IMG/VR virus record: IMGVR_UViG_3300042540_001399
Coordinates: 186,001-250,000 of that record
Length of the DNA: 64,000 bases
Reading direction: 5' to 3' (one strand)
The notes below the pieces were generated by a model. The model was not told the DNA's origin. It did not search any database and saw only the letters and a program-made list of their open reading frames with translations. Within the stretch, counting starts at the first letter, position 1; every line of letters starts with the position of its first letter. The position numbers and the translations under genes were made by a program. Positions 1 to 64,000 of the stretch are shown here, one piece after another.

Positions 1-153
1 CGTTGGTCACAAAAATACAAAAGATCAATAGATTGTAATAACCCAAAGGGTTTTTCACAAAAAGCCCATTGTCAAGGTAGAAAAAAAAGATAAACCAAAC
101 CCCGCGTTAATGTGGGGTTTTATTTTTATGTAATATTTATAAAATAAAAAATT

Positions 154-1056
154 ATGAAAAAAGTATTTAAAAAAATTAGTAAGTTGTTTTCCAAAAACAA
201 AACGGTATCGGTAGATCCAAATACAATCGAAGGTGTGATTGTAAGCACACTTAACACAATTATTCAATCACCACAAGTACAGGACATGACATTCAAAGTG
301 TCTTCGTCTTGTGATAAAACATCTGTTTTAAACGACATTGAATTTTGTAACGAAGTTTATGTTCACGATAAATATACTTGGAGTGTTGTTGATGATGCTT
401 GTATTGATGCTTGTAATGTGGCATATGACATTTGTCATGGCGGATGCTCTGCGATAGATTGGACATGTAATAACTGTTGTACTAAAGAATGTAAACAAGG
501 AAGAGATGCTTGTAAAAGTCTTTGTGGTTATTTAGATATGACAGGAGGTTACGAGTTCAGACTTATGAACATAAAAGGTGTTGGTGGTATTCAAGTAACA
601 AATGTATATGATATGATACCAAAGTCTGATGTAGATAACGTATTTAGTATTACTATGGATTTAAATGTTCCAAAAGTTACCGCTCAGGCATATTATAAGA
701 TTTGGCAAGACCCTATTCCTGCTATGACTGGAACAATTCCTGTGGTTGCATCTAATGTTACAGGAAAAGCAACCGGAACTTTAATTATTTCTTGTGATGA
801 AAATAATCCTTCTGAATCAGGTTACTATTTACATATTGACACAATAGAAATTAACATACCTAAAAATGTATTTGATTCAAATATTTTATTAACTGCGGTG
901 TCTATCTTTGGAATGGACATTCAATACTTAACAGGTGGTATTGTTGATCTTGATCAAATGTTGTTAGATTTAGCGGACGGTGAGTTGGCAGATGTTGTTG
1001 TTGATGTCTTAAACGATATTTTGGATGATTATAAATTAATGGATGCAAATTGTTGA
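154..1056 (+). CDS. hypothetical protein with Cys-rich segment
   Basis: 300-aa ORF; dense Cys cluster (ACIDACN...CNNCC...CKSLC); ATATTTAT at 133-140. Confidence 0.75.
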   Translation: MKKVFKKISKLFSKNKTVSVDPNTIEGVIVSTLNTIIQSPQVQDMTFKVSSSCDKTSVLNDIEFCNEVYVHDKYTWSVVDDACIDACNVAYDICHGGCSAIDWTCNNCCTKECKQGRDACKSLCGYLDMTGGYEFRLMNIKGVGGIQVTNVYDMIPKSDVDNVFSITMDLNVPKVTAQAYYKIWQDPIPAMTGTIPVVASNVTGKATGTLIISCDENNPSESGYYLHIDTIEINIPKNVFDSNILLTAVSIFGMDIQYLTGGIVDLDQMLLDLADGELADVVVDVLNDILDDYKLMDANC

Positions 1057-1059
1057 TAA

Positions 1060-1548
1060 ATGAAATCCAAATTAGAAAGTCTAAATGATACTAGTTTATC
1101 AAGATATCTTAATTATGTAAAAAACGCATTATCTAATGTTGTTGATATTGAAACGATAGAATTCACTGAATTTTATGAAAAATTAACTTATGATCTTGAT
1201 TTAGAAAGAAAAATTTTTTCCCCAATAAGAGGTGGTGATAGGTATGATGTAGAATACATCTTTGCATGTTTTTCATTAAATAATTACGGAAATAATAATT
1301 TCGACCCGAATGATTTAATGAGACCTGATCAGAAAGGGTTTACAGTTAACTATATGCTAGATGAAAGAGAATTAACTAGACGAACCTACAGGATAAAGAT
1401 GGAAACTTATCTTACGCGAAGAGATTTTGACACATCATATCTTTGGCAACTTAAAAATGAAGACGAAATCGATCCATGGTCATGGGAACATGTTGACACA
1501 GATTATTTGGATAGTGATTTTGTGGATGATGATTTTGATATACATTAA
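1060..1548 (+). CDS. hypothetical acidic protein
   Basis: 162-aa ORF, 3 nt after the previous stop. Confidence 0.7.
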   Translation: MKSKLESLNDTSLSRYLNYVKNALSNVVDIETIEFTEFYEKLTYDLDLERKIFSPIRGGDRYDVEYIFACFSLNNYGNNNFDPNDLMRPDQKGFTVNYMLDERELTRRTYRIKMETYLTRRDFDTSYLWQLKNEDEIDPWSWEHVDTDYLDSDFVDDDFDIH

Positions 1549-1559
1549 AATTTTATATT

Positions 1560-2111
1560 ATGAAGTTTATTATAAATGAAAACCAATTTGCCGGATTAAG
1601 ACAGAAACTTAGAAATTCAATTGAAACGGTAGGTGTATACGAAACTTTGAGAAGGTATAATATTACATTAAATATTTTATCGGTAATCTTCGATGGGAAC
1701 ATGCCTGACACATCTTGTTATGATTTGTATGAATTAATTAGAGTATATCTAAGACAAAAAAAGTTCAAAGAAAAAACTTATAAAAATTTGACATTTAAGT
1801 TTAGCTTCGATTCTATGGGTGGGGTTTTAGAATTTGAATGTGAAGATAAAATAAAAAATGATTTTGTAACAGCGTTTGCTACACCATATTGGGATGGAGA
1901 GTGTCACCTTCCAATAGATTTTCAATATTTTGGTTTTATTGGTGGAGGACCAGAATCCGAATTTGAAATAAGTGGTGATTATTTCTACATTGAAGATTTA
2001 CCAAATAAATTTAACAGTTTCAACGATGTAATAAAATGGCTAAATGAAGACTATTTAATAATACTTTACGATAAGTGTAAAGAAGTTTTTGAATATATGA
2101 GAGAACAATGA
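1560..2111 (+). CDS. hypothetical protein, N-terminal MKFIINENQF leader
   Basis: 183-aa ORF; shares the (I/L)-x-E N-terminal motif. Confidence 0.75.
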   Translation: MKFIINENQFAGLRQKLRNSIETVGVYETLRRYNITLNILSVIFDGNMPDTSCYDLYELIRVYLRQKKFKEKTYKNLTFKFSFDSMGGVLEFECEDKIKNDFVTAFATPYWDGECHLPIDFQYFGFIGGGPESEFEISGDYFYIEDLPNKFNSFNDVIKWLNEDYLIILYDKCKEVFEYMREQ

Positions 2112-2965
2112 AAATAATAATTTCTGAAAAACAATATAGAGCACTTAAGAGTAAATTTCTAAACGAAAATGAAGAACTCAATCAGTATGGATTAACTGAC
2201 AGTGAAATGCGTGAAGTTGAAAAGGTTGCCGAAGAAGAAACTAATGATAGTATTGAAAGATTAAAAAATAATATAAAAGAGTTGGAGGATGAGGTTAAAT
2301 TCTATTCAAATTATGACTTTTCTAATATTGATGATGAAAAAGTTAAAGAACATATTATTAAAAACTGGATTGAGCCAAAGAAAAAAGAGTTAGTAAAATT
2401 AAAAAAGAGTCTTGATGAATTTAATTTTGAAGATTGGAAACAAAGAGTTATGCAGTGGCATTTATATAGTGCTGGAGGTGTGGGATATTCTTTTAGATAT
2501 GAAAGATATAAGAACGAGGCTTTAAATAGAAATTTAACTAAAGAAGATATAATTGATCTATTTGTTACCGCATTAGAAGGTGGATCTAACTATTGGTATT
2601 ATATGGACTTACCTGACAACATAAAAAGTTATGGTCAGTATATATCTGAAGCCGTAGGTGAATACATTCTACAGGGAGGTAAAATATATTTTTACGATGA
2701 TGAATTAAGGTCTGAAGTAATGTATAACTTAAGAAAGGGCGAGTATAAGATAGAAGGAGATATAATTGACCAAAAAAGATTTGATGAAGACATAGAAGAA
2801 ACATATTTAGGATATGTTGATATGGATAAAATTTTAGATGCAATATCTCTAATAAAAAAAGAATATCCAAACATTTGGGAAAATATATTATTAGAACAAA
2901 GTGATGCGGGTGACGCTGACGTTTTTTTACAACTTAGTGTTATGGGTGAAGTGGTTTTTGGGTGA
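2108..2965 (+). CDS. hypothetical protein, N-terminal MKIIISEKQY leader
   Basis: 285-aa ORF; 4-nt overlap with upstream stop. Confidence 0.75.
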   Translation: MKIIISEKQYRALKSKFLNENEELNQYGLTDSEMREVEKVAEEETNDSIERLKNNIKELEDEVKFYSNYDFSNIDDEKVKEHIIKNWIEPKKKELVKLKKSLDEFNFEDWKQRVMQWHLYSAGGVGYSFRYERYKNEALNRNLTKEDIIDLFVTALEGGSNYWYYMDLPDNIKSYGQYISEAVGEYILQGGKIYFYDDELRSEVMYNLRKGEYKIEGDIIDQKRFDEDIEETYLGYVDMDKILDAISLIKKEYPNIWENILLEQSDAGDADVFLQLSVMGEVVFG

Positions 2966-3041
2966 TAAAAACCATTAAAAAATTAATTTGTGTTTGAAAT
3001 TATTTTATTTTAAACATTCAATATTTATAAATAAAACATCT

Positions 3042-4073
3042 ATGAAAAGATTACTGATAAACGAACAGGAAAAACTAAGGATATTAAATCTTTATGGTAC
3101 ATCAAAAAATATAATAAAAGAAGAAGTTGTAATCCCATTTTCACAACAATCTGTTTATGATTCAGGTTCATCCGATCCTGCAAAATTTATAAATGACTTT
3201 GTAACAAACTTAATAAAAAAAATTGACGCAGACCCAACGGCAAAAACAATGAGATTAAGTGGTCAAATGGTATTAAGTCGAGGTACTTTTGCCGCAGGTG
3301 CAAGTAATTCTTGGGGTAAGTCCGCAACGGGTTTTGATAGAACGAATGACATGAAACCGGCAAAACCAAGTGAAACGGTTTTGTATCAAAAAAATTATGA
3401 TTTGGCATTAGAAAGGGCTAATAAATTTGAAGAAGCTTTATGGCCAATATTAGACAAATATAAAATAAAAAAATCAACCGATCTTTCTGAAGTTAAAACA
3501 CTGGCATATGTTGTTGACACTGGAGGAAAAAGTGATTCTGCTAGAGACACCACCAAATACCCAAATCCAGGTCAAAAAATAAATGTAAACTTAGTTTTTG
3601 AATATTCACAAAAACTTGAAGAAAATAAAGACGCAACTAAGATCACATCTTTGAATCAATTTAGAAAAAACTTTGTTTTAACTGGTTCTTACTACTGTAA
3701 TGGTAAAAATGGTCTTGGTGTTAGTGCAAATGTTGATACTTATTCTAACCAATGTGCCAAACTACCAGCAAACCTAAAAGATGGGAACCACATTTCCGCA
3801 TGGGAAATAAAATGGAATCCAAACGTAATGAAAAATCCATATACTGTACCTCTATATCGATGGAATTTTTATTGGGGTGCTGACGGAAAAATAAAATCTA
3901 TAGTTGGACAACAATTCAATAACGAAGCAAAATATCCGGTAAATAAAATATTTCCACCATCACAAAATGTTTCTAAAGATGACAAAACACTATTATATAT
4001 GATGGGACTAAATGATAATCAAACGGCGACTGGCGGTGCTTTATATACTAAATTGATAAAACCTTACATTTAA
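3042..4073 (+). CDS. hypothetical protein with possible OmpA-C-like segment
   Basis: ATG 3042 after ATATTTAT 3021-3028; AGAS...NYDLALERA resembles the OmpA-like N..LS..RA motif. Confidence 0.65.
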   Translation: MKRLLINEQEKLRILNLYGTSKNIIKEEVVIPFSQQSVYDSGSSDPAKFINDFVTNLIKKIDADPTAKTMRLSGQMVLSRGTFAAGASNSWGKSATGFDRTNDMKPAKPSETVLYQKNYDLALERANKFEEALWPILDKYKIKKSTDLSEVKTLAYVVDTGGKSDSARDTTKYPNPGQKINVNLVFEYSQKLEENKDATKITSLNQFRKNFVLTGSYYCNGKNGLGVSANVDTYSNQCAKLPANLKDGNHISAWEIKWNPNVMKNPYTVPLYRWNFYWGADGKIKSIVGQQFNNEAKYPVNKIFPPSQNVSKDDKTLLYMMGLNDNQTATGGALYTKLIKPYI

Positions 4074-4636
4074 AAGTAACCTACAGTAACAAAATTTACT
4101 GTTGTGTATATTTTATTTGATTTAGACTTTTTTACTGAACAACTTATCATACCTGAAAATCCATTCGGATCTTTAAACATTGATTCGATTGTTAATTTGT
4201 GATTCTTTGAGGATAACCAACCGTTAAAAATTGATTTTGACAAATCATCATAAGTCAAAAAATTACCTTCGGCCATTGAAATTATTTCTGCCGATTGATC
4301 GATGAAAAGTATACTCGGATTTTTTGAACCACATTTCCCATTTGTAAAATTAAATAATTCTGAGTACAACATTGTGTTCAATCCTTCGTTATTCACATCC
4401 ATTTCCAAATGAAAGGGACTATCTTGTTTAGAATTCAAAGTTGAAGTTTTATCAGAAACACTGTCTCTAAGAGTTTTGGATGAATAAAGTTCACAAAGAC
4501 CAAGTGATTTTCTATATGTATTAATTTGATAAAGTACTTTTGTTTCTAACAAGGTGAAATTGAAATTATTGTAGTCAATTTTTTGTGATAAAGTTGTAAA
4601 TGATAATAAAAAACAAAATAACAAGATCGACTTCAT
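4070..4636 (-). CDS. secreted CAP (SCP-like) domain protein
   Basis: hydrophobic signal peptide; INTYRKSLG and GWLSSKNH motifs typical of CAP domains. Confidence 0.7.
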   Translation of the reverse strand: MKSILLFCFLLSFTTLSQKIDYNNFNFTLLETKVLYQINTYRKSLGLCELYSSKTLRDSVSDKTSTLNSKQDSPFHLEMDVNNEGLNTMLYSELFNFTNGKCGSKNPSILFIDQSAEIISMAEGNFLTYDDLSKSIFNGWLSSKNHKLTIESMFKDPNGFSGMISCSVKKSKSNKIYTTVNFVTVGYF

Positions 4637-4748
4637 AACAATTTTAATATATACAAAGATAGTGTTTTTTAATATCGCTAACTAATTATAACTAAAAAAA
4701 TATACAGATTTTTTTCTGTTGGTTGATATTTATAATAAAAATAATTTT

Positions 4749-6665
4749 ATGAACAAAAGTTATAGCAAGATTAGGCACATCCAAGAATTAAACCGAAGAC
4801 TGGATGAAAGTCGTAATGAAAAAAATGAAGAAAAATATTTGTTTGAAAGTTTTGGAACAAAAAACGAAAAAAACATATATCTTGATCTAATAGAAAAACA
4901 AAGAATTTTGGAAGAAAATTTAAAATTTGGTAATAAAAATTTTTTATTTGAAGCCGAAGAAGAAATTGATGTCGAAGATGAAAATTTAGATGACGAGTCT
5001 GGTTTGGAAACTGAAGCAGATTATGACGAAATGATTAAATTATATCCTAATGAATTTAAAGAGTTTTTACAAGATTTTATAAAACAAGTTGAAGCTTCGC
5101 CTGAAGCTAATGAACCAGAATCTTTGTCTGAATCATTACTCGATGATAATCAAGCTTTATTAATTTTGGAAAGGTGTTGTGCGTTTGGTGATAACTGTTA
5201 TTTGGCAGACTGTTTCAAAAAAAATACCAAATTCAAAAGATGGATGAGAAGGCAAAAAAGTGATCTAAGACAATTTAACACGAGACTCAAAAGAAAATTC
5301 AGAGATTGGATGCGTAATATTAAAGACATAGACTTAGATATTGAATTCAAAAAACATAAAAAAAGAAAGAAAAAGAAATCCCGAATACAAAGTAAGAGAC
5401 CAAAAAGTTTACAAAAAACATGGGCAAAAAACAAAAGAGGTACCATCAAAATAGGAAGGGCCAGATGGTTAACATTTGGTAAAGGAAAAGGTTCTGAATA
5501 TGAAGAATTTGATTCTGAAGAAAGTCAAGAACCATCAATTCCTGAAGAACAATGGGCAAGCTATTTACAAGAAAATGACGGAAAAATGGTAAGTCTTATG
5601 ACAAAAGTTTCGAAACAAAATTGGAATACATTAAAAACTGATCCTGATGATATTGGATATGCAGTTGCCGTTTTAGAAAGATTCAATGACACTTATGAAG
5701 AAAAGAAATGGAAAAAAGTAGGGGTTGGTTTGGATGTAAATACTTTCAAACAAGAAATTGAACAGGATCCAATAATAAGTGATATTGAAGGTGAAACACA
5801 AGATTATCCTTACCAAACTTTTGACTTTCCATTTGATATGGCTGCAGAACCAAATTTATTTGTTAATAACCAATGGACAGAACAATATGCCACAGTATTT
5901 TCACAACAAGTTGATACATTAGTTAGTCAGGTTAGTGAAGTATTAAAAGGTTTGAACCCACCAGAAGGTAAACCTAAAGGTTATATTAAGGCATTATATT
6001 TAGAGTCTTCAGCGTCAAGATTCAGAAATGGTGGTTTGGCTAGTGATCTTTCTTTTTTAGAGTTATCAAATAAAAGATTAGATACCGCAAAACAAATCAT
6101 TTATAATAAATTGAATGCAGTTGGTGTTGGGTCAGATGCCCAAACATTAGTAAGTTTCAAACCGGAAGGTGCTAATGGGGATGGTTCATCTGGACCAAAT
6201 CCACCATTGAAATATGGTTATGTACCTAAAGGAAATGTAAAAATGGAACCTTTTTGTGCTAGTGGAAAACAAGAATGTACAATAGGTGGAAAGGTTGTTA
6301 AAAGAAATGAACTTGGAGAACCACACGCCACCGAAAAAGAGTACGATAAATACAAATATATCAGAGGTACTATCGTAATAGTCTTTAACGATACGGTTAA
6401 AAAAGATCCTGATGTCACGCCACCAAAACAAGATCCGAAGGAATTTGAGCCTGATTTTGAAATAATTGAAACAGATACTTATCCAATTTATTTCTACGCA
6501 CCTGGTAAAAAACCTTTTAGGATACCAATTCCAGGTATCAGAATTAAATGGAAGAAGTTATTTGAAAAAAGATCATTCGTGAGACGTGGTATACCAACTT
6601 ACGGACCACCTAATAAAAAACCAGGATCAACGAAATGTGAATTTTTTGGTGAAAACGGAAGATAA
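4749..6665 (+). CDS. large protein with acidic and basic tracts, possible OmpA-C-like segment
   Basis: ATG 4749 after ATATTTAT 4726-4733; ESSAS...LELSNKRL motif. Confidence 0.65.
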   Translation: MNKSYSKIRHIQELNRRLDESRNEKNEEKYLFESFGTKNEKNIYLDLIEKQRILEENLKFGNKNFLFEAEEEIDVEDENLDDESGLETEADYDEMIKLYPNEFKEFLQDFIKQVEASPEANEPESLSESLLDDNQALLILERCCAFGDNCYLADCFKKNTKFKRWMRRQKSDLRQFNTRLKRKFRDWMRNIKDIDLDIEFKKHKKRKKKKSRIQSKRPKSLQKTWAKNKRGTIKIGRARWLTFGKGKGSEYEEFDSEESQEPSIPEEQWASYLQENDGKMVSLMTKVSKQNWNTLKTDPDDIGYAVAVLERFNDTYEEKKWKKVGVGLDVNTFKQEIEQDPIISDIEGETQDYPYQTFDFPFDMAAEPNLFVNNQWTEQYATVFSQQVDTLVSQVSEVLKGLNPPEGKPKGYIKALYLESSASRFRNGGLASDLSFLELSNKRLDTAKQIIYNKLNAVGVGSDAQTLVSFKPEGANGDGSSGPNPPLKYGYVPKGNVKMEPFCASGKQECTIGGKVVKRNELGEPHATEKEYDKYKYIRGTIVIVFNDTVKKDPDVTPPKQDPKEFEPDFEIIETDTYPIYFYAPGKKPFRIPIPGIRIKWKKLFEKRSFVRRGIPTYGPPNKKPGSTKCEFFGENGR

Positions 6666-6670
6666 AAAAT

Positions 6671-6695
6671 AAAAGGGGACTAAGTCCCCTTTTTT
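6671..6695. terminator. bidirectional intrinsic terminator
   Basis: AAAAGGGGAC-TAA-GTCCCCTTTT between convergent genes. Confidence 0.85.
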
Positions 6696-7245
6696 ATTTA
6701 GTAGATCTAATACAGATATTAAATGAAGATTTATTTTGATAAACCCCAAATCCGTAAGTTGTATGTTCACTATTTAACAACATATTCATGTGGGAATCAG
6801 AACTAATAAAGATATCAAAAATACAATCAGCGATTACTTTGTTTACATCGGTACTATTGTAGTCAATTTTACTAATTAAAATAAAATTAATAGTTGCAAT
6901 TACCTCATCTTCGTTTTCTGATAAATTCACATCATGACAAAAACTTTCAGAAAGTTTTTTTGCGTAAGATTTTGATTGTTTTGTCATTTCTTTATTTTCA
7001 GTAACAGATGGCTTACCATAATCAGATCTGAAATTATTAAATGATGTCAAAAGATAACCATTAATTTTTAATGTATCAATTTTAGATAACATTTCTGATG
7101 ATGGGTAAGAAAAATTTCCACCATTTATTGGTGTTATTCTTTTTGTGGTTTTTGAAAAAGACCAAACATTAGAATACAAATCAAATGTTTGTGAAAAACA
7201 GTTAAAGTAAAAAATTAAGGAAAATAAAATAGAAAAAAATTTCAT
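6694..7245 (-). CDS. secreted CAP (SCP-like) domain protein
   Basis: signal peptide; FNNFRSDYG and SDSHMNMLLN...YGFGV motifs. Confidence 0.7.
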   Translation of the reverse strand: MKFFSILFSLIFYFNCFSQTFDLYSNVWSFSKTTKRITPINGGNFSYPSSEMLSKIDTLKINGYLLTSFNNFRSDYGKPSVTENKEMTKQSKSYAKKLSESFCHDVNLSENEDEVIATINFILISKIDYNSTDVNKVIADCIFDIFISSDSHMNMLLNSEHTTYGFGVYQNKSSFNICIRSTK

Positions 7246-7315
7246 TTTGTTTTTTTTTGGTTATAACACAAATATACAAGATTTTATGATATTTATAATA
7301 AAAAACAAAAAAATT

Positions 7316-7636
7316 ATGAAAAGAATAGTTAGATTGACAGAATCAGACCTTACAAGAATTGTAAGAAGAGTGATTTCAGAACAAGAAGAAGCCTTTATCG
7401 AACAAATTGATTCGGAATTAGATTCTGTTCCTGAAGAAGGGGAAGATCCTGGTTTATTAGAAAGAATTATAAATAAAATTCAAGATGCCGGTCACGATGT
7501 GGAAATGATTATTAGAAGATTGAAAAGAAACGGTAGAAAATTCAAAAAACACATTTCTAGACATTTCCAACAAGAAATGATACAAGGTAAAAAAATGTGG
7601 AGAAGAATCAGAAAGAAATTAAATAGAATGTTTTAA
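7316..7636 (+). CDS. small protein with LTESDL leader
   Basis: MKRIVRLTESDLTRIVRRVISEQ start; ATATTTAT 7289-7296. Confidence 0.8.
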   Translation: MKRIVRLTESDLTRIVRRVISEQEEAFIEQIDSELDSVPEEGEDPGLLERIINKIQDAGHDVEMIIRRLKRNGRKFKKHISRHFQQEMIQGKKMWRRIRKKLNRMF

Positions 7637-7671
7637 GTTCCGAAGTATAATTCCATTATACATCCACTACT

Positions 7672-7698
7672 AAACCCCAATTTTTTTGGGGTTTTTTT
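7672..7698 (+). terminator. intrinsic terminator
   Basis: AAACCCCAA/TTGGGGTTT stem plus T tract. Confidence 0.75.
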
Positions 7699-7721
7699 GT
7701 TTAATTTATATTTATAAGAAT

Positions 7722-8381
7722 ATGGAAAAAAGAATTTCAGATAAAAAAAGTAGAAACTTTATATTCAGAAGATATGGGTACATTAGACCAATAATCGATA
7801 GGGAAAAAAAAGACCAAGAACCTTGTTATTATAAAGATAAATATGGTGAGTTTGAAGGGTTCAAATACTACATGGAAACCGTTTCCACATCGGTTGTTGA
7901 GTTTATAATGTATTCTTTACCTGACTTTCATGATATGGATTCTGATGAAGAAGAAAATATGGTTGATAGTCTTTTAGGAGCCTTTGACGATATGTTTTTT
8001 AATGAAATCGAAGAATATTATTTTAATTTTGATTGTGGTGAATATTTTCAAAACTTGTCCACAATATACGAATCGGTTTCACATCAAGTTTTAAGAAGAC
8101 TTAGAAGGATCCAAGAAGTTAGAGACACAATAGAATTCCAAATGGAAATCCAAGACCCGTGTGATTTTGAAGATAGTGAAGAATTTGCCGATTTTTGTAT
8201 TGGTGAAGGCCTAAGTTTTTTTTATGGTGATGAAAACTATGAAAGAGAAGATGATATATTTGCAGATGAAAATGATAATGAAGATAGTGGTAGGGAAGAA
8301 ATAGAACAAATGATGTATGAAGAATATTTTGACAAATTAGTTAAGTTTTGGGATGAAATTGTTAAATACGGTAACTGTTAA
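7722..8381 (+). CDS. acidic hypothetical protein with two internally similar halves
   Basis: ATG 7722; both halves end in EEYYF/EEYF-like helices. Confidence 0.7.
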   Translation: MEKRISDKKSRNFIFRRYGYIRPIIDREKKDQEPCYYKDKYGEFEGFKYYMETVSTSVVEFIMYSLPDFHDMDSDEEENMVDSLLGAFDDMFFNEIEEYYFNFDCGEYFQNLSTIYESVSHQVLRRLRRIQEVRDTIEFQMEIQDPCDFEDSEEFADFCIGEGLSFFYGDENYEREDDIFADENDNEDSGREEIEQMMYEEYFDKLVKFWDEIVKYGNC

Positions 8382-8383
8382 TT

Positions 8384-8668
8384 ATGAAAATGGATCCACA
8401 ACTTTTACGAAGATATGTTTTGATTAAAGAATTAATTGATAATTCATATGATGTCTTAAGATCCGAAGTTTGTGATTATGCTTTTTCTGATTTTTTAGAA
8501 GAAGTTTGTTGGCAAGTTTCAGACCATTTGGATTTAGAAACTGTTGACTCAATTGAAAAAATACATAGATGGGTTAGAAATAATTTTAACGACTACATTA
8601 GAGAAAATTTCAATAATTTATTAAATGAAGAAAATTGTGATGATGATTTCTATGATGATGTAGATTGA
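8384..8668 (+). CDS. hypothetical protein resembling the repeat unit of the upstream ORF
   Basis: LRRY..IKELID...EVCD...FLEEVC parallels LRRI.EVRDTIE...DPCD...FADFC. Confidence 0.65.
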   Translation: MKMDPQLLRRYVLIKELIDNSYDVLRSEVCDYAFSDFLEEVCWQVSDHLDLETVDSIEKIHRWVRNNFNDYIRENFNNLLNEENCDDDFYDDVD

Positions 8669-8781
8669 TTATTCATCATTATTTTTTTTTGTATTTAAAA
8701 AACAAAAACCAATTATCAACCAACCAACAACTAAAGTAAAAACTAATTTGAATATCATCATCTAAGTATATTTATAAGTAT

Positions 8782-9237
8782 ATGTTAACAAAAAAACAAA
8801 TTCAAGGATTCAAAATTCTCAATAATATTGTATGTACTGAATTTCCATACATAAAAAAAGTTGAGCCAGTACTTTCAGAAATTGATAGATATCAATTTTC
8901 TTTAAATGTTTTAGTGCATGTTGATGTTTTTGAAGTCAAAGATACTTTGAATTTAGAATTTAGATCGGACTTATCAGATAAAAAAAAGGAAAATCTTGTA
9001 GAATATATTTTAAGTATGAATGATTGGGGATATAATTATTTATTTACTATTTTTGATAAAAAGTTTGAAGAAAAAACCAATCGAAACTTCAATATCAAAA
9101 TTGAAACCTTTATGAATAGAGTGTACCATCAATTACCAAAAGATATGGTAGTTTTGGAAGACTATGAGTCTCTATTAAAAATTAAAGAACCTAAAGATCT
9201 TGAAATTAAAACTCTTATTTTTGTAGTCAAAAAATAA
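8782..9237 (+). CDS. hypothetical protein
   Basis: 151-aa ORF with TATTTAT just upstream. Confidence 0.7.
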   Translation: MLTKKQIQGFKILNNIVCTEFPYIKKVEPVLSEIDRYQFSLNVLVHVDVFEVKDTLNLEFRSDLSDKKKENLVEYILSMNDWGYNYLFTIFDKKFEEKTNRNFNIKIETFMNRVYHQLPKDMVVLEDYESLLKIKEPKDLEIKTLIFVVKK

Positions 9238-9277
9238 TTTTATTCTTTTTTTGATATTTATAAAGAAACATTTTTAT

Positions 9278-10015
9278 ATGAAAAGAATTATTATTTCTGA
9301 AGAAGAAAGAAATCATATTTTAAAATCCCATGGTTTGAACGAATCATTGCCAGAACTTGATGTTTTTCCAATTCAGGGTGGTAAGTATAATATTGGATAC
9401 GACCCAAAATGGGACGACTTCAACAACCCTATGGGTACCGCAAACAGTGACTACTCAAGACAAGCAACCCATGCTGGCGCTGGTGGACATTTACATGGTC
9501 ATATAGGGGTAGATATTTTTGGACCCAAAGGTACACCTATTTTAGCGCCTGTTGATGGTAAAGTTAAATATGGTGGTAACGGTTTAACTGTGATAATAGA
9601 AGATCCCGAAACAGGATATTCACATTGGTTAGGTCACTTGGATACACGTACAGTAAATGAAGGTGATTTTGTATTTGCAGGTCAACAAGTGGGTACTTTA
9701 GGTAATACAGGAAACGCACAGGGAACAGCACCTCACCTACATTACAATATTTACAGTACTAACGCAGGATTTTATTCAGGCGAAGATCCTTTAAACATAT
9801 TAAAAGGGGCGATCAATAAGACACCCAAAAAACCACAAGAAGTAGAGTATGAAGATTTAGGTACGAAATTTAAAAGCGCCTTCAAAAAAATATTTGGATC
9901 CGAAGAAAAAGATGAAAAAGGAAACGTCAAAGCTGAAGATGAACATGATCTTTGGGATAAAATGAAAATTGCTGGAAGTGTTTTCTTTGATAAAATTAAA
10001 AATATCTTTGATTAG
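9278..10015 (+). CDS. M23 family metallopeptidase
   Basis: HIGVDIF, GTPILAPVDG, GHLD, GNTG...PHLHY motifs. Confidence 0.9.
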   Translation: MKRIIISEEERNHILKSHGLNESLPELDVFPIQGGKYNIGYDPKWDDFNNPMGTANSDYSRQATHAGAGGHLHGHIGVDIFGPKGTPILAPVDGKVKYGGNGLTVIIEDPETGYSHWLGHLDTRTVNEGDFVFAGQQVGTLGNTGNAQGTAPHLHYNIYSTNAGFYSGEDPLNILKGAINKTPKKPQEVEYEDLGTKFKSAFKKIFGSEEKDEKGNVKAEDEHDLWDKMKIAGSVFFDKIKNIFD

Positions 10016-10016
10016 T

Positions 10017-10304
10017 ATGGGACATATTAGAATTTCTGAAAGAGAACTTATAAATACAATCAAAAAAATTATAAATGAAAATAGTGATTTTGTTACAGGT
10101 ATTTCTGCATCAGAAAGAGCTGAATTAGTTGACGATGTTATAAACAGAATAAATGAATTTGGGGACGAGTATATTATTGCGTTGAATAAATTGAATTATG
10201 AATTTCAACCAAAAAGAATTAAAAGAATGGAAAGACCTAGATCTATGGACGATGTAGAACTACCTAAAGGAATAAAAATTAGTAAAAGTATTTTTCCACG
10301 GTGA
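10017..10304 (+). CDS. small protein with ISERE leader
   Basis: ATG 10017; MGHIRISERELINTIKKIINE. Confidence 0.7.
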   Translation: MGHIRISERELINTIKKIINENSDFVTGISASERAELVDDVINRINEFGDEYIIALNKLNYEFQPKRIKRMERPRSMDDVELPKGIKISKSIFPR

Positions 10305-10984
10305 AAAAAGAACAATTCAACATATTAGAAATTGAAAAAAGAAGGATTCTTGAAATGCATAATTTCAAAGGGAGTTACATTTCTGAAGAAAAAAAACCTA
10401 CTTTTTTGGTTTTGGAACAAGAAGAAGAAAATCCTGTTACAACTAACACAACAAGTATACCACCCGAAGTAAATCTCAACTCAAACAATGAAGATTTACC
10501 TACTATGGAGCCACTTAAACCTGAAAAAATAGATGTCACTCTACCATCACCGGAAATTGTGGAAATTGGTAAACAGTATTTAGGTAAACCATATGTCTAT
10601 GGTGCCCAAGGACCAAATAAATTTGATTGTAGTGGTTATGTAAGATATTTACTATCCAAAACGGGTTTATTGACAGATATAAACGACACATCTAAACTTC
10701 CTAGAACTGCTTCAGGAATGTATTCATCACCATCATTAACCAAAGTTAGTATGGAGGAAATAAAACCCGGTGACTTAGTTTTTTTTAAATCAGGATCAAA
10801 AATTAGTCACGTAGGTTTGATTTCCAAAGTCGATCAGGATGAAAAAAATGAAAAAATATTTCATATGTTACACGCGTCTTCATCATCGGGAACCCAAGAT
10901 ACAGAACAAACTCAATATACAAAAAAAGGTGTAAATAAAACCCCATATTGGGCACCAAAGATCGCCGGTTTCGGAAGAGTTTAA
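10301..10984 (+). CDS. NlpC/P60 (C40) peptidase
   Basis: GKPYVYGAQGPNKFDCSG, LPRTA, PGDLVFF, SHVGL, HASS. Confidence 0.9.
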   Translation: MKKEQFNILEIEKRRILEMHNFKGSYISEEKKPTFLVLEQEEENPVTTNTTSIPPEVNLNSNNEDLPTMEPLKPEKIDVTLPSPEIVEIGKQYLGKPYVYGAQGPNKFDCSGYVRYLLSKTGLLTDINDTSKLPRTASGMYSSPSLTKVSMEEIKPGDLVFFKSGSKISHVGLISKVDQDEKNEKIFHMLHASSSSGTQDTEQTQYTKKGVNKTPYWAPKIAGFGRV

Positions 10985-10987
10985 ACT

Positions 10988-11302
10988 ATGAAAAAATTGT
11001 TTATAAATAGAATTTTAAAAGAGTATGTAATGACCGAGTCATTAATTTACGATGATAATTCGTTTATTGATGAAATTGATCAGATAAAAAGACTTTCTGA
11101 ACAAGATCCTGAATTTGAAAACAAACTTGATAAAATTTGGAACACTTTAGAAATTAAAGTTAAAAAAAGTGGTGGTGATATGTCAAACATTAAAACAAGC
11201 GTGAATACTTTGTTAAAAATGTTCGTTGAAAAACTAAAAGATAAAAGTAAAAATCCAGCTGTTTGGATAAGGAGATATAATGTTTGTAAATTATGGAAAT
11301 GA
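10988..11302 (+). CDS. hypothetical protein
   Basis: 104-aa ORF in operon-like spacing. Confidence 0.6.
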   Translation: MKKLFINRILKEYVMTESLIYDDNSFIDEIDQIKRLSEQDPEFENKLDKIWNTLEIKVKKSGGDMSNIKTSVNTLLKMFVEKLKDKSKNPAVWIRRYNVCKLWK

Positions 11303-11814
11303 CCAAAAATGTAAATGTTGATAATATTTATTCTGACAGTTTGGAAAGAATCAAATTGTTGTATTCTGAATTCAAGAACTCTAAGGCAATAGTGTATGAA
11401 TATTATCGTAGATTACACTTAGACATAACAAATAGTACTTTTGGTAAAGTTAGAAAAGAACTTATAGAAATTATAGATAACGCCAAATCAGGAATTGTTG
11501 ATTTAAAAACTGAAATAGTTAAGTACTTTAAAAAAAATAAAAGTTTAGTAACTAAATATTCTTTTGAAAGTGCATTTTCATTCGTAAAAAAAATTGATTA
11601 TATAAAAAACCAAAATGCTAAAACCTTGTTACCATCAATAAACAAGGTTATAGTTAGATTAACTAATTTAGAATTTGCAGATAAAAACAAATTTAAAAAA
11701 CTGATAAATAAATTTTATTTTATTTTGAATAACTATATCAAAATATTAGTACCATCAGATAAAAGTGATTTTTTGATGGGATGGGTACTTGGAAAAGTTA
11801 ATCCCCAAAATTAA
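11293..11814 (+). CDS. hypothetical protein
   Basis: 173-aa ORF ending in the terminator. Confidence 0.6.
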   Translation: MEMTKNVNVDNIYSDSLERIKLLYSEFKNSKAIVYEYYRRLHLDITNSTFGKVRKELIEIIDNAKSGIVDLKTEIVKYFKKNKSLVTKYSFESAFSFVKKIDYIKNQNAKTLLPSINKVIVRLTNLEFADKNKFKKLINKFYFILNNYIKILVPSDKSDFLMGWVLGKVNPQN

Positions 11815-11828
11815 TTGGGGATTTTTTT
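11800..11828. terminator. intrinsic terminator between convergent genes
   Basis: AATCCCCAA/TTGGGGATT plus T tract. Confidence 0.7.
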
Positions 11829-12252
11829 AATTAACTTCCAAAACTTCAAGATCAAAGATTAATTTTTTACCCGCTAATGGGTGATTACCATCCAATTTAA
11901 CATTTTCATCACCAACCTCAATAACTCTAAAATTTATTGGACCCATTGGTGTATTTGCTTGTAACATGTGACCAACAACAACACCTTCAGGGACTTTGTC
12001 TTTAGGAACTTCTTGAATCATATTTTCGTTGTATTGACCATAAGCCATATCGGACTCAATTTCAATTGTTTTCTTGTGACCAACTTCCATGTCGATCAAA
12101 CCGTCTTCGAACCCTTTTATAAGTTGTCCTTGACCTAAAGTGACCGTCAATGGATCTCTTCCTTCATTTAAAGAAGAATCGAATACGGTACCGTCTTCTA
12201 ATTTACCCGTGTAGTTTACAGTCACGGTGCTGTTGTTTGTAATTTTTACCAT
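11827..12252 (-). CDS. FKBP-type peptidyl-prolyl isomerase (short SlyD/FkpB-like)
   Basis: VNYTGKLEDGTVFDSS, GQGQLIKGFE, DGNHPLAGKKLIFDLEV. Confidence 0.95.
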   Translation of the reverse strand: MVKITNNSTVTVNYTGKLEDGTVFDSSLNEGRDPLTVTLGQGQLIKGFEDGLIDMEVGHKKTIEIESDMAYGQYNENMIQEVPKDKVPEGVVVGHMLQANTPMGPINFRVIEVGDENVKLDGNHPLAGKKLIFDLEVLEVN

Positions 12253-12297
12253 AATTTTTTTCTTTTAAAAATAATTAAATGAAATCGAAATGTAAAA

Positions 12298-12468
12298 TCA
12301 AAAAAACAGCAACAATATAAAAAACACGATATTTACTAAAATTCTTATTATATATAACCAAAGAAATAACCCCATAAACTTGAATATGATGTCTTCTTTT
12401 TTAAATTTTAATAGGTCAAATAAAAAATTTTTTATTGACGGCCAATATGACTTGATTAAGTTTAACAT
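12298..12468 (-). CDS. small membrane protein (56 aa, not in ORF track)
   Basis: translated by hand: MLNLIKSYW...ILVNIVFFILLLFF. Confidence 0.45.
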   Translation of the reverse strand: MLNLIKSYWPSIKNFLFDLLKFKKEDIIFKFMGLFLWLYIIRILVNIVFFILLLFF

Positions 12469-12518
12469 AACCAAATTATATTATTTTTTTTTTATTAATC
12501 AATATATTTATAAGTAAT

Positions 12519-13154
12519 ATGAAAAAAGTTATCTCAGAAGAATTGAATTATATCAAATATTTGTTTGATTATAAAAAAGGTGTTGTTATTTCAGAACAAT
12601 CGGTAGTCACTGATACTACAACTTTAGACCCAAGTAATAAAACTAAATCAACGATAAATCAAACAAAATCTGCTAATTTACCTGTGGTTGACGAGCCAGA
12701 ACCAAGTCCTTCAAAACCAACAATTTCAACAACACAAACAGTTTCAACTACTAATGTTAATACTGTTGAACTTGAATCACAAAAAAAACAATTAGAAACG
12801 CAACTAAGTAGTATCCAATCAAGTTTGGACGTACTTAATAGAAAAAATGAAACTGAAGAAAGACAAAGAATAGAATCTTCAATTATTAAAAAAATAGAAG
12901 ACTTAGACACTTATCTTAGATCAAACTGTGGAAAGAAAATGACAAAACTCTGTAAAGAATACTTGAAAGAAAAAAATTCATATAACCAACAAATGGCAAC
13001 CCTTAGAAATCTTACAACAAAAGAAGGTCCAGGTATGGAAAAAAATGAAAAGGATGCCGCGGACAAAACACAAAAATGGATTACAGTAGTTAACAATATC
13101 ATTGGGTTATTTACAAGTGCAATCGCAGCAACAAAATTGACTAAAACACAGTAA
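12519..13154 (+). CDS. coiled-coil protein with ISEE leader
   Basis: MKKVISEELNYIKYLF; Thr/Pro linker, coiled coil, hydrophobic C-terminus. Confidence 0.7.
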   Translation: MKKVISEELNYIKYLFDYKKGVVISEQSVVTDTTTLDPSNKTKSTINQTKSANLPVVDEPEPSPSKPTISTTQTVSTTNVNTVELESQKKQLETQLSSIQSSLDVLNRKNETEERQRIESSIIKKIEDLDTYLRSNCGKKMTKLCKEYLKEKNSYNQQMATLRNLTTKEGPGMEKNEKDAADKTQKWITVVNNIIGLFTSAIAATKLTKTQ

Positions 13155-13157
13155 ATT

Positions 13158-13370
13158 ATGAAATTTCTTAAGTTTCTAATAATTGAGCTTATGAATAAGT
13201 ATGGTTCGTTTATGTGGTTTGGAACTCATTTATCTATGACTCAAACAGATTGGCACTATCTACTTGAAACTTTTTTATGTCTTTTAGTTAACCTTTTAGT
13301 TATTTTTTCCTTATATTTGCAATACAAAGAAAAGGAAGATGAAAAATTACAAAAAACTAATAATACCTAA
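13158..13370 (+). CDS. small membrane protein
   Basis: 70 aa with hydrophobic segment. Confidence 0.6.
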   Translation: MKFLKFLIIELMNKYGSFMWFGTHLSMTQTDWHYLLETFLCLLVNLLVIFSLYLQYKEKEDEKLQKTNNT

Positions 13371-13929
13371 AGATTCTGCATGGAATAGGAAAGGAATCTT
13401 ACCATTATTATGGCGAAACACACATTGGAGATTAAGATACTTTCTTGGAGGTATTAAAAACATTTTCAGATGGATGCCAACTTTATATAAAGATAAAGAT
13501 TGGGATGATTGGTACATATTCACAATTCTTCAGAAAAAAATAGAATTTCAGCGTAAGGAAATAATCTACGCTAATCGCCATATGGAGGTTGATCGTGATA
13601 ATCGTGATATGACTATAGTTTTAAATTTAATAGAAAGAGTTAAAGAAGAATATTATGGTACTGAATATCTTGACTATTCAGAAACTAAATTCAGGTTTGA
13701 ACCTATTGAGGGGGATGATGATCATTATTCATTAGAACAAGATTTAATTTCAGAAAATTACGATGAGTATCTAAGAAAGTACCCGTCAAGTGTTCGTAAA
13801 GTATCAAAAGAAAAACCTGATTTAAATAAAAGAGATTTATGTTTTTGGGTTGCAAAACATAACGAAGAAAAGGCACATAATTTATTGTTCAGAATTTTAA
13901 AAGAAAGAATGAGATGGTGGTGGGATTAA
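13339..13929 (+). CDS. hypothetical protein
   Basis: 196-aa ORF, Trp-rich. Confidence 0.7.
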   Translation: MKNYKKLIIPKDSAWNRKGILPLLWRNTHWRLRYFLGGIKNIFRWMPTLYKDKDWDDWYIFTILQKKIEFQRKEIIYANRHMEVDRDNRDMTIVLNLIERVKEEYYGTEYLDYSETKFRFEPIEGDDDHYSLEQDLISENYDEYLRKYPSSVRKVSKEKPDLNKRDLCFWVAKHNEEKAHNLLFRILKERMRWWWD

Positions 13930-14108
13930 AAGTCTATAAAGTAAAAGATAAAGAAACGTATAATCACTTACATACTGTTCTTTCTGGTTGGTGTTTTTTT
14001 AGAAATGAAAATCAAAATTATTATATCAAAGCTCCCGTTAACAAAACAATTCTTAATTTGATTGAAATGGGGCTTATTCAGGAAGAAGATCAAAAGAAGA
14101 TTGAATAA
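13914..14108 (+). CDS. hypothetical protein
   Basis: 64-aa ORF overlapping upstream stop. Confidence 0.5.
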   Translation: MVVGLKVYKVKDKETYNHLHTVLSGWCFFRNENQNYYIKAPVNKTILNLIEMGLIQEEDQKKIE

Positions 14109-14355
14109 TAATTTCTTTTCTTGAACCAACAACACTCCAAGCCATTTTTATCAATGAATTCAATGAAGTGGGGTACAAAATTTCAAAATCATCAAGACTA
14201 GATACAAACAAAGTAACGTTCAATAAATAGGAGTCTTTACTTCTAATGTAACTTATATTGTTTATTGATATTTTACTATTTTTTCCAAACATTTCAGATA
14301 AGTCTTTTTTTAGTTGGGTGTCTAAAAACATTTGTAAAATTTCCTTTCTGTTCAT
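14074..14355 (-). CDS. hypothetical protein
   Basis: probable ATG at 14355 (MNRKEILQMFL). Confidence 0.55.
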   Translation of the reverse strand: MNRKEILQMFLDTQLKKDLSEMFGKNSKISINNISYIRSKDSYLLNVTLFVSSLDDFEILYPTSLNSLIKMAWSVVGSRKEIIIQSSFDLLPE

Positions 14356-14435
14356 ACGATAAAAAATAGTTATTGTATACTCATTTGACAAGTCAAAGTA
14401 TAGACATAACCAATAATTATTACTATTTATTTTAT

Positions 14436-16892
14436 ATGAAAAAAATATTTTTAATTTTTATACTTTTAGTTAACTTTGTGTATTCACAATATTGTCCTTA
14501 TATTGGACCGGATTTAACCTTACCTTGTGGTGTCAACTCAACAACTTTGACCGCTGATCTATCACAATGTGGTCAAGGAGCACTTCCTCAAGGAACCTCT
14601 AATTATGGAGTTACTAACATACCTTATGTTGCTCAAGTAAATAACGGAACATTGGTTCAACTTGGGGACGATTCACAATCTGGTGTATTTAATATTGGTT
14701 TTACTTTTTGTTATTACGGATCAACTTACACACAGTTTCGTATAGGATCTAACGGATGGGTTTCGTTAGGTGCAGGTGCTCAACCAACAACGTTCACATC
14801 TGCGGCAATTCCAAATGCAGGATTTAACATACCTAAAAATTGTATTATGGGCCCATGGCAAGATTGGAACCCTGGAATTGGAGGTCAAATTAGATATCAA
14901 GTACAAGGAACAGCTCCGTGTCGTAAATTAGTAGTTAGTTGGATAGGTGTTCCTATGTTTTCTTGTACAAACCTTCAGGGCACTTTTCATATTATACTTT
15001 ATGAATCCACAAATGTTATAGAAAATCATATTGCAAATAAACCAAACTGTCTTCAATGGGCTGGAGGAACTGCAGTACAGGGTATACATAACCTTTTAGG
15101 AAACGCTGCCGTAACAGTTGTAGGACGAAACTCAACTCAATGGACTACTGTTAACAATGCTTATCGTTGGACACCAAACGGTGGAGTGATCCAACCAACT
15201 TGGACATGGTATCAGGTAGGAAATCCAAACCCAATTGGTACAGGATTGAGTATCACTGTCAATCCCCCCATCGGAGGAGCCTATTATACCTGTCAACCAG
15301 TATTCCCTTCTTGTAACGCAGGATGGGCAACATGTAATATTGGTGGTGGTAATTTAGGTCCCGACACCATTTTAGTAACACCAACACCAAATTTACCACC
15401 ACCCACAGTTACTCCAACAGATCCTTTATGTAATAATGGTTGTAATGGATCAATAGTTGTGACTCCTGTTGGTGGATTAGCCCCTTATGTTATTAATTGG
15501 GCTAATGGATCAAACACTCTAACTTTAAATAACTTGTGTTCAGGGACATATAATTTTTCTTTAACCGATGCAAATGGGTGTGTGTACAATGGAACTTCCA
15601 CTTTATTGAACCCACCACCATTACAATTACCAATAGTAACGTCAACTAACCCAACTTGTTTTGGTTATTGTGACGGATCATCAATTGTCAATCCTATAGA
15701 TGGACTTGCACCATACACATACCTTTGGAATGATGGTCAAACCACTCAAACGGCAACTAATTTATGTTCGGGAAACTATTCTGTAACTGTTACAGACGCA
15801 AATAACTGTCCTGCAACTCAAACTACAACGTTAGTTGATCCTCCACTTGTAACAATCAACCCGATTACAGGATCAGACACAGTTTGTTTTAACTCTACAG
15901 GTAATTTATACAATGTTTCAAGTGTTTTTCCTAACCTAAACTACGTATGGACTAATACGATAGGAAATATCTCGTCAGGACAAGGTACAAATCAAATAAA
16001 CTTGGACGTAACTGGCGTGAATAATGGTCTTTACACTAATACTTTATCGGTTATTGGTGTAAATCAGGTAGGTTGTCAGTCACAACCTCAAACTTTTTCT
16101 ATAGTTGTGTTAAATATTTTTCCTGTGATCACACCAGTTGGACCTTTTTGCGAATACGACAACTGTATCAACCTAATTGCGACTCCTCCTAACGGTAGTT
16201 TTAGTGGATCTAACGTAATTGGTGATCAATATTGTCCAAGTAATGGTTATATTGGTCTTGATGAGGTTACGTATACTTATATTCAGTCAGGATGTTTGTT
16301 TGATACCTCAATATTTGTTCAAACTTACTCAAGACCATCAATAATTCCTGTCACAAATGGTATTGTAGGTGAAAATACTGAGTATCATCAGATATGTGAA
16401 GGAGATACGGTACAAGATTCCTTCACGTTGAACACACCGAGTGGTGGTTTTAACGAATGGTATGTGTTTGGTGACACAACACAGACACAAAACCTGTCAA
16501 TTACATGGAATATTGATGGAATCTACACATTTCAAGGGGTAAGATGGGACAATGGATGTGTTTCTAACCCCCAAACGTTCACTGTAACGTTAGAATTGTG
16601 TCCAAATGACATATTTTACATACCAAACGCCTTTACACCCGATGGAGACGAAAAAAACAACGTATTTAAACCCATAATTACATCAGGAGTTGACATTTTT
16701 AACTACAGTTTTGTTATATTCAACCGTTGGGGACAGATAATATGGGAATCAATGAACACAAATACAGGTTGGGACGGTACATATGACAACAAACCATGTC
16801 AAGATGGAGTTTATACGTGGAAATTGAAGTATAAAAATCCTAAAAATGATGAAATTCGTGAGTTTTATGGAAATTTCTCATTAATTAAGTAA
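14436..16892 (+). CDS. T9SS type-B sorting (gliding-motility C-terminal, CHU_C-like) domain adhesin with SprB-like repeats
   Basis: signal peptide MKKIFLIFILL; C..GCNGSI.V...GG.APY...W repeats; C-terminal YIPNAFTPDGD..N..FKP...IFNRWG...GWDG. Confidence 0.9.
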   Translation: MKKIFLIFILLVNFVYSQYCPYIGPDLTLPCGVNSTTLTADLSQCGQGALPQGTSNYGVTNIPYVAQVNNGTLVQLGDDSQSGVFNIGFTFCYYGSTYTQFRIGSNGWVSLGAGAQPTTFTSAAIPNAGFNIPKNCIMGPWQDWNPGIGGQIRYQVQGTAPCRKLVVSWIGVPMFSCTNLQGTFHIILYESTNVIENHIANKPNCLQWAGGTAVQGIHNLLGNAAVTVVGRNSTQWTTVNNAYRWTPNGGVIQPTWTWYQVGNPNPIGTGLSITVNPPIGGAYYTCQPVFPSCNAGWATCNIGGGNLGPDTILVTPTPNLPPPTVTPTDPLCNNGCNGSIVVTPVGGLAPYVINWANGSNTLTLNNLCSGTYNFSLTDANGCVYNGTSTLLNPPPLQLPIVTSTNPTCFGYCDGSSIVNPIDGLAPYTYLWNDGQTTQTATNLCSGNYSVTVTDANNCPATQTTTLVDPPLVTINPITGSDTVCFNSTGNLYNVSSVFPNLNYVWTNTIGNISSGQGTNQINLDVTGVNNGLYTNTLSVIGVNQVGCQSQPQTFSIVVLNIFPVITPVGPFCEYDNCINLIATPPNGSFSGSNVIGDQYCPSNGYIGLDEVTYTYIQSGCLFDTSIFVQTYSRPSIIPVTNGIVGENTEYHQICEGDTVQDSFTLNTPSGGFNEWYVFGDTTQTQNLSITWNIDGIYTFQGVRWDNGCVSNPQTFTVTLELCPNDIFYIPNAFTPDGDEKNNVFKPIITSGVDIFNYSFVIFNRWGQIIWESMNTNTGWDGTYDNKPCQDGVYTWKLKYKNPKNDEIREFYGNFSLIK

Positions 16893-16948
16893 ATAAATTG
16901 ACTTTTTTAAAAAAAAATAGTATTAATTAGTATAAAATTATAAAAATT

Positions 16949-17179
16949 ATGTTATTAAACGCACTTTTAATCATTTTTACACTAGTTTTGATCGTAATTG
17001 CGGTCGGAATGGTCATTTGGTGGAAAAAATTTGGTAAATCTTTCTTTGAAATGTCAAAAAATCTTTCAAAAATGAACCAAAACATGTTAAAAAACCAAAA
17101 AATAGGTAATTTGGGGGATTTTACCAAAGATTTTGATGAACAAATGAAGATAATTCAACAATTTATGAAGAAAAAATAA
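16949..17179 (+). CDS. small single-pass membrane protein
   Basis: N-terminal TM helix followed by KKFGK. Confidence 0.65.
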   Translation: MLLNALLIIFTLVLIVIAVGMVIWWKKFGKSFFEMSKNLSKMNQNMLKNQKIGNLGDFTKDFDEQMKIIQQFMKKK

Positions 17180-17201
17180 CAAATTACTATCAAAAATGCG
17201 A

Positions 17202-17230
17202 CAAAAAAGGGTATTATTTACCCTTTTTTT
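17202..17230. terminator. bidirectional terminator
   Basis: AAAAAAAGGGTA/TACCCTTTTTTT. Confidence 0.75.
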
Positions 17231-17366
17231 GTTTAATTTCGACTTCATATGGACCTGTAGTTGTCTTATGGTTATCGTATTTCCATATTACAATACAATC
17301 TTCATGATCAACAATTCTTTCATATTTCTTTCGTTCTGGTAGTTTTTTTTCTTTTTTACTTGACAT
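17214..17366 (-). CDS. small hypothetical protein (50 aa, not in ORF track)
   Basis: translated by hand: MSSKKEKKLPERKKYERIVDHEDCIVIWKYD... Confidence 0.45.
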   Translation of the reverse strand: MSSKKEKKLPERKKYERIVDHEDCIVIWKYDNHKTTTGPYEVEIKQKKGK

Positions 17367-17519
17367 ATTTTACAAATATAGTCTTTTTATCAGTAATTTA
17401 CAAATTTTTTTATCTAACTATCAAAAATAATTACACAAATTACTAAAAAGTTATTTTGATATTAAATAAAAACCCCACTTTTCAAGGTGGGGCTAGTAAA
17501 AAATTTAAAAAAATGAAAA

Positions 17520-17783
17520 TTAACCTTCTGTAATTTCTTCAGAATCTGAACCGTGTTTTTTGTGAATAAATTTATCAACAGAACCTATCGCGAATGACCC
17601 TAAAACCAATATTAAAAATGAATTGAATATAAATTCATTAATTACTAATGGTGCCCCCATAAATCCTGTTACAATATCCGCACAAGCAAATATACACATC
17701 ATAATAAATGCGATAAAACCAACAACAGATTTTTCATTGATAGAATTGTTGTCACAAAATAGTTCTTTTAAAAATTTTTTCAT
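17520..17783 (-). CDS. two-TM membrane protein (possible holin-like)
   Basis: two hydrophobic helices, acidic C-tail; ATATTTAT upstream on - strand. Confidence 0.65.
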   Translation of the reverse strand: MKKFLKELFCDNNSINEKSVVGFIAFIMMCIFACADIVTGFMGAPLVINEFIFNSFLILVLGSFAIGSVDKFIHKKHGSDSEEITEG

Positions 17784-17876
17784 AATTAATTGTTTTTTAT
17801 ATAAATATTTAATAAAAAGTAAAAAAACTATTTACTTTTTTTATTTGTATACATTGTGTTTGTAGACCAAAAAAAA

Positions 17877-17903
17877 AAAGGGACAGTAGCGAATTGTCCC
17901 TTT
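17877..17903 (-). terminator. intrinsic terminator
   Basis: AAAGGGACA/TGTCCCTTT; U tract on - strand from the A run 17869-17879. Confidence 0.75.
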
Positions 17904-17941
17904 CATTGTTACCAATAACGGTAACGATCCTAAGCAAAAAT

Positions 17942-18472
17942 TTATTGGCCCTTAACCAAATTAATACATTGTTTTAGATATTCTTTAGCTCTTGGTGACG
18001 GAGTATATTCGTCTTCCCTAGTTTGAAGATTTAAAACTCTTTCGATATCTTTGACAAGTTCCGTACCATGTTCATTTTCTTTATATAATTCTATTATTTT
18101 GTCCATAGCTCGGTGACAATCACCAGTAGTTTCATCGTAATAGTTTTTGTTTCGAAACCTATTCAAATTGTTCATCATTTCATATGCCAAATGTGAACCA
18201 CCATCTTTGATATCTTTAAAAAGTCTCAGATTATTTAATATACCTAAAGTATCTACCATAGAGTTAACCCCTGATTGTCTTTTTGTAATACCAGGTGAAT
18301 ATTTTCCATATTCTTCAGCTCTACCTACTATTTCATCAAGAGGGATCATATTTTCTCGAACACATCTTGGTTTCACTTCACCTTTTTTTCTTTTTGTTTC
18401 TGAATCCTCCTCATTTAAAACTTTTCTTGCAATTCTTCTAATGTCTGATTCTGAAATTTTAAACACTTTCAT
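17942..18472 (-). CDS. hypothetical protein with ISESD leader
   Basis: MKVFKISESDIRRIARKVLNEE. Confidence 0.75.
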   Translation of the reverse strand: MKVFKISESDIRRIARKVLNEEDSETKRKKGEVKPRCVRENMIPLDEIVGRAEEYGKYSPGITKRQSGVNSMVDTLGILNNLRLFKDIKDGGSHLAYEMMNNLNRFRNKNYYDETTGDCHRAMDKIIELYKENEHGTELVKDIERVLNLQTREDEYTPSPRAKEYLKQCINLVKGQ

Positions 18473-18546
18473 ATTTTTTATTTTTTAGATAAATATATTA
18501 AAATAAGTGAATTTTCACATATTTATACTAATAAATATCAACTACC

Positions 18547-18921
18547 ATGATCAACGAATCAACTATAAAAAAATTAATACATAAAATTATAAATGAAGAG
18601 TTTAATAATTTTATATATCGTGACATTTATGGATCAGTAGAAAATGCTGATTTTATATTAGAAGCAGAATATCAAGGACGAAAAGTCCAACTTGGTAAAA
18701 TAATGCAAGGTGATATTAAAAAATTTAAAGTTTATGTTAAAAATGACAAAGGAAAGGTTGTTAAAGTAAACTTTGGTTTTGGTGGAAAATCTGCAAAAGG
18801 TAAAAGGATGGTTATAAAGAAAAATAACCCCGAAAGAAGAAGATCTTTCAGGGCAAGACATAATTGTGACAATCCTGGCCCAAGATGGAAACCGAGATAT
18901 TGGGCTTGTAGAACTTGGTAA
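18547..18921 (+). CDS. conserved phage-type basic protein (FRARHNC...RYWAC motif)
   Basis: EAEYQGRKV, KVNFG, RRSFRARHNC, RYWACRTW. Confidence 0.7.
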   Translation: MINESTIKKLIHKIINEEFNNFIYRDIYGSVENADFILEAEYQGRKVQLGKIMQGDIKKFKVYVKNDKGKVVKVNFGFGGKSAKGKRMVIKKNNPERRRSFRARHNCDNPGPRWKPRYWACRTW

Positions 18922-19887
18922 TTATTTGATAACAAATTTAACGGAATTCAAACAATTTAAATTACTCGGGTTAGAACCTGCGTATGATATTGCACTTTGT
19001 AAAGATTCTTCTATTTCAACAAGTTTCGAAAAAATTGACAAATCCTTGTATTCAACTAATTTTTTAATACCCTCAATTCGGTTTGTTTTTCCTGATTGAG
19101 ATGAAGATGCACTTCCCCAAAATTCCTTGTACCAAGAATTGTCTATCATGTTTTTAACCTTTTTACCTGGAGATTCCTGATAACCCGATAACATACCGCC
19201 AACCATAACCATCGAAGCTCCTAAAACTAAACTTTTTACAATATCACAATGTTGTTTAATTGATCCATCGGCAATTATAGGTACTTTTGAAACTTCAACA
19301 CAGTTTCTTATCATAGACGCCTGCCAACCCCTATTACCAAAACCTGTTGAGTGATATGTAGTACAGGCAGATCCACCGCCAATACCACATTTGATTGCAT
19401 CACATCCCCATTCAGTTAGATCGGTTACCGCTTCAGGTGTACAAACATTACCTCCAATTAAAAAAACATCTGGCATTCTGTTTTTAACGTAATTAACCAT
19501 TTTTTTCATTTTGATTGAATGTCCGTGAGCAATATCTATTGTGATAAAGTTAGGGATGTAGTTTTTTGTCACCAACTCGTCTATAAGTTGGTATGAATCT
19601 TCGTTAACTCCGATTGAAATTGACAACATTAGGTCCAAATCAATTATTTTTTTACAGAAATTAATTATGTCAATGTTAAATCTGTGCATAATATAAAAAT
19701 AACCTTTTTCTGCCAACTTGATTGCAAGATCTTCGTCAATAATACTTTCCATGTTGGCGGGTACAATTGGTAGGTTGAATTTAAATTTACCAAATTTACA
19801 AGATGCGTCACATTCAGACCTACTATTAGCGTAACTAAAAGTTGGTAAAAGAGTTATATCGTCAAAATCAAAAACTTTATTGTTCAT
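18922..19887 (-). CDS. guaC: GMP reductase
   Basis: FDFDDITLLP, PANM, MHRF, DIAHGHS, KCGIGGGSACTT catalytic loop; no CBS domains. Confidence 0.9.
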   Translation of the reverse strand: MNNKVFDFDDITLLPTFSYANSRSECDASCKFGKFKFNLPIVPANMESIIDEDLAIKLAEKGYFYIMHRFNIDIINFCKKIIDLDLMLSISIGVNEDSYQLIDELVTKNYIPNFITIDIAHGHSIKMKKMVNYVKNRMPDVFLIGGNVCTPEAVTDLTEWGCDAIKCGIGGGSACTTYHSTGFGNRGWQASMIRNCVEVSKVPIIADGSIKQHCDIVKSLVLGASMVMVGGMLSGYQESPGKKVKNMIDNSWYKEFWGSASSSQSGKTNRIEGIKKLVEYKDLSIFSKLVEIEESLQSAISYAGSNPSNLNCLNSVKFVIK

Positions 19888-20290
19888 ATTCTATTGTTTC
19901 TATTAGTGTTGTTATTCTACGTTTAGCTTTTTCACCTAAAGGTATTGGATTTCCTCCTTCATCGATTTGTACAAATGTGATTTGGGTTTTTAATACCAAG
20001 TCTTGTTTTCCAGTATAAACATTATGAGCTCGAGCTTCCATATATAAAGTCATTGATGTGTTCCCAACTTTTGTTGGTTTACCATAAATTTTTAATAACT
20101 GACTTTCTTTTGCCGGTCTTTCAAAATTACATTTATCTATTGATACTGTAACCATTCTTGGTGTATCACATAATTGCATTGAATATCCGGCCGCTGAAGC
20201 ATCTATCCATGCAAGTAATTTACCACCAAATAAATTACCGTGGAAACCTAAATCAGATTTTTTGATTGGGTGGGTATTTAATAAATCCAT
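19877..20290 (-). CDS. acyl-CoA thioesterase (hotdog fold, YciA-like)
   Basis: DLGFHGNLFGGKLLAWID, VTVSID, VGNTSM, FVQID. Confidence 0.9.
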   Translation of the reverse strand: MDLLNTHPIKKSDLGFHGNLFGGKLLAWIDASAAGYSMQLCDTPRMVTVSIDKCNFERPAKESQLLKIYGKPTKVGNTSMTLYMEARAHNVYTGKQDLVLKTQITFVQIDEGGNPIPLGEKAKRRITTLIETIEYEQ

Positions 20291-20354
20291 TTCTTTAACT
20301 TTTTAAAAAAAATACATATTATTGAAAATACAATCAATACTAATATTTATCATT

Positions 20355-20954
20355 ATGGATTTTGAGCAAATTTTGTTAGAAGACGGTAGAAGAAGACAAG
20401 TAATAAGAGCTATTGTTAGGGATATAATAACAGTTTATAAAAAAGAAGATGAAGGGGAATTTTATTTACCAAATCACATTGAAAAAGATGATGACTATTA
20501 TAATTTTACGAATTTTGACCATAATTTAATTGTAGAATTAATAATAATTGAAAACTATGACATAGAAGACTTTATTGTTGACGCTAACTATTGGAGAGAC
20601 GAAGAAATAATTGAAATTATAATTGATTACAATCCTGATCGTAAATTCGAAACTTTATACGATTTAGTTGGTGAACTTAACCAAATTGTCGCCCACGAAA
20701 TCAGACATATTGACCAAAAACATAAAGGTACACACGATCTTGATCAAGAAGAAGAGTATGACCCATTTAAGTATTACAGTCAACCACATGAAGTTGACGC
20801 TCAAGTCTTTGGTTTTAATCGACTTTCCAAACTTACAAAAAAACCGTATGAAGCCGTGGTACGAAGTTGGTTTGAAAAAAATAAAGATATTCATAGACTT
20901 AATGAAAAAGAAAAAGAAGAAATTATAAAAATTTTACTTAATTATAAAAATTAA
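20355..20954 (+). CDS. putative zincin-like metallopeptidase
   Basis: HEIRH (HExxH) with downstream PHEVDA. Confidence 0.6.
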   Translation: MDFEQILLEDGRRRQVIRAIVRDIITVYKKEDEGEFYLPNHIEKDDDYYNFTNFDHNLIVELIIIENYDIEDFIVDANYWRDEEIIEIIIDYNPDRKFETLYDLVGELNQIVAHEIRHIDQKHKGTHDLDQEEEYDPFKYYSQPHEVDAQVFGFNRLSKLTKKPYEAVVRSWFEKNKDIHRLNEKEKEEIIKILLNYKN

Positions 20955-20955
20955 T

Positions 20956-21360
20956 ATGGCTAAAAGGTACCCACAAAAGTATGAAGAAAAATTATTAGTA
21001 ATAAAAAAGTTAATTTCATTAAAAAGTAAGTTACTTTCGGAATACAATAGAGATTTTACAATCGAACTTGATGATTATGATTATAGTGAACAAGATGACG
21101 AATTCAACGAATTAGTTTTTGAAATCAGAATAAAAAATGTTGAATGTCCTGATTGTGATTTTGAAATCGATGGTCTGAGCCATGATTTACAAACAATAAA
21201 AGATAAAATATTGAATGGATCGTCGTTCAATTTATCCAAAAAATTAAATATAACTGCTGGTAACTCAACTACAAGGGGTGTACTATTAGGTGAACTTGAT
21301 TACAGATTTAGTTACATCCAATCAGTAGTTTTTCATCTATTTATAGATCCAGAAGGTTAA
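20956..21360 (+). CDS. hypothetical protein
   Basis: 134-aa ORF, CPDC motif. Confidence 0.65.
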   Translation: MAKRYPQKYEEKLLVIKKLISLKSKLLSEYNRDFTIELDDYDYSEQDDEFNELVFEIRIKNVECPDCDFEIDGLSHDLQTIKDKILNGSSFNLSKKLNITAGNSTTRGVLLGELDYRFSYIQSVVFHLFIDPEG

Positions 21361-21977
21361 GATCTAAACCTGTCAACAATTTTTCTTACCAATTCTTTTA
21401 CCATAACACCCGAAACAGTCAACGCACCAAAAGAAATTATTCTTTTAACAACATCATCTAACGCAACTTCCGAAAAATCCTTTGTGGCAATTTTGTAAAT
21501 TTCAGGAAGAACTGGTATTAAAAAGGCATATGCTATCATATTACTTACTTTGTGTGTCGTAATACCTAAACTATCAATGAAAGAAAGAAATGTTTTTTCT
21601 AATTTTTCAGTTTTGGTTAAAACTTCGTCAAAAATTTTAACTAAACCTTTTTCTTTAATCATAACCAATATTTTATGTAAAAACTTTTTGTTTGATGTAA
21701 AATAAGTTAAAATTATTCCAGTTAGAATCAAATCTATTTCTGTACCACTAATTTTTATGGGTTGGTTTTCAATAAAGTCAGAAATAGGTCCGATGAATCC
21801 CCCTATTGTTGTTCCCCAGGTTAATAAAAAAGTTAAGTCCAAACCGGCTTGTGTTTTTGCCGATTTAATTATTCTAGTTACAATTGAAGATTGATCTTCT
21901 AAAGTTTTAGAAATACTTTTTTTAGATTCTTCTAATAGAATATATTTATATTGTGATTCTGTAATTATTATATTCAT
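21357..21977 (-). CDS. membrane protein with ITESQY leader
   Basis: MNIIITESQYKYILLEE; several hydrophobic segments. Confidence 0.7.
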   Translation of the reverse strand: MNIIITESQYKYILLEESKKSISKTLEDQSSIVTRIIKSAKTQAGLDLTFLLTWGTTIGGFIGPISDFIENQPIKISGTEIDLILTGIILTYFTSNKKFLHKILVMIKEKGLVKIFDEVLTKTEKLEKTFLSFIDSLGITTHKVSNMIAYAFLIPVLPEIYKIATKDFSEVALDDVVKRIISFGALTVSGVMVKELVRKIVDRFRS

Positions 21978-22012
21978 GATCAATTAATAAATATATTGTA
22001 ATATTTATTTAT

Positions 22013-22717
22013 ATGGGAAAGAAAAGATTATTAAACGCTCCTTTAAAAAAGGGTGATACCGTACAATTAATAAGTATGTCAGATCGTGATAAAGTTAGTT
22101 CCGGTATGTTTGGGACTGTAACATCTGTAAACAACATACAAGGTACAGTTTTATATGGTGTGGAATGGAGAACACCTGGTGGTAATAAGTTACGTGATTT
22201 AGCCCTGATAGATGGTATAGACCCTGAAACTAACAAAAGATTGGATCAATGGTTTAAAATTGTGGACGAAGATATGGATGATTCGGAAAATATGATGGAA
22301 AATAAATTTTTAACACTCACTAAAGGACAAATTTTAAGTGAATCTAAAAAAAAAACTCCTGAGGAATTCACAAGACTTTCAGACCTATATGATATCGCAG
22401 AAATATACAAATATTTAGAAGCTTTAAGATTATCAGGAATCATTAACATGTTTGGAGCTTCACCTTACCTTTATATGGGTAGAGATAGAATTTACCACCA
22501 ACATTATTACGAAGACTTTGGGGACGAAGAAAGGGAATCTAATTATAACTATGTTTTGGATAATGCTGAAAAAATAAAAAACATTATGATAAGTGGGGCT
22601 TATTCTTCATTAGGTGGTGATAATATGAGATCCTTAGAAAGAAAAATACAAAAAGACGCAACTGATTTACTGATGTTATTTACCAAAATGAAGGGTGGTA
22701 GTAAATTTATGCGTTGA
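22013..22717 (+). CDS. hypothetical two-domain protein
   Basis: SH3-like N-half and LEALRLSGIINMFGASPYL C-half; ATATTTAT 22001-22008. Confidence 0.7.
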   Translation: MGKKRLLNAPLKKGDTVQLISMSDRDKVSSGMFGTVTSVNNIQGTVLYGVEWRTPGGNKLRDLALIDGIDPETNKRLDQWFKIVDEDMDDSENMMENKFLTLTKGQILSESKKKTPEEFTRLSDLYDIAEIYKYLEALRLSGIINMFGASPYLYMGRDRIYHQHYYEDFGDEERESNYNYVLDNAEKIKNIMISGAYSSLGGDNMRSLERKIQKDATDLLMLFTKMKGGSKFMR

Positions 22718-22744
22718 TAAACTATTTATAAAAAAAATAAAAAA

Positions 22745-23194
22745 ATGGCAAATTACTTTTTAAACATCACAAAACAAGATAAAGAAAACATTCTTAATAA
22801 ACATCGTACCGTTTATGATGGATTTGTCACACAATACGGACAATCTATCAATAATCAACCACTTTATGTACAAGACTTTGCAAATGACAAAAATGGGATC
22901 ACAGTATCCAATAAAGGAGTGGTTAAAAATTATACAAATGTTAATATCAACGAATCTATGATACCTATTGACAATATTAATAGTTCAAATAAAATTACAT
23001 TAGATATTAAACCTGAAAAAAAAATAGAAAGGGGTGATTGGGTAGATGAATTGATGTCAAATCAAGAAGAAGTTGACGAAATTTATAATGAGCAAGAATT
23101 TTTTGAAGGGATGGACCAAGATGATGTTTTGAATTTAGAAAATAAGTTACAAGAGTCTTTAGATATGTTCAAAAGATTTAAAAAATACAATTAA
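22745..23194 (+). CDS. hypothetical protein
   Basis: 149-aa ORF with upstream TATTTAT. Confidence 0.7.
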   Translation: MANYFLNITKQDKENILNKHRTVYDGFVTQYGQSINNQPLYVQDFANDKNGITVSNKGVVKNYTNVNINESMIPIDNINSSNKITLDIKPEKKIERGDWVDELMSNQEEVDEIYNEQEFFEGMDQDDVLNLENKLQESLDMFKRFKKYN

Positions 23195-23499
23195 TGGAAA
23201 TAAAAGAAATTATATCGTACTACTTTGATCAAGACACAAAACGAATAGATGTTTCATTTAGATTAACAATTGATTCTGACGATGAAGTCAGAAGTGATAT
23301 CGTTAAAGTTGAAGAAGCTAAAGAATTTGGTTATGATATAATTACTGAAGAAATTGATATTTTTGATTTTAGTGACGATGAAGATTATGAAGATGATGAC
23401 GATGATTTTGTTACCGTTGATGAAGATATTTTACTTTCATATCTAAATGAATATTATATCGTTTATCCAAATAAATTACCAAAGTCAGATGTGTTTTGA
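23194..23499 (+). CDS. acidic hypothetical protein
   Basis: 101 aa, TAATG coupling. Confidence 0.7.
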   Translation: MEIKEIISYYFDQDTKRIDVSFRLTIDSDDEVRSDIVKVEEAKEFGYDIITEEIDIFDFSDDEDYEDDDDDFVTVDEDILLSYLNEYYIVYPNKLPKSDVF

Positions 23500-23735
23500 A
23501 CGAATATAATCACATAATAAAACTTATGTCAGATTTTACATTTGAAGACACAAGTAATGAAGAACTTGGTGAACAAGACGCACCTGCTGGTGGGGGGTCC
23601 GCAGCAGCACCTTACCCTACAGTGACAAAGTGGGAAACAGGACTTACTAGAAGCGTTGCTAATCAAATTGATAGTAAAGCAAAGTGGAAGGAATTATATA
23701 AAATAACAAGAGGAAAGGCTAACACACTTATATGA
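23496..23735 (+). CDS. hypothetical protein
   Basis: 79 aa, TTG start; WETGLTR...RGKAN. Confidence 0.6.
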   Translation: MNEYNHIIKLMSDFTFEDTSNEELGEQDAPAGGGSAAAPYPTVTKWETGLTRSVANQIDSKAKWKELYKITRGKANTLI

Positions 23736-25930
23736 AAGATATTGATAATATAATTCTTAAATCGCTAAATCTAATCAGTTATGATAGGTCAAAACATGTA
23801 ACAGAACAGGTTGTCCCAAAACAACCTGGATTAAACACATTTACATTTAACCCAAAAACCGGTCGTTTTGAACCACCAAAATCCCCATTTGATACTATTA
23901 TTAAGACACCATCAATAGACGATTTTATAAAGAGTCAACAACCTAAAAGGGAAAAAATAAATGATGAAGATGCAATTCCATATTCAACATTTAAAAGTGT
24001 GGTGAATAATAAAAATATTTATTTACCAAGTAGGATAGTAAAACAAAAAGGTAAGACTAAATTTGTCACACCAAACATAATTAAAAAAGTAACTACAAGT
24101 GAGTCATATGACCCCAAATTAGCAGAAGAATATTTTGGTTCACAATGTTCTAAATTATCAGGAAATCACCCAAAATATAACGTTGGGTACTATAAACAAT
24201 TAGATTATTATATTGATGATTCAGGAAATCAATGTACTCCTATACCCTACAAAGTAATATCAAAAGAAGTTGTTAAAAAAGGTCAAAAAACACCAAGCGT
24301 CATAGAGACAGACGTTTGGCAAAATGATTTATCTAAACCGATAACTTTAAAAAATGGTAGTACCATTCAAAAAAGTAAGTATAAATATCCTCAAGGTTGT
24401 AAACCAATACCTTATGATACCTGTCTTAGATATTCTTGGAAAAATTTACATTCATTTGGAGCACAAAATGATGGAATTTTAGAGTTTGAAAAAGAAACTT
24501 ATGATGGAGGTTCATCTAAAGGATCTGTTGGAGGTTTTGAGCCAACAAGAACAAATACAACCAAAATAAGTTATGGTGCTTGTTTAAGTGATGATTGGTT
24601 TCCGTGGTTATCAAATTTTGTCGGGTACTTACCAAAGACCCAAATAAAAGTACAGACAGATTCTGCCGGTAAAAAACAGATTACTAAATGTATTAGAAGA
24701 AATTATTCAACAACCGGAGTTGATTTAGTTGAAAATAATTTAAAATCATATAATTTAAGTTCGGGGGTTGGTACTCTTTTACCTGTTCCATACGATAATG
24801 TTCTTCAATTTCCATTAGATTTAGCAGTAAAAGAATCTACAGGTTCGGCATACAAAATAAATGCTAACTACATAGACTACACGATAGATTTAAATCAATG
24901 GTTTGTTTGGGGTAACGCCGACTATAAAACATATAAAGTAGATGCTAACATAGATTTCCAAGAATACTTGAATAAAGGTGGTAGTGAAAAAGATATATAT
25001 GATGATTATTTGAAAGATTTATATGGGGATAGTAAAACTTACAAATTCTTTGGAAAAGAATTTAATCTATTTGGTAAAGAAGAACTTGGTATTGACGGAT
25101 TGGAAAAAATGATCAATGATGAAAAAACTGTCGATGGTTTAGAGTCAAAATACAAAGATGTATCGGAAAGATTTATAGGTAAAGAAGATTATGTCGGGTA
25201 TTTGGTGCAATTGTCCACAGATTACAATACTGAAAAGGCAAAACCAAGACCAAATGAAGTTGTAACATCTTTTTTAGAATTACAATGGAACACAACATTA
25301 TCGATAATAAGAATGTCTTTAGTTTATCCAATTTACAAAAGATTGGTCCCCGATGCAACAATAGATGAATTTACGATTTCTTACCTTTCATATTTATTTG
25401 GCATAATATCCGATGATAATGCGGCGAAAGAAAGTGTTAAAACATCACGAACCACCCCAAGTTTTCTAAGTAAAACGGCTATTGGAATAAACAAACAATT
25501 GAATCCTTCGAATGATTCTGAAACGGCAAAAACTAATGATTATTACGCGTCTTTTTTGATGAACGAAAAAGGAATATGGGAAACTATTAAAAAGTATCCA
25601 CTTATGGTCCCAAGTGATTATGCACAATACAACAAAAAAAATGTTAAACCTGTCACAATTCTTGACGCCAAAGACAGGGCAAAATCTGACGGTAAAACTA
25701 ATGGTTATTTATGGAATACACAAACTGTACAAGACGTACAAGCGGGAACTCCGGTTGAAATGAATAATTTTTTATATAAAAGTTTATACTCAGATGGATC
25801 TCAATCTCAGTCAAGTGGTAGTGGTGAATTAAGTGACGCGGACATTCAAACCATGATAGATGCTTATGAATCTTTTGACAAACAAATAGAATCTATAATA
25901 AAAAATACAATTGTTTTAATGGGTAGATAA
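23732..25930 (+). CDS. large hypothetical (candidate virion) protein
   Basis: 732-aa ORF, coupled to neighbours. Confidence 0.7.
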   Translation: MKDIDNIILKSLNLISYDRSKHVTEQVVPKQPGLNTFTFNPKTGRFEPPKSPFDTIIKTPSIDDFIKSQQPKREKINDEDAIPYSTFKSVVNNKNIYLPSRIVKQKGKTKFVTPNIIKKVTTSESYDPKLAEEYFGSQCSKLSGNHPKYNVGYYKQLDYYIDDSGNQCTPIPYKVISKEVVKKGQKTPSVIETDVWQNDLSKPITLKNGSTIQKSKYKYPQGCKPIPYDTCLRYSWKNLHSFGAQNDGILEFEKETYDGGSSKGSVGGFEPTRTNTTKISYGACLSDDWFPWLSNFVGYLPKTQIKVQTDSAGKKQITKCIRRNYSTTGVDLVENNLKSYNLSSGVGTLLPVPYDNVLQFPLDLAVKESTGSAYKINANYIDYTIDLNQWFVWGNADYKTYKVDANIDFQEYLNKGGSEKDIYDDYLKDLYGDSKTYKFFGKEFNLFGKEELGIDGLEKMINDEKTVDGLESKYKDVSERFIGKEDYVGYLVQLSTDYNTEKAKPRPNEVVTSFLELQWNTTLSIIRMSLVYPIYKRLVPDATIDEFTISYLSYLFGIISDDNAAKESVKTSRTTPSFLSKTAIGINKQLNPSNDSETAKTNDYYASFLMNEKGIWETIKKYPLMVPSDYAQYNKKNVKPVTILDAKDRAKSDGKTNGYLWNTQTVQDVQAGTPVEMNNFLYKSLYSDGSQSQSSGSGELSDADIQTMIDAYESFDKQIESIIKNTIVLMGR

Positions 25931-25931
25931 A

Positions 25932-28439
25932 ATGAAGAATAGTTTAGAACTAAAAATATTGAAAGAAAATAAACAAGCCATCAACGAAATTGCTCCATTA
26001 GTTTGGGGCGCAATAGTTGTAGGTGGCGCATTGGCGAGTTATTTGGGATATAATGCGGCGACAAAAAGTCATGAAGATCAGGAAATGATAAAAAATGACA
26101 AAGGTTTTTTTGTTGATGAAATGTGGGTTGGTGAAAATTTTAAGATAACATATTATACAGGAAGTGAAGAACCATATCAGTTAATGAGTTTCCCACCAAA
26201 CGTTAAGGGTTGGGAAGTTTTTGGTGATGATTATGGGACTTATATAAAGATAAAAGGTAGTTCACCAAATGCGGAGAATGATCTAAGAGTATATCTTCCA
26301 AAAAAAGAATGGTTTAATCAATTTAAGGGTAAAATTAAAACTATTACAGATTACAAAGCAGGATCAGAAGAATCAAACACTTACAGTCTTTGTTTTTATC
26401 TGAAGAACCCACAAAAAGCAATTAAAACCAAGGTTTTGAGACCAGATGGGTCAACATTTTTTGGTCCACCTGACGAAGCTTTAAATATTAGTAAAACAGA
26501 AAGTATTGACGATCCAAGTCGTGGTTGGGCGGTATTAGAAACATATAAACAAAGTGGTTACTTTTCTATGAAAGGTGATGTTTTTTCTGATTTGGCAGAA
26601 TCAAAAACCCCTCCCAACAATTTAGTGACTGAATCAAATATTTTTGAAGAAACTGGTTCTGTCTCATATTATTCCGCCTTTCCAGAAAAATATCAAGAAA
26701 AGAAAGATAAAGAAGCACGTGAATCTTATTCGAATTCTTTAAAACAAAAACTTACTGATTTGTCGGCTAATCCACCAAGTGGACTACAGGAATATCAATG
26801 GAATACATATGGTCAAAAATACGCTGGAAGTGAATTTGATAATTGGTATGATAGTTCATCAGGCACTTTTGTTGTAATTGGTATGCAAATTTGTGCTTCT
26901 ATCGCATTTGCCCCATTGGCCGAATATTTTGCCTTAAGAGCAACAAGTGCTGCGGCATATGCCGCTTGGAACATAGGTGTTCAAGTGGCCGGTGAATTAA
27001 TATTTAGTGTGTGGGAAGCGATATATCTGTACAATCGTGGTTTAACAAGTCAAGCGGGGCTGATCATGTTTTGTTGTTTACTTCCCGTTTTTTCAGAAAG
27101 CATGATGTTTGGTAAATTAATAGGAAGACCACCAGGATTTGATGACGCTATAAAAGATTTGGCCTATAAATTTGGATCAGGTTCTTTTAGTAGTCCAGCA
27201 GACTTCAAAAGGTGGTTCAAAGCTTTAGATCCGGCTTTACAGAAAGAATTACAAATGTCTATGACATTAGCGTCACAATATTATAGTAAAGCAAGTACTA
27301 AAAGTATTGCAAAACAACTTGGTGAATCCATGGCTAAGGCGATTGACGACATTGAAAAAACAGGTATAAAAGGGGAAGTAGATTTAATGAAAAATTGGGA
27401 CATAGGTCTTAGTGGTGTTGAGTTATTAAAAAAGAACCCAACTATAAAAAAATATTTAGTAGCAAAATCATCATTGAAGGATCTTAAGAATTTAGCCGCT
27501 ATAGTTGGAGGATATTCAAAAGGAAAAAATTTATTATTAAAAGGTTTAGGTTTGAACTTATTAATGGTTGGTGGTGTTATATTTCCAATATGTACATTTG
27601 CAATAAAAGACAATGAAGAATTTATAAAAGATCCACAAGGTATATTAAATGGTGCTGAAATGGGTATTGCGTCTTTCAAGAATCAAAGCCCTAAAAACGC
27701 TAAGAAATTTGAAGATCAAGTCACTGCATTTGTTAATAAAATGAAAGATGAAAAAGATGTTGACAAGGCTTTACAATACGCAAAAGAATACATCCAAATT
27801 TTGGTAGAATTAGATTTCATAAGTAAAAACGGTAGTTGGGGTGATAAAAAGAAACAATATCACAAATTTATTGAAAATTATAAAAAGGTTGTTTTGGCTG
27901 AAAATCAGGCATTATACTACCAAGGTTTACAAGAAAATAATCGTGATAAAACAGTTAATTCATTAAAGGTTTTAGAAAATATTAGTGTTGACACAAAAAA
28001 TAAAACTGTTCTTGCAATAATTAATGGAACACCAAGTTCTTATAAAAAAGTACAAAGTGGTTATATAGATTCAGAAGGTGTAAATCACGTACCAAACAAT
28101 GATGAACTTATAAAGTTTTTTGAATGGTTTTCAGGGTACAATATTAAAACCAAATCAATAACTAATTCAAACCCATATCAAGTTTCAAACAACGTAACAT
28201 TTACTGCAAAATTCACTTTTCAAAAACCTGACGGTACTCCCATGGAAAAAACAAGGGAATTCAATAACCAACTTCTGATCAATATGTGTCAGTCGTCATT
28301 TAATAACCCAACCCCTGGTTTTAATTTAGATGTGAACTTTGGTGATCCAGCGTCTAGTAATTATTGGGGTAATATATATTTTGTTAGAAAAATTTTTACA
28401 GACTATTATGATGATTATTTGTTAAGTAAAAAAAAGTAG
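25932..28439 (+). CDS. large protein with hydrophobic Ala/Gly-rich helices (candidate virion/ejection protein)
   Basis: 835 aa; LVWGAIVVGGALASYLG and several internal hydrophobic segments. Confidence 0.7.
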   Translation: MKNSLELKILKENKQAINEIAPLVWGAIVVGGALASYLGYNAATKSHEDQEMIKNDKGFFVDEMWVGENFKITYYTGSEEPYQLMSFPPNVKGWEVFGDDYGTYIKIKGSSPNAENDLRVYLPKKEWFNQFKGKIKTITDYKAGSEESNTYSLCFYLKNPQKAIKTKVLRPDGSTFFGPPDEALNISKTESIDDPSRGWAVLETYKQSGYFSMKGDVFSDLAESKTPPNNLVTESNIFEETGSVSYYSAFPEKYQEKKDKEARESYSNSLKQKLTDLSANPPSGLQEYQWNTYGQKYAGSEFDNWYDSSSGTFVVIGMQICASIAFAPLAEYFALRATSAAAYAAWNIGVQVAGELIFSVWEAIYLYNRGLTSQAGLIMFCCLLPVFSESMMFGKLIGRPPGFDDAIKDLAYKFGSGSFSSPADFKRWFKALDPALQKELQMSMTLASQYYSKASTKSIAKQLGESMAKAIDDIEKTGIKGEVDLMKNWDIGLSGVELLKKNPTIKKYLVAKSSLKDLKNLAAIVGGYSKGKNLLLKGLGLNLLMVGGVIFPICTFAIKDNEEFIKDPQGILNGAEMGIASFKNQSPKNAKKFEDQVTAFVNKMKDEKDVDKALQYAKEYIQILVELDFISKNGSWGDKKKQYHKFIENYKKVVLAENQALYYQGLQENNRDKTVNSLKVLENISVDTKNKTVLAIINGTPSSYKKVQSGYIDSEGVNHVPNNDELIKFFEWFSGYNIKTKSITNSNPYQVSNNVTFTAKFTFQKPDGTPMEKTREFNNQLLINMCQSSFNNPTPGFNLDVNFGDPASSNYWGNIYFVRKIFTDYYDDYLLSKKK

Positions 28440-28485
28440 CCTACAAATAAACCATATTTAAGATATATTTATTTAAAAAAAAAAG

Positions 28486-30579
28486 ATGGAAAACAAAGCT
28501 TTAGAAATTTTAAAAATTAAAAAACTGATGGGTCTTACATCGAAACTAAATGAAGGTTTTTATGGGACCAACAAATTACTATTGATGGAAGAAACTGGTT
28601 ATGGTGAAGCCATGGATATATATAAAAGATTACTTAGAAAAACCACACAAGCACTTTCAGAAGAAGAAAAAAGATATCTAAAATCACTTATAGATGAATA
28701 TAACGCAAGATTTGCAGATGAAGCCGGAAGTATCAATTTCGAAGGTAAAATGACACCTGACATCAGACTAAGATTAAATGGGTTTTTGGCTGCTGAAACT
28801 TCAGACATGATTACAAATGTGTTTGATGGTGCCATAAGAAGAGCTGAAAGACAACTTGTAAGTCAAAATGCTATTGATCAGATGAAACTAGCAAATGATT
28901 TTTACGAAGACATTATGGGAAGACCGATAAGTGACGATGTATTGAATGCTGATGGATCACCAATAAGCATATTAGATACTTTAAAATTTATTTATCAAAA
29001 AGGTGGGGTTAGAAACTCATCGCTACCCTTAGACTTTCAAACAATACTAAGAAATGAATTGGCAGCAATTTCCCCTATGTTGGATGAAGTTACGCCTGTA
29101 AGAAAGTATGTCGATGATGTAATTGATCAAATTGATGAAATAGAAGATCCATCAACTGTAAGATTGGCTCCGGCAGAAGAAATTGCCGTTATTACTAATA
29201 ACATAAGCGGAATCAAAAACTCATTAGAAAATCCAATTGAGCAAGTTACATTAGATTTAACAGATGATTGGAGAATATCGTTTGACGAGGATGACCTTGG
29301 TTTAGGAAGAACACCTAACGAAGTAAGGAAACAAGCAATTGATGCTGTCATGAGAGACATGGAATCCAAATGTAAAGTAGGATTTTGTAAAACTATGGTC
29401 GCTTATTATAAAAAAGACAGTAAAAAATTTAATGATATGTGGGCTTACATATATCAAAAACTTGAGAGTGGGATTAAACCAGTTGCAAGAGCGGAATTCG
29501 AAGCGGGTGCACCTGCGGCTTTGATAAACGAATATGAACTTATTTTAAAACAATTCGAAAAACTTGACACACCTTTAACACCTAATGATTATATTAAGTT
29601 AGGTGAAGAAATTTATACTAAAATGAAAGAGACTGGACAGTTGGGTGTTTTCGGTGGTACTTTTTCACCTCTAACATCAGATATAAGGGTTTTTACGAGT
29701 AAAGACATGTTATATCGAACTCTTGGATATGTTACATTAGGATCAGACCCATTTAAGGGTGGGTGGACTTTCCAAGGGATGTGGTCCAGATGGTGGAAAA
29801 TGAACCTTATATGGTTCCCAATAATATTTACAAAAAATTTAATCGATGCTGGTAAAGGTAGTGATGATCCTACAGAAACTGCGTTAGAACAGTTTGGTGA
29901 ATTACTTTTGAATACCGCCAAAAACACGGCATTATTAGGTTTAGCACCAGGACCAAGAGTATTTTTTGAAGGCACAATATATTTCTTAAATCAAAAAATG
30001 AAGGGTTCAAAATACGTTGATTACCCAACTCTTGTTGATTATTTAAACAAACAACATGGTTGGACTGAAAATCAAGTTTATGATAATTTAATTAATAAAG
30101 GGTTAGTTAGGACATTCAGAGATAGAACTCCAGCTTACACACAAATTAGTGGGGCAACGGATGTATATGCTGTTGCTAATGGGAAATATGAAATTGTTAA
30201 TGAAACATATGTTGGCGGAATCATAAATCCAAAAATTGTATTTACACCTGAAGGTCAATTAACACCAAAAAAAGAAGAAAAAACCGCAAAAATTGATAGA
30301 GAGGCAAGAACAGAAATAAAAGAACTAATTGCAAATGAATCATTCATATCTGATTCCATAGGTTTAACATTACTTAAAAAGAAAAATATAGATTTTGATC
30401 GTCAAGAAACTGTTGATGATGGAGGAACCAAAGTAACAATTTTAGTTTATAAAGCGGTAAACACCCAAGATGCAAAGGCAGAAATTAGTATCAATTATGA
30501 TGCTTGGATTGCAGCTCAAAAACCAGAAATTAAAACTGAAGAAAATTTCAATAAATACGTCAAGATAAAATTAATATAA
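28486..30579 (+). CDS. large hypothetical (candidate virion) protein
   Basis: 697 aa; N-terminal EILKIKKLMG motif. Confidence 0.7.
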   Translation: MENKALEILKIKKLMGLTSKLNEGFYGTNKLLLMEETGYGEAMDIYKRLLRKTTQALSEEEKRYLKSLIDEYNARFADEAGSINFEGKMTPDIRLRLNGFLAAETSDMITNVFDGAIRRAERQLVSQNAIDQMKLANDFYEDIMGRPISDDVLNADGSPISILDTLKFIYQKGGVRNSSLPLDFQTILRNELAAISPMLDEVTPVRKYVDDVIDQIDEIEDPSTVRLAPAEEIAVITNNISGIKNSLENPIEQVTLDLTDDWRISFDEDDLGLGRTPNEVRKQAIDAVMRDMESKCKVGFCKTMVAYYKKDSKKFNDMWAYIYQKLESGIKPVARAEFEAGAPAALINEYELILKQFEKLDTPLTPNDYIKLGEEIYTKMKETGQLGVFGGTFSPLTSDIRVFTSKDMLYRTLGYVTLGSDPFKGGWTFQGMWSRWWKMNLIWFPIIFTKNLIDAGKGSDDPTETALEQFGELLLNTAKNTALLGLAPGPRVFFEGTIYFLNQKMKGSKYVDYPTLVDYLNKQHGWTENQVYDNLINKGLVRTFRDRTPAYTQISGATDVYAVANGKYEIVNETYVGGIINPKIVFTPEGQLTPKKEEKTAKIDREARTEIKELIANESFISDSIGLTLLKKKNIDFDRQETVDDGGTKVTILVYKAVNTQDAKAEISINYDAWIAAQKPEIKTEENFNKYVKIKLI

Positions 30580-32105
30580 TGTCATCATTTAAACTTTCCA
30601 AATTGATACTCGAAAGAGATGCTAAACAAAAACCAAGTACTTGTGGATCAAATGCTGCCGTAGAAACCAATCAGACAAATTTTGGTACTTACCAGATGAA
30701 ATCAACAGAGTATATTACATGGAAAGAAAATGAAGGATTTACTGTTTATTACTATTATTGTAAAAAACCATCAGGTTCTAATCCACCTGTAGTACCACCT
30801 GTAGTACCACCTGCGGGTGAAAAATGTCCAGAAGACGAAGGTTATGTTACAAAAGAATTTCAAGAATGGGTATGGAAAGTTAAAAATGGATTTTTAGAAA
30901 CTGATAAAAAAAAGACAAAACTTTGTGGAGGCGCAAAATGTGACTATAAAACTGCGGTTGATGGTGATTGTGGTCCTAGTACAAAAACACTATGGAAAGA
31001 TGAAACGTTAAAACAGGAATTTATTTCTTACAAAAAACAAAATCCTGTCATAACACCTGACCCAATCGTACAACCAAATACTGAAGAACAAAAAATCGCC
31101 GCATGTAAAACTAAAAATTTAGAATACGATAAAGCAACCGATCAATGTGTTGTCCCAAAACAAGAATTAGATCCTGATGCACAACTATTAAAAGATCAGA
31201 TGCAAATTTATAGAAATATTCTTAATAGATTTACTGACTCAAAAGGATGGACTAATGTGGATTCTTTATCACCGGGAAAATATATACCGGCTAATTTAGA
31301 TATTAACATGTTGGAACAAATAACAAACCAAATTGTTTCATTAATCAAAAGAAAATCACGGTCAAAAGATTATGGTTTGTTTAAAAAATTAATGTCATCT
31401 CTATCAACGGCTTATAATGTTGAAAAGTACAAAGATTTCTTTTCAAAACAAATTGATCCTGAATCAACAGGTGATGTTTTTGAAAAAATTAAAGGATTTA
31501 TCGCTAAAATTGATACACAAGCTCAAGAAACCCAAGACGCATATAATTTTGATCCATTAACAAATCCTGAAGAAGTTGATGTTAGAAATTTTATTTATAC
31601 AGGACAATTTTTAAGCGTTTACAAAGTTGGATCATTAAATCTTATGATGATGGTTTATTTCTATAATAGCGATCAACGTGTAAAAGGTAGTAAGGTCGGT
31701 TTTGACAAACTGTGGCAACCAAAAGAAGATTATTGGAATGAAAAACCTGAAGTTTTGAAAAAGGTTTATGATATTTATAAAACAGTACATGGTAGTTATA
31801 CTTTTGATAATTGTAAAAAAATATTGGGGGCTTACAAAGATACTATAAACAGTATTGAAGATAGAAAATTATATTCTGAATCACCAAGACTAAAAGAACA
31901 TGTTAAATATGAAATTCAAAAATGTTGGTGTGCGGATCAGTACAAAGAATTAGGTAAATTGGGTGTAAAAAACATGTTTGACGTTGAAATGAAAAAAGAT
32001 AGAAAAGAACTTATAAAATTTTTGAATTCGTTAGGTGGAGCAACATGGGGAGATTTTGGTATAGATTTTTCAACTGCCTGTGGTGAGTTTGAAGATTACA
32101 AGTAA
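30579..32105 (+). CDS. large protein with PPVV linker and peptidoglycan-binding-like DGDCGPST motif
   Basis: 508 aa; FQEWV...VDGDCGPSTK. Confidence 0.65.
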   Translation: MSSFKLSKLILERDAKQKPSTCGSNAAVETNQTNFGTYQMKSTEYITWKENEGFTVYYYYCKKPSGSNPPVVPPVVPPAGEKCPEDEGYVTKEFQEWVWKVKNGFLETDKKKTKLCGGAKCDYKTAVDGDCGPSTKTLWKDETLKQEFISYKKQNPVITPDPIVQPNTEEQKIAACKTKNLEYDKATDQCVVPKQELDPDAQLLKDQMQIYRNILNRFTDSKGWTNVDSLSPGKYIPANLDINMLEQITNQIVSLIKRKSRSKDYGLFKKLMSSLSTAYNVEKYKDFFSKQIDPESTGDVFEKIKGFIAKIDTQAQETQDAYNFDPLTNPEEVDVRNFIYTGQFLSVYKVGSLNLMMMVYFYNSDQRVKGSKVGFDKLWQPKEDYWNEKPEVLKKVYDIYKTVHGSYTFDNCKKILGAYKDTINSIEDRKLYSESPRLKEHVKYEIQKCWCADQYKELGKLGVKNMFDVEMKKDRKELIKFLNSLGGATWGDFGIDFSTACGEFEDYK

Positions 32106-32180
32106 TGAAGATACTTATCGATCGTAGTTGATCGGTAGGGATAAACCATCTAAAGAAAGGGGAGGTGTTCATTATCTAGC

Positions 32181-32211
32181 AAAATGGGAACTTAGGTTCC
32201 CATTTTGTTTT
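32181..32211 (+). terminator. intrinsic terminator
   Basis: AAAATGGGAAC/GTTCCCATTTT plus T tract. Confidence 0.8.
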
Positions 32212-32239
32212 GTTGTATATTTATAATTAAATAATTTTT

Positions 32240-32920
32240 ATGAAACACATCATTGTTACAAGATGTAAATTTGGAAATGACGAAAGTTTTCAAAAATATT
32301 TCCAAGTTATGAAAAAAACCTATATTCCATCTATAAATTCACAAACAAACAAGAACTTTTCAATTGCTCTTATAGTCAATCCCAAACACTATGATTTAAT
32401 TAGAAATGAAATAAACAAGGATATTGAAATTGTTAAATTTACAAGTCAAAATGAAGAATATAAAGATTTGGAAATAAGACAAAAAATAGATTTAATTCCA
32501 TTTTCAGATACAAAAAAAGATTACAGGGATTATGTAATTAAAAACAATATTACAATACAAACAAGACATGATTGTGATGATATAATGTTACCAAATTACG
32601 TCAATAAAATTCAAAAGCTTTATTCTGAAAATAAAAACAAACATGACGATTTTATTTTAAATTTTCACCCAACCAAACTTATTGTAGAATCAGGTAAAGA
32701 GTATACCCATAGTAGAGATTATAGTAGAGTATGTTCTATGTTTTCAACATTAGTACAAAAAAAAGTAAAACATGGGATCATGGATGTTATGCATGATCAT
32801 TTAGTAAGAATAACAAAAAATGTGATTTATATTCCTGAAACATTTGTTAAATTAGGAATACATGGTAATAACACAACATCTAAACTTAGGGAAACTGATA
32901 AATTAATAAGAAATTCATGA
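32240..32920 (+). CDS. putative glycosyltransferase (GT-A-like, rhamnosyltransferase-like)
   Basis: IPSINSQTNKNF and TRHDCDD motifs. Confidence 0.65.
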   Translation: MKHIIVTRCKFGNDESFQKYFQVMKKTYIPSINSQTNKNFSIALIVNPKHYDLIRNEINKDIEIVKFTSQNEEYKDLEIRQKIDLIPFSDTKKDYRDYVIKNNITIQTRHDCDDIMLPNYVNKIQKLYSENKNKHDDFILNFHPTKLIVESGKEYTHSRDYSRVCSMFSTLVQKKVKHGIMDVMHDHLVRITKNVIYIPETFVKLGIHGNNTTSKLRETDKLIRNS

Positions 32921-33669
32921 TCAAAAATTATACTTTAAAAGAAATTCAACAGGAAATAAAAAAAAACTACAAGTTTGGTGATACCATAGACATTTGTATT
33001 GTAACATTCAATAGATTGGAATACTTAAAAAAATGTGTTACAAGTATTATTGCATCCACATCAATTAAATTTCGAATTTTTGTAATTGATGATGGATCAA
33101 CTGACGGAACTAAGGAATGGTTACAGAAACAAAAAAAAAGAGGATTAATTTTTGATATAATACTAAATAAAAAAAATTTAGGAACGGCAACAAACTTTAA
33201 TCTTGTAATTGACAAGAGTGATAGTCCATTTTTTGTGATGTGTAATGACGATATGTATTTTCACAGATATTGGGACTTTGCAATTATGGATATTATAAAT
33301 AAATTTGACGATTGCGGTATAGTTTCATTTTATGATTACACAAGATATGGTCTTGACGAAGGTGTTTCAACTATTGACGATACAACAATTAAAGTTCCAA
33401 GAACTGGTTTGGGAGCTGCGGCGATTAACAGAGAACTATTCAATTTATCAGGAAAATTTATACTACCTGAAGGTGCAAAGATGGGATTTTTTGCGACCCC
33501 ATTTTGTTCAAGATGTTATAACACAAATATAAAAAGAAATACACATTATGCGACAGTACCCAATTATGTTACAAATATGGATGTGTCTTATTGTAAATTA
33601 AACGAGAATGACAATTTACAAGAATATGGGTTAATGAGGAAAAAAGAAAAACGAGGCTGGGGTAAATAA
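32917..33669 (+). CDS. glycosyltransferase family 2
   Basis: ICIVTFNR, VIDDGSTDGT, NLGTATNFN, CNDDMY. Confidence 0.9.
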   Translation: MIKNYTLKEIQQEIKKNYKFGDTIDICIVTFNRLEYLKKCVTSIIASTSIKFRIFVIDDGSTDGTKEWLQKQKKRGLIFDIILNKKNLGTATNFNLVIDKSDSPFFVMCNDDMYFHRYWDFAIMDIINKFDDCGIVSFYDYTRYGLDEGVSTIDDTTIKVPRTGLGAAAINRELFNLSGKFILPEGAKMGFFATPFCSRCYNTNIKRNTHYATVPNYVTNMDVSYCKLNENDNLQEYGLMRKKEKRGWGK

Positions 33670-33687
33670 ATTAAAAAAAAAATAATT

Positions 33688-34281
33688 ATGTTGTTAAACG
33701 AGCTGGCAAAAAAATATGGTACAGATAAAAAAATTCCAGATGGTATAAAATGTCAAAATGGTCTTTTAGGTCATGGATACACCGTACACTACGAAAAAAT
33801 ATTAAAAAACAGAAACATCAAAACTATGTTAGAAATAGGGGTTTCTTTTGGTGGATCTATTAAAATGTGGAATGAATACTTCAAAGGGAAATGTCACATT
33901 ACAGGAATTGATATTAACGAGAAAAGATTTAGAAAAAAAGACTTAGAAAATAAGAACATAAGGATCAAACTTGGTAGTCAAAACGATGTTAAATTTTTGA
34001 AGTCGTTATGTGATATTAAATATGATTTTATAGTTGATGATGGAAGTCATAAAAGTGGGGATCAAATAATATCCTTTAATAATTTATTTAACAATATGAA
34101 TAGTGGTGGTGTCTATATTATCGAAGATCTTCATGTTGCAAAAAAAACGGAACATATTTTTGAATCTATTAACACTAACGATGAATTTTATAAATTACAT
34201 TTAGATGAAACAGTAATAAAAAATATTAAATCTGTTGAATTTTATGAATCAAATAAATTGTGTGTTATTTATAGGAAATGA
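33688..34281 (+). CDS. class I SAM-dependent methyltransferase (sugar O-methyltransferase-like)
   Basis: MLEIGVSFGGS, GIDI, GSQND, IVDDGSH, GGVYIIEDL. Confidence 0.85.
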   Translation: MLLNELAKKYGTDKKIPDGIKCQNGLLGHGYTVHYEKILKNRNIKTMLEIGVSFGGSIKMWNEYFKGKCHITGIDINEKRFRKKDLENKNIRIKLGSQNDVKFLKSLCDIKYDFIVDDGSHKSGDQIISFNNLFNNMNSGGVYIIEDLHVAKKTEHIFESINTNDEFYKLHLDETVIKNIKSVEFYESNKLCVIYRK

Positions 34282-35339
34282 TATCAATAATAGTCACCGC
34301 ATATAATAATAAAAATTACATTCATGAATGTTTACAAAGCATTATAGAATCTTGTGGTGATGTAGATTTTGAAATTTTGTTGGGTATTGATAATTGTACA
34401 TCAACTTTGAAATCCGTGTTTCAAAAACACAAAAAATACAAAAATTTAAAAATACTCTTTTTCAAAAATAGAGTCGGAACTTACATTATAAGAAATAGTC
34501 TTGTGCCAATTTCAAAGTATGATAATATTTTATTTTTTGATTCTGATGACATCATGAAAAAAAATATGATTAATGATTTATTGTATAATATAAAAAAATA
34601 TGACTGTGTTAAACCTATGTTTTCTGGATTTAAAGATGGAGATGATATTACTTTACCCAAATTTAACACACAAAAAAACACATTTGGTGAAGGGGTATTT
34701 GCAATAAAGAAAAATGTTTTTAACGAAATGAACGGGTTTGAGCCATGGGTCTGTGCGGCAGATTCAGAGTTCAATTGGAGGTTGAGAATGAACAACAAAA
34801 CTTTTAAATACATAGAAAGGGTTTGTTTTTATTATAGAAGACATTCTACAAGTTTAACAACAAATCAAGAAACTGGAATGAGATCTAAATTGAGAATGAA
34901 ATATCATATTTTAACTAAAAACAAAAAAAATACTAAATCATTCTCACCATTGGATGAGATGGTTGTTTCGAAATTCATAGAAATAACTAACCATAATATT
35001 GATAATTTTTTAATAGACCAATTAAACCCTTCATTTGAAATACCTGAAGATAAAGGTCCCTTAGATGTTAACAATAATGAAAATGTAATTTCATTGATTT
35101 TTAATAAAACACCCAAGAAAGTTGTAGAACCAAATAAAAAACCAAAAGTTCAAATAGTTTCTAATAATCCAATAAATAATATATTAGTTAGAAAACCGAA
35201 AGTTGTTGATAAAGATAAAATCACTAAACAAAGACAAAATATTATTAACATAAAACAAAAAACTAATAGAGAAGTTTTTAACGAAATACACCCATCAAAA
35301 CCAAACCGAAGATTGGATCTTCCAAATATTAGGTTATAA
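34278..35339 (+). CDS. glycosyltransferase family 2 with basic C-terminal tail
   Basis: SIIVTAYN, GTYIIRN, FFDSDD, AADSEF. Confidence 0.85.
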   Translation: MISIIVTAYNNKNYIHECLQSIIESCGDVDFEILLGIDNCTSTLKSVFQKHKKYKNLKILFFKNRVGTYIIRNSLVPISKYDNILFFDSDDIMKKNMINDLLYNIKKYDCVKPMFSGFKDGDDITLPKFNTQKNTFGEGVFAIKKNVFNEMNGFEPWVCAADSEFNWRLRMNNKTFKYIERVCFYYRRHSTSLTTNQETGMRSKLRMKYHILTKNKKNTKSFSPLDEMVVSKFIEITNHNIDNFLIDQLNPSFEIPEDKGPLDVNNNENVISLIFNKTPKKVVEPNKKPKVQIVSNNPINNILVRKPKVVDKDKITKQRQNIINIKQKTNREVFNEIHPSKPNRRLDLPNIRL

Positions 35340-35381
35340 ATTTACATTTTGATTTTTATTTTTTATTTTTAAAATAAAAAA

Positions 35382-35561
35382 ATGTACGTTATAATCAAAC
35401 ATGTTAAAATGTCCGATAATAAAAAAAGGATACCTGTGATAATTCTTGATAGCCAAAATGAAATTTGGGAGTTTGAAGATTATGAAGAAGCTAAAAAAAT
35501 GAAAGATATTTTTGAAACTAATTCTGATTCTGGTCACATATATGAAGTAAAAAAAATATAA
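35382..35561 (+). CDS. small hypothetical protein (59 aa, not in ORF track)
   Basis: translated by hand: MYVIIKHVKM...IWEFEDYEEA...YEVKKI. Confidence 0.6.
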   Translation: MYVIIKHVKMSDNKKRIPVIILDSQNEIWEFEDYEEAKKMKDIFETNSDSGHIYEVKKI

Positions 35562-35562
35562 A

Positions 35563-35679
35563 ATGGAAGATATTCTATATGAAATACATAATGAATTTGT
35601 AAATTCTGAAGATTTTGACAAAATGTTATATGAAATGTTAATTTATTCAGAAAAGTATTGTCAATTAAAAAAAGATTAG
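35563..35679 (+). CDS. small hypothetical protein (38 aa)
   Basis: MEDILYEIHNEF...; 1 nt after upstream stop. Confidence 0.5.
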   Translation: MEDILYEIHNEFVNSEDFDKMLYEMLIYSEKYCQLKKD

Positions 35680-35687
35680 TATATTTG
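35680..35687 (+). promoter_or_regulatory. Bacteroidota sigma-A -7 promoter element upstream of leader 1
   Basis: TATATTTG with TTG at 35658-35660. Confidence 0.7.
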
Positions 35688-35732
35688 TAAAGGAATTAGA
35701 ACTTTTTAAAAAAACTGTATAATTATAATAAA

Positions 35733-35840
35733 ATGAAAAATACACTCAGACATATGGTCATTTGTAACAAGCCGAGCAATCAGTGGTCGTTTAGCTATAT
35801 TACGCGTAATCAGTCAAGGGTATTTTCACTTATGAGTTAA
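35733..35840 (+). CDS. attenuator leader peptide 1 (35 aa)
   Basis: MKNTLRHMVICNKPSNQWSFSYITRNQSRVFSLMS; codons match tRNA array 1. Confidence 0.85.
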   Translation: MKNTLRHMVICNKPSNQWSFSYITRNQSRVFSLMS

Positions 35841-35871
35841 AAACGTTTAACTAACATAATAGAAGGAATGT

Positions 35872-35908
35872 AAAACCCGAGACTTAAAAATCTCGGGTTT
35901 TTTGTTTT
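35872..35908 (+). terminator. attenuator terminator 1
   Basis: AAAACCCGAGA/TCTCGGGTTTT stem plus T tract ending 6 nt before tRNA-Thr. Confidence 0.9.
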
Positions 35909-35914
35909 ATATTA

Positions 35915-35986
35915 GCTCTGTAAGCATTGTTGGAGATGCGCCTGACTTGTAATCAGGAGAAATCAGTTCGATTCTGGTACGGAGCT
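35915..35986 (+). tRNA. tRNA-Thr(TGT)
   Basis: GCTCTGT/ACGGAGC; CCTGA-CTTGTAA-TCAGG; TTCGA. Confidence 0.9.
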
Positions 35987-35993
35987 CAAAAAG

Positions 35994-36002
35994 GTTCTTT
36001 GA
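35994..36002 (+). promoter_or_regulatory. boxA-like antitermination motif
   Basis: GTTCTTTGA; also at 39507, 39981 and 53468, all in RNA-gene leaders. Confidence 0.55.
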
Positions 36003-36019
36003 CATATTGGTCTTTATAG

Positions 36020-36090
36020 TGTTCCCTCGTCTAATGGCAGGACACGCGGTTTTGGTCCGTGGAATTGGGGTTCGAGTCCCTGGGGAACAA
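36020..36090 (+). tRNA. tRNA-Gln(TTG)
   Basis: TGTTCCC/GGGAACA; CGCGG-TTTTGGT-CCGTG. Confidence 0.92.
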
Positions 36091-36096
36091 CAATAA

Positions 36097-36180
36097 GGAA
36101 GAGTAATCACAACGGCTTGTGACTCCGTCTTGAAAACGGCAGGTACTGAAAGGTATGGGGATCGACACCTCACTCTTCCT
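36097..36180 (+). tRNA. tRNA-Ser(TGA)
   Basis: GGAAGAG/CTCTTCC; loop CTTGAAA; long variable arm; T loop ATCGACA. Confidence 0.88.
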
Positions 36181-36189
36181 CAACAATAA

Positions 36190-36262
36190 CTAGGTGTAGC
36201 TCAGATGGTAGAGCGGGTGGTTTGGGACCATCAGGCCGCAGGTTCGATCCCTGTCACTTAGA
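36190..36262 (+). tRNA. tRNA-Pro(TGG)
   Basis: CTAGGTG/CACTTAG; GGTGG-TTTGGGA-CCATC. Confidence 0.93.
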
Positions 36263-36266
36263 CAAC

Positions 36267-36342
36267 GTCTTCGTAGCTCAGTTGGTTTTAGAGCACCTCA
36301 CTTTTAATGAGGGGGTCACAGGTTCGAGCCCTGTCGGGGACA
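36267..36342 (+). tRNA. tRNA-Lys(TTT)
   Basis: GTCTTCG/CGGGGAC; CCTCA-CTTTTAA-TGAGG. Confidence 0.95.
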
Positions 36343-36384
36343 CAAAAATTTAGTAAAACTGAGCGATTTATACCAAAAAATGGT

Positions 36385-36392
36385 TATATTTG
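36385..36392 (+). promoter_or_regulatory. internal Bacteroidota -7 promoter element
   Basis: TATATTTG 17 nt before tRNA-Val. Confidence 0.6.
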
Positions 36393-36409
36393 CGTAAATA
36401 AACTAAAAA

Positions 36410-36483
36410 ACACTCTTAGCTCAGATGGTAGTAGCGGTTGTCTTACATACAACAGGTCACAGGTTCGATCCCTGTAGGGTGTA
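36410..36483 (+). tRNA. tRNA-Val(TAC)
   Basis: ACACTCT/AGGGTGT; GTTGT-CTTACAT-ACAAC. Confidence 0.92.
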
Positions 36484-36489
36484 CAATAA

Positions 36490-36575
36490 GGGAGAGTTGA
36501 GCAATTGGTTGGCTCAGCAGACTGTAAATCTGTCGTCGTAAGACCTTGGGGGTTCGAGTCCCTCCTCTCCCACCA
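36490..36575 (+). tRNA. tRNA-Tyr(GTA)
   Basis: GGGAGAG/CTCTCCC-A-CCA; loop CTGTAAA; variable arm. Confidence 0.95.
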
Positions 36576-36581
36576 CAAAAA

Positions 36582-36654
36582 GGACAAGTAGCTCAATTGG
36601 TAGAGCACCGCACTGTTAATGCGGGGGTTACAGGATCGTACCCTGTCTTGTCCG
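36582..36654 (+). tRNA. tRNA-Asn(GTT)
   Basis: GGACAAG/CTTGTCC; loop CTGTTAA; T loop ATCGTAC. Confidence 0.92.
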
Positions 36655-36660
36655 CAATAA

Positions 36661-36733
36661 GTTCACGTAGCTCAATTGGTAGAGCGCCGATCTGATACGT
36701 CGGAGGTAATGGGATCGTAACCCGTCGTGAACA
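36661..36733 (+). tRNA. tRNA-Ile(GAT)
   Basis: GTTCACG/CGTGAAC; loop CTGATAC; T loop ATCGTAA. Confidence 0.92.
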
Positions 36734-36737
36734 CTAC

Positions 36738-36821
36738 GGAAGATAAACCTTGATGGCGATAGGGTCCGCCTGCTAAGCGAGATGTACCTTTGGGTATTTG
36801 GTTCGATTCCAATGTCTTCCG
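36738..36821 (+). tRNA. tRNA-Ser(GCT)
   Basis: GGAAGA/TCTTCC; loop CTGCTAA; variable arm. Confidence 0.88.
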
Positions 36822-36827
36822 CAAAAC

Positions 36828-36897
36828 GCCGATAGGAAAGGTTTCCGATCCGGGCTCATATCCTGGATGTCATTGGGTTCGATACCCTTTATCGGTA
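36828..36897 (+). tRNA. atypical tRNA(CAT), probable elongator Met with shrunken D arm
   Basis: GCCGATA/TATCGGT; CCGGG-CTCATAT-CCTGG; D region only GGAA-AGGT-TTCC. Confidence 0.7.
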
Positions 36898-36903
36898 CTA
36901 CAT

Positions 36904-36977
36904 GGTGTATGTAGCTCAGTTGGCAGAGTGCTTGATTGTGGTTCAAGAGGTCATGGGTTCGACCCCCATCATACACA
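36904..36977 (+). tRNA. tRNA-His(GTG)
   Basis: encoded G-1, GTGTATG/CATACAC; loop TTGTGGT. Confidence 0.93.
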
Positions 36978-36978
36978 C

Positions 36979-37075
36979 AAATAGTTCACAACGGACAAGG
37001 CTTAGGCTCAAAGTGTGAGGTTATAATTCCTTATATTCCCTGAGGTGGGTGGCGAGTGGTTGACCAGAACTATTT
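36979..37075 (+). ncRNA. candidate structured RNA A
   Basis: 9-bp closing stem AAATAGTTC/GAACTATTT; no ORF. Confidence 0.45.
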
Positions 37076-37077
37076 AT

Positions 37078-37149
37078 ACCTTCGTAGCTTAATGGAAAAG
37101 CCTCAGAATACGAATCTGATGATTGGGAGTTCGACCCTCTCCGAAGGTA
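37078..37149 (+). tRNA. tRNA-Arg(ACG)
   Basis: ACCTTCG/CGAAGGT; TCAGA-ATACGAA-TCTGA. Confidence 0.92.
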
Positions 37150-37150
37150 C

Positions 37151-37283
37151 AAAAGATGATAGGAAGCGTAGAACAACGGACACGGAGGGGTGTTCGCAAG
37201 GGTACACACTAAGAATATATTTCTCTCTAAGGGTGTGTGAAGTCATACGATGGGATTCCTGATAAAGTTGTTCATCATCTTTT
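37151..37283 (+). ncRNA. candidate structured RNA B
   Basis: AAAAGATGAT/ATCATCTTTT and GAACAAC/GTTGTTC stems, internal hairpins. Confidence 0.55.
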
Positions 37284-37287
37284 ATTT

Positions 37288-37359
37288 ACCCCTTTCGTAT
37301 AATGGAAGTACAACACTCTTCTAAGGTGTCAGGTTGGAGTTCGAATCTCTGAGGGGGTA
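37288..37359 (+). tRNA. tRNA-Arg(TCT)
   Basis: ACCCCTT/AGGGGGT; ACACT-CTTCTAA-GGTGT. Confidence 0.9.
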
Positions 37360-37370
37360 CAACAAAATAC

Positions 37371-37441
37371 GCGTCTCTGGTGTAATGGTAGCATGATGGA
37401 TTCCAAACCCATCGGTCAGGGTTCGAGCCCTTGGGGACGCG
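37371..37441 (+). tRNA. tRNA-Trp(CCA)
   Basis: GCGTCTC/GGGACGC; ATGGA-TTCCAAA-CCCAT. Confidence 0.88.
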
Positions 37442-37449
37442 CTAATTAA

Positions 37450-37522
37450 GGACAGGTAGCTCAGTTGGTAGAGCGTTGGACTGAAGATCCAAGCGTCGGG
37501 GGTTCAATTCCCTCCCTGTCCA
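37450..37522 (+). tRNA. tRNA-Phe(GAA)
   Basis: GGACAGG/CCTGTCC; TTGGA-CTGAAGA-TCCAA. Confidence 0.95.
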
Positions 37523-37568
37523 CAAAATAAAATTTGTAATTTCTAACAAAAACCATTATCTTTGTATA

Positions 37569-38063
37569 ATGAAACATTTACCATACGAAGCTACAGGAAA
37601 GGCAATTAAGGGATATTCTGAATCAGAAACCGCTAGACGTGAAACAAATGACTGTGTGGTTAGAGCATTTGCATCGTCATTTGAAGTGTCTTATGATTAT
37701 GCCCATAAGTTTGTTGCGGATGAATTTGGTAGAAGACCAAGAAAAGGAACTTACGGAACTGTATCAAAACTTGTCAAAATGGCCGACAGTTTATTTAAAG
37801 TTAATGGTAAAAAAGTTTGTCCTGTTGGTATTAGACACAACGATAATATGTTAAGATCTTTGATGTATGATGTTAAAGTGAAAGGGGAAATTAAAAAAAG
37901 AAATATGACTGTTGGGACATTTGTTAAACAAAATCCAAAAGGAACTTTTTTTGTTTTGGTTAGACGACACGCATTTACAATCAAAGATGGTGTTGTAATT
38001 GGTAATTGGGATGACGCTATAAAAACAAAAAGACCAATGAGATGTGCCTTCAGAATTAAATAA
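37569..38063 (+). CDS. phage protein with NDCVVRA...HAF.I.DG motif (possible Cys-His-Asp peptidase fold)
   Basis: TATCTTTG -7 element at 37557-37564; Cys, His and Asp motif residues. Confidence 0.65.
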   Translation: MKHLPYEATGKAIKGYSESETARRETNDCVVRAFASSFEVSYDYAHKFVADEFGRRPRKGTYGTVSKLVKMADSLFKVNGKKVCPVGIRHNDNMLRSLMYDVKVKGEIKKRNMTVGTFVKQNPKGTFFVLVRRHAFTIKDGVVIGNWDDAIKTKRPMRCAFRIK

Positions 38064-38075
38064 AAAAATAAAAAA

Positions 38076-38531
38076 ATGAACCGTGTATTTAGAACGGTGG
38101 AAGGGGTTTCTATACCTGATATTGTAAAACATACTATTGATATTCTTAAAGAATGTCCATATGCTGAAATACACATTGGTACAGACTCACAAAACCATAG
38201 AAGATCAACCGTGTATGTTACGGCAATAGCATATAGATATGGTAACCGTGGGGTTCACTACATTTATCATAAACAAAAAATTAAAAAAATTCGTGATAAG
38301 TGGACAAGATTATGGAATGAAGCTGATTATTCGATCGAAGTTGCAAATTGGTTGACAAATAAAATAAAGGTTCAAGTTGAAATAGACCTTGATTACAATT
38401 ATCAAGAAAAGTACTTCAGTTCGAAGTTAGTTGGTCCAGCGGTTGGGTGGGTACAATCGTTAGGTTATAAGGCAAATATAAAACCAAATAATCAAATTGC
38501 AACAAGAGCGGCAGACCACCACTGTCGTTAA
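38076..38531 (+). CDS. RNase H-like YkuK family protein
   Basis: IGTDSQ, RLWNEA, DLDYN, IKP...AADH. Confidence 0.8.
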   Translation: MNRVFRTVEGVSIPDIVKHTIDILKECPYAEIHIGTDSQNHRRSTVYVTAIAYRYGNRGVHYIYHKQKIKKIRDKWTRLWNEADYSIEVANWLTNKIKVQVEIDLDYNYQEKYFSSKLVGPAVGWVQSLGYKANIKPNNQIATRAADHHCR

Positions 38532-38533
38532 TT

Positions 38534-38605
38534 GGTCGGGTGTCTGATGGGTAAAGTCTCGGTCTGCAAAACCGTAGTATGTGGGTTCGAATCCCACCCC
38601 GACCT
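38534..38605 (+). tRNA. tRNA-Cys(GCA)
   Basis: GGTCGGG/CCCGACC, U73; loop CTGCAAA. Confidence 0.9.
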
Positions 38606-38614
38606 CAACAAAAT

Positions 38615-38688
38615 GCCCCTATGGCGGAATTGGTATACGCGTGTGACTTAGGATCACAATCTTGCAGGTTCGAGTCCTGCTGGGGGTA
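38615..38688 (+). tRNA. tRNA-Leu(TAG), short variable loop
   Basis: GCCCCTA/TGGGGGT; TGTGA-CTTAGGA-TCACA; variable region ATCTT. Confidence 0.9.
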
Positions 38689-38727
38689 CAAATATTTTTA
38701 TTAGTATATTTATACTAAAAGATTATT

Positions 38728-39318
38728 ATGAAAAAGATTATAAGACTTACTGAATCAGATCTCGCTCGTATAGTTGGACGAGTTATTAAAGAAGAATATG
38801 ATGAAGATGATGAAGTGGAGGTTACACCTGAAATGATTATCAAAATGCTTATGGATAGTGCCGAATCAACCCCACAAGAAAATTATGATGACCTATATGA
38901 TTGGATGCAAGATGTATTTTCACCGGTTGAAAGTGAACTTGAGGATATGGGGTATGATATTGACGACCTTCGTATGACATATGATGATGTTATAATGAGT
39001 TTATGGGATGATAATGATGAAGATGATGAGGAATCATTATATGAATCAGATCTCGCTCGTATCGTTAAACAAGTTATTAGTGAATCTAAAAAGAATCTTA
39101 GTAAATCTGAAATATTGAAGATGTCAAAAGATGAGCTAAAAGATGTTTATGGTGAATTGGAAGTAAAAGGTGAGTATCACGGAAACAAAGGAACATTCCA
39201 CCACTTCAAAAGAACTGCAATCGGAGATATTGTCTGTAGTTTTAGAACTGATGACTCAACACCATCAGGATTGAAAAGAAATACTCAAGGAATTAAAGTC
39301 AAAAATTTAGATTTTTAA
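38728..39318 (+). CDS. protein with two LxESDL motifs
   Basis: MKKIIRLTESDLARIV and internal LYESDLARIV; ATATTTAT 38706-38713. Confidence 0.8.
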   Translation: MKKIIRLTESDLARIVGRVIKEEYDEDDEVEVTPEMIIKMLMDSAESTPQENYDDLYDWMQDVFSPVESELEDMGYDIDDLRMTYDDVIMSLWDDNDEDDEESLYESDLARIVKQVISESKKNLSKSEILKMSKDELKDVYGELEVKGEYHGNKGTFHHFKRTAIGDIVCSFRTDDSTPSGLKRNTQGIKVKNLDF

Positions 39319-39324
39319 TAAAAC

Positions 39325-39356
39325 TTGACACTTTTGAAATTATTAGTATATTTATA
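39325..39356 (+). promoter_or_regulatory. promoter upstream of leader 2
   Basis: TTGACA 39325-39330 and TATATTTATA 39347-39356. Confidence 0.6.
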
Positions 39357-39377
39357 AAACAAATTAAAAAACCGCAA

Positions 39378-39446
39378 ATGAAAAATTTACACATATTATT
39401 GATAGGGGGCGATTTAGCTGAAGCAACTTTCAAGAAGAGGGTGTAA
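39378..39446 (+). CDS. attenuator leader peptide 2 (22 aa)
   Basis: MKNLHILLIGGDLAEATFKKRV; codons match tRNA array 2. Confidence 0.85.
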   Translation: MKNLHILLIGGDLAEATFKKRV

Positions 39447-39469
39447 TATTTTATACATTTAATATTTAG

Positions 39470-39504
39470 AACCCCTCTTCCAAAAAAGAGGGGTTTTTTG
39501 TTTT
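39470..39504 (+). terminator. attenuator terminator 2
   Basis: AACCCCTCTT/AAGAGGGGTT plus T tract; boxA-like motif and tRNA-Leu follow. Confidence 0.9.
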
Positions 39505-39530
39505 AGGTTCTTTGAAATAATGGTAATAAT

Positions 39531-39615
39531 GGTTCGGTGGTGGAATTGGCAATACACGACAGGTTTAAGCCCTGTTTCCCATTGAGGATTGTGGGTTCGA
39601 GTCCCACCCGGACTA
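39531..39615 (+). tRNA. tRNA-Leu(TAA)
   Basis: GGTTCGG/CCGGACT; ACAGG-TTTAAGC-CCTGT; variable arm. Confidence 0.93.
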
Positions 39616-39620
39616 CAACA

Positions 39621-39716
39621 AAAACACATAAACTTTGGTTCCCACACAGCGGTGAGACGGGGTAAGTTATATACAATTTCTCGGGGCTGGAAGTAGAAAG
39701 CCAAAGAATGTGTTTT
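39621..39716 (+). ncRNA. candidate rod-like structured RNA C (6S-like?)
   Basis: AAAACACAT/ATGTGTTTT, CTTTGGTT/AGCCAAAG, CAGC/GCTG, GAGA/TCTC nested stems. Confidence 0.55.
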
Positions 39717-39777
39717 TTTAAAAAAAACTTTACAAAGTATTTGGTAGAACAAAATAAAAAATTTAATTTTGTAATAA

Positions 39778-39894
39778 ATGAAGACAATTGAAGTTACATA
39801 TCAAGAAATCAAAATGGCAACAAGGCCAAATGTGTATAAAAATAAAAAAAAATACACAAGAAAAGAAAAACATAAAAAAGATTTGGTAGATTAA
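39778..39894 (+). CDS. small basic protein, ArfA-like motif (38 aa)
   Basis: MKTIEVTYQEIKMATRPNVYKNKKKYTRKEKHKKDLVD; TAATTTTG at 39764-39771. Confidence 0.6.
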   Translation: MKTIEVTYQEIKMATRPNVYKNKKKYTRKEKHKKDLVD

Positions 39895-39905
39895 AAAAAA
39901 TCTTA

Positions 39906-39989
39906 TATCTTTGTTAAACAAATGACGGGGGTAGGAAAATTAGTGTTGTGGATTCCTACTCCCGTGTAAAAGGGAAGAAAGTTCTTTGA
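39906..39989 (+). promoter_or_regulatory. -7 promoter, 13-bp hairpin and boxA-like motif (rrn-leader-like)
   Basis: TATCTTTG 39906-39913; ACGGGGGTAGGAA/TTCCTACTCCCGT 39925-39965; GTTCTTTGA 39981-39989. Confidence 0.6.
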
Positions 39990-40000
39990 TTTAAAATATT

Positions 40001-40081
40001 GTGGTTGTAAGCAATGGGAAACTCGTTAAGTACATCAACCAGTTGGCTCAAGATGGTGAAACGAGAGTGTGAGTCAACTAC
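40001..40081 (+). ncRNA. candidate structured RNA D
   Basis: GTGGTTG/CAACTAC, CTCGTT/AACGAG, CATC/GATG nested stems. Confidence 0.45.
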
Positions 40082-40103
40082 TAAATCACAAAAAAAATGA
40101 AAT

Positions 40104-40228
40104 AGGCAAGTGGCGGAATTTATGGCAGACGCTTAGGTTGATTCCCCGTAAGAAGTCACCGAGATATAGCTGGGGATGTCTCTTGAAAAGGGAACTATAT
40201 CGTACAGGTTCGAATCCTGTTTTGCCTA
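40104..40228 (+). ncRNA. tRNA-like RNA with expanded anticodon/variable region and pseudoknot
   Basis: AGGCAAG/TTTGCCT acceptor, Leu-type D arm, ACAGG-TTCGAAT-CCTGT T arm, ~70-nt insert. Confidence 0.75.
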
Positions 40229-40233
40229 CACAT

Positions 40234-40306
40234 CGCGGGATGTGGAAGATGGTTATCCGCTCGGTCTCATAAGCCGAGATCGCCGGTTCGAGTCCGGCTC
40301 CCGCAA
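40234..40306 (+). tRNA. initiator tRNA-fMet(CAT)
   Basis: C1:A72 mismatch, CGCGGGA/TCCCGCA; loop CTCATAA. Confidence 0.9.
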
Positions 40307-40311
40307 CTTAA

Positions 40312-40371
40312 AGGGTGGATAGGTGGAAGGGCCTTTCCTGAAAGACGGTTTACTAGGCCCGTGTCCACCCT
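40312..40371 (+). ncRNA. candidate small structured RNA E
   Basis: AGGGTGGATA/TGTCCACCCT and GGGCCT/AGGCCC stems. Confidence 0.45.
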
Positions 40372-40382
40372 ACTGAATTTAT

Positions 40383-40463
40383 GCTGACGTACCAGTGGAT
40401 GCTTATATCATCTATACCTGTAGCGGTAAGTTGAAAACGTTGGTTCGAATCCAACCGTCAGTA
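40383..40463 (+). tRNA. D-armless tRNA-like RNA with TAT anticodon-like loop
   Basis: GCTGACG/CGTCAGT; GGATG-CTTATAT-CATCT; GTTGG-TTCGAAT-CCAAC; 7-nt D replacement. Confidence 0.6.
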
Positions 40464-40466
40464 CGG

Positions 40467-40610
40467 GAGTGTATGCAGTAGAGATCTGCTTATGATGGTA
40501 GGGACAAACACTTTAAAAAAGGGTCCCAAAGAGATAAGCCGTTTAGTAGTTTTGGTCGATAAAAACTAACGGATTTTATAGTAATGGTTCACCGATCGAA
40601 ACCAATACTC
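40467..40610 (+). ncRNA. candidate multibranched RNA F
   Basis: GAGTGT/ATACTC closing stem with four internal hairpins. Confidence 0.5.
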
Positions 40611-40681
40611 ATGATGTCAGAAAGGTTGATCACCTAATTCATGTAAACACCGTGACAACACCCCAAAGTTGTCACACTTTT

Positions 40682-40757
40682 GCGGGAGTAGCTCAATTGG
40701 TAGAGTTCCAGCCTTCCAAGCTGGCTGTTGAGGGTTCGAATCCCTTCTCCCGCTCCA
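40682..40757 (+). tRNA. tRNA-Gly(TCC)
   Basis: GCGGGAG/CTCCCGC-T-CCA; loop CTTCCAA. Confidence 0.95.
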
Positions 40758-40761
40758 AGTT

Positions 40762-40834
40762 GGGCCTGATGCCGACGGCAGGTCGAGTGGTTTGCAACCA
40801 CATCGTTTGGGTTCGATTCCCACAGTGTCCACCA
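40762..40834 (+). tRNA. atypical tRNA-Ala(TGC)
   Basis: G3:U70, A73, encoded CCA; GTGG-TTTGCAA-CCAC; bulged acceptor stem. Confidence 0.75.
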
Positions 40835-41007
40835 AATAAACAAAAAAACAAAGTAGTGATGAAGGAAGTTTTGTCAGGAACTTTAAAATCAAGAAAAGTT
40901 AATTTTGTTCAGATTGAAAATAACAGTGATTTTTTAAGTTCTTTAAGAAAAAAAATAAAAAAAAGAATAAGTAATTTAAAAAAAACAATTAAATTTGTAA
41001 AAAAAAG

Positions 41008-41087
41008 AAGATGAGTTTCCCTACATCCCGGATTAGTGAGAAACTTAAAGAGGGACAAAAGTGGTACACAAGTCCACGACTCATCTT
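41008..41087 (+). ncRNA. candidate structured RNA G
   Basis: AAGATGAGT/ACTCATCTT closing stem, two hairpins; TAAATTTG at 40990-40997. Confidence 0.45.
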
Positions 41088-41092
41088 AATTT

Positions 41093-41164
41093 GGTCGGTT
41101 CATCTAGGGGTCAGGATACAAGGTTTTCATCCTTGTCACACGGGTTCGAATCCCGTACCGACTA
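41093..41164 (+). tRNA. tRNA-Glu(TTC)
   Basis: GGTCGGT/ACCGACT; CAAGG-TTTTCAT-CCTTG. Confidence 0.93.
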
Positions 41165-41189
41165 CAAACCTGTCAAGGTAGTACAGGAA

Positions 41190-41305
41190 GGTCAGGAGTG
41201 TAATGAGGCACGGTGCCAAGTCCTAAAGACACCACGGTCCAAGAGCAATTTGGACGCGAGAAGTTATAAGGTTGCTCATTGTAGGTTCGAATCCTACCCT
41301 GACTT
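41190..41305 (+). ncRNA. tRNA-like RNA: acceptor plus T arm with novel 84-nt body
   Basis: GGTCAGG/CCTGACT; GTAGG-TTCGAAT-CCTAC; AATGAG/CTCATT and GTCCAA/TTGGAC stems. Confidence 0.7.
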
Positions 41306-41307
41306 CA

Positions 41308-41455
41308 CGGTTCGGATCATCACCGAATAGTATGCCCAATACGATGAGAAATGAGGTGATACCTCATATGGGACTTCTGATAGATAAAGGATCTATTCGG
41401 TTTGACTAACCGCGGGAAATATCAAAGAGGGTTGAAGAACTACGTACCCTCGAGT
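41308..41455 (+). ncRNA. candidate multi-hairpin RNA H
   Basis: CCGAATAG/CTATTCGG, ATGAGG/CCTCAT, CGGTT/AACCG, GAGGG/CCCTC. Confidence 0.4.
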
Positions 41456-41461
41456 CCAATT

Positions 41462-41536
41462 GGTCCATTGGTGTAGTGGCTAACATTCATCCCTGTCACG
41501 GATGAGCCGCGAGTTCGATTCTCGCATGGACCGCCA
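41462..41536 (+). tRNA. tRNA-Asp(GTC)
   Basis: GGTCCAT/ATGGACC-G-CCA; CATCC-CTGTCAC-GGATG. Confidence 0.95.
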
Positions 41537-41558
41537 AACTTATTAAAAATTAACCATT

Positions 41559-41828
41559 ATGAAAACTTTTCAAGACTTGGAATTTATAAAAATAAATGAT
41601 GCACCGTTTATGGTTGGTAAAAAATCCCGTATGCATTTTGATAATGGGTTCGGTGTATCTGTTGTATCACACTCTTATTCATATGGGGGTCGTGATGGTC
41701 TTTATGAAGTCGCGGTCCTTGACTCTGACGACAATCTTACCTACGATACTCCAATAACCAATGATGTAATGGGTTACTTAACTGAACAAGATGTTACTAA
41801 TGTCATGAAACAAGTTCAAGAGCTATAA
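41559..41828 (+). CDS. hypothetical phage protein
   Basis: 89 aa; FDNGFGVSVV...GGRDGLYEVAVL. Confidence 0.75.
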   Translation: MKTFQDLEFIKINDAPFMVGKKSRMHFDNGFGVSVVSHSYSYGGRDGLYEVAVLDSDDNLTYDTPITNDVMGYLTEQDVTNVMKQVQEL

Positions 41829-41913
41829 AAGATGACAGTTTTTTTATTCATAACATTTTTAACGACACTTTTTTTGTTGAGAAAAAAAAGAAAGTTTTAA
41901 GTAGATAAAAAAA

Positions 41914-41987
41914 GGTCTCTTAGCTCATTAGGTTAGAGCAACTGACTCATAATCAGTAGGTGGTTGGTTCGATCCCAACAGGGACCA
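41914..41987 (+). tRNA. tRNA(CAT), Ile2 (lysidine)-type
   Basis: GGTCTCT/AGGGACC; GACTCATAATC anticodon arm as in bacterial tRNA-Ile2 (recalled, not searched). Confidence 0.8.
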
Positions 41988-42032
41988 CAAAAGTATTGAA
42001 TATTTTAAAACAGAAATTATTATTTATAATAT

Positions 42033-42106
42033 GCACCCGTAGCTCAGCTGGATAGAGCAACTGCCTTCTAAGCAGTAGGTCAATGGTTCGAATCCATTCG
42101 GGTGTA
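42033..42106 (+). tRNA. tRNA-Arg(TCT), second copy
   Basis: GCACCCG/CGGGTGT; ACTGC-CTTCTAA-GCAGT. Confidence 0.95.
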
Positions 42107-42178
42107 CTTTTTTTTTATTTTTTTTTTGGAAATCAAAAAGTTTCCTGTATCTTTGTTGAAATAAATAACGATAAAGAT

Positions 42179-42928
42179 ATGACAACAGACATCACAGCAC
42201 AGGTAAAAAATTACAACGGTAAAAATTCATTCATTTTGAAAATGAAAGACGCAATTAGTAAATATGGATCACTTACTGTGAACCAAAAATCTGCAGTAGA
42301 AAAAATTTTTAAGAATGTTGATGAAGTAAAGTCAGTTGAAATGACTGAAGATCTTAAGAAAATTGCATCCTATGACGGGCCAAATTCTTTTGTTTTGGAT
42401 ATTAAAAATAAACTTACTCAATATGGTAAACTTTCTGAAAAACAAATTTCGGCTGGTTTGAAGCAAATCGACAAAGAACAAAACAAAACTGTTGTTCGTA
42501 AAGTTAATGTACCAGCAATTGGTGATACTATCAAAGTTGGTAGAAAAATTGGTCAACAACTTAAAGAAAAATACGGTCTTAATTTTAACCCAATTTTGTT
42601 GGACATCACAAAAGTTTTATCGTTTTCTGCTAAAGCTGTAAAATTTTCAGGTAAAATGACCGTAAAACGTGGTGACGTTTGTGTGTGTTGTGCAAAAACT
42701 CTTACCGATGAGTTTTCAATGTTAACTAAAATGGGTAAGACATGTGCGAAACACATGGGTGTTGAGTACATCACAGACGCAAGTGAGGCGGATAAATTCC
42801 GTGAAGAGTACCTACGTCGTGTTGAAGAAATTGGTGAAATGGAATTTTGGGTTCCAAATTCCCAAATTAAATCTTGGGAAGGAGACACTAATGTTCTTCA
42901 AAAAATGTCACACCTTTGGTTCAAATAA
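42179..42928 (+). CDS. protein with two N-terminal repeats and a Zn-finger (DUF6011-like)
   Basis: YNGKNSF...YGSLT..Q repeated; CVCCAKTLTD..S...MGKTCA. Confidence 0.7.
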   Translation: MTTDITAQVKNYNGKNSFILKMKDAISKYGSLTVNQKSAVEKIFKNVDEVKSVEMTEDLKKIASYDGPNSFVLDIKNKLTQYGKLSEKQISAGLKQIDKEQNKTVVRKVNVPAIGDTIKVGRKIGQQLKEKYGLNFNPILLDITKVLSFSAKAVKFSGKMTVKRGDVCVCCAKTLTDEFSMLTKMGKTCAKHMGVEYITDASEADKFREEYLRRVEEIGEMEFWVPNSQIKSWEGDTNVLQKMSHLWFK

Positions 42929-43023
42929 AAAAAAAGTGGGGTTTGTTCATCAATAGAACGGCCCCACTCATTTTGTATTTTTTTGTTAAAATTTTTTATT
43001 ATTTATATTATAAACATCATCAC

Positions 43024-43113
43024 ATGGACAACTCAATCATAGCGGCAATATTAACACCAATAGTTCTATTTGGTATTTTTCTTTATTTCTACTTTACAGA
43101 TAAAGAATACTAA
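43024..43113 (+). CDS. small membrane peptide (29 aa)
   Basis: MDNSIIAAILTPIVLFGIFLYFYFTDKEY after TATTTAT. Confidence 0.5.
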   Translation: MDNSIIAAILTPIVLFGIFLYFYFTDKEY

Positions 43114-43117
43114 AGTT

Positions 43118-43726
43118 TTATTTTATATCGGTAGACTCTAAAAGTGTGTAAGAAAATTTGTTACCATGGATTTTTGCCGCTTTTTTACATATTGACATAA
43201 ATTCATCAAAATCTTTAACTCTTTTAAATACCTGACATCCTTCGGACCAATTTTCAACCCAAGTCGAGTCCTGACCGGCTTTGTGTATGTTAATACCAAA
43301 CATTCCTGTGTCTGTTTTAGTTTCTTCAAAAATTAAATCTTTATTAGAATCTCTCCAAACTGTTACATTACCTAATCTTTGGCAAAGAGCGTCGTATTTC
43401 CCTTGATGTTTATCAATTTTCCAAACACCTCGATACTGGCCGGGTACTAATCTTGCAACGCCATTTTTGTTGTGAAATTCCATGACCCCTTTTTTACCAG
43501 GATCACATGTTGCCATCCAACAATGAAATTTCCAACTGCCTGTTTCGTCTTTATAAGTTATCGTTAGACAATCATCAAAAACATTTGTGACTTTGTCAGC
43601 AACACTTGGTTCATTATTTCTAACACCAACAATATTTACATCATAACCTTTGTTAGATGCGTCGTCAAACCATTTAAAATTTTTTGATTTGACAGTAGTT
43701 TCTATTTGTTCTTTTGTATAACACAT
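43118..43726 (-). CDS. YkuD/L,D-transpeptidase-like cell-wall enzyme
   Basis: GINIH...NWSEGCQVF His/Cys motif. Confidence 0.65.
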   Translation of the reverse strand: MCYTKEQIETTVKSKNFKWFDDASNKGYDVNIVGVRNNEPSVADKVTNVFDDCLTITYKDETGSWKFHCWMATCDPGKKGVMEFHNKNGVARLVPGQYRGVWKIDKHQGKYDALCQRLGNVTVWRDSNKDLIFEETKTDTGMFGINIHKAGQDSTWVENWSEGCQVFKRVKDFDEFMSICKKAAKIHGNKFSYTLLESTDIK

Positions 43727-43791
43727 AATATATTTTTTTTTATAAATATAAAGTTTTTCAAAAAGTAAATAGTTTGATAATATTTATTAAT

Positions 43792-45549
43792 ATGTCAAAA
43801 TTGTCTAAAGTATCTTTTTTTATTTCGATAGTGATTATGTCAATTTATTTTGTGACACAATCTTTACTTGTGACAGGAAACATAAGTTATAGTAAAAATA
43901 TCGGTTATGCTGGATATATATGTTTTTTACTTTTTGTATCTTTTTTTGGGATTTACATTTATGAATATTTGAAAAAAAACAAAAAAATAAAAAAAAGAAG
44001 TGATTACGTTAAAAAATTAAATGAAACATTAATATATCAATCATTAAATTCTTCTTTTTTCGAAGGTAACACGTCAGAAGGCGCTAAAGTTCTAACTAAA
44101 GAAGTCAGTAATTCAATCAATGCTGACAGATGCTCAGTTTGGTTGTACAATACAGACAGAACTTCAATTATTTGTCAACAATTGTATTCCAAAAAAACTG
44201 ACAGCTGGGAACAAAATTATGAATTATTAAAAGAAGATTATAAACCTTATTTTTTATCTCTTTTATTAAATCCTATCATAGTTGCAAATGATGCAAGAAA
44301 TCATAGTGCAACATCATGTTTTAAAGACACTTATCTTGACCCATTGGGTATTAAATCTATGCTTGATGTTCCCATTTCCTACAAGGGAGACACTATTGGG
44401 GTAATATGTATTGAAAATTTTGATTTTAGAATTTGGGACCAAGTTGAAATTGATTTTGCTCAAATGTTATCAGCATTATATTCATTTGCATATTCAATAA
44501 AAGAAAATAATAATGTTAATAAGACAATTGATGATATTGAAGGATTTATAGATCATTCGGTATTAGTAAGTAAAACGGATTCTAAGGGTAAGATAGTTTA
44601 TGTGAATAAAAAGTTTGAAGATGTTTCTGGTTGGAAACTTAGTCAGGTAATAGGAAAAGATCATAACATTGTTAATTCAGGAAAACATACCAAAAATTTT
44701 TGGAAAGACATGTATAAAACAACAGTAGAAAAAAGAAAGATTTGGAACCAAATAGTTACAAATAAAACAAAAAAAGGTGAACTTTATTGGGTTGATTCTT
44801 ATATAATGGCAGAATTTGACGAACAAGATTGTTTAAAAGGGTTTATGTCTATAAGGTATGATGTTACAGATTTGATAAAAAAAACTGAAGAAATAGCGAA
44901 GAAAAATGTTTATTTGGAACATGCCGCAAAAATATTAAGACATGATATGCATTCAGGAATTAATACTTACATACCAAGAGGGATAAGTTCGTTAGAAAGA
45001 AGATTGAGTGATAACCAAATTCAAGAATATAAATTGGAAGCCCCTTTGAAAATGTTGAAAGAAGGTCTCAAACACGCTCAGAAAGTTTATAAAGGTGTTT
45101 ATGAATTTACTAATTTAGTAAAAAAAGATTCAGTGCTCAACAAAACTAAAGTAAACTTAAAAGAAATATTAGAAAGTTACCTATCAACAACATCATATAA
45201 ATCACAAGTTGTAATTGATACTTTAGAAGACCATGAAGTTAATGAACCTTTATTTTGTACCGCCATCGATAATTTAATTAGAAATGGCCTCAAATATAAT
45301 GACAATGATAACAAATTTGTACATTTATATATGGAAGATTTTCAGTTGGTAATTCAGGATAATGGAAGGGGGCTGTCACAAGAAGAATTTGACAATTTAT
45401 CGAAACCATACGTAAGAAAAGAAAACCAAAAAGAAAGTGGTAGTGGTTTAGGTTTAAATATATGTTTAGCAATACTCAAAGAACACGGATTCAGCGTTTC
45501 TTGTGAAAAAAACCATATAGGCACTAAAATTAAAATTAAATTCAAATGA
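43792..45549 (+). CDS. sensor histidine kinase (2 TM, GAF, PAS/PAC, HisKA, HATPase)
   Basis: H box RHDMH, N box NLIRNGLKYN, G1 QDNGRG, G2 GSGLGL; PAC KTKKGELYWV. Confidence 0.92.
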   Translation: MSKLSKVSFFISIVIMSIYFVTQSLLVTGNISYSKNIGYAGYICFLLFVSFFGIYIYEYLKKNKKIKKRSDYVKKLNETLIYQSLNSSFFEGNTSEGAKVLTKEVSNSINADRCSVWLYNTDRTSIICQQLYSKKTDSWEQNYELLKEDYKPYFLSLLLNPIIVANDARNHSATSCFKDTYLDPLGIKSMLDVPISYKGDTIGVICIENFDFRIWDQVEIDFAQMLSALYSFAYSIKENNNVNKTIDDIEGFIDHSVLVSKTDSKGKIVYVNKKFEDVSGWKLSQVIGKDHNIVNSGKHTKNFWKDMYKTTVEKRKIWNQIVTNKTKKGELYWVDSYIMAEFDEQDCLKGFMSIRYDVTDLIKKTEEIAKKNVYLEHAAKILRHDMHSGINTYIPRGISSLERRLSDNQIQEYKLEAPLKMLKEGLKHAQKVYKGVYEFTNLVKKDSVLNKTKVNLKEILESYLSTTSYKSQVVIDTLEDHEVNEPLFCTAIDNLIRNGLKYNDNDNKFVHLYMEDFQLVIQDNGRGLSQEEFDNLSKPYVRKENQKESGSGLGLNICLAILKEHGFSVSCEKNHIGTKIKIKFK

Positions 45550-46148
45550 AAAAAATTTTTTTATTATTCAACTTTTTATTTATAACTTTTTTGTTACACG
45601 GACAAAATTCTTACCCAATCCAAACAATTTTAAAGGGTGATTCAGTTGTAATTTATACCACAGATCAATCAAATGATTTGAATTTGACAATAGAAAATCA
45701 AAGATTCTTATCATCTACTTATAAAACTAAACTTGAAGACTATAGTAAAAAAATTGACAGTTTAGAAAAAAACATAAATAATAAACAGATGGTAATAGAT
45801 AGTTTATATTTAACACATAAAAATCAAGACAGTTTACAACAAAGATTATACGTACTTGAAAATTGGTTAATAAAAGCATCAATTGACAACTCTTACATTT
45901 ATATGTCATGGCCAGATCATACTATTAAATTTGTGGATTTAACATTATATACAGTTCATTGTAGTATGCAAAATGGTACTTTAAGAATGATTAGAAGAGG
46001 ACCAAATGATGAATTTGAAATTTGGAAAGGATTAAATTATATTAGAAAAGAAAGTCCAGAAATTGGTTGGGAAATGAAATATACTGAAGACGAACGACCA
46101 ATAGTAAAAAATCTACCAATAAACATAAAAATTAACGACTACAAATAA
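45546..46148 (+). CDS. exported protein with coiled coil
   Basis: signal peptide MKKIFLLFNFLFITFLLHG. Confidence 0.75.
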   Translation: MKKIFLLFNFLFITFLLHGQNSYPIQTILKGDSVVIYTTDQSNDLNLTIENQRFLSSTYKTKLEDYSKKIDSLEKNINNKQMVIDSLYLTHKNQDSLQQRLYVLENWLIKASIDNSYIYMSWPDHTIKFVDLTLYTVHCSMQNGTLRMIRRGPNDEFEIWKGLNYIRKESPEIGWEMKYTEDERPIVKNLPINIKINDYK

Positions 46149-46149
46149 G

Positions 46150-47604
46150 ATGAAAAAAATAATTTTTATTCTTTTAATATTGTTTTCATTCTACAATATA
46201 ACAATCGCACAAGGACTTATCAAAAATAAAAAAGAAATTACCGAGTCTATGTGGGATCAAGGAGTGCCTGTCTTACCTGAAGATGAATATATTTCATCTT
46301 TAATTGATAAAGTTGGATTCGATAACTTAAGACAAAGAAATAAAGCCGTTAACAAAGAAGAAGCTAAATTGTGTAGAGAAATTGGTATTGCTTTTTACAA
46401 TAGAGAAATGTATGAAGCTGCTGATTGGTATTTGGAAAGAGTACGAGGTTTTGTTGAAGTTGTTGAACTTGAACCTGAAATAGTTTTTGAAACTAAAAAA
46501 GAAGAAACCGAAGAACCTTCAGAAGATTTATCTGTGGAAGATTTGAAAAGTCTACAGTCAGACAAGGTTTTTTTACAAAACCTACCAAAAAGTTATGAAA
46601 ATGTTTCACCTACAGATATGAAAAAATTGGCAGAAGAAATTGAAGGTCAAATAGAAAAACTTATTAAAGAAAAGGAAGAATTACTAAAAAGACACGCTCC
46701 TAAAGAAGTGATAGATGCTAAAGATGCGACTATAGGGTCATTAGGAAAAGAAAAAAAAATCATAGACCTATCAATAGATAAAGACAAACTTAAAAATGAA
46801 ACAAAAGTTTTGGGTATTGAAAAAAGAAATTTGAAATTTTATTTAAATTGGGCAATAGCTATAGGTTTGATATTAATATTAATAATATTTGTTTTAATAC
46901 AGAGAAAAACTATCAAAGGACAGGATAAAGAAATTGATAAACAACTAAATGACATAAATACTAAAAACACGTATTTAGAACATGCGGCAAGAATAATCAG
47001 ACATGATATGCATTCTGGTATAAACACATATATTCCAAGGGGTATATCTTCTTTGGAAAAAAGGCTGACTGTCGACGACATGAAAAATCTTAAGATCGAA
47101 GGTCCAATAAAGATGATTCGTGAAGGTTTAAATCACACCCAAAAAGTTTATAAAAATGTTTATGAATTTACAAATTTAGTTAAACAAAATGTTGTTTTAG
47201 AAAAAACCAAACAAAATATAAAAAATACTTTAGAACAGTTTTTTGTAAAAACATCATACTATAATCAAATCAAAATAAAGAATCTCCCGACTTTAGAAAT
47301 TAATGAAGTTCTTTTTTGTGGGGCAATTGAAAACTTTGTGAAAAATGGTCTAAAATACAATAATAACGAAAATAAAGAAGTTTTAATTTTTGAAGAAGAT
47401 AATTATATAGTAGTACAAGATAATGGTATTGGTATGACATCAACTGAATTTGAAAAACAAATTAAAATAGTTTCTAAAGAAGATATTGGTGAAATCGGTT
47501 TAGGCTTAAATATTTCAATTGCCATTTTAAAAGAACACGGATTTAGTGTTGAATGTGAAAAAAATGAAATTGGAACTAAAATAAAAATTAAATTTAAAAG
47601 TTAA
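46150..47604 (+). CDS. sensor histidine kinase with periplasmic coiled-coil sensor
   Basis: signal peptide, single TM, RHDMH, NFVKNGLKYN, QDNGIG, GLGLNI. Confidence 0.9.
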   Translation: MKKIIFILLILFSFYNITIAQGLIKNKKEITESMWDQGVPVLPEDEYISSLIDKVGFDNLRQRNKAVNKEEAKLCREIGIAFYNREMYEAADWYLERVRGFVEVVELEPEIVFETKKEETEEPSEDLSVEDLKSLQSDKVFLQNLPKSYENVSPTDMKKLAEEIEGQIEKLIKEKEELLKRHAPKEVIDAKDATIGSLGKEKKIIDLSIDKDKLKNETKVLGIEKRNLKFYLNWAIAIGLILILIIFVLIQRKTIKGQDKEIDKQLNDINTKNTYLEHAARIIRHDMHSGINTYIPRGISSLEKRLTVDDMKNLKIEGPIKMIREGLNHTQKVYKNVYEFTNLVKQNVVLEKTKQNIKNTLEQFFVKTSYYNQIKIKNLPTLEINEVLFCGAIENFVKNGLKYNNNENKEVLIFEEDNYIVVQDNGIGMTSTEFEKQIKIVSKEDIGEIGLGLNISIAILKEHGFSVECEKNEIGTKIKIKFKS

Positions 47605-47608
47605 AAAA

Positions 47609-48046
47609 ATGATTGATTCTATTTTATTAGTTGATGATGAGGATTTATTCCACTTGGTGTTTGAAGACGCTTGTTCTTTATTGGACATAAGTTTATCTTT
47701 AAAATCTATAAATAGTGCAGATGAAGCGGCATCAATGTTTAAAAAATGGTTAGAAGAAAAAACACCAGAAAGTAGACCTGAATGTGTTTTTGTTGATCTT
47801 AATATAATTGGTAGTTCATTTGATGGTATTGAACTTATAAGAAAAATAAATTTCGAATACGGAAATCATGTTGTAATAGGAATTATTTCATCATCTAACG
47901 AACCAGAAGAACAAGCTAAAGCACTACAAGCAGGTGCACAATTTTGGATTATAAAATCTGATGAAATTGAACCTAGACTTGAAGAATTCAAAAAAGATTA
48001 TGATCAGTATAAAAACAGAACCGCACCATTTAAAGTATACAAATGA
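47609..48046 (+). CDS. single-domain response regulator (receiver)
   Basis: LVDDED, FVDLN phospho-Asp, IISSS, IIKS. Confidence 0.92.
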   Translation: MIDSILLVDDEDLFHLVFEDACSLLDISLSLKSINSADEAASMFKKWLEEKTPESRPECVFVDLNIIGSSFDGIELIRKINFEYGNHVVIGIISSSNEPEEQAKALQAGAQFWIIKSDEIEPRLEEFKKDYDQYKNRTAPFKVYK

Positions 48047-48720
48047 TTAAAATAGATAGTAATACTAAAAAAACTTTAATTGATCTTTATAACAAAAAGG
48101 GTATAGGTCTTGAAGGTAATATTACTAAACTTATAGATGTTGAAAACGACGAAGAGTTCAAAACGTATTTAAAAGAATGTAAGGCTAAAGACGAAGAAAA
48201 AAGAAAAAAACGTCTTGACATGACAAAAAAAATACAAAAACAAAATGAAGATTTGGTTGTTGCAAACACAGAAAACAATAGAATTATGGAGGAACTTCAA
48301 CAAAGTTTACTTGAAGTTGAAGAATCCAAAACAATTTTTGAAAACCAAAACAAAGAACTCAACGATTGGAAAAAAGAAAATTTAGAACTGACTGAAAAAT
48401 TACAAATTGAAATGTCAAACGCTGAAATGGCTAAGTTAGAAGCCTTGAAGGCTAAGGAAATGGCGGAAAATGATTTAGACTTGTTACAGAAAAAAAATCA
48501 AACAGAACTTATTTCTACTATAGTCAGAGTTGCTTTATGGGTAATTGTTGGTGTTGGTATAATTACTACTGGTGTTTATATGTTCACTTTATTATTAGGT
48601 AAAGACACACAGGTTATTAGTGCTGCGTGGTCAAATATTTTTGGTATTTTACTTACCAATGCATTTTCAATAGTGGGTACTATTATGGGGATTAAATATG
48701 CAACTGAAAATAAACAATAA
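48043..48720 (+). CDS. coiled-coil protein with two C-terminal TM helices
   Basis: long E/K heptad region then two hydrophobic helices. Confidence 0.75.
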   Translation: MIKIDSNTKKTLIDLYNKKGIGLEGNITKLIDVENDEEFKTYLKECKAKDEEKRKKRLDMTKKIQKQNEDLVVANTENNRIMEELQQSLLEVEESKTIFENQNKELNDWKKENLELTEKLQIEMSNAEMAKLEALKAKEMAENDLDLLQKKNQTELISTIVRVALWVIVGVGIITTGVYMFTLLLGKDTQVISAAWSNIFGILLTNAFSIVGTIMGIKYATENKQ

Positions 48721-48730
48721 AAAATAGATT

Positions 48731-49567
48731 ATGTTACTTAAAGTAGGATCAGAAGGGGCTGATGTAAAAAAACTCCAAGAAAAATTAGGTGTTGAAACAA
48801 TAGGAAAGTTTGGACCTAAAACCGAAGCTGCGGTAAAAGCATGGCAAAAAGCAAATGGATTAAAAGATGATGGTATTGTTGGTGATGCAACTTGGAGCAA
48901 AATGTTTGGGGAATCTACCCCAAAAACAAATGTTATTAAAGAAGATGTTGTTATACCAAGTGGTGGTCCTTTAAATATTGAAAAGTTAAAAGGACACATA
49001 CCTGATTCTGTTTTGGCCCAAATTCCGGAAACCGCAAAAAAATTTAATATTACAAACAATTTAAGATTAGCACACTTTTTATCACAATGTGGTCATGAAT
49101 CTGGTGGATTCAAAGCTGTCAGTGAAAATTTAAATTATTCAGCCGATGGTTTAAAAAAGATTTTTGGAAAATACTTTCCGGGTAACCTGAATGAATCTTA
49201 CGCTCGTAAACCCGAAAAAATTGCGTCCCGTGTTTATGGTAACAGGATGGGAAATGGTGATGAGGCGTCAGGCGAAGGATATAAATTCAGAGGTAGGGGT
49301 TACATCCAACTTACAGGAAAAAGTAACTATACAAATTTTTCTAAATTTATAGGTGAAGATTGTGTTTCAAATCCTGATTTAGTTGCAACAAAATATCCTT
49401 TAGCGTCTGCGGCATTCTTTTTTGATTCAAATAAATTGTGGTCTATTTGTGACAAGGGAGCCGATGATGCCACTGTTACATCTGTAACCAAAAGAGTTAA
49501 TGGGGGAATTTTAGGTTTATCAGACAGAATTAAACACTTTAAAGAGTATTATAACCTTATTAAGTGA
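48731..49567 (+). CDS. endolysin: PG-binding domain plus glycoside hydrolase 19
   Basis: VKKLQEKLG...TEAAVKAWQ...DGIVG; HFLSQCGHESGG, RGRGYIQLTGKSNY, RVNGG. Confidence 0.93.
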   Translation: MLLKVGSEGADVKKLQEKLGVETIGKFGPKTEAAVKAWQKANGLKDDGIVGDATWSKMFGESTPKTNVIKEDVVIPSGGPLNIEKLKGHIPDSVLAQIPETAKKFNITNNLRLAHFLSQCGHESGGFKAVSENLNYSADGLKKIFGKYFPGNLNESYARKPEKIASRVYGNRMGNGDEASGEGYKFRGRGYIQLTGKSNYTNFSKFIGEDCVSNPDLVATKYPLASAAFFFDSNKLWSICDKGADDATVTSVTKRVNGGILGLSDRIKHFKEYYNLIK

Positions 49568-49603
49568 TATTTATAATAAAATAAACCATAAAAAACAAAT
49601 TTT

Positions 49604-49771
49604 ATGAAATTAACTAAAGAACAAATTATGGGAATTATCAGACACGGACTAACATTCGTAGGTGGTATTCTTATAATGAAAGGGCTTGTTACTGAGTCAG
49701 TCGTTGCAGACATAACTGGTGCACTTATGACTTTAACAGGTGCTATTTGGTCTATTGTTGATAAAAAATAA
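49604..49771 (+). CDS. small two-TM protein, putative holin (55 aa, not in ORF track)
   Basis: MKLTKEQIMGIIRHGLTFVGGILIMKG...GAIWSIVDKK right after the endolysin. Confidence 0.7.
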   Translation: MKLTKEQIMGIIRHGLTFVGGILIMKGLVTESVVADITGALMTLTGAIWSIVDKK

Positions 49772-49789
49772 ATTGTGTAAATAGACTTA

Positions 49790-49817
49790 AAAACCCTCGA
49801 TAATTTCGGGGGTTTTT
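49790..49817 (+). terminator. intrinsic terminator
   Basis: AAACCCTCGA/TCGGGGGTTT plus T tract. Confidence 0.75.
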
Positions 49818-49854
49818 ATTTTTGTAACATATTTATTATATAAAAATTAAATTT

Positions 49855-50511
49855 ATGAAAAAGTTGATAACTGAAAACGAAAAAAATAGAATTAGAAAAA
49901 TGAATTCTATTGATGAAAGTTTATTTTCAGATGTGTTGGCATCAATACAAAAATCAGAAACTTTTCAGGATCTTAAAAAGAAATTCAAGGAATTAACGGG
50001 TGTTGACTTTGAAGAAAAAGAAAAGTCGGGAGATGTAAGCAAAGATTTCAAAAATTATAAAATTACCGAACCTAATGATGATGACATCAAGTTTTATAAA
50101 AAAATACTTGAAAAATTGGACGCACCTAATACTAAAGAAAATTTAGCGTTTCTTTACGCGTGGAGACAAGCGGAGGGTGCAAAATCCGCCTTTAACCCTT
50201 TTAATACCACACAAGAAATGGATAGTTCAACATTTATGAACTGTCTGAAGAAAAAAGATAATAAGTGTATTGGGGGAGTTAGAAATTATAAATCTGAAAA
50301 AGATGGAATAGATGCTACAGTCAAAACTTTGAAAAATGGTAGATATGATTGTATTGTTAATGGTTTACAAAAAAATAAAGGGTCAAAAGATATCGCCAAA
50401 TGTAGTTCTTTAGATACTTGGGGAACAAAAGACGGTATTTTAAGAGTTTTAGATGGTGGTAAAATAAATCCACCTGAAATATCAAGATCCACAATAAAAA
50501 AAGTTGATTAA
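49855..50511 (+). CDS. lysozyme/glucosaminidase-like protein with ITENE leader
   Basis: AWRQAEG...NPFNTT...NY.S...GIDATVKTL..GRY. Confidence 0.6.
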   Translation: MKKLITENEKNRIRKMNSIDESLFSDVLASIQKSETFQDLKKKFKELTGVDFEEKEKSGDVSKDFKNYKITEPNDDDIKFYKKILEKLDAPNTKENLAFLYAWRQAEGAKSAFNPFNTTQEMDSSTFMNCLKKKDNKCIGGVRNYKSEKDGIDATVKTLKNGRYDCIVNGLQKNKGSKDIAKCSSLDTWGTKDGILRVLDGGKINPPEISRSTIKKVD

Positions 50512-50512
50512 T

Positions 50513-51121
50513 ATGGAAGAATACGTAGGGATTATTATTGCGTTTATAACAGGTGTGTTGGGACCAATATTACTTTTATACTTGAAAAACAAATTAGAAA
50601 AAAAAGAAAAGCCAGACATGGTCAAAGACACTCTGAGAGTTGCTGAGTTGGTAAATAATAAAATTGAACATATTCGTGAAGAATTTAATGCCGATCGTGT
50701 TTGGGTTACACAATTTCATAATGGTGGTAATTTTTATCCTACAGGTAAATCAATGGCAAAATTTTCAATAATGTATGAAACAGTAAATTCTGGCGTTTCT
50801 TCAGTTCAAACTAATTTTCATAATATACCTGTTAACCTTTTTTCTAAGTCTATAAATCAATTATTAAATAACGATACTATTGAAATTGCCGACTACAAAG
50901 ATGAAACAATAGCAACTTACGGACTAAAATATATTGCTGAAGATACAGGTTGTAAATCAAGTTACTTATTTGCAATAAAAACAATTGATGAAAAGTTTAT
51001 TGGTACATTAGGTTTAGATTATACCAAAAGAAAAACTAAATTAGATATTGAATCTATAAATCATTTATTGGTTCACGCAACGTCTTTAGGTGGTGTTTTG
51101 ATGACACACTTGTCTGAATAA
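50513..51121 (+). CDS. single-TM GAF-domain protein (T4 holin T-like architecture)
   Basis: N-terminal TM; ADRVWVTQFHNGG...IGTLGLDY. Confidence 0.65.
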   Translation: MEEYVGIIIAFITGVLGPILLLYLKNKLEKKEKPDMVKDTLRVAELVNNKIEHIREEFNADRVWVTQFHNGGNFYPTGKSMAKFSIMYETVNSGVSSVQTNFHNIPVNLFSKSINQLLNNDTIEIADYKDETIATYGLKYIAEDTGCKSSYLFAIKTIDEKFIGTLGLDYTKRKTKLDIESINHLLVHATSLGGVLMTHLSE

Positions 51122-51156
51122 TTTTTTATTACAAAAAAATTTATTATTTTTGTAGT

Positions 51157-51645
51157 ATGAATATTTTTTTTCTTGACTACGATACCCAAAAATGTGCACA
51201 ATATCATTGCGATAAACATGTGGTCAAGATGGTATTAGAAACTGCACAACTTTTATGTGGGGTTCATCATACAACCCCCCAAGTTACCCCCCAAGTTCCC
51301 TACAAGTTATCCCACAAAAATCACCCATGCGCAATATGGACTCGTGAAAGTTTATCAAACTACTTATATCTTTGTGATCTTGGTTTAGAATTATGTAATG
51401 AATATAGTTTTAGATATGGTAAAACACATAAGTCACAACAAGTAATCGAGTGGTGTCTTGATAATAAACCAAACATAGTTGATAAAGGTTTTACCACACC
51501 ACCAAAAGCAATGCCCGATGAATATAAAGTTTTTGACGTTATTGAATCTTATAGAAACTACTATCGTGGGGCAAAAAAAAGTTTTGCTTCATGGAAAAAT
51601 AGACAAATACCCGATTGGTTTCAAACTGATGAAGTATTTATATGA
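51157..51645 (+). CDS. pyrimidine-dimer DNA glycosylase (endonuclease V-like)
   Basis: MNIFFLD, HCDKHVVKM.LE.AQLL, H.NHPC..W. Confidence 0.8.
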   Translation: MNIFFLDYDTQKCAQYHCDKHVVKMVLETAQLLCGVHHTTPQVTPQVPYKLSHKNHPCAIWTRESLSNYLYLCDLGLELCNEYSFRYGKTHKSQQVIEWCLDNKPNIVDKGFTTPPKAMPDEYKVFDVIESYRNYYRGAKKSFASWKNRQIPDWFQTDEVFI

Positions 51646-53183
51646 TAAAATCATATATGAAAGGTTTATTAAATGAACATTTGACTAGAATAAGATCATT
51701 GATGTCTATCAATGAATCTTTAGTTGATGCATACCCAAAATTTTCGAAAAAAATATTTGATGAAGTAGACCCTACTTGGGGTGGTGGGCCAAATTCGCAT
51801 TCATCAAGACACCCTGATGCATCCGGCAAAGATTGGTTTAGTAATAACGCATACGACATCATGGCACCTGAAGGGACACCAATATATTCAATATCGGAAG
51901 GTTATGTTGATAAAATTACCGACAATCCACCAGGTTTAAGATCAGTTGGTGGTAAGAGAATTTATGGGGACAGTTTAACCATTAGAGGAACAGGGGGTGA
52001 TCCCGATGTTTTCTACACACATGTAACAAAAATTGTTGTTGAAGAGGGACAATACGTTGATAGGGGTCAATTATTAGCATTCATAATCAAAGGGGAGTTG
52101 GGTATACCTGAACACGTTCATGTTGCAGTAAAAGTTGGTGATGTGAAAGATTTCTTAGATGTTGATGGAAACATAAACAGAGTCAATATTGATTTAGTGG
52201 ATAGACTAAAAATCTTACCAACAAACAAGGAACTTGAAGTGACAACCGACCCAAAAACAATAATGGGCGCTGCGGCCGGTCTTACCGCATCAGCTATAAG
52301 TTCTTTAAATATTAATAGACCTGAGTCTGACATCAGTGGCATTGCAACAAGATTCGGTATTAAAGATACTGATGTTAACATGGATTCGGTATCAGGTGTT
52401 TTGAATAAAATAATATTATCTTCTGAAGGTCTTGGTACTGATGAAACTGGAATTCATGATGCAATAAAGAAATTAAAAAGTTGTTATGAACTTGATGAAA
52501 TTAACAAAATTGTAGAAAGAAAAGAAATCGACGGAAAAAAATACAAAGACATTTATGATTATATAAATAGTGAAATGAATTATGGTGATGAGCTGTTTGT
52601 AAAAAGTTTAGTAAAAACCATAAATAATATATGTCCTGATACCGTAACTGATAAAGGTACTCAAATAGTGAAAGTAACAAGATCATCATCTTTAGGATCT
52701 GGAATCGATAGAGTCAGTCCTATAAAATTATTAAATGATCTAAAATCATATGGATTATCTGATAAGGCCGCCAAAGGTGTTGTTGCGAATGCTTTTGGTG
52801 AAAGTGGGTTTAACGTTAAGGCTAAAGGAGATTCTGGACCCAACGCCGAAAACAACACAAGATCAATAAATATAGATGGTAAAAAATACTGTTCGTTTGG
52901 ATTGTGGCAATATAATGTCTGTGGTGGTATGGGGGTTTCTTATTTGAAGAACTATAATATAGATGTTGACAGATCAACAGACGCTGAAAAAATCAGGGTT
53001 CTATTTGATTATAATAAACAAATTGAATTTATGTCTAAAAGAATTAAAGAAGAACAATCCAAAAGCGAAAAAGATGTTAGAACATGGATTGATTGGATTG
53101 TTGATAATGTAGAAAGACCATCAGATAGATACGGTGCAAAAATGAAAAGACAAGAATTTGCAAAACAACAAGGTTGGTCTTAA
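51642..53183 (+). CDS. multidomain wall hydrolase: M23-like, annexin-like repeat, phage tail lysozyme
   Basis: AYDIMAPEGTP..FYTH..HVH; GLGTDETGI; GVVANAFGESG..FGLWQY. Confidence 0.75.
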   Translation: MIKSYMKGLLNEHLTRIRSLMSINESLVDAYPKFSKKIFDEVDPTWGGGPNSHSSRHPDASGKDWFSNNAYDIMAPEGTPIYSISEGYVDKITDNPPGLRSVGGKRIYGDSLTIRGTGGDPDVFYTHVTKIVVEEGQYVDRGQLLAFIIKGELGIPEHVHVAVKVGDVKDFLDVDGNINRVNIDLVDRLKILPTNKELEVTTDPKTIMGAAAGLTASAISSLNINRPESDISGIATRFGIKDTDVNMDSVSGVLNKIILSSEGLGTDETGIHDAIKKLKSCYELDEINKIVERKEIDGKKYKDIYDYINSEMNYGDELFVKSLVKTINNICPDTVTDKGTQIVKVTRSSSLGSGIDRVSPIKLLNDLKSYGLSDKAAKGVVANAFGESGFNVKAKGDSGPNAENNTRSINIDGKKYCSFGLWQYNVCGGMGVSYLKNYNIDVDRSTDAEKIRVLFDYNKQIEFMSKRIKEEQSKSEKDVRTWIDWIVDNVERPSDRYGAKMKRQEFAKQQGWS

Positions 53184-53245
53184 TTTTTTTTTAGTACCTA
53201 TTGTTTTATAGTTTTATTATTTATATAATTAAAAAAAAAGAAAAA

Positions 53246-53389
53246 ATGGAAGATATCAATCAATTAGAAAATGAAATTTTTGCCTACATCAATGATAAAG
53301 GTCAAGAAGTTTTTACACCTAATTTTGAATTTGCGAACATCATGGCAAAAAAATATGGTACTTTAAAAGTTTTTGTACAAAAATTTTAA
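53246..53389 (+). CDS. small hypothetical protein
   Basis: ATG 53246 after TATTTAT; MEDINQLENEIFAY. Confidence 0.55.
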   Translation: MEDINQLENEIFAYINDKGQEVFTPNFEFANIMAKKYGTLKVFVQKF

Positions 53390-53408
53390 AAAAAAAATTA
53401 CAAAGTAC

Positions 53409-53476
53409 TTGACAGATACAAATAAATGTAGTAACTTTGTAAAACAAATCAGGAAAAGACCTGAAACGTTCTTTGA
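53409..53476 (+). promoter_or_regulatory. Bacteroidota-type promoter plus boxA-like motif
   Basis: TTGACA 53409-53414, TAACTTTG 53432-53439, GTTCTTTGA 53468-53476. Confidence 0.7.
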
Positions 53477-53479
53477 AAA

Positions 53480-54376
53480 ATAGATTATCCGTTCAGGAAA
53501 AGTTTTGTCAGATTCTATGACAAGTAATTGGAATGAAATTTCCATCTTTGAATGATAAAGATATTGGGCCGTGTATAGTCCATAAAATAAACTACGAAAG
53601 TAGGATAAAGTGAACCCTTAAGTGTGTTGGGTTTGCGGCTTCTTCGGGAGCTTGAGTACACAAGCGGGATACCATTTTGGCTTTAGTATTGAGGGCAACG
53701 CTGTAAAGAATAAGGCAAAATGATTTGGCGATGTGGGTCGTCTGATTGAGGTGGGAACACCAATAGGAATAACCCGTAGGAATATTGCAAGACTCAAAGT
53801 CATCCAACTTTAATATTGCGTTTTCCAATATAATAGGTTACTTAAAACCAAGTGGAAGGACCACAAGGTAAGATGTAGAACGAGTGGTGTCGCTAACATC
53901 CTTCACTCAGGTTTACCAAAACCCGGTGATGAAGTAGTCTAAAAATATGGAGGTAGGGATATCTCACGGAGTAGTTGAGTATCGACTCGTTCAAAAGATG
54001 GGTTGGCTCGGTTGGCGGACCACTACTTCGACAATCCACGACACAAAACTTATGACTATTGAATTAAGTCCATTAATTAATACATTAAGGAAAAGTGTCC
54101 GTCAGGTTTGGATGAAAGGTGACTACATAGTAATGAGCCGTTCATTGCACACAGAGATCCCAAGTCGATGTGTAATTATCCGAAAAACCTTTAGTCCCGC
54201 AAGGACGAGTTGGGAAGGCATTCTCGAAAAGAGTAGATTAGGATGAGAGTAATTCAAACCTTAAGGAGTGGTAAACCTAAAAGACCGTCACTGAGAAATA
54301 CTTCTCAAAAGGAAGTGGATAAGAGTAGAAACAATAATGACTCTAAAGGTTCTCACACAAACGTGTAATCTCAGCG
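53480..54376 (+). ncRNA. large ornate ncRNA, GOLLD-like
   Basis: ~0.9 kb, visibly GC-richer than flanks, many GNRA/UUCG-type hairpins, CTGAGA/TCTCAG terminal stem, own promoter and terminator. Confidence 0.7.
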
Positions 54377-54410
54377 TTTTATTTTAATGGAGCCACCGGT
54401 AAAGAACATT

Positions 54411-54437
54411 AGGGACTGATAGTCCCTTTTTTGTTTT
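54411..54437 (+). terminator. intrinsic terminator
   Basis: AGGGACT-GAT-AGTCCCT plus T tract. Confidence 0.8.
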
Positions 54438-54452
54438 ATAATATTTATATAT

Positions 54453-54662
54453 ATGACAACAATTCACGAAGTCCAACAAGTTCTAACAGTAAACACTCCT
54501 TTTGGCGAAGCTCAAGTTTTATTTATTATTGATTATGGAATCCATAGAAATTCAATATGGGTATGTTCATCATTTGATGATGGTAAAATAAGACATTTTG
54601 ATACCAATCAGATATCTGTTACAATAAATCATACATTAAATTTCAATATGAAAGATAAATAA
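54453..54662 (+). CDS. small hypothetical protein
   Basis: 69 aa; ATATTTAT immediately upstream. Confidence 0.7.
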   Translation: MTTIHEVQQVLTVNTPFGEAQVLFIIDYGIHRNSIWVCSSFDDGKIRHFDTNQISVTINHTLNFNMKDK

Positions 54663-54735
54663 TTGCTTTTTCTGATTTATCATATATTTATTATTAAAAA
54701 TATAATAAAATAATAAAAAAAACAAAATTAAAATT

Positions 54736-55197
54736 ATGAAAAGAATTGTTAGATTAACTGAGTCAGATCTTACTAGAATAGTAAGAAGAGTTATTAGCGA
54801 ACAAACAAAACCATCGGCTAAGGATTATTTTGTCAACGAAAATCAAACTTCAATGCCAGGAGGGACAAACTTTTTTGCCGTAACTTCGGTTGGAGCTCCT
54901 ACACCAATTAAAGATGGAAATTACAAAAGTTTCCAAGTAACTGTTTCAGGTGTCCAATATTATAAAAGTACTAGTGGTGAAGGATGGAAAAAAACAAGAA
55001 ATTTTACAGAAAAACTACAACACAGATGTGGAGCTAAAGCTAACTTTTGGGCCGCAGAGTGGAATGGTGGTATTCCTGAAGTAGATACGGGTTCTGCGGG
55101 ATATGTATCAAAAATGGGAGGTGGATTAGAGTCGACTTCAAATACGTACTGTAATTCAAAAGGAGCTAAGAACCAATCAAGTATTGGACTTATGTAA
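54736..55197 (+). CDS. protein with LTESDL leader
   Basis: first 23 aa identical to ORF 7316 with synonymous changes. Confidence 0.8.
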   Translation: MKRIVRLTESDLTRIVRRVISEQTKPSAKDYFVNENQTSMPGGTNFFAVTSVGAPTPIKDGNYKSFQVTVSGVQYYKSTSGEGWKKTRNFTEKLQHRCGAKANFWAAEWNGGIPEVDTGSAGYVSKMGGGLESTSNTYCNSKGAKNQSSIGLM

Positions 55198-55214
55198 TCA
55201 AAATACAAACAAAT

Positions 55215-55242
55215 AAAAAAACCCTCAATTGAGGGTTTTTTT
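55215..55242. terminator. bidirectional terminator
   Basis: AAAAAAACCCTC/GAGGGTTTTTTT between convergent genes. Confidence 0.85.
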
Positions 55243-55264
55243 ATTTTATTAATATAGTTCTTGA

Positions 55265-55816
55265 TTATTTGTCAAAAACATTTGTATCACTATCGGTGAA
55301 CATTTCATTAAAATCCCTAGTATCTACAGAATATACCCCTTTGTAGTCATCACCATCCTTCCAAATAATTTGTAACTTAGGGTAGTTAGGATTATCTTTC
55401 AAATTGATGATCATTAATTTTTCTGTAATATCATTGTAATACCCTGTTTTATCTGTTACTGAAAAAAATGCAAAATCGGCGTTAGATTTAATCATTTTAA
55501 TATCTAAAGTGTATGTTTTATCAACGATAGAGTCATTTTGGTCGTAATCATAAAAATGATGACTTAATACGTTTTTATCAAAATCAAAAGTATAAATTTG
55601 AAATCCTTCAGTGATAGAATCACTAATTTTATTTTTGAATGAACCTACAGACATTGGGAAATCGGTATAATCAATCTGTTTTGTTGAATTAACAAAGATT
55701 TGTTTGGTCCCATCCAAAGGTTGTGATTTTGTCCCTGTGAATACTTCTTTAGTAACAAAAGATGAAAAAAGTACTATTGATAAAAGTACGAAGATGGATT
55801 TGAAGATTGTTTTCAT
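55265..55816 (-). CDS. exported protein
   Basis: signal peptide MKTIFKSIFVLLSIVLFSSF. Confidence 0.75.
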   Translation of the reverse strand: MKTIFKSIFVLLSIVLFSSFVTKEVFTGTKSQPLDGTKQIFVNSTKQIDYTDFPMSVGSFKNKISDSITEGFQIYTFDFDKNVLSHHFYDYDQNDSIVDKTYTLDIKMIKSNADFAFFSVTDKTGYYNDITEKLMIINLKDNPNYPKLQIIWKDGDDYKGVYSVDTRDFNEMFTDSDTNVFDK

Positions 55817-55938
55817 GGGTTTTTATTTTTTAGTTATTAAATTATTAATAATACAAATATATGTGGTTTTTTTTAATTTACAAACACAAAATTTGTTTTT
55901 TTTCTTTTTTCCCCATCAAATATGATGGGGATTTCAGA

Positions 55939-56329
55939 TGGTGGAGGCGGAGGGACTCGAACCCTCGTCCATAATATCCTGTCAGATAAGGACTACATGT
56001 TTAGGTTGATATTTTCTAATATCCCAAAATAGTTGATTTGTTCTTCACCATCGTAAATCAACAACCAATGGTCCCGAATCGGATTTAGAGAGCCATCCGG
56101 TGTGCTCTATCAAACTACGACTTCTGTTGCTAGGTTATATGTCTGCCGACCCCCCGTTTCCGTAAACTTCTTAAGCTACAGTAACTTCAGAACCTCTTAC
56201 TAATCCAAGAGTTTCCATTTTGTTTAGCACATTGCCAGTTGTTTTCTAAGTCAGTTTTTAAAGAGATTAACTCAGTCCCTACATGCCCTTATTCTTCAGC
56301 CAATACCTGTCAAATCCAAAAACGCCCCC
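55939..56329 (-). ncRNA. ssrA: tmRNA
   Basis: 5' GGGGGCG...GGATTTGACAGG; 3' GGACGAGGGTTCGAGTCCCTCCGCCTCCACCA; G3:U70; tag ORF 56236-56171. Confidence 0.95.
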
Positions 56330-56351
56330 ATATTTTCAATGAACTTTTAAT

Positions 56352-56359
56352 ATAAATAT
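56352..56359 (-). promoter_or_regulatory. ATATTTAT phage promoter-like motif upstream of tmRNA
   Basis: + strand ATAAATAT; 22 nt upstream of the mature 5' end. Confidence 0.6.
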
Positions 56360-56421
56360 TATAAGTACAAATATAAGTACTATTTTAATTATATCCAAAT
56401 TTGGGTATATTTATTTTTAAG

Positions 56422-57501
56422 ATGTCTGAACACAGTGAAATATACGATTTTTTGAAAAAAGTTTCCAAAGGTGACACATCATTTATGCCATATAGTAGAT
56501 GGAATTTACCTTACCCAATTTATGATATAAAGTATAACAGCCAATCACCAGCGTCAAGTGTTATTTGGATTGAATTTGAAAATACCGAAAAATATTTAAA
56601 TGCCTTAGGGATCGATGATGATGAAGATATATTTGTTTGGAATAGATTTATGGAAAATTACTATTATGACGATTATGATTACTACCGTTATGAAGAAGAT
56701 TGGAAAGAAGGTTATATTATAAAAGATTTCAATCCTGAAAACATCCGATTAGTTGAAAATATACTTATGTTATCTAATCCTTCATTAAGTCTAGATATTA
56801 ATAATGATGAAAGTTGTTCTAATGTTTCCTTGTATTTGTCAAGAAGATTTGATGATATTGATTACATTATTAGTGAATTTGGTAATCTAAATGAAGATTG
56901 TAAACGAAGAGCGGTAGTTGACGTTTTAGATAATGAAACTAAAAATCCATTTCGTAAATTTGGTATCACTGAAATTTATAAAAGACACAGATTCAAAACT
57001 ACTGTTAATGTGTTATTACATTGGTATAACGTAATTGACAATAAAGAATTAGACCTAATTGAATTATTACAAGAACTACTGAAAAAATTTGATAATGAAA
57101 GTAGAGGTAATTGGTATGAGTTAGAATATAATGTTTGGTGTGATGATTTTGACAATGAATCGTTTCAAAAGGAAACAAAAAGAAACTTAGAAAAAATTAT
57201 AGAAAATTTGGAAGAAAGTATTGAAGGAAAGGTTGATCTTGAAACAATAAATTCCTTATATAATAAAGTCATAAGTTTGGGTGGGTTTGGTAGATGGATT
57301 AATATTAAAGAAAAGAAAGCTGAAGTTAACTTTAGAGATTTGGATACTAAAAAAGGGATACTAAAATTTTACTATAGAAGCCCACAAACCGGAAAGGCAA
57401 CTGAAGAAAGGTCTGTCAAAAATTTGGAAGAACTCAACTTATCACTTTATCAACCTGAGCTTTTTGAGCATGTAAAAAAAATCAAGAAAATTATATTGTA
57501 A
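56422..57501 (+). CDS. acidic hypothetical protein
   Basis: ATG 56422 after ATATTTAT. Confidence 0.75.
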   Translation: MSEHSEIYDFLKKVSKGDTSFMPYSRWNLPYPIYDIKYNSQSPASSVIWIEFENTEKYLNALGIDDDEDIFVWNRFMENYYYDDYDYYRYEEDWKEGYIIKDFNPENIRLVENILMLSNPSLSLDINNDESCSNVSLYLSRRFDDIDYIISEFGNLNEDCKRRAVVDVLDNETKNPFRKFGITEIYKRHRFKTTVNVLLHWYNVIDNKELDLIELLQELLKKFDNESRGNWYELEYNVWCDDFDNESFQKETKRNLEKIIENLEESIEGKVDLETINSLYNKVISLGGFGRWINIKEKKAEVNFRDLDTKKGILKFYYRSPQTGKATEERSVKNLEELNLSLYQPELFEHVKKIKKIIL

Positions 57502-57530
57502 TTGTTAATTAATTTTCATAAATTTGTATA

Positions 57531-58316
57531 ATGGAAAGAAATTATAATTTACTCAAAGAAGTTTTGTCGGTGCCGTCTAAGACTTATCAAGAAGATTTGT
57601 TAATACAATTTATTTGTGATTGGTTGGACCAAAACAATTTTGATTACTTTGTTGATGATTTATATAATATTTATGTAACTAAACAAACTGATGAATCTGT
57701 TGAGTTTTTTCCTTGTGTAGTTGCACACACAGATACTGTACACAACATAGATAAAATAAATGTAAAAGAAGAAATGTTACCTGACGCCCAAGGTAATGTA
57801 AAACTTTCTTTAAAAGCTTATAATGACGAAGGTAATCCTACAGGTATTGGTGGTGATGATAAGTGTGGTGTTTATGCTTGTTTAGAATTATTGAAAGAAA
57901 TACCCAATTTAAAAGCTGCTTTTTTTGTGGCTGAAGAAACGGGATGTAAAGGGTCTTTCAATGCGGATCCAAATTTCTTTTCAAATGTTGGTTATGTAAT
58001 TCAATTTGATGCTCCCGAAAACAACATGATTTCAGAATTCCTTATGAACAGACCAATGTTTGATAGAAATAGTGAATTTTTTAATGTTGGTGGTAAATTA
58101 ATTACTGAACATTTTCCAAGTGACACAAAATATCACAAACATCCTTACACGGACATTTATCCTTTGAACCAAAAATTTGGTATGTCATGTTTTAATGTTT
58201 CCATAGGTTACTACAATTACCACACAAAAAACGAATATGTTGTCGTAGATGACACCTATAATGGAATCAAGGTTGGTAAGTTAATGATTGAAGAATTAGG
58301 TTGTACTAAACATTAA
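57531..58316 (+). CDS. M28/M20 family metallopeptidase
   Basis: AHTDTV, GGDDKCG, AEETGC, QFD, GYYNYH. Confidence 0.88.
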   Translation: MERNYNLLKEVLSVPSKTYQEDLLIQFICDWLDQNNFDYFVDDLYNIYVTKQTDESVEFFPCVVAHTDTVHNIDKINVKEEMLPDAQGNVKLSLKAYNDEGNPTGIGGDDKCGVYACLELLKEIPNLKAAFFVAEETGCKGSFNADPNFFSNVGYVIQFDAPENNMISEFLMNRPMFDRNSEFFNVGGKLITEHFPSDTKYHKHPYTDIYPLNQKFGMSCFNVSIGYYNYHTKNEYVVVDDTYNGIKVGKLMIEELGCTKH

Positions 58317-58344
58317 AAAAGGAGGACTTTTAATCCTCCTTTTT
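58316..58344. terminator. bidirectional terminator
   Basis: AAAAAGGAGGA/TCCTCCTTTTT. Confidence 0.85.
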
Positions 58345-60390
58345 CTTTCTACCTTTTTTCTTGGGTTCAGGTTTAGATCTATCTTCTATACTTATTGTTT
58401 GTGTTTCTCCTTCTCCCTCAACAAATAACATATAATCAGTTCCTTCGACAACTTCGTTTGTTAGAATTTTTTCAGAAATAAGATCTTCTATTTTATCTTG
58501 TATTGCTCTTTTTATTGGTCTTGCACCATATTGGTCATCAAACCCAACTTTTGATATGAAATCAATGACAGAATTTTCATATGAAACTTTGTATTTCATA
58601 GATGATAATCTAGAAATGAGTTTATCAATTTCTAATTTAACAATTTTATCTATGTGATCTTTTTTAAGTGAATTAAAAATAATAACGTCATCAATTCTAT
58701 TTAAAAATTCAGGTGCAAAAAACTTACTTAATTCTTTTTTAAGAATGTCTCTTTTATATTCTTCTTGGATTGCATCACTATTATTATTTGTTTTAAAACC
58801 AACACCACTACCAAAATCCTGTAATTTCTTTACCCCAATATTTGATGTCATAATTATTAGGCAATTTTTGAAATTTATTTTTCTGCCTAATCCGTCAGTT
58901 AAATGGCCATCATCCAACAATTGAAGTAATGTGGAAAAAACATCTTTATTTGCCTTTTCAATTTCATCAAACAAAATTACAGAATAAGGTTTGTTCTTTA
59001 CTTGCTCTGTTAATTGACCCCCTTCTTCATGACCAACGTATCCTGGTGGTGATCCTATCAAACGTGAAATGGTATGTTTTTCTTGAAACTCACTCATATC
59101 TACCCTAATTAAACTATCTTCACTACCAAATATTTCTTTTGCCAATTGTTTTGCTAAAAAAGTTTTACCAACACCTGTTGATCCTAAAAATATAAAAGAA
59201 CCAATTGGTCTATTTGGATCTTTTATACCTACCCTATTTCTTCTTATAGATTTAGAAATTTTACCTACAGCTTCTTCCTGTCCAATTACATTTTTATTTA
59301 ATGTTGTTTCAAGATTGACTAAAGAATTTTTTTCATCAATGTTTATTTTACTAACAGGAATTTTAGTCATGTTGGACACAACTTCGTAAATTAGTTCTTC
59401 AGGTATACCCCTTTTACTATTTTTAAGGTCTTCTTCAAATTTCTTTTTTTCTTCTTCAAGTTTTAAGAGAATACTTCTTTCACGATCCCTAAGTTCTGCC
59501 GCTTGTTCATAATTTTGTTTTTTTATGACATTAAGTTTTTCTTGTTTAATTTCTTGGGCTTCTATTTTCAATTTTTCAATTGACTCGGGTAGTTTAATAT
59601 CTATTTGCATTCGTGACCCAACCTCATCTAAAATATCAAAAGCTTTATCTGGAAATTCCCGATCGGTAATATATCTATCCGCTAGCTCAACACATAACCA
59701 AAGTGAATCATCAGTGTAATTAACTTTGTGATGTTCTTCATACTTCGATTTACTTTGTTTCAGAATTTCAAAAGTTTCTTCTTTTGTTGATGGATCTACA
59801 ATAATTTTTTGAAACCGTCTTTCTAAAGCCCCATCTTTTTCGAAATGTTTTCTATACTCATCTAAAGTGGTTGCTCCAATACACTGTATTTCACCTCTTG
59901 AAAGTGCTGGTTTAAATATGTTTGATGCATCCAAAGAACCCGAGCTATTACCGGCACCAACCATAGTGTGAATTTCGTCGATAAAAAGAATAATGTTAGG
60001 CGTGTTTTGAAGTTCTTCTATTATAACTTTCATTCTTTCTTCAAACTGACCTCTATATTTTGTTCCAGCAACAATAGAATTTATATCTAAGGAAACTATC
60101 CTTTTATCTACTAAATTTTTTGGACAATCGCCACTATAAATCATCATTGCCAAACCTTCTGCAATTGCCGTTTTACCTGCACCTGGTTCTCCAATAATAA
60201 TAGGATTATTTTTCTTTCTTCTTGAAAGAACTTGAGCAATCCTAAAAATTTCTTTTTCTCTACCAATTACTGGATCTAATTTACCTTGTTCGGCAAGTTT
60301 AATTAAATCTTTACTAAAATTGTCTAAAACAGGCGTTCCACCATCTGTCTTTTTTTTGTTTTTTTCATTATCATCTACAAAATCTAACAT
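58330..60390 (-). CDS. clpC: ClpC-like AAA+ ATPase lacking the N-terminal Clp-repeat domain
   Basis: GEPGAGKT, FIDEIH, UVR-like NYEQAAELRDRE, GSTGVGKT, FDEIEK, VGF ClpP-docking loop. Confidence 0.88.
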   Translation of the reverse strand: MLDFVDDNEKNKKKTDGGTPVLDNFSKDLIKLAEQGKLDPVIGREKEIFRIAQVLSRRKKNNPIIIGEPGAGKTAIAEGLAMMIYSGDCPKNLVDKRIVSLDINSIVAGTKYRGQFEERMKVIIEELQNTPNIILFIDEIHTMVGAGNSSGSLDASNIFKPALSRGEIQCIGATTLDEYRKHFEKDGALERRFQKIIVDPSTKEETFEILKQSKSKYEEHHKVNYTDDSLWLCVELADRYITDREFPDKAFDILDEVGSRMQIDIKLPESIEKLKIEAQEIKQEKLNVIKKQNYEQAAELRDRERSILLKLEEEKKKFEEDLKNSKRGIPEELIYEVVSNMTKIPVSKINIDEKNSLVNLETTLNKNVIGQEEAVGKISKSIRRNRVGIKDPNRPIGSFIFLGSTGVGKTFLAKQLAKEIFGSEDSLIRVDMSEFQEKHTISRLIGSPPGYVGHEEGGQLTEQVKNKPYSVILFDEIEKANKDVFSTLLQLLDDGHLTDGLGRKINFKNCLIIMTSNIGVKKLQDFGSGVGFKTNNNSDAIQEEYKRDILKKELSKFFAPEFLNRIDDVIIFNSLKKDHIDKIVKLEIDKLISRLSSMKYKVSYENSVIDFISKVGFDDQYGARPIKRAIQDKIEDLISEKILTNEVVEGTDYMLFVEGEGETQTISIEDRSKPEPKKKGRKKKED

Positions 60391-60549
60391 ATATAAAATT
60401 TTATTTTAAAAGTAATTATAAGAAAAGTACTAGTCAATACTTGTCTTTTTGTCAGGTTCTTTTAGTATTATATGACAAAATGTCATAGTTTAAACTTTGG
60501 CATATTTTTAATGTTAAAAAAATAAAATAAACTTATAAAAAATAAAAAA

Positions 60550-60927
60550 ATGTTTAATTGGAATAAATTTGACAAACTTTTTAATGAAATGTTTAATTCT
60601 TCTTTTGATGGGTTTTCTTTTGATGAAAATAAATGGCAAAAAAGAACCTATAAATCACCAGATGGAAGTATTTCTATGACTTACTTCACTCATTCACCTA
60701 AAGTAAGTAATCAATCTAATGAAATAGAATTACTTAAACAAAAACTTGATTTGGCGGTTGAAGAACAAAACTTTGAAGATGCCGTAAAATTACGTGATGA
60801 AATTAAAAATTTGGAAATTAATCAAGAAAAAATTTCAGAACTAAAAAATAAATTAGATGAATGTGTAAAAAATCAAGATTTTGAAAGTGCTATAGAATAT
60901 AGGGATCAAATAAAAAGCTTGAAATAA
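60550..60927 (+). CDS. tandem UVR (UvrB/C) domain protein
   Basis: AVEEQNFEDAVKLRDEIK and CVKNQDFESAIEYRDQIK. Confidence 0.85.
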   Translation: MFNWNKFDKLFNEMFNSSFDGFSFDENKWQKRTYKSPDGSISMTYFTHSPKVSNQSNEIELLKQKLDLAVEEQNFEDAVKLRDEIKNLEINQEKISELKNKLDECVKNQDFESAIEYRDQIKSLK

Positions 60928-60930
60928 ATT

Positions 60931-60953
60931 ATCCACCGAAAGGTGGATTTTTT
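60931..60953 (+). terminator. intrinsic terminator
   Basis: ATCCACC-GAAA-GGTGGAT plus T tract. Confidence 0.85.
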
Positions 60954-60985
60954 ATTTATATCAATTATTTTAATTAAAAAAAATT

Positions 60986-61228
60986 ATGGCAATACTAAAA
61001 GAAGAAATAATAGGAACAAAAATCATAAATGAAATCCAATCATCAAATTTAGTTAAAACAGAGTATGATGTTGAGACTAAAAAATTAATTGCTGAATTCA
61101 AAAACGGTATTAAGTATGTTTATGAAGATGTACCACATCAAAAATATACAGAATTCAGAATGGCGCCATCCCAAGGAACTTACTTTAACAAAAACATTTC
61201 AAAGGTTTTCAAATATTCAAAAGTGTAA
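60986..61228 (+). CDS. KTSC domain protein
   Basis: SSNL....YD.....L..EF..G..Y.Y.DVP.......APSQGTYFN..I. Confidence 0.88.
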   Translation: MAILKEEIIGTKIINEIQSSNLVKTEYDVETKKLIAEFKNGIKYVYEDVPHQKYTEFRMAPSQGTYFNKNISKVFKYSKV

Positions 61229-61247
61229 GTTCAAAGTATTTATTAGT

Positions 61248-61985
61248 ATGGATACTCAAGATATTATTAAAAGTTTTGATGCACAGGAAGAGCTTAATCC
61301 AAAAATTTGGGAAAAAAAAGGTAATGACTATACCATGAATCCTGAAGTTAGAACTAAACTTTTAGAAATCGCAGAACTTTTCATTGATTTTTTAGGGATT
61401 GATGTTTTAATAACTGACATTATAATGATCGGTTCATTGGTTAATTATAATTGGTCTAAATATTCAGATGTTGATCTTCACATTGTTGTAAATTATGGCC
61501 AGTTCCCTGACAATACAAAAGAACTCTACGTAGAATTTTTTGATTTAAAAAAGGTAGTTTTTAATGATAGACACGATATAAAAATATTTGGTTATGATGT
61601 CGAATGTTTTGTACAAGATGAAGTAGAAACAACTTTTAGTAGTGGTATATATTCATTATACTATGATATGTGGGTTAATGAACCAAAAAAAATAAGTACT
61701 AAAAATGTAGATTTAGATTTAGTAAAAGAAAAATCGGAACAATGGATGCGAGTAATTGATGGTGTTGTTGATAATTTAAAAGATGAAACACCTGATACTA
61801 TAAAATCATTAGTAAAAAAATACAAACAAAAACTAAAAAAATTTAGGAATTGTGGGTTAGAAAAAGGTGGAGAATTATCTGTAGAAAATTTAGTGTTTAA
61901 ACTTTTAAGAAGAAATGGATATATTAGTAAACTTTACGATATACCAACCGAAGTTGTTGATAAAAAATTATCCATGAATCAATAA
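61248..61985 (+). CDS. pol-beta-superfamily nucleotidyltransferase
   Basis: IGSLVNYNWSKYSDVDLHI (GS..DxD) and DVECFV. Confidence 0.75.
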   Translation: MDTQDIIKSFDAQEELNPKIWEKKGNDYTMNPEVRTKLLEIAELFIDFLGIDVLITDIIMIGSLVNYNWSKYSDVDLHIVVNYGQFPDNTKELYVEFFDLKKVVFNDRHDIKIFGYDVECFVQDEVETTFSSGIYSLYYDMWVNEPKKISTKNVDLDLVKEKSEQWMRVIDGVVDNLKDETPDTIKSLVKKYKQKLKKFRNCGLEKGGELSVENLVFKLLRRNGYISKLYDIPTEVVDKKLSMNQ

Positions 61986-62061
61986 ATATTATTAAAACAA
62001 AACAATATCAAATATCGATATATTTATTTAATAAAAATAATTTAATCAAAAAAAGTATACT

Positions 62062-63378
62062 ATGGGAGGACTAAAACCTATTGGAAGCGAAAAATTAGGT
62101 GGTATGGATAAAATCCGCAGAATTATGGAAATTGCTAACTACAATCATCAACTACCTAATAATAATGTTGAATTGAAATCTACTGAATATAGACTAGGTT
62201 TAGCTGATGGTAATTCTTATGAAATTGTAAAAGAAAGACAAGGATATATCATTAAAAGAAATATTACTGAATCATATTCTGATTATATGGAACCTATGAA
62301 AAATAGAAGATATTATAGGTCATATTCTGAAGCTCTTAAGAAATTAAATTTGATGGCCAAGGAATTTAATGCTATTTATGAAAATGAAGAAGGTACGAAC
62401 TTATTTAGTGAACAAAAAAAGTTCAAATTAAAAGTTCCAAAACCTAAGTCAGATGTTGCTCCTGAAGCAGCACCAACATTACCTGAACCAGCGCCGGCAG
62501 AACCTGCTCCAGCAACACCCGCAACACCATCGGAACCGACAACTCCAAGTGCAGAAAGTCCTGAAGGTTCAACAGATGCGTCAATGGGACCTGAATCAGG
62601 TGGCGAATTAGATGATTTATTAGGTTCCACAGGTGATGAAGAGCCAACAGGTGATGAAGAACCAACAGGTGATGAAGAACCAACAGGTGATGAAAAAGAA
62701 TCTGGTGTATCTTTCAAATTAATTCAAAAACTTACAGGTAAACTATCACAAAAGATAAGAAAATATCTCAATAATGAAGAAATGGATTCTGATGATGTAA
62801 AATATGTTTTGAATTCAATTTTGTCCGCTTTAGATTTGTCTGTTTTAAATGATGAAGATGTTGAAGAAATAATTGATAGATTAGAAGGTGACGATGAAGA
62901 AGAAGGTGATGAAGATATGGGTGATGAAGATATGGGTGATGAAGGTGACGAGTCAACTGAACCTCCTGTTGAAAGTCCTGAACCACCTACAGGCGAAGAA
63001 GGTGAAGTGACAGAATATGGATATAGAAACAGAAATAGGATTAAAGTAGGACCTTTGGGTGTAAGAACAGAAAATATGTTTTCAGAATCCAAAGTGGATA
63101 GAATAATTGGAAATTATTTCAATGTTAGCGAAGAAGAAGAAAAAGAGTTAAAAATAAAAAAATCAATAAACGAAGAACTTATTAGAGAAAATGTTATGGT
63201 AAACGAAATGGAAATCAAAAGACTTTCATCAAGTATAGAACAACAAAGATCGGCTTTGAGGTTTTTGGAAAAAAACCCAAACGCAACTTTAATAGGGTCA
63301 ACTAACAAGAAAAATTTACTTTTCAAAGTAGGGTTAAAAGAACATAAGATTTCGGTTCACGGTAAAAGAATTTTATGA
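62062..63378 (+). CDS. acidic, Pro-rich low-complexity protein (candidate head scaffold/core)
   Basis: 438 aa; P/E/A-rich linkers and GDEE repeats. Confidence 0.7.
   Translation: MGGLKPIGSEKLGGMDKIRRIMEIANYNHQLPNNNVELKSTEYRLGLADGNSYEIVKERQGYIIKRNITESYSDYMEPMKNRRYYRSYSEALKKLNLMAKEFNAIYENEEGTNLFSEQKKFKLKVPKPKSDVAPEAAPTLPEPAPAEPAPATPATPSEPTTPSAESPEGSTDASMGPESGGELDDLLGSTGDEEPTGDEEPTGDEEPTGDEKESGVSFKLIQKLTGKLSQKIRKYLNNEEMDSDDVKYVLNSILSALDLSVLNDEDVEEIIDRLEGDDEEEGDEDMGDEDMGDEGDESTEPPVESPEPPTGEEGEVTEYGYRNRNRIKVGPLGVRTENMFSESKVDRIIGNYFNVSEEEEKELKIKKSINEELIRENVMVNEMEIKRLSSSIEQQRSALRFLEKNPNATLIGSTNKKNLLFKVGLKEHKISVHGKRIL
62632..62694 (+). repeat. 18-bp coding tandem repeat (GDEEPT x3.5)
   Basis: GGTGATGAAGA(G/A)CCAACA x3 plus partial copy. 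Confidence 0.9.
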
Positions 63379-63782
63379 ATTATTTAATTTACATAAATGG
63401 AATGGGGCCAAACTACAAAGGTGACAACATTTATGAATTTATTTTTTCTGACACCATAGAAGTATGGGGTGAAAATTGGGAATCAAAACCTGCAAATGGT
63501 TATCCTTCTCCCCCTGATTTTGAATATGTTAAAAAAGTTGGTACTCTCACCAATGGAGAAATTATATTAGAATTGGTTCAAGATTCTGATGTTTTTTCAA
63601 TGATAGACACGATGGACGGAGTTATATCGTTAGGTTGGGAAAAAGAAACTGAAGAAATTGATTTTTCTTTAATAAAAAGATTAGTTTTCAAATTTGGGGA
63701 AACTGAACAAGAAGTAAAAGATAAACTATATGAACGTGACATCGTTCTTGAATTTGATAAAAAAGTAGTCTATGAGAACTAA
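63375..63782 (+). CDS. hypothetical protein
   Basis: 135-aa ORF overlapping upstream stop. Confidence 0.7.
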   Translation: MNYLIYINGMGPNYKGDNIYEFIFSDTIEVWGENWESKPANGYPSPPDFEYVKKVGTLTNGEIILELVQDSDVFSMIDTMDGVISLGWEKETEEIDFSLIKRLVFKFGETEQEVKDKLYERDIVLEFDKKVVYEN

Positions 63783-64000
63783 AAATCACATTTTAACGTT
63801 ACTTGAAAGTGGGTTATCATTTAGTACTATCAGTACTATGAACGATAAACAAATCAAAGTTTTATCTGAAAAATTTTCCAAAAAAAATGAAACCAAAGAA
63901 GCTCAAGACATACAAACTAAAATTAGAAGATTTAGTGCTTCCGAAGTTTCCAACGCAAAAACTAAAGGTGAATCATTACCTGGAGGTAGAGCATTCAAAT
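63772..64000 (+). CDS. partial ORF running off the window
   Basis: MRTKNHILTLLESG... open to position 64000. Confidence 0.6.
   Translation, partial: MRTKNHILTLLESGLSFSTISTMNDKQIKVLSEKFSKKNETKEAQDIQTKIRRFSASEVSNAKTKGESLPGGRAFK

Follow-up and report, generated by a model that had tools for sequence, protein, structure and literature searches.

We found that a 291-kb lake phage of Bacteroidota carries exact copies of the ribosomal-RNA boxA antitermination signal of that phylum in front of its tRNA arrays and its giant GOLLD RNA (and, in relatives, in front of the tmRNA), but not in front of protein genes. The phage therefore probably borrows the rRNA transcription machinery of its host to make its untranslated RNAs. 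boxA itself is a known element, and what is new here is its context.

The analysis started from a window of 64,000 nt (positions 186,001 to 250,000 of IMG/VR record IMGVR_UViG_3300042540_001399), in which the initial annotation had listed four copies of GTTCTTTGA in front of RNA genes. A search of the window located the word on the + strand at 35994, 39507, 39981 and 53468, so the observation was confirmed at all four positions, each on the sense strand of an untranslated RNA unit. The contexts given for them also held. Site 1 lies 7 nt after tRNA-Thr and 18 nt before tRNA-Gln; site 2 starts 2 nt after the U-tract of a terminator-like hairpin and 16 nt before tRNA-Leu(taa); site 3 lies 16 nt after a 13-bp hairpin; and site 4 lies 4 nt after a 5-bp hairpin and about 490 nt before the Rfam GOLLD core. 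A fifth copy on the - strand at 45476 had not been listed, and a one-mismatch copy, GTTCaTTGA, 6 nt upstream of the tmRNA gene had been missed; with this degenerate copy the set is larger than four. Shuffling of the window gave a mean of 1.22 copies, and 0 of 100 shuffles reached 5. The features of the region, in window coordinates, are as follows.

35658..35685 (+), promoter-like site (TTGTCA, 16 nt, TATATT) of RNA unit 1, 10 of 12 consensus positions, of the same class as the site at 39325
35733..35840 (+), leader ORF 1 (35 codons), conserved in relatives
35872..35911 (+), terminator-like hairpin with U-tract (attenuator 1), directly before tRNA-Thr
35915..35987 (+), tRNA-Thr(tgt)
35994..36010 (+), boxA site 1, GTTCTTTGA plus the CATATTGG extension, identical to the Bacteroidota rrn spacer 17-mer
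36020..37523 (+), tRNA array 1 (Gln to Phe, 12 tRNAs plus tRNA-like elements), untranslated
39325..39352 (+), promoter-like site (TTGACA, 16 nt, TATATT) of RNA unit 2, 11 of 12 consensus positions, the best site in the region
39378..39446 (+), leader ORF 2 (22 codons, 3 TTA and 1 TTG), conserved in relatives
39468..39505 (+), terminator-like hairpin with U-tract (attenuator 2)
39507..39515 (+), boxA site 2, before tRNA-Leu(taa) at 39531-39616
39906..39913 (+), Bacteroidota-type -7 promoter box TATCTTTG of RNA unit 3, with TTTG upstream
39925..39965 (+), 13-bp hairpin in the leader of unit 3 (boxB-like position), z = -2.8
39981..39989 (+), boxA site 3, in the same context in several relatives
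39998..41536 (+), untranslated unit 3, with a conserved structured ~90-nt RNA, tRNA-like elements, and tRNA-Met, Gly, Glu and Asp
53432..53439 (+), -7 promoter box TAACTTTG of the GOLLD unit, invariant in 12 distinct leaders
53449..53464 (+), 5-bp hairpin (boxB-like position) with two compensatory pairs among relatives
53468..53476 (+), boxA site 4, about 20-30 nt into the predicted GOLLD transcript
53967..54377 (+), conserved 3' core of GOLLD RNA (320 bits); the whole transcript is probably about 53446-54440, with a terminator at 54411-54435
56336..56344 (-), one-mismatch boxA-like word GTTCaTTGA, before the tmRNA 5' end
55939..56329 (-), tmRNA gene (114 bits)
45476..45484 (-), chance copy of the 9-mer, antisense inside the histidine-kinase-like ORF 43774-45549, not part of the system

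We then extended the count to the whole genome (290,887 nt); a motif equally frequent in coding DNA had been named in advance as evidence against the idea. The genome holds 8 copies, of which the four sense-strand, non-coding ones are the four sites above and the other four are antisense to ORFs. One of these, at position 256944 of the genome, looked intergenic, but it is not conserved in relatives and lies antisense to a conserved small ORF. No copy was found in sense coding DNA or in protein-gene leaders of this genome, as the initial annotation had noted for the leaders. The total of 8 is no higher than the 7 copies of the reversed control word, which by itself would fit a chance recurrence of a T-rich 9-mer in AT-rich DNA, so the signal lies in placement and not in number. 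Four of the 8 copies fall in the 6.0 kb of sense-strand RNA loci (binomial P = 8e-7; composition expectation 0.03). Of 18 bipartite Bacteroidota-type promoters in non-coding DNA, only the one before site 3 is followed by the motif. Some tRNA genes have no boxA (38534-38689, 41914-42107, and the promoter before tRNA-Glu), and the first two of these groups follow translated ORFs.

The conservation of the word was examined in 61 related viral loci (958 kb), where it occurs 167 times forward and 18 times reverse, while about 6 per strand are expected. Of the 167 forward copies, 145 lie outside ORFs of 100 aa or more and only 3 are in sense coding DNA. The exact word follows 43 of 45 tRNA-Thr genes, precedes 18 of 19 GOLLD genes (after a -7 promoter box and a covarying small hairpin), and precedes 12 of 13 tmRNA genes, although the tmRNA copy of this phage has a mismatch in the U-run. 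Across 109 distinct flanks, an invariant core with a conserved extension is retained while both flanks vary in sequence and length, which meets the expectation for an element conserved under selection relative to its surroundings. Chance recurrence is refuted by these results.

A second point named beforehand was whether the motif resembles the boxA of the host phylum. To address this, the extended 17-nt phage consensus, GTTCTTTGA[A/C]ATATTGG, was scanned blind in bacterial genomes. Of 81 sites, mostly in Bacteroidota, 55 are in rrn context: 49 lie in 16S-23S spacers 58-236 nt before the 23S gene, 4 are in spacers cut by the locus end, and 2 are in 16S leaders. The element is present in 13 of 13 rrn operons of five complete Bacteroidota genomes, after tRNA-Ile and tRNA-Ala. 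The rrn leaders of these genomes show promoter, small hairpin and then AGTTCTT(A/T)(A/G)AAA, the same order as in the phage GOLLD and unit-3 leaders. The exact host is not identified, and only 9 of 151 sampled Bacteroidota genomes hold the exact 17-mer, although many of these are draft assemblies that may lack rrn operons. Compared with experimentally validated boxA RNAs, GUUCUUUGAAA differs at 1 of 11 positions from B. subtilis GAUCUUUGAAA, which binds NusB, and at 2 of 11 from E. coli GCUCUUUAACA, and the consensus GYTCTTTAANA is matched except at A8. In the literature, boxA binds NusB/S10 and nucleates the rrn complex, the B. subtilis consensus AUGAUCUUUGAAA binds NusB, and a tethering or chaperone model has been proposed for the rrn complex. 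The same 17-mer also sits next to tRNA genes in many unrelated viral contigs.

Since the 17-mer is identical to the host spacer, we considered whether the copies are passive remnants of host rrn or tRNA-flank DNA captured together with tRNA genes, or short repeats that merely mediate shuffling of tRNA cassettes. A Niabella chromosomal tRNA-Leu has the 17-mer 12 nt upstream, and the gene that follows the motif differs among relatives (Gln, Ser, or a tRNA-like element). However, the core is invariant among variable flanks, the strand bias is strict, and the motif follows tRNA-Thr and not the Ile and Ala tRNAs of host spacers. It also precedes GOLLD and tmRNA genes, whose host counterparts lack it; host ssrA leaders have no boxA, so the tmRNA use has no host precedent. 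We regard this reading as unlikely.

A role as an RNA processing or other protein-binding signal, such as an endonuclease site that separates precursors or part of a processing stem as next to 23S, is also unlikely. In its favour, the word lies 4-24 nt before many tRNA 5' ends and, in host spacers, near the 23S flank, and the extension ATATTGG goes beyond the 11-12 nt usually called boxA. Against it, the same core occurs right after rrn promoters in host leaders, where boxA is expected, and it matches validated boxA sequences at 9-10 of 11 positions. No complementary partner word is enriched, as the low reverse count shows, and the distance to the next gene ranges from 4 nt to about 500 nt.

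We found still less support for a DNA-level element, in which the TTTG within the word would act as the Bacteroidota -33 box, or the word would be an operator for a phage regulator or for the sigma factor that the phage encodes. No TAnnTTTG follows at the required spacing at any of the four sites, and tRNA genes start 4-24 nt downstream, which leaves no room for a promoter. The word lies downstream of recognisable promoters at variable distance, and the same word sits inside host rrn transcripts.

All four sites are on the strand of the RNA genes, downstream of predicted promoters and outside ORFs. The transcription starts are predicted and not mapped, and RNA libraries gave only short contigs, which cover site 3 and are weak evidence. 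In centroid folds, boxA is unpaired at sites 1, 3 and 4. A boxB-like hairpin, as found in rrn leaders, precedes sites 3 and 4, but none is present at site 1 and the hairpin before site 2 is a terminator, so this feature speaks neither clearly for nor against an rrn-type element. No phage NusB, NusG, S10, RNAP beta or T7-type RNAP was detected, whereas the six Bacteroidota genomes checked as candidate hosts encode NusB and Rho.

Taken together, the interpretation offered by the initial annotation, that the phage borrows host rrn antitermination to transcribe long untranslated RNA operons, layered on attenuators, is supported, and both tests that it named came out in favour. Our best explanation, in which we have fairly high confidence, is that the motif is a genuine rrn-type boxA, an RNA signal in the nascent transcript that binds host NusB-S10 and, with NusG, NusA and further factors, converts the elongating host RNA polymerase into an rRNA-style antitermination and chaperone complex. 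In this view, boxA is placed at or near the 5' end of each long untranslated RNA unit. Unit 1 reads promoter, leader ORF, terminator, tRNA-Thr, boxA and 12 further tRNAs; unit 2, promoter, leader ORF, terminator, boxA and tRNA-Leu; unit 3, promoter, hairpin, boxA, structured RNAs and tRNAs; the GOLLD unit, promoter, small hairpin, boxA and about 1 kb of GOLLD RNA; and the tmRNA unit, promoter, boxA-like word and tmRNA. The analysis shows the sequence identity with the rrn boxA of the host phylum, the sense-strand placement restricted to RNA units, and the conservation across relatives. Nus factor binding, protection of these ribosome-free transcripts from Rho and from pausing, and possibly tethering of the 5' leader to the polymerase to help folding and processing of RNAs whose two ends must pair (tmRNA, GOLLD, tRNAs) are inferred; NusB-S10 binding, read-through of Rho-dependent (and some intrinsic) terminators and faster elongation are untested, and there are no transcript-end data. 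The layering on attenuators fits units 1 and 2, but at sites 1 and 2 boxA lies after the intrinsic terminator and cannot help to pass it; the attenuators would decide whether transcription enters a unit, and boxA would act only after that decision. Short units (tmRNA of 390 nt, a single tRNA-Leu) hardly need anti-Rho protection, and there a folding or processing role of the Nus complex may matter more than antitermination.

The closest known element is the boxA of bacterial rrn operons (leader and 16S-23S spacer), which nucleates the NusB-S10-NusG-NusA-SuhB-S4 antitermination and chaperone complex. The phage element shares its core, lies on the sense strand of untranslated transcripts, and often follows a tRNA and, at sites 3 and 4 though not at all sites, a small hairpin, as in rrn spacers; it differs in being encoded by a virus, with no rRNA present, and in that several copies follow leader-peptide attenuators. 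boxA is also used outside rrn upstream of suhB and of CRISPR arrays in Proteobacteria, for Nus-dependent protection from, or control by, Rho, carrying polymerase through ribosome-free RNA. Those are chromosomal host genes in another phylum, whereas here a phage applies the signal to all classes of its structured RNA genes. The lambda nutL/nutR sites are likewise a phage-borne boxA that recruits host Nus factors, but lambda's boxA deviates from the rrn consensus, needs protein N bound to boxB, and serves protein-coding early operons. Here the word is the host rrn consensus and the targets are RNA genes, so we did not classify it as a nut site; no N-like factor is known, and an N-like gene was not searched for. 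A lambda-like layout, a hairpin plus the same word after an HTH gene of the early operon, was seen in the temperate Bacteroides phage BI-TP1. Other phage or Bacteroidota antitermination systems, such as the HK022 put RNA and the NusG-like UpxY at polysaccharide loci, also make transcription processive over long units, but use different signals and factors and have no sequence relation to this motif.

A further reading is possible but tentative, namely that phages of Bacteroidota run a self-contained, rrn-like expression system for all their structured RNAs. Leader-peptide attenuators, whose codons sample the very tRNAs encoded downstream, would gate entry into the unit, and a host-identical boxA would then turn the host polymerase into an rRNA-type antitermination and chaperone complex that resists Rho and holds the 5' leader until the 3' end appears. 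This would aid folding and processing of tRNA arrays, tmRNA and the cage-forming GOLLD RNA. As the host's own tmRNA gene lacks the signal, this would be a viral innovation.

Large phages often carry long tRNA arrays and big non-coding RNAs, and how several kilobases of ribosome-free RNA escape Rho and fold correctly has had no stated answer; we found no paper that links boxA with phage tRNA arrays or GOLLD. A host-identical boxA in front of these RNA units gives a simple and testable mechanism. It also gives a handle for expressing GOLLD-type RNAs in vivo and a host-phylum marker for uncultured phages, because the motif tracks the host's rrn boxA, and it extends Nus-factor biology to Bacteroidota, where it is hardly studied. 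The placement after leader-peptide attenuators points to layered control of phage tRNA supply.

The window, positions 186001-250000 of a 290,887-nt IMG/VR virus record rated 99% complete, with 31% G+C, holds the following RNA genes:

35915-42107 (+), the stretch containing 22 tRNA genes, all on this strand
53967-54377 (+), a GOLLD RNA (RF02032, 320 bits)
55939-56329 (-), a tmRNA gene

For the search of named relatives, a tblastn of a window protein against named phages returned nothing, and a blastn of the tRNA region returned only tRNA-level matches; the family is therefore known only from metagenomes. The tRNA region (35801-41800) was found nearly identical (66-97% of sampled words) in 14 lake-water or aquatic DNA runs from separate studies dated 2023-2025, and the phage is therefore widespread and persistent in lakes. 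No NusB, NusG, S10, RNA polymerase beta subunit or T7-type polymerase was detected in the phage, although it encodes a sigma-70-family protein outside the window (100017-100226 of the virus contig). Promoters of Bacteroides follow a bipartite pattern, TTTG then 17-21 nt then TAnnTTTG, and in this phage we found the pattern to be about 8.5 times denser in non-coding than in coding DNA. This points to transcription by the core polymerase of a Bacteroidota host, although the host itself was not identified. The phage also carries ORFs with GAF, PAS and HATPase_c domains (43774-45549, histidine-kinase-like) and a second HATPase_c protein (46150-47604), and sensor kinases are unusual in a phage.

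The initial annotation had reported four copies of a boxA-like word, GTTCTTTGA, in front of RNA genes only, and this observation was confirmed, with the contexts as it had described them. The copies in the window are as follows:

35994 (+), site 1, 7 nt after tRNA-Thr and 18 nt before tRNA-Gln
39507 (+), site 2, directly after a terminator-like hairpin with U-tract (39468-39505) and 16 nt before tRNA-Leu(taa)
39981 (+), site 3, 16 nt after a 13-bp hairpin that follows a TATCTTTG -7 box
53468 (+), site 4, after a TAACTTTG -7 box and a 5-bp hairpin, about 490 nt before the conserved GOLLD core
45476 (-), a further copy on the opposite strand
56336-56344 (-), a one-mismatch copy (GTTCaTTGA), 6 nt before the tmRNA gene, which the initial annotation had missed

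Shuffles of the window gave a mean of 1.22 copies, and none of 100 reached five. A genome-wide count had been proposed in advance as a check, and it gave eight copies, no more than a reversed control word (7), so that the number alone means nothing. However, the placement does. The four sense-strand, non-coding copies are exactly the four of the initial annotation, and, on a gene map that is a long-ORF approximation, three others are antisense inside ORFs. The last, at position 256944 of the record, was considered as a boxA in a protein-gene leader, but we rejected this reading since the copy lies antisense to a small conserved ORF and is not kept in relatives. Four of the eight copies fall in the 6.0 kb of sense-strand RNA loci (P = 8e-7). 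Of 18 bipartite promoters in non-coding DNA, only the one of RNA unit 3 (the unit of site 3) is followed by the motif. We also considered the motif itself as part of a promoter, and this reading was rejected for lack of a -7 box at the right spacing and for lack of room before the tRNA genes. In addition, an E. coli-like variant, GTTCTTTAA, lies at 40938-40946 in the A-rich spacer before the promoter of tRNA-Glu, and its functional status is uncertain.

To examine conservation, we searched with the RNaseH-like ORF inside the tRNA array (38076-38531) and obtained 61 related viral loci at 58-100% protein identity. In 958 kb of these loci the 9-mer occurs 167 times forward and 18 times reverse, where about 6 per strand are expected; since the loci are related, the counts are not independent events. 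Among the forward copies, 145 lie outside ORFs of 100 aa or more, and only 3 are in sense coding DNA. The 109 distinct flanking contexts fall into five recurring layouts, namely after tRNA-Thr, directly after the U-tract of the attenuator hairpin, 10-20 nt after a -7 promoter box, after a 13-bp hairpin, and after the small hairpin of the GOLLD leader. When genes rather than the motif itself were used as anchors, 43 of 45 tRNA-Thr genes were followed by the exact word within 45 nt, 18 of 19 GOLLD genes had it 450-500 nt before the Rfam core, and 12 of 13 tmRNA genes had it 6-22 nt before the mature 5' end, right after a TATATTTG box. The GOLLD gene of one relative (G024; positions 940-1005 of its locus L202) lacks the promoter-hairpin leader and has GTTCTTTGT in a different upstream context, and a similar context with the exact word occurs in L025 and L064, two further loci. 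In the GOLLD leaders the -7 box and the motif are invariant, and the 5-bp hairpin between them keeps pairing through two double changes, with 98% of cells paired. Beyond the core, the phage sites share an A-rich run upstream and [A/C]ATATTGG downstream. Chance as an explanation is excluded by the relatives. A passive remnant of captured host DNA is contradicted by the invariance of the core amid variable flanks, by the strand bias, and by the presence of the word before GOLLD and tmRNA genes.

A comparison with the boxA of Bacteroidota rrn leaders and spacers had also been named beforehand as a test of the interpretation. We scanned the 17-nt phage consensus in 185,579 species genomes, and the listed hits were mostly Bacteroidota, including Pedobacter, Mucilaginibacter, Chitinophaga, Niabella, Ferruginibacter and Sediminibacterium. 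The 16S and 23S genes were located with short universal primer-site patterns and with a genome search using RF00177. Of 81 sites, 49 lie 58-236 nt before the 23S 5' end, 4 more lie in spacers cut by the locus end, and 2 lie in 16S leaders. A sample of 150 genomes of the phylum gave the exact 17-mer in only 9 genomes, which did not narrow down the host. In five complete genomes, every rrn operon (13 of 13) has the 17-mer in the spacer after tRNA-Ile and tRNA-Ala. In the four rrn leaders that we read, each promoter is followed by a small hairpin and then AGTTCTT(A/T)(A/G)AAA, and a further GATCTTTGAAA-type word lies nearer the 16S gene. This order of promoter, hairpin and boxA is the order seen in the phage GOLLD and unit-3 leaders. 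The core differs at one position from the B. subtilis boxA that binds NusB and at two from the E. coli consensus, and the six Bacteroidota genomes that we checked have NusB and Rho. A processing signal cannot be excluded as a rival explanation, but it does not explain the match to validated boxA or the promoter-proximal host copies.

We then asked whether the tmRNA leader had been copied from the host. The tmRNA genes of five of the Bacteroidota genomes checked (the host ssrA loci L246-L250) have ordinary TAnnTTTG promoters but no boxA-like word in the 110 nt upstream, unlike 12 of 13 phage tmRNA genes, so the phage did not simply copy a host arrangement there. However, one host tRNA-Leu(aag) gene, on the chromosome of Niabella insulamsoli, carries the rrn-spacer 17-mer 12 nt upstream (positions 2438-2454 of locus L192), after a protein gene, and boxA may therefore also serve some host tRNA genes.

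The surroundings of the motif in the tRNA region showed further features:

35658-35685 and 39325-39352 (+), the promoters of the two attenuator units, of the E. coli-like form TTG(A/T)CA, 16 nt, TATATT
35733-35840 (+), leader ORF 1 (35 codons)
39378-39446 (+), leader ORF 2 (22 codons)
39998-40095 (+), a conserved ~90-nt RNA directly after boxA site 3
36092-36189, 36738-36900, 36985-37077, 37151-37287, 40104-40228, 40310-40470, 40762-40834 and 41166-41461, stretches between the called tRNAs

The promoters of the attenuator units are distinct from the TTTG/TAnnTTTG class used elsewhere, and the sigma-70-family protein of the phage might read one of the two classes. Transcription starts were predicted from promoter consensus. 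RNA evidence was limited to short contigs of relatives from RNA libraries, which cover, among other places, site 3; DNA carry-over cannot be excluded for them, and they cannot show starts, ends or read-through. The two leader ORFs, which precede the attenuator terminators and are conserved as peptides in relatives, seem matched to the tRNA genes that follow. Leader 1 lacks Ala, Asp, Glu and Gly and uses the amino acids of array 1 (Thr, Gln, Pro, Lys, Val, Tyr, Asn, Ile, His, Arg, Trp, Phe, Cys, Leu), while leader 2 has 3 TTA and 1 TTG before tRNA-Leu(taa) and adds Gly, Asp, Glu and Ala, the amino acids of the second block. This looks like leader-peptide attenuation of tRNA genes by the supply of those same tRNAs. 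The ~90-nt RNA has a 9-bp helix with three covarying pairs among 8 relatives and no Rfam family. The stretches between the called tRNAs carry T-arm-like GGTTCGA motifs and acceptor-like end pairing but are not called by ARAGORN, and Rfam gave only weak hits (tRNA-Sec 31 bits, tRNA 27 bits with a long insertion, tmRNA-like 13 bits); they may be unusual or interrupted tRNAs, or tRNA-like RNAs.

boxA is already known in rrn operons, in lambda nut sites, and before suhB and CRISPR arrays. GOLLD is known from the literature to be phage-borne, near tRNA islands, of unknown function, and to form a 14-mer cage. In a literature search that did not cover most subscription journals, we found no paper linking boxA with phage tRNA arrays, GOLLD or phage tmRNA. 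The element is of a known kind, and what differs here is its placement before the RNA genes of a phage. The habit is not confined to this family; the 17-mer occurs in many other viral contigs, and 25 of 81 sites lie within 60 nt of a same-strand tRNA gene. In temperate Bacteroides and Phocaeicola phages (BI-TP1, PV4-TP1, LoVEphage), a hairpin followed by GTTCTTTGACATATTG lies in a 385-nt untranslated gap, after an HTH gene of the early operon and before the exonuclease and RecT genes, next to a divergent S24-type repressor; in BI-TP1 this is at positions 2465-2517 of locus L375 (PQ571265.1, about 51082-51134). This is a lambda nutR-like layout, and the same context recurs in many gut-type viral contigs.

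The initial annotation had proposed that the phage borrows host rrn antitermination to transcribe long untranslated RNA operons, layered on the attenuators, and our comparisons supported this interpretation. Our data show that the phage carries, on the transcribed strand of each long untranslated unit, the same word that marks rrn leaders and spacers in its host phylum, and that this is conserved and absent from protein-gene leaders. According to the literature, boxA RNA binds NusB-S10 and nucleates a modified elongation complex that resists Rho, elongates faster, and may keep the leader tethered to help long-range RNA pairing. That the phage uses host Nus factors in this way is our inference. 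The motif is unpaired in centroid folds at sites 1, 3 and 4, as a protein-bound single-stranded signal should be; protein structure and complex prediction and large protein searches were not used, because the question concerns an RNA signal. For the short tmRNA unit, anti-Rho protection seems less needed, and a folding or processing role is the likelier benefit there, although this part is speculation. The layout of units 1 and 2, the two attenuator units, is promoter, conserved leader ORF, intrinsic terminator and then boxA, so that boxA cannot help to pass that terminator. In this view, the attenuator would decide on entry, and boxA would modify only those polymerases that had passed.

Follow-up and report, generated by a model that had tools for sequence, protein, structure and literature searches.

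Small RNAs within a phage tRNA array

We find that the two structured spacers flanking tRNA-Arg(ACG) in the tRNA array of a jumbo phage are real genes for two different small RNAs, RNA A and RNA B, each of which belongs to a conserved family that is absent from Rfam 15 and unannotated in GenBank phage records. The 13-nt motif that the two RNAs share at this locus is best read as a chance convergence in one lineage. The window, that is, the whole 64-kb stretch of DNA that we analysed, matches IMG/VR contigs of about 290 kb and so comes from a jumbo phage; it carries a long array in which ARAGORN finds 22 tRNAs, all on the + strand. A terminator-like hairpin and a promoter-like site precede the first tRNA, and no terminator-like site lies between 35915 and 37700, so that RNA A and RNA B sit inside one untranslated transcription unit. 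The positions of all features are given in Table 1.

A first-pass annotation of this sequence described two RNAs, each with a 9-10 bp closing stem and a common 13-nt motif near its 5' end, and everything that it described is present. The motif occurs as ACAACGGACAAGG in RNA A and as ACAACGGACACGG in RNA B, and these are the only two exact matches to ACAACGGACAMGG in the window on either strand. RNA A is closed by 9 bp between AAAUAGUUC and GAACUAUUU, and RNA B is closed by 10 bp between AAAAGAUGAU and AUCAUCUUUU; both stems appear in the minimum-free-energy folds (z about -2 for each). The interpretation placed on these observations is only partly supported: both are genuine structured RNAs placed as cassettes between tRNAs, as had been proposed, but the proposal that they are two members of one ncRNA family, or binding sites for one protein, is not supported.

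Table 1. Positions of the RNA elements and of neighbouring features in the window, and of two features in related contigs.
Feature	Position	Strand	Description and support
Terminator-like hairpin	35872-35901		Precedes the first tRNA of the array
Promoter-like site	35884-35913		Precedes the first tRNA of the array
tRNA array	35915-42107	+	22 tRNAs (ARAGORN)
tRNA-Ser(UGA)-like	36096-36183	+	Cloverleaf with a long variable arm
Spacer	36344-36409	+	66 nt, A+T-rich, TTTATACC...TATATTTGCG
tRNA-Ser(GCU)-like	36737-36821	+	Class II; weak Rfam tRNA-Sec hit, 31 bits
CAU-anticodon tRNA-like	36828-36897	+	Short D arm
tRNA-His	36905-36978	+	ARAGORN
RNA A	36979-37075	+	Family A; model R1 81.7 bits, E 2e-20; no Rfam match at E up to 10
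RNA A, P1 5' strand	36979-36987	+	Pairs with 37067-37075; starts directly after the tRNA-His discriminator base; all 7 modelled pairs change on both sides across the family
13-nt motif in RNA A	36988-37000		ACAACGGACAAGG
RNA A, P2 5' strand	36989-36992	+	CAAC, pairs with GUUG at 37059-37062
RNA A, 5' half of internal loop	36993-37006	+	GGACAAGGCU-UA-GG; invariant or nearly so except for the two middle bases
RNA A, hairpin P3	37007-37044	+	Variable; CUCA/UGAG base with its own inner hairpin; base pairs covary
RNA A, 3' half of internal loop	37045-37058	+	Invariant; GUGGG-UG-GCG-A-GUG
RNA A, 3' end	37059-37075	+	P2 3' strand GUUG, linker ACCA (37063-37066), P1 3' strand (37067-37075)
tRNA-Arg(ACG)	37078-37150	+	Separates the two RNAs; ARAGORN, and Rfam tRNA model at 59.2 bits
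RNA B	37151-37283	+	Family B; no Rfam match
RNA B, P1	37151-37160 / 37274-37283		Closing stem, 10 bp
RNA B, P2 5' strand	37172-37177	+	AACAAC, pairs with GUUGUU at 37267-37272; carries the first bases of the 13-mer; all 6 pairs change on both sides; 97.5% of cells paired
13-nt motif in RNA B	37173-37185		ACAACGGACACGG
RNA B, hairpin P3	37178-37195	+	GGACAC-GGAGGG-GUGUUC; carries the rest of the 13-mer; all 4 modelled pairs covary; loop GGAGRG can pair with CUCUCU at 37223-37228 (95% of cells paired)
RNA B, P4 block	37200-37242	+	Invariant; GGGUACACAC ... GGUGUGUGAAG
RNA B, conserved single strand	37254-37266	+	GAUUCCUGAUAAA, before the P2 3' strand; invariant or nearly invariant columns
tRNA-Arg(UCU)	37288-37360	+	ARAGORN
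164-aa protein gene	37569-38063		Conserved, unknown function
RNase H-like protein gene	38076-38531	+	PF04308, E 6e-26; between tRNA genes, next to the 164-aa protein gene
Glycosyltransferase block	32240-35339	+	Glycosyltransferase, rhamnosyl-transferase-like and methyltransferase genes just upstream of the array
GOLLD RNA	53967-54377	+	Full length; Rfam RF02032, 320 bits
tmRNA	55939-56329	-	Rfam RF00023, 114 bits
Pnkp-RNA A module	L035:10860-14709		Marine T4-like contig
tRNA-like 3' half	L127: about 240-300	+	Ends in CCGCCA; ARAGORN label tRNA-SeC(tca)

RNA A defines a widespread family with a nearly invariant internal loop

To determine if RNA A is conserved, we examined loci retrieved through the neighbouring gene for the 164-aa protein (retrieved loci and contigs are designated here by L numbers), and found 24 related loci that share RNA A but not always RNA B, in which the two ends of RNA A are conserved while its middle is replaced. 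Exact 14-mers from the two ends co-occur in IMG/VR at spacings of 39-212 nt, giving 32 distinct sequences; scans with a single 14-mer give many chance hits (we estimate that hundreds are expected), and only hits carrying both halves were counted. In total we found 153 distinct sequences. The family has a P1 stem of free sequence (5-15 bp), one unpaired base, a P2 stem of 4 bp (sometimes 3), the loop strand GGACAAGGCU-NN-GG, a hairpin P3 of 10-185 nt, the loop strand GRUGGG-NN-GCG-N-GUG, the P2 3' strand, a short linker, and the P1 3' strand, for an overall length of roughly 70-250 nt. The linker is ACCA in about 60% of members and is replaced by other short linkers elsewhere.

The helices of this architecture are supported by covariation. 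On 19 diverse sequences, 95.4% of cells are paired and 11 of 15 pairs change on both sides; none of 500 shuffles reaches the observed covariation score, and shifted registers fall to 28-44% pairing. Similarly, across the 153 distinct sequences P2 appears in nine Watson-Crick combinations, CAAC/GUUG, CAGC/GCUG, AGAC/GUCU, UGAC/GUCA, AGGC/GCCU, CGAC/GUCG, UAAC/GUUA, UAGC/GCUA and a 3-bp CAC/GUG, while the loop strands, of 14 nt and 14-15 nt, hardly change, although it should be considered that GGACAAGGCU comprises the search anchor plus a free last base. A hairpin inserted between GGCU and GG in L079, and an optional UGA...ACAA module in P3, show where the fold tolerates additions. We found no covariation among the variable positions inside the loop that would reveal its fold, whereas a true P3 pair gives a mutual information (MI) of 1.49; a two-tier G-quadruplex formed from the four GG tracts is an idea that we did not test. 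A covariance model, R1, built from 19 sequences that include RNA A itself, finds exactly one copy in the window, and it scores independent members at 41-88 bits and one truncated copy (L015) at 21 bits.

Family A is distributed broadly. It is present but unannotated in 103 records of isolated Streptomyces phages (Stanwilliamsviridae, for example the BE-cluster phage StarPlatinum, MH576965, where the RNA lies at about 94,921-94,997) and in Arthrobacter phage Atuin, and it occurs in IMG/VR contigs and in more than 120 metagenome contigs, a minimum count, which to judge from the contig names include rumen, gut, soil, lake, marine, sludge and hypersaline samples. By contrast, it occurs in only 16 of 185,579 representative bacterial genomes, but these span Bacteroidota, Actinobacteria, Alpha-, Gamma- and Deltaproteobacteria, Firmicutes and Armatimonadota. 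A sequence from a Bacteroidales MAG is about 90% identical over 59 nt to the Streptomyces-phage copies. Rfam 15 was searched at gathering and at permissive thresholds with the window, with a 316-nt stretch, with a minimal family A member and with a typical family B member, and returned only chance-level hits for these RNAs. Literature searches with the exact sequences found only unrelated primer hits; however, a published catalogue of 8,495 unnamed candidate RNAs from IMG/VR (PMC10690425), with whose individual entries the motifs were not compared, may already list one or both of them. Neither RNA A nor RNA B is called as a tRNA by ARAGORN or matches the Rfam tRNA model (RF00005) at E up to 10.

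RNA B belongs to a second, unrelated family

RNA B scores only 5.9 bits (E about 5; 4.8 with filters off) against R1, and homologues of RNA B are not found by R1 at E below 0.1. An nhmmer search found homologues of RNA B next to family A RNAs in L060 and L055, and a pattern derived from the most conserved hairpin of RNA B then recovered 48 IMG/VR stretches, of which 36 are distinct. These sequences are all in metagenomic phage tRNA arrays, and most lie between tRNAs, often between tRNA-Arg(ACG) and tRNA-Arg(UCU). Family B is absent from Rfam and from 50,697 isolate phage records.

RNA B aligns over its full length with 26 homologues, and the alignment of 27 sequences supports a multi-helix RNA of roughly 135-170 nt with two pseudoknot pairings. 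The elements are P1, a 3-bp GCG/CGC pairing that crosses P2, P2 itself (6 bp, every pair covarying), a covarying P3 whose GGAGAG loop can pair with CUCUCU in the distal part of P4, an invariant GUACACAC/GUGUGUG helix, a variable P5, and the conserved GAUUCCUGAUAAA. Overall, 93% of cells are paired and 22 pairs change on both sides, and 0 of 500 shuffles match. The invariance of the P4 block (GGGUACACAC ... GGUGUGUGAAG) is partly by construction, since this block was the search anchor. The consensus architecture differs from that of family A.

The shared motif is not conserved in family B

If the motif, written in the first-pass annotation as ACAACGGACA(A/C)GG, marked a common family or a common binding site, it should recur in related phage tRNA arrays, and a search of such arrays had been put forward at the outset as one way to examine the idea. 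In the family B alignment the 13-mer occupies columns 24-36, corresponding to the P2 5' strand, two linker bases, the P3 5' strand and the first two loop bases. Only 3 of the 27 sequences, the window sequence, L358 and L060, which form one lineage, carry it, while the other 24 differ at 3-10 of the 13 positions. L055 carries both RNAs side by side; its family A RNA keeps ACAACGGACAAGG, but its family B RNA reads AUGACAGACGUGG, with compensating changes on the partner strands. In family A the CAAC part of the motif is itself a covarying helix strand, and only C-GGACAAGG belongs to the invariant core.

The single-family reading does have some support, in that the motif lies near the 5' end of both RNAs and in both its CAAC pairs with a GUUG near the 3' end. 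Moreover, a 12-of-13 match between RNA A and dinucleotide-shuffled RNA B arises in only 0.7% of 3000 shuffles (p about 0.007), which is unusual for one pair, but this pair was picked after the fact among several spacers. Given the covariance-model score and the absence of the motif from most family B sequences, we consider a common family or binding site very unlikely. A further partial echo of the motif, CACAACGG, occurs in the D arm of the tRNA-Ser(UGA)-like gene within the array.

Placement between tRNAs and inferred release

Both RNAs sit flush between tRNAs that lack an encoded CCA. In array-embedded family A copies, P1 begins 0-1 nt after the upstream tRNA in 22 cases, while the gap to the downstream tRNA is 0-14 nt, and RNA B shows the same flush 5' placement in the window. 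What the sequence comparisons show is that the window holds two separate small-RNA genes of different families, that P1, P2 and P3 of RNA A vary freely while keeping their pairing around an almost invariant loop, that RNA B has its own helices and invariant blocks, and that the 13-mer has no common role in the two. From this layout we infer, rather than show, that both RNAs are co-transcribed with the tRNAs and would be freed when the 3' end of the upstream CCA-less tRNA is cut (RNase Z/BN type) and RNase P cuts the 5' end of the downstream tRNA; the closing stem would keep each RNA folded and protected. This agrees with the cassette idea of the first-pass annotation, although no expression, end-mapping or binding data were available for either RNA. 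Many family A copies have no tRNA nearby, and some sit just upstream of unrelated genes or before terminators, so that release by tRNA processing cannot be the whole story. Taken together, we consider the explanation by two separate cassette-borne families to be likely.

Possible functions of RNA A

The function of both RNAs is unknown, and the evidence for RNA A is indirect. The near-invariance of about 30 loop nucleotides in phages that appear to infect very different bacterial phyla argues for a self-contained activity or a universal partner. We infer, with low confidence, that the invariant loop is the working surface, which would either bind a component common to all bacteria, most plausibly something in tRNA or RNA-end maturation and repair, or be a catalytic core. 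Among 186 distinct contexts the commonest protein neighbour of RNA A is a Pnkp-type HAD 3'-phosphatase, which occurs in 19 contexts at 40-88% identity, often 10-39 nt upstream. In L209 the RNA lies between that phosphatase and a kinase-like ATPase, in L232 it follows a CCA-adding enzyme, and in L035 it lies 118 nt upstream of a DUF2828/DUF7788 gene (PHROG 850 'RNA-binding protein', annotated 'Ro-like' in mycobacteriophages). These neighbours point towards RNA-end healing and tRNA maturation. However, most of the Pnkp cases come from one broad marine T4-like lineage. A conserved module of Pnkp-type phosphatase, small ORF, RNA A and a roughly 720-aa protein with a weak vWA (CobT_C) match occurs in marine T4-like contigs (L035 and its relatives L127, L233, L045 and L450), and L035 adds to it the Ro-like gene, inserted after the RNA. 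A search for an RNA ligase or RtcB beside this module in L450 found none, and the neighbourhood is a generic T4-like region. Other copies of RNA A sit beside ERF or YqaJ recombination genes, or unrelated genes, sometimes just before a terminator or a gene start.

Of the more specific possibilities, a new class of self-cleaving ribozyme is unlikely but remains possible. In this view RNA A would cut at or near its own 5' edge and so make the 3' end of the upstream CCA-less tRNA, as theta (HDV-like) ribozymes are proposed to do (PMC10879173), and the resulting 2',3'-cyclic phosphate would be healed by a Pnkp-type phosphatase before CCA addition. An invariant loop between freely varying helices fits a catalytic core, near-identity across phages linked to unrelated host phyla argues for a self-contained function, P1 starts flush with the upstream tRNA while the 3' gap is looser, and the neighbours include a 3'-phosphatase and a CCA-adding enzyme. 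On the other hand, no Rfam ribozyme model matches at E up to 10, and permissive scans of short stretches gave no match to hammerhead, twister, twister-sister, pistol or hatchet. By inspection neither the hammerhead nor the HDV topology fits: the helices of RNA A, with P1 and P2 formed by the two ends and one distal hairpin, cannot be mapped onto the nested double pseudoknot (P1, P1.1, P2, P3, P4, with cleavage 5' of P1), since the strand that would be P1 pairs with the 3' terminus and not with an internal segment, and the CUGAUAA/GAAG strings in RNA B are, as we read the sequence, in the wrong order for a hammerhead. No conserved nucleotide marks a cleavage site at the P1 edge, many copies have no upstream tRNA, and the flush placement of RNA B may indicate that this is a general feature of cassettes; cleavage was not assayed.

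A Y-RNA-like partnership with phage Ro-like (DUF2828/vWA) proteins or with other RNA-repair proteins, in which RNA A would act as a scaffold or gate, seems very doubtful. As in Y RNAs (PMC4201824), the ends form a long stem with a conserved purine-rich element near the 5' side, and Pnkp genes are neighbours, but a Ro-like gene is adjacent in L035 only, its relatives L127, L233 and L045 lacking the gene at that place, and of 699 phage records with a DUF2828 homologue none of the ten commonest genera is Streptomyces, where RNA A is found. The Ro-binding motif GNCGAAN0-1G (or GGUCCGA) is absent, the nearest string being GGACAAGG, and there is no YrlA or Y_RNA match and no tRNA-like D/T module in minimal members. 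It is similarly improbable that RNA A is an aptamer for a universal small molecule, acting as a sponge or, in copies outside arrays, as a cis-regulatory switch through P1. The large invariant internal loop resembles hairpin-type aptamers, and in some copies (L327, L232, L050) P1 is followed directly by a U-tract and a gene start, but the downstream genes are heterogeneous, and most copies with tRNA context are flanked by tRNAs on both sides, which leaves no expression platform. We had also noticed ACAAGG, GUACACAC and GUGAAG strings that might reflect mimicry of, or antisense pairing to, rRNA, but local alignment of the conserved blocks to an E. coli rrn operon was no better than shuffles (all p at or above 0.125). 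A broader reading, tentative but not excluded, is that RNA A is a previously unrecognised functional RNA class with a self-contained activity, either a new self-cleaving ribozyme that makes tRNA 3' ends or a binder of a universal ligand or universal machinery, which would explain why the loop stays the same in phages associated with Actinobacteria, Bacteroidota, Proteobacteria and Firmicutes; RNA B would then be a second undescribed class housed in the same tRNA arrays.

Comparison with known phage RNAs

The closest analogues are the species 1 and species 2 stable RNAs of phage T4 (rnaC and rnaD), which are non-tRNA RNAs of about 120-140 nt encoded inside the T4 tRNA cluster, directly after tRNA-Arg on the tRNA strand (NC_000866 70908-71171). 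These RNAs are released with the tRNAs and their function is unknown. The resemblance is one of arrangement and not of family membership, and there is no sequence or structure relation: R1 finds nothing above 9.7 bits in the T4 region, the sequences look unrelated by eye, and T4 rnaC ends in a tRNA-like T arm, which neither RNA A nor RNA B has. In the T4 record these RNAs are annotated only for that phage, whereas family A spans phages linked to several host phyla. Theta ribozymes next to phage tRNAs are likewise compact structured RNAs that could shape tRNA ends, but no HDV-family Rfam model matches RNA A. Bacterial and phage Y RNAs (YrlA, Yrn1) are small RNAs whose ends form a stem with a conserved protein-binding element; they are phage-encoded in some cases and are linked to RNA quality control, but RNA A lacks the features noted above. 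The large ornate RNAs GOLLD and ROOL are phage-borne structured RNAs of unknown function that reportedly tend to lie near tRNA genes (PMC12286853), and the window carries a GOLLD RNA, but at over 400 nt this is far larger than RNA A or RNA B, and there is no model match between them.

Phage tRNA arrays are usually annotated as tRNAs plus spacers, and here two of the spacers are conserved RNA genes. Family A, which is unusually conserved and widespread, is the more striking, and since it is present in over 100 records of cultured Streptomyces phages it can be tested genetically straight away. If RNA A proves catalytic or binds a universal target, it would add a new RNA class, and it would give a handle on the 50-year-old question of what the non-tRNA RNAs in phage tRNA clusters do; even if its function stays unknown, models of both families would improve phage annotation.

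Other features of the array and its surroundings

The array contains tRNA-like genes that ARAGORN misses. The tRNA-Ser(UGA)-like gene, which is also missed by the Rfam tRNA model, has an unusual 6-bp D stem with a 4-nt loop and is 99% conserved in related phages (L004-L013), and the tRNA-Ser(GCU)-like and CAU-anticodon sequences are both conserved in related loci. The A+T-rich spacer inside the array may be an internal promoter, although the consensus scan did not call it. The 164-aa protein encoded next to the RNase H-like gene tracks the array in related phages. The GOLLD RNA lies about 12 kb downstream of the last tRNA, and the phage-encoded tmRNA, which ARAGORN did not list, lies on the strand opposite to the tRNAs. 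In L127, the tRNA-like 3' half lies 29 nt upstream of the closing stem P1 of the family A RNA.

Follow-up and report, generated by a model that had tools for sequence, protein, structure and literature searches.

What controls the transcription of the tRNA genes that a phage carries in separate arrays, and can their expression respond to the supply of the very tRNAs that they encode? This question was raised by a 64,000-nucleotide stretch of phage DNA (IMGVR_UViG_3300042540_001399:186001-250000, hereafter the window), in which a 22-codon reading frame precedes the second of two tRNA arrays, is built largely from the codons read by the tRNAs encoded downstream, and has a tail that can pair with a transcription terminator. 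The initial annotation proposed that this frame is a second, independent codon-sensing attenuator. Here, our analyses supported this reading by every test that we could compute, and we found no earlier description of this kind of control for tRNA genes. Albeit in the absence of experimental data on translation, termination or read-through, we consider it likely that the unit is a ribosome-mediated transcription attenuator that turns on the second array when its tRNAs run short.

Organization of the second tRNA array and its leader

Inspection of the window confirmed the reading frame, its codons, the 8-bp pairing and the terminator described in the initial annotation. The leader unit comprises the following features:

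39325..39356 (+), promoter-like site assigned as the promoter of leader 2, with TTGACA(C) at 39325-39330 and GTATATTTATA at 39346-39356
39378..39446 (+), leader ORF 2, 22 codons, MKNLHILLIGGDLAEATFKKRV
39387..39425 (+), proposed sensing block, codons 4-16
39434..39441 (+), antiterminator strand GAAGAGGG, in codons 19-22, 3-10 nt upstream of the stop codon
39468..39504 (+), predicted intrinsic terminator with 5' arm 39468-39479, loop 39480-39485, 3' arm 39486-39497 and T-run 39494-39504
39507..39523 (+), post-terminator motif GTTCTTTGAAATAATGG, a variant of GTTCTTTGACATATTGG, of unknown function

The promoter-like site was the best in the region (11 of 12 matches), and both of its elements are invariant in nearly all of the 29 sequence variants described below. 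The terminator consists of a GC-rich stem at 39468-39497 (12 pairs, 6-nt loop) followed by T6-G-T4 to 39504, and lies 27 nt upstream of the first tRNA gene. The antiterminator strand GAAGAGGG is the exact reverse complement of CCCTCTTC at 39473-39480, a stretch that covers 7 nt of the terminator's 5' arm plus the first loop base. Notably, the post-terminator motif recurs directly after the terminator T-run in relatives and in unrelated leader units.

The genes and elements downstream of the terminator were identified with ARAGORN at standard and relaxed thresholds, together with RNA folding and alignment to relatives:

39531..39616 (+), tRNA-Leu(taa), the first gene after the attenuator
39620..39719 (+), long imperfect hairpin ending in a T7 run, a possible terminator or structured RNA after tRNA-Leu
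39906..39914 (+), internal promoter-like element TATCTTTGT (TAnnTTTG type) inside array 2
40234..40307 (+), tRNA(cat) with a C1xA72 mismatch, initiator-like
40381..40465 (+), tRNA-Ile(tat)-like RNA with a short D arm and a long variable arm
40682..40757 (+), tRNA-Gly(tcc)
40762..40830 (+), tRNA-Ala(tgc), slightly non-canonical
41093..41165 (+), tRNA-Glu(ttc)
41462..41536 (+), tRNA-Asp(gtc)
41914..41988 (+), tRNA(cat), either elongator Met or Ile2, not resolved
42033..42107 (+), tRNA-Arg(tct), the last tRNA of array 2

tRNA-Ala(tgc) was detected only at the relaxed threshold, although Ala-tgc is called at the same position in relatives. The RNA at 40381-40465, which the initial annotation referred to as a TAT-loop RNA, aligns with the tRNA-Ile(tat) of relatives, and the same variant form occurs in the loci that we labelled L013 and L050. 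One assignment required correction: the initial annotation counted an Ile2-CAT tRNA among the downstream genes, yet the C1xA72 mismatch of the tRNA at 40234-40307 is typical of an initiator tRNA, and this tRNA is therefore not clearly an Ile2 tRNA.

A sister unit precedes array 1 (35915-38689) in the same window:

35658..35901 (+), promoter 35658-35685, leader ORF 1 at 35733-35840 and terminator 35872-35901

Both leaders start with MKN. Leader 1 uses exactly the 16 amino acids whose tRNAs are encoded in array 1.

Codon content of the two leaders

Twelve of the 13 codons 4-16 of leader 2 are UUR-Leu, AUA-Ile, Gly, Asp, Ala or Glu codons read by array-2 tRNAs, the only exception being cac. In contrast, leader 1 contains no Gly, Ala, Asp, Glu, UUR or AUA codon (0 of 34). 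Codons of these classes (UUR, AUA, GGN, GCN and GAN) account for 32.3% of the 15,668 codons in the window's genes, and the observed partition is far from chance. None of 200,000 34-codon windows drawn from the window's own genes lacks array-2 codons, and only 0.05% of 13-codon windows hold 12 or more. Moreover, among 251 mechanically defined ATG ORFs of 20-45 codons in the window, leader 1 is the only one of 30 or more codons with none, and leader 2 is the only one with at least 55%. Notably, leader 2 also holds Lys, Asn and His codons, which belong to array 1, at codons 2, 3 and 5, and is therefore not fully independent of array 1. Each amino acid is represented by one to four scattered codons rather than by a tandem run, which may sense weakly.

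The partition extends to synonymous codons, as leader 1 uses CUN for Leu and AUU for Ile while leader 2 uses UUR and AUA, compared with 70% UUR and 39% AUA in the phage's genes. Interestingly, the codon usage of the leader is unlike that of the phage's genes (adaptation index 0.40-0.47 against 0.71), which fits a sensor but also fits non-coding sequence.

Conservation of the frame, the codon classes and the pairing in relatives

Comparison with related jumbo-phage contigs yielded 29 leader-2 and 28 leader-1 variants at 70-93% identity, all of which keep the ORF. The only indels in leader ORF 2 are two of 3 nt each, and indels inside the ORFs are 3 nt apart from one 4-nt run at the stop codon of leader 1, whereas outside the ORFs they are mostly 1-2 nt. 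Substitutions tend to stay within the codon class: variant codon states of array-2 type amount to 22 of 33 in the leader 2 block (expected 36%, p=2.9e-4), 3 of 88 in leader 1 (expected 15%, p=5.5e-4) and 0 of 18 in the leader 2 tail. The division of tRNAs between the two arrays is likewise conserved in 27 distinct relatives. With regard to translation signals, the window's genes lack Shine-Dalgarno sequences (1 of 64), and they carry the same promoter element as the leaders at the same distance from the ATG, with TATATTTAT located 10-25 nt upstream of the ATG of many genes in the window.

The antiterminator strand and the 5' arm of the terminator change together, with GAAGAGGG/CCCTCTTC, GGAGATGG/CCATCTCC, GAAGATGG/CCATCTTC and, in a distant relative (L071), GGGTGGGT/ACCCACCC all occurring. 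Across 20 strand/arm haplotypes, the duplex within a sequence averages -15.1 kcal/mol against -12.3 across sequences, a value reached in 0 of 5000 permutations. The position 64:113 pair switches between A-U and G-C in both clades without a matching change in the 3' arm, and the terminator stem itself shows CG/AU covariation at one pair (14 against 13 sequences). In L071, the antiterminators have different sequences (GGTTCGG/CCGAACC and GGGTGGGT/ACCCACCC); Thr-tgt and Leu-tag have moved to its second array, and its second leader has gained three Thr and two CUU codons.

These findings bear on the possibility that the unit is a free-standing small gene whose 22-residue peptide is the product, with an incidental match to the tRNAs. 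In support of this notion, the unit is complete with promoter, ORF and terminator, the peptide is fairly conserved in close relatives, and some relatives have a separate promoter after the terminator. However, this hypothesis gives no reason for the ORF tail to pair, with covariation, with the terminator's 5' arm, nor for the synonymous codon partition; non-conservative replacements such as Asp to Ala stay within the codon class, and the leader peptides of the other units described below are unrelated in sequence while each mirrors its own array. We thus regard it as very unlikely.

Predicted dependence of the switch on ribosome position

To examine how a translating ribosome might affect the alternative structures, we folded the leader with a masked ribosome footprint. 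The antiterminator duplex 39434-39441/39473-39480 (-12.4 kcal/mol) forms when the A site is at codons 2-15 or 16 and is blocked from codon 17 to the stop codon, which is the boundary of the array-matched block. Based on these results, we propose that transcription starts a few bases after the TATATTTATA element and that a ribosome loads at the ATG (39378) without a Shine-Dalgarno sequence, as on the phage's other genes. A ribosome that reads all 22 codons and reaches the tail or stop codon would cover GAAGAGGG, so that the hairpin 39468-39497 forms and transcription ends at the T-run. A ribosome stalled in codons 2-16 would leave GAAGAGGG free to pair with CCCUCUUC (39473-39480) as soon as that stretch is made, and RNA polymerase would run on into tRNA-Leu(taa) and beyond. 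A stall in codons 4-16 would report a shortage of the charged tRNAs that array 2 encodes, and the switch would behave as an OR gate in which shortage of any one of them turns on the array that supplies them, providing feedback control and possibly a response to loss of host tRNAs. Leader 1 would do the same for the other 16 amino acids, although its antiterminator in the window is weak (-7.4 kcal/mol).

The terminator hairpin (-16.8 kcal/mol) is more stable than the antiterminator, so the decision must be kinetic. Notably, no anti-antiterminator (a 1:2 hairpin) was found: the hairpin 39399-39433 does not sequester the antiterminator strand, and in the nascent RNA without a ribosome the antiterminator also forms. 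The switch may therefore read through whenever the leader is not translated to its end, which raises the alternative that the unit reports general translation capacity (ribosome supply or global inhibition), with the codon content being secondary. Yet a general sensor needs no particular codons, whereas synonymous Leu and Ile codons split by array, leaders in the same phage differ and each matches its own array, and array-matched codons sit in the zone where stalling would matter. This alternative is therefore considered unlikely.

How much of the array the attenuator governs remains open. The promoter-like TATCTTTGT site at 39906 lies inside array 2, and in some relatives (L025, L039 and L013) such elements lie between the leader-2 terminator and the first tRNA, while the hairpin at 39620-39719 (-29 kcal/mol) bears on how far read-through transcription extends. 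Most array-2 tRNAs may thus also, or mainly, be transcribed independently of the attenuator. Accordingly, it remains possible, though in our view improbable, that the attenuator governs only the proximal gene or genes (tRNA-Leu(taa) in the window) and that internal promoters drive the remaining tRNAs; in clade-2 relatives, tRNA-Leu(taa) is not the first gene after the leader. Against this, the leader carries codons for all array-2 amino acids and not only Leu, including in relatives where Leu-taa has moved away, and leaders of other units on average represent nearly all amino acids of the whole downstream array.

Recurrence of the design in other phage tRNA arrays

A motif search revealed about 20 unrelated-looking leader-terminator-tRNA units in other phage contigs. 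Over 20 non-redundant units, recall of the array's amino acids is 0.96 in the own leader against 0.71 in others, with full coverage in 16 of 20 units, precision is 0.62 against 0.43, and the codon-level match is 0.52 against 0.33 (all P<1e-5). Each ORF tail pairs with its own terminator arm (-11.85 against -6.67 kcal/mol, P<1e-5). The 20 units may share distant ancestry, and the permutation P values therefore overstate independence. Within one phage, recall is 0.94 for the own array against 0.53 for a sibling array. Furthermore, array-matched codons lie upstream of the point where a stalled ribosome would cover the antiterminator, with array-matched residues constituting 68% of the sensing zone against 38% of the tail (Fisher 1e-7).

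Comparison with known regulatory systems

The proposed mechanism is that of the well-established leader-peptide attenuators of amino-acid biosynthesis operons (trp, his, leu, pheA and the multivalent thr and ilvGMEDA), in which a short translated ORF is followed by an intrinsic terminator, an alternative pairing uses the terminator's 5' arm, ribosome position decides which structure forms, and regulatory codons report charged-tRNA supply. The thr and ilv leaders already sense more than one amino acid, and the leu leader uses rare codons, as do the leaders described here. In the present case, however, the regulated genes are tRNA genes and not biosynthetic enzymes, the leader holds scattered codons for 6 to 16 different amino acids instead of a run for one to three, no 1:2 anti-antiterminator was found (a feature present in trp but not universal among attenuators), and the element is phage-borne in a setting without Shine-Dalgarno sequences.

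T-box riboswitches also sense the state of a specific tRNA and switch a terminator/antiterminator upstream of translation-related genes, but a T-box binds one uncharged tRNA directly through a specifier codon and the T-box sequence, without a ribosome. In an Rfam covariance-model scan of 35000-43500, no family other than tRNA reached its gathering score; the sub-threshold rows (tRNA-Sec, Plastid-ycf2, YrlA, AgrB, sX4 and tmRNA) lie elsewhere in the scanned region, and 39325-39530 has no match at all, including T-box, at E of 1 or less. No T-box was found in 12 related loci either, where only tRNA matches were returned, plus one GOLLD RNA elsewhere in the locus labelled L136. Since the leader is only about 145 nt and would need to recognise six or more tRNAs, and since frame conservation and the 3-nt indels suggest coding, a T-box-like or other RNA element that binds tRNA directly without translation appears a remote possibility.

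Phage tRNAs that act as counter-defence against tRNA-cleaving immunity (PMC10264068, PMC11555353, PMC11464382) give a biological reason for a phage to monitor and replace specific tRNAs; as far as their titles and abstracts show, these papers describe the tRNAs themselves, and none of the phage-tRNA papers listed contains the term leader peptide. The trn operon of Anabaena PCC 7120, with 26 tRNA genes on a megaplasmid, is controlled at initiation by the protein repressor TrcR (PMC10272220) and not by a leader peptide and terminator. In antibiotic-sensing leader peptides and uORFs (ermC, cat, mef/mel and topAI; for example PMC4335068 and bioRxiv 10.1101/682021), ribosome stalling in a short upstream ORF also remodels the RNA and turns on downstream genes, but the stall is caused by a drug together with the nascent peptide, not by codon or tRNA supply, and the output is a resistance gene.

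Leader ORF 2 and the second tRNA array
The sequence proved to be as described in the initial annotation, which had reported a leader ORF made largely of codons read by the downstream tRNAs and a perfect 8-bp pairing between its tail and the 5' arm of the following terminator. The elements of this unit are as follows:
39325-39352, TTGACA-16-TATATT, the best promoter-like site of the region
39378-39446, leader ORF 2, 22 codons, MKNLHILLIGGDLAEATFKKRV
39434-39441, GAAGAGGG, in the ORF tail, the exact complement of 39473-39480
39468-39497, strong terminator-like hairpin of 12 pairs, with a T-run to 39504
39473-39480, CCCTCTTC, in the terminator's 5' arm
39531, start of tRNA-Leu(taa)
40234, CAT tRNA with a C1xA72 mismatch
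40381-40465, the "TAT-loop RNA", a tRNA-Ile(tat)-like RNA
40762-40830, tRNA-Ala(tgc), called by ARAGORN at a relaxed threshold

Downstream of tRNA-Leu(taa), ARAGORN and Rfam identified Met-cat, Gly-tcc, Glu-ttc, Asp-gtc, Met-cat and Arg-tct. The TAT-loop RNA, which has a truncated D arm and a long variable arm, aligns with the tRNA-Ile(tat) found at the same place in relatives; the same variant form occurs in the related loci L013 and L050, while other relatives have a standard Ile-tat tRNA. One detail of the initial annotation, which had matched the AUA codons of the leader to an Ile2-CAT tRNA as well as to the TAT-loop RNA, needs correction. The C1xA72 mismatch of the CAT tRNA at 40234 is typical of initiator tRNA, and AUA is therefore more likely served by the TAT-loop tRNA than by an Ile2 tRNA.

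Genomic context and the parallel upstream unit
The window comes from an AT-rich jumbo phage, and three IMG/VR contigs of 274-291 kb carry the regions compared at 100% identity. No close relative was found in the GenBank phage collection, either by DNA or by the RNase H-like marker protein, no cultured host is known, and PHROGs names few of the window's large proteins, although a large FtsH-like ATP-dependent protease gene (58330-60390, minus strand; phrog_4871, E=2e-236) is present. The phage's genes lack Shine-Dalgarno sequences (1 of 64 against a 6.6% background) and are preceded at 10-25 nt by TATATTTAT or TATCTTTGT elements, which are of the TAnnTTTG type that probably occurs in Bacteroidota. 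The lack of Shine-Dalgarno sequences and these two promoter-element flavours suggest a Bacteroidota-like host and perhaps two temporal classes of promoter. Notably, both leader ORFs have this same promoter-to-ATG layout.

A parallel unit sits upstream and precedes the first tRNA array:
35658-35685, promoter of leader 1
35733-35840, leader ORF 1
35872-35901, terminator
35915-38689, array 1

The relaxed tRNA search added Ser-tga (36097-36181), Ser-gct (36738-36822) and Met-cat (36827-36898) to array 1, which with these encodes 18 tRNAs for 16 amino acids. These are exactly the 16 amino acids used in leader 1, and both Ser codon boxes and both Arg boxes are represented in the leader. Array 2 supplies Gly, Ala, Asp and Glu, plus the UUR-Leu and AUA-Ile isoacceptors.

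Codon content of the two leaders
To assess whether this correspondence exceeds chance, the codons read by array-2 tRNAs (UUR, AUA, GGN, GCN, GAN) were designated class 2; they make up 32.3% of 15,668 codons in the window's long ORFs. Leader 1 has 0 of 34 class 2 codons, and none of 200,000 gene windows of that length has so few, while codons 4-16 of leader 2 have 12 of 13, a value reached by only 0.05% of gene windows. Among 251 mechanical ATG ORFs of 20-45 codons in the window, the two leaders are the unique extremes. Interestingly, the split also holds for synonymous codons. Leader 1 uses CUN for Leu and AUU for Ile, matching Leu-tag and Ile-gat in array 1, whereas leader 2 uses UUR and AUA, matching Leu-taa and Ile-tat in array 2; the phage's genes use 70% UUR and 39% AUA. 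A constraint on peptide function cannot explain a synonymous split. Leader 2, however, begins with Lys, Asn and (at codon 5) His codons, which belong to array 1.

The leaders also favour rare synonymous codons, namely CCG, CAG, UCG, AGC and ACG in leader 1 and GGG and GGC in leader 2, and their adaptation index is 0.40-0.47 against 0.71 for genes, which would sharpen the response of a sensor.

Conservation of the leaders in close relatives
A marker protein encoded inside the array, an RNase H-like protein (38076-38531; PF04308, E=6e-26) located just before Cys and Leu-tag, retrieved 62 related loci. This gene is conserved at that place in all relatives and may act in tRNA processing. The related loci gave 29 distinct leader-2 and 28 distinct leader-1 sequences at about 70-93% identity, all of which keep the ATG, the frame and the stop. 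Inside the ORFs, indels are 3 nt, apart from one 4-nt run at the stop codon of leader 1, whereas outside they are mostly 1-2 nt. The division of tRNAs between the two arrays is conserved in 27 distinct arrangements.

The leader peptides vary a good deal, but the variation stays in class. In leader 1 (codons 2-30), 3 of 88 variant codon states are class 2 (15% expected from one-base neighbours, p=5.5e-4), compared with 22 of 33 in the leader 2 block (36% expected, p=2.9e-4) and 0 of 18 in the leader 2 tail. Non-conservative changes such as Asp to Ala or Leu to Ile occur within the class. In addition, AGA occurs inside the sensing block in five variants, four of which have an Arg-tct tRNA in array 2, against one of about 21 others; this is suggestive only, because it reflects at most two independent origins. 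The device is not universal, as relatives of the L074/L076 type have no leader in front of their array, only simple promoters.

Antiterminator pairing and the ribosome footprint
The strand in the ORF tail and the terminator's 5' arm change together among the related loci.

Table. Tail strand and terminator 5' arm in the window and in related loci (L numbers).
Sequences; tail strand; 5' arm; pairing
Window; GAAGAGGG; CCCTCTTC; perfect
L043; GGAGAGGG; CCCTCTCC; perfect
L050, L020, L067; GGAGATGG; CCATCTCC; perfect
L048; GAAGATGG; CCATCTTC; perfect
L037; GGAGGTGG; CCATCTCC; one G-U pair

The A-U/G-C switch at the loop-side end occurs in both clades without a matching change in the 3' arm and is therefore specific to the antiterminator helix. 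A few variants carry one mismatch (L025, L054, L065) or a weak pairing (L056). Since the MAFFT alignments place the 5' arm in registers that differ by one column between clades, and one sequence has a 1-nt indel, the pairing was evaluated by duplex energies with permutation instead of by counting aligned pairs. Over 20 haplotypes, the within-sequence duplex averages -15.1 kcal/mol against -12.3 for cross pairings, and none of 5000 permutations reaches the observed value. By contrast, the antiterminator of leader 1 in the window is weak and shows no clear covariation.

We then folded the nascent RNA up to 39486 with a masked ribosome footprint (A site -18 to +11). The 8-bp helix forms when the A site is at codons 2-15 (7 pairs at codon 16) and is blocked from codon 17 to the stop. 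This boundary is where the array-matched block ends, in agreement with the initial annotation, which had argued that the pairing explains why the last codons are not array-matched. Notably, the complete transcript prefers the terminator (-32.6 against -28.9 kcal/mol with the antiterminator forced), and the choice must therefore be kinetic.

Leader units in a distant relative and in other phages
The distant relative L071, with only 58% identity in the marker protein, carries two leader units with quite different antiterminator sequences, GGTTCGG/CCGAACC and GGGTGGGT/ACCCACCC, each within the last seven codons before the stop. Thr-tgt and Leu-tag have moved to its second array, and its second leader (MFNLGTILLLTAETDLLFRVGMV) holds three Thr and two CUU codons.

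A motif that follows the terminator T-run (TTTTTTGTTCTTTGACAT) retrieved 59 further loci, which hold many other short ORF-terminator-tRNA units with unrelated peptides that mirror their arrays. The motif GTTCTTTGACATATTGG directly follows the terminator T-run of most leader units (39507-39523 in the window, 3346-3362 and 7547-7563 in L071, and many loci among L090-L147) and also precedes some internal tRNAs. We rejected its reading as a promoter, since its TTGACA lies only 15-20 nt from the tRNA 5' end; it could be a processing site, a pause site or a factor-binding site. A scan of genome contigs with the 23-nt post-terminator motif gave three hits in Bacteroidia, Bacteroidetes and Ignavibacteria MAGs, none with a terminator or tRNAs nearby, and these hits are therefore uninformative about the motif or the host.

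Table. Leader peptides and downstream tRNAs in three loci retrieved with the post-terminator motif.
Locus; leader peptide; tRNAs downstream
L124; MKNTLYSSLYASLGTG; Tyr, Ser-gct, Ser-tga, Leu-tag, Leu-taa, Ala
L109; MKTLLDILLVSLMAVALLWDDDAEEVRKVGFIEGDRG; Asp, Asp, Glu, Val, Leu, Leu, Ala, Trp
L132; MKTIFNISPSILRPSIRRS; Ser, Arg, Pro, Ile, Met, Leu

In L124 the leader uses uua, cua, agu and uca, so it covers both isoacceptors of Leu and of Ser. The contig L132 carries three different leader units in a row (1093, 5592 and 6760), each in front of a different tRNA subset, which suggests modular sensor-plus-array cassettes. Another contig with a leader-tRNA unit, L136, also carries a GOLLD RNA (7644-8058, minus strand; RF02032, 280.7 bits).

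Table. Comparison of leaders with their own and with control arrays for 20 non-redundant units (under 50% peptide identity), with ORFs chosen blind to tRNA content.
Measure; own; control; test
Share of the array's amino acids present in the leader (recall); 0.96; 0.71 (other arrays); P<1e-5
Share of leader residues matched by the array; 0.62; 0.43 (other arrays); P<1e-5
Strict-wobble codon match; 0.52; 0.33 (other arrays); P<1e-5
Last 27 nt of ORF against terminator 5' arm (kcal/mol); -11.85; -6.67 (other arms), -5.79 (preceding 27 nt of the same ORF); P<1e-5
Recall within one phage; 0.94; 0.53 (sibling array); none
Array-matched residues, sensing zone against tail (13 units with a clear antiterminator); 68%; 38% (tail); Fisher 1e-7

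In those 13 units, 93% of the array's amino acids occur in the sensing zone. The units may be distantly related, so these P values overstate independence; the direction and size of the effects are nevertheless clear. The within-phage comparison excludes genome-wide codon usage as the cause.

Proposed mechanism
Although it rests on sequence analysis alone, the best-supported model is classical ribosome-mediated attenuation, which we consider likely and which supports the interpretation of the initial annotation that leader 2 is a second codon-sensing attenuator. In this model, a ribosome that reaches the tail or the stop covers the antiterminator strand and the terminator then forms, whereas a ribosome stalled at any earlier codon leaves the strand free to capture the 5' arm, and RNA polymerase reads into the tRNA genes. 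Because the sensing codons are those read by the tRNAs downstream, each array would be induced by shortage of any of its own products, which amounts to feedback control. No 1:2 anti-antiterminator was found, and untranslated RNA would also read through. Furthermore, array 2 contains a TATCTTTGT promoter-like site at 39906, in several relatives such a site lies between the leader-2 terminator and the first tRNA, and a long hairpin with a T7 run (39620-39719) follows tRNA-Leu. The attenuator may therefore be one of several inputs, or may act at a particular stage of infection.

The element would work like the trp, his, leu, thr and ilv attenuators, with which it shares regulatory codons, a terminator, and a competing antiterminator placed by ribosome position, while the conserved ORF supports the fourth structural hallmark without showing translation. 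It differs from them in that it controls tRNA genes, carries scattered codons for 6 to 16 amino acids, and has no identified anti-antiterminator. It is not a T-box and matches no Rfam cis-regulatory family. The nearest regulated accessory tRNA array found, the Anabaena trn operon, uses a protein repressor (PMC10272220), and full-text searches of a collection that does not cover all journals found no report of leader-peptide control of a tRNA array in phages or cells.

Phage tRNA genes have been debated for decades, first as codon compensation and recently as replacements for tRNAs cut by host immunity, while their regulation is little described. A role of the leaders in answering host tRNA-cleaving defences is an inference from current literature on phage tRNAs (PMC10264068, PMC11555353, PMC11464382). 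More tentatively, the leaders could be the sensor half of modular "sensor plus tRNA array" cassettes widespread in freshwater jumbo phages. Each cassette would measure, by ribosome stalling on a peptide that spells out its own tRNA set, whether the host still supplies those tRNAs, and would switch on the phage copies when host tRNAs are destroyed, for example by anticodon nucleases or other tRNA-cleaving defences, or by the phage's own shut-off of the host. Such a cassette would be an inducible counter-defence and the first leader-peptide control of tRNA genes. If the leaders work as the sequence indicates, phages measure the charged-tRNA pool codon by codon and express each tRNA block on demand, and leader-peptide attenuation extends to RNA genes and to "pangram" leaders that cover up to 16 amino acids. 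The question of what phage tRNAs are for would then become directly testable, because the leader states which shortages the phage expects. The design may also serve as a compact, programmable sensor of tRNA or codon supply.

Other features of array 2
Two tRNA-like RNAs in array 2 (40103-40229 and 41186-41306) have intact acceptor and T arms but carry 40-50 nt of extra sequence in the middle (Rfam tRNA 27.2 and 21.5 bits, below threshold); ARAGORN calls the second one a "Phe(aaa) with intron", which is doubtful. GC-richer, strongly folding spacers lie between the tRNAs (39920-40100, 40308-40380, 40466-40681 and 41306-41461), for example the hairpins at 39925-39965 and 40312-40371, and none matches an Rfam family. 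Small lysine-rich ORFs of 38 and about 51 residues, possibly coding, also lie between the tRNAs of this array (39778-39894 and 40860-41014).
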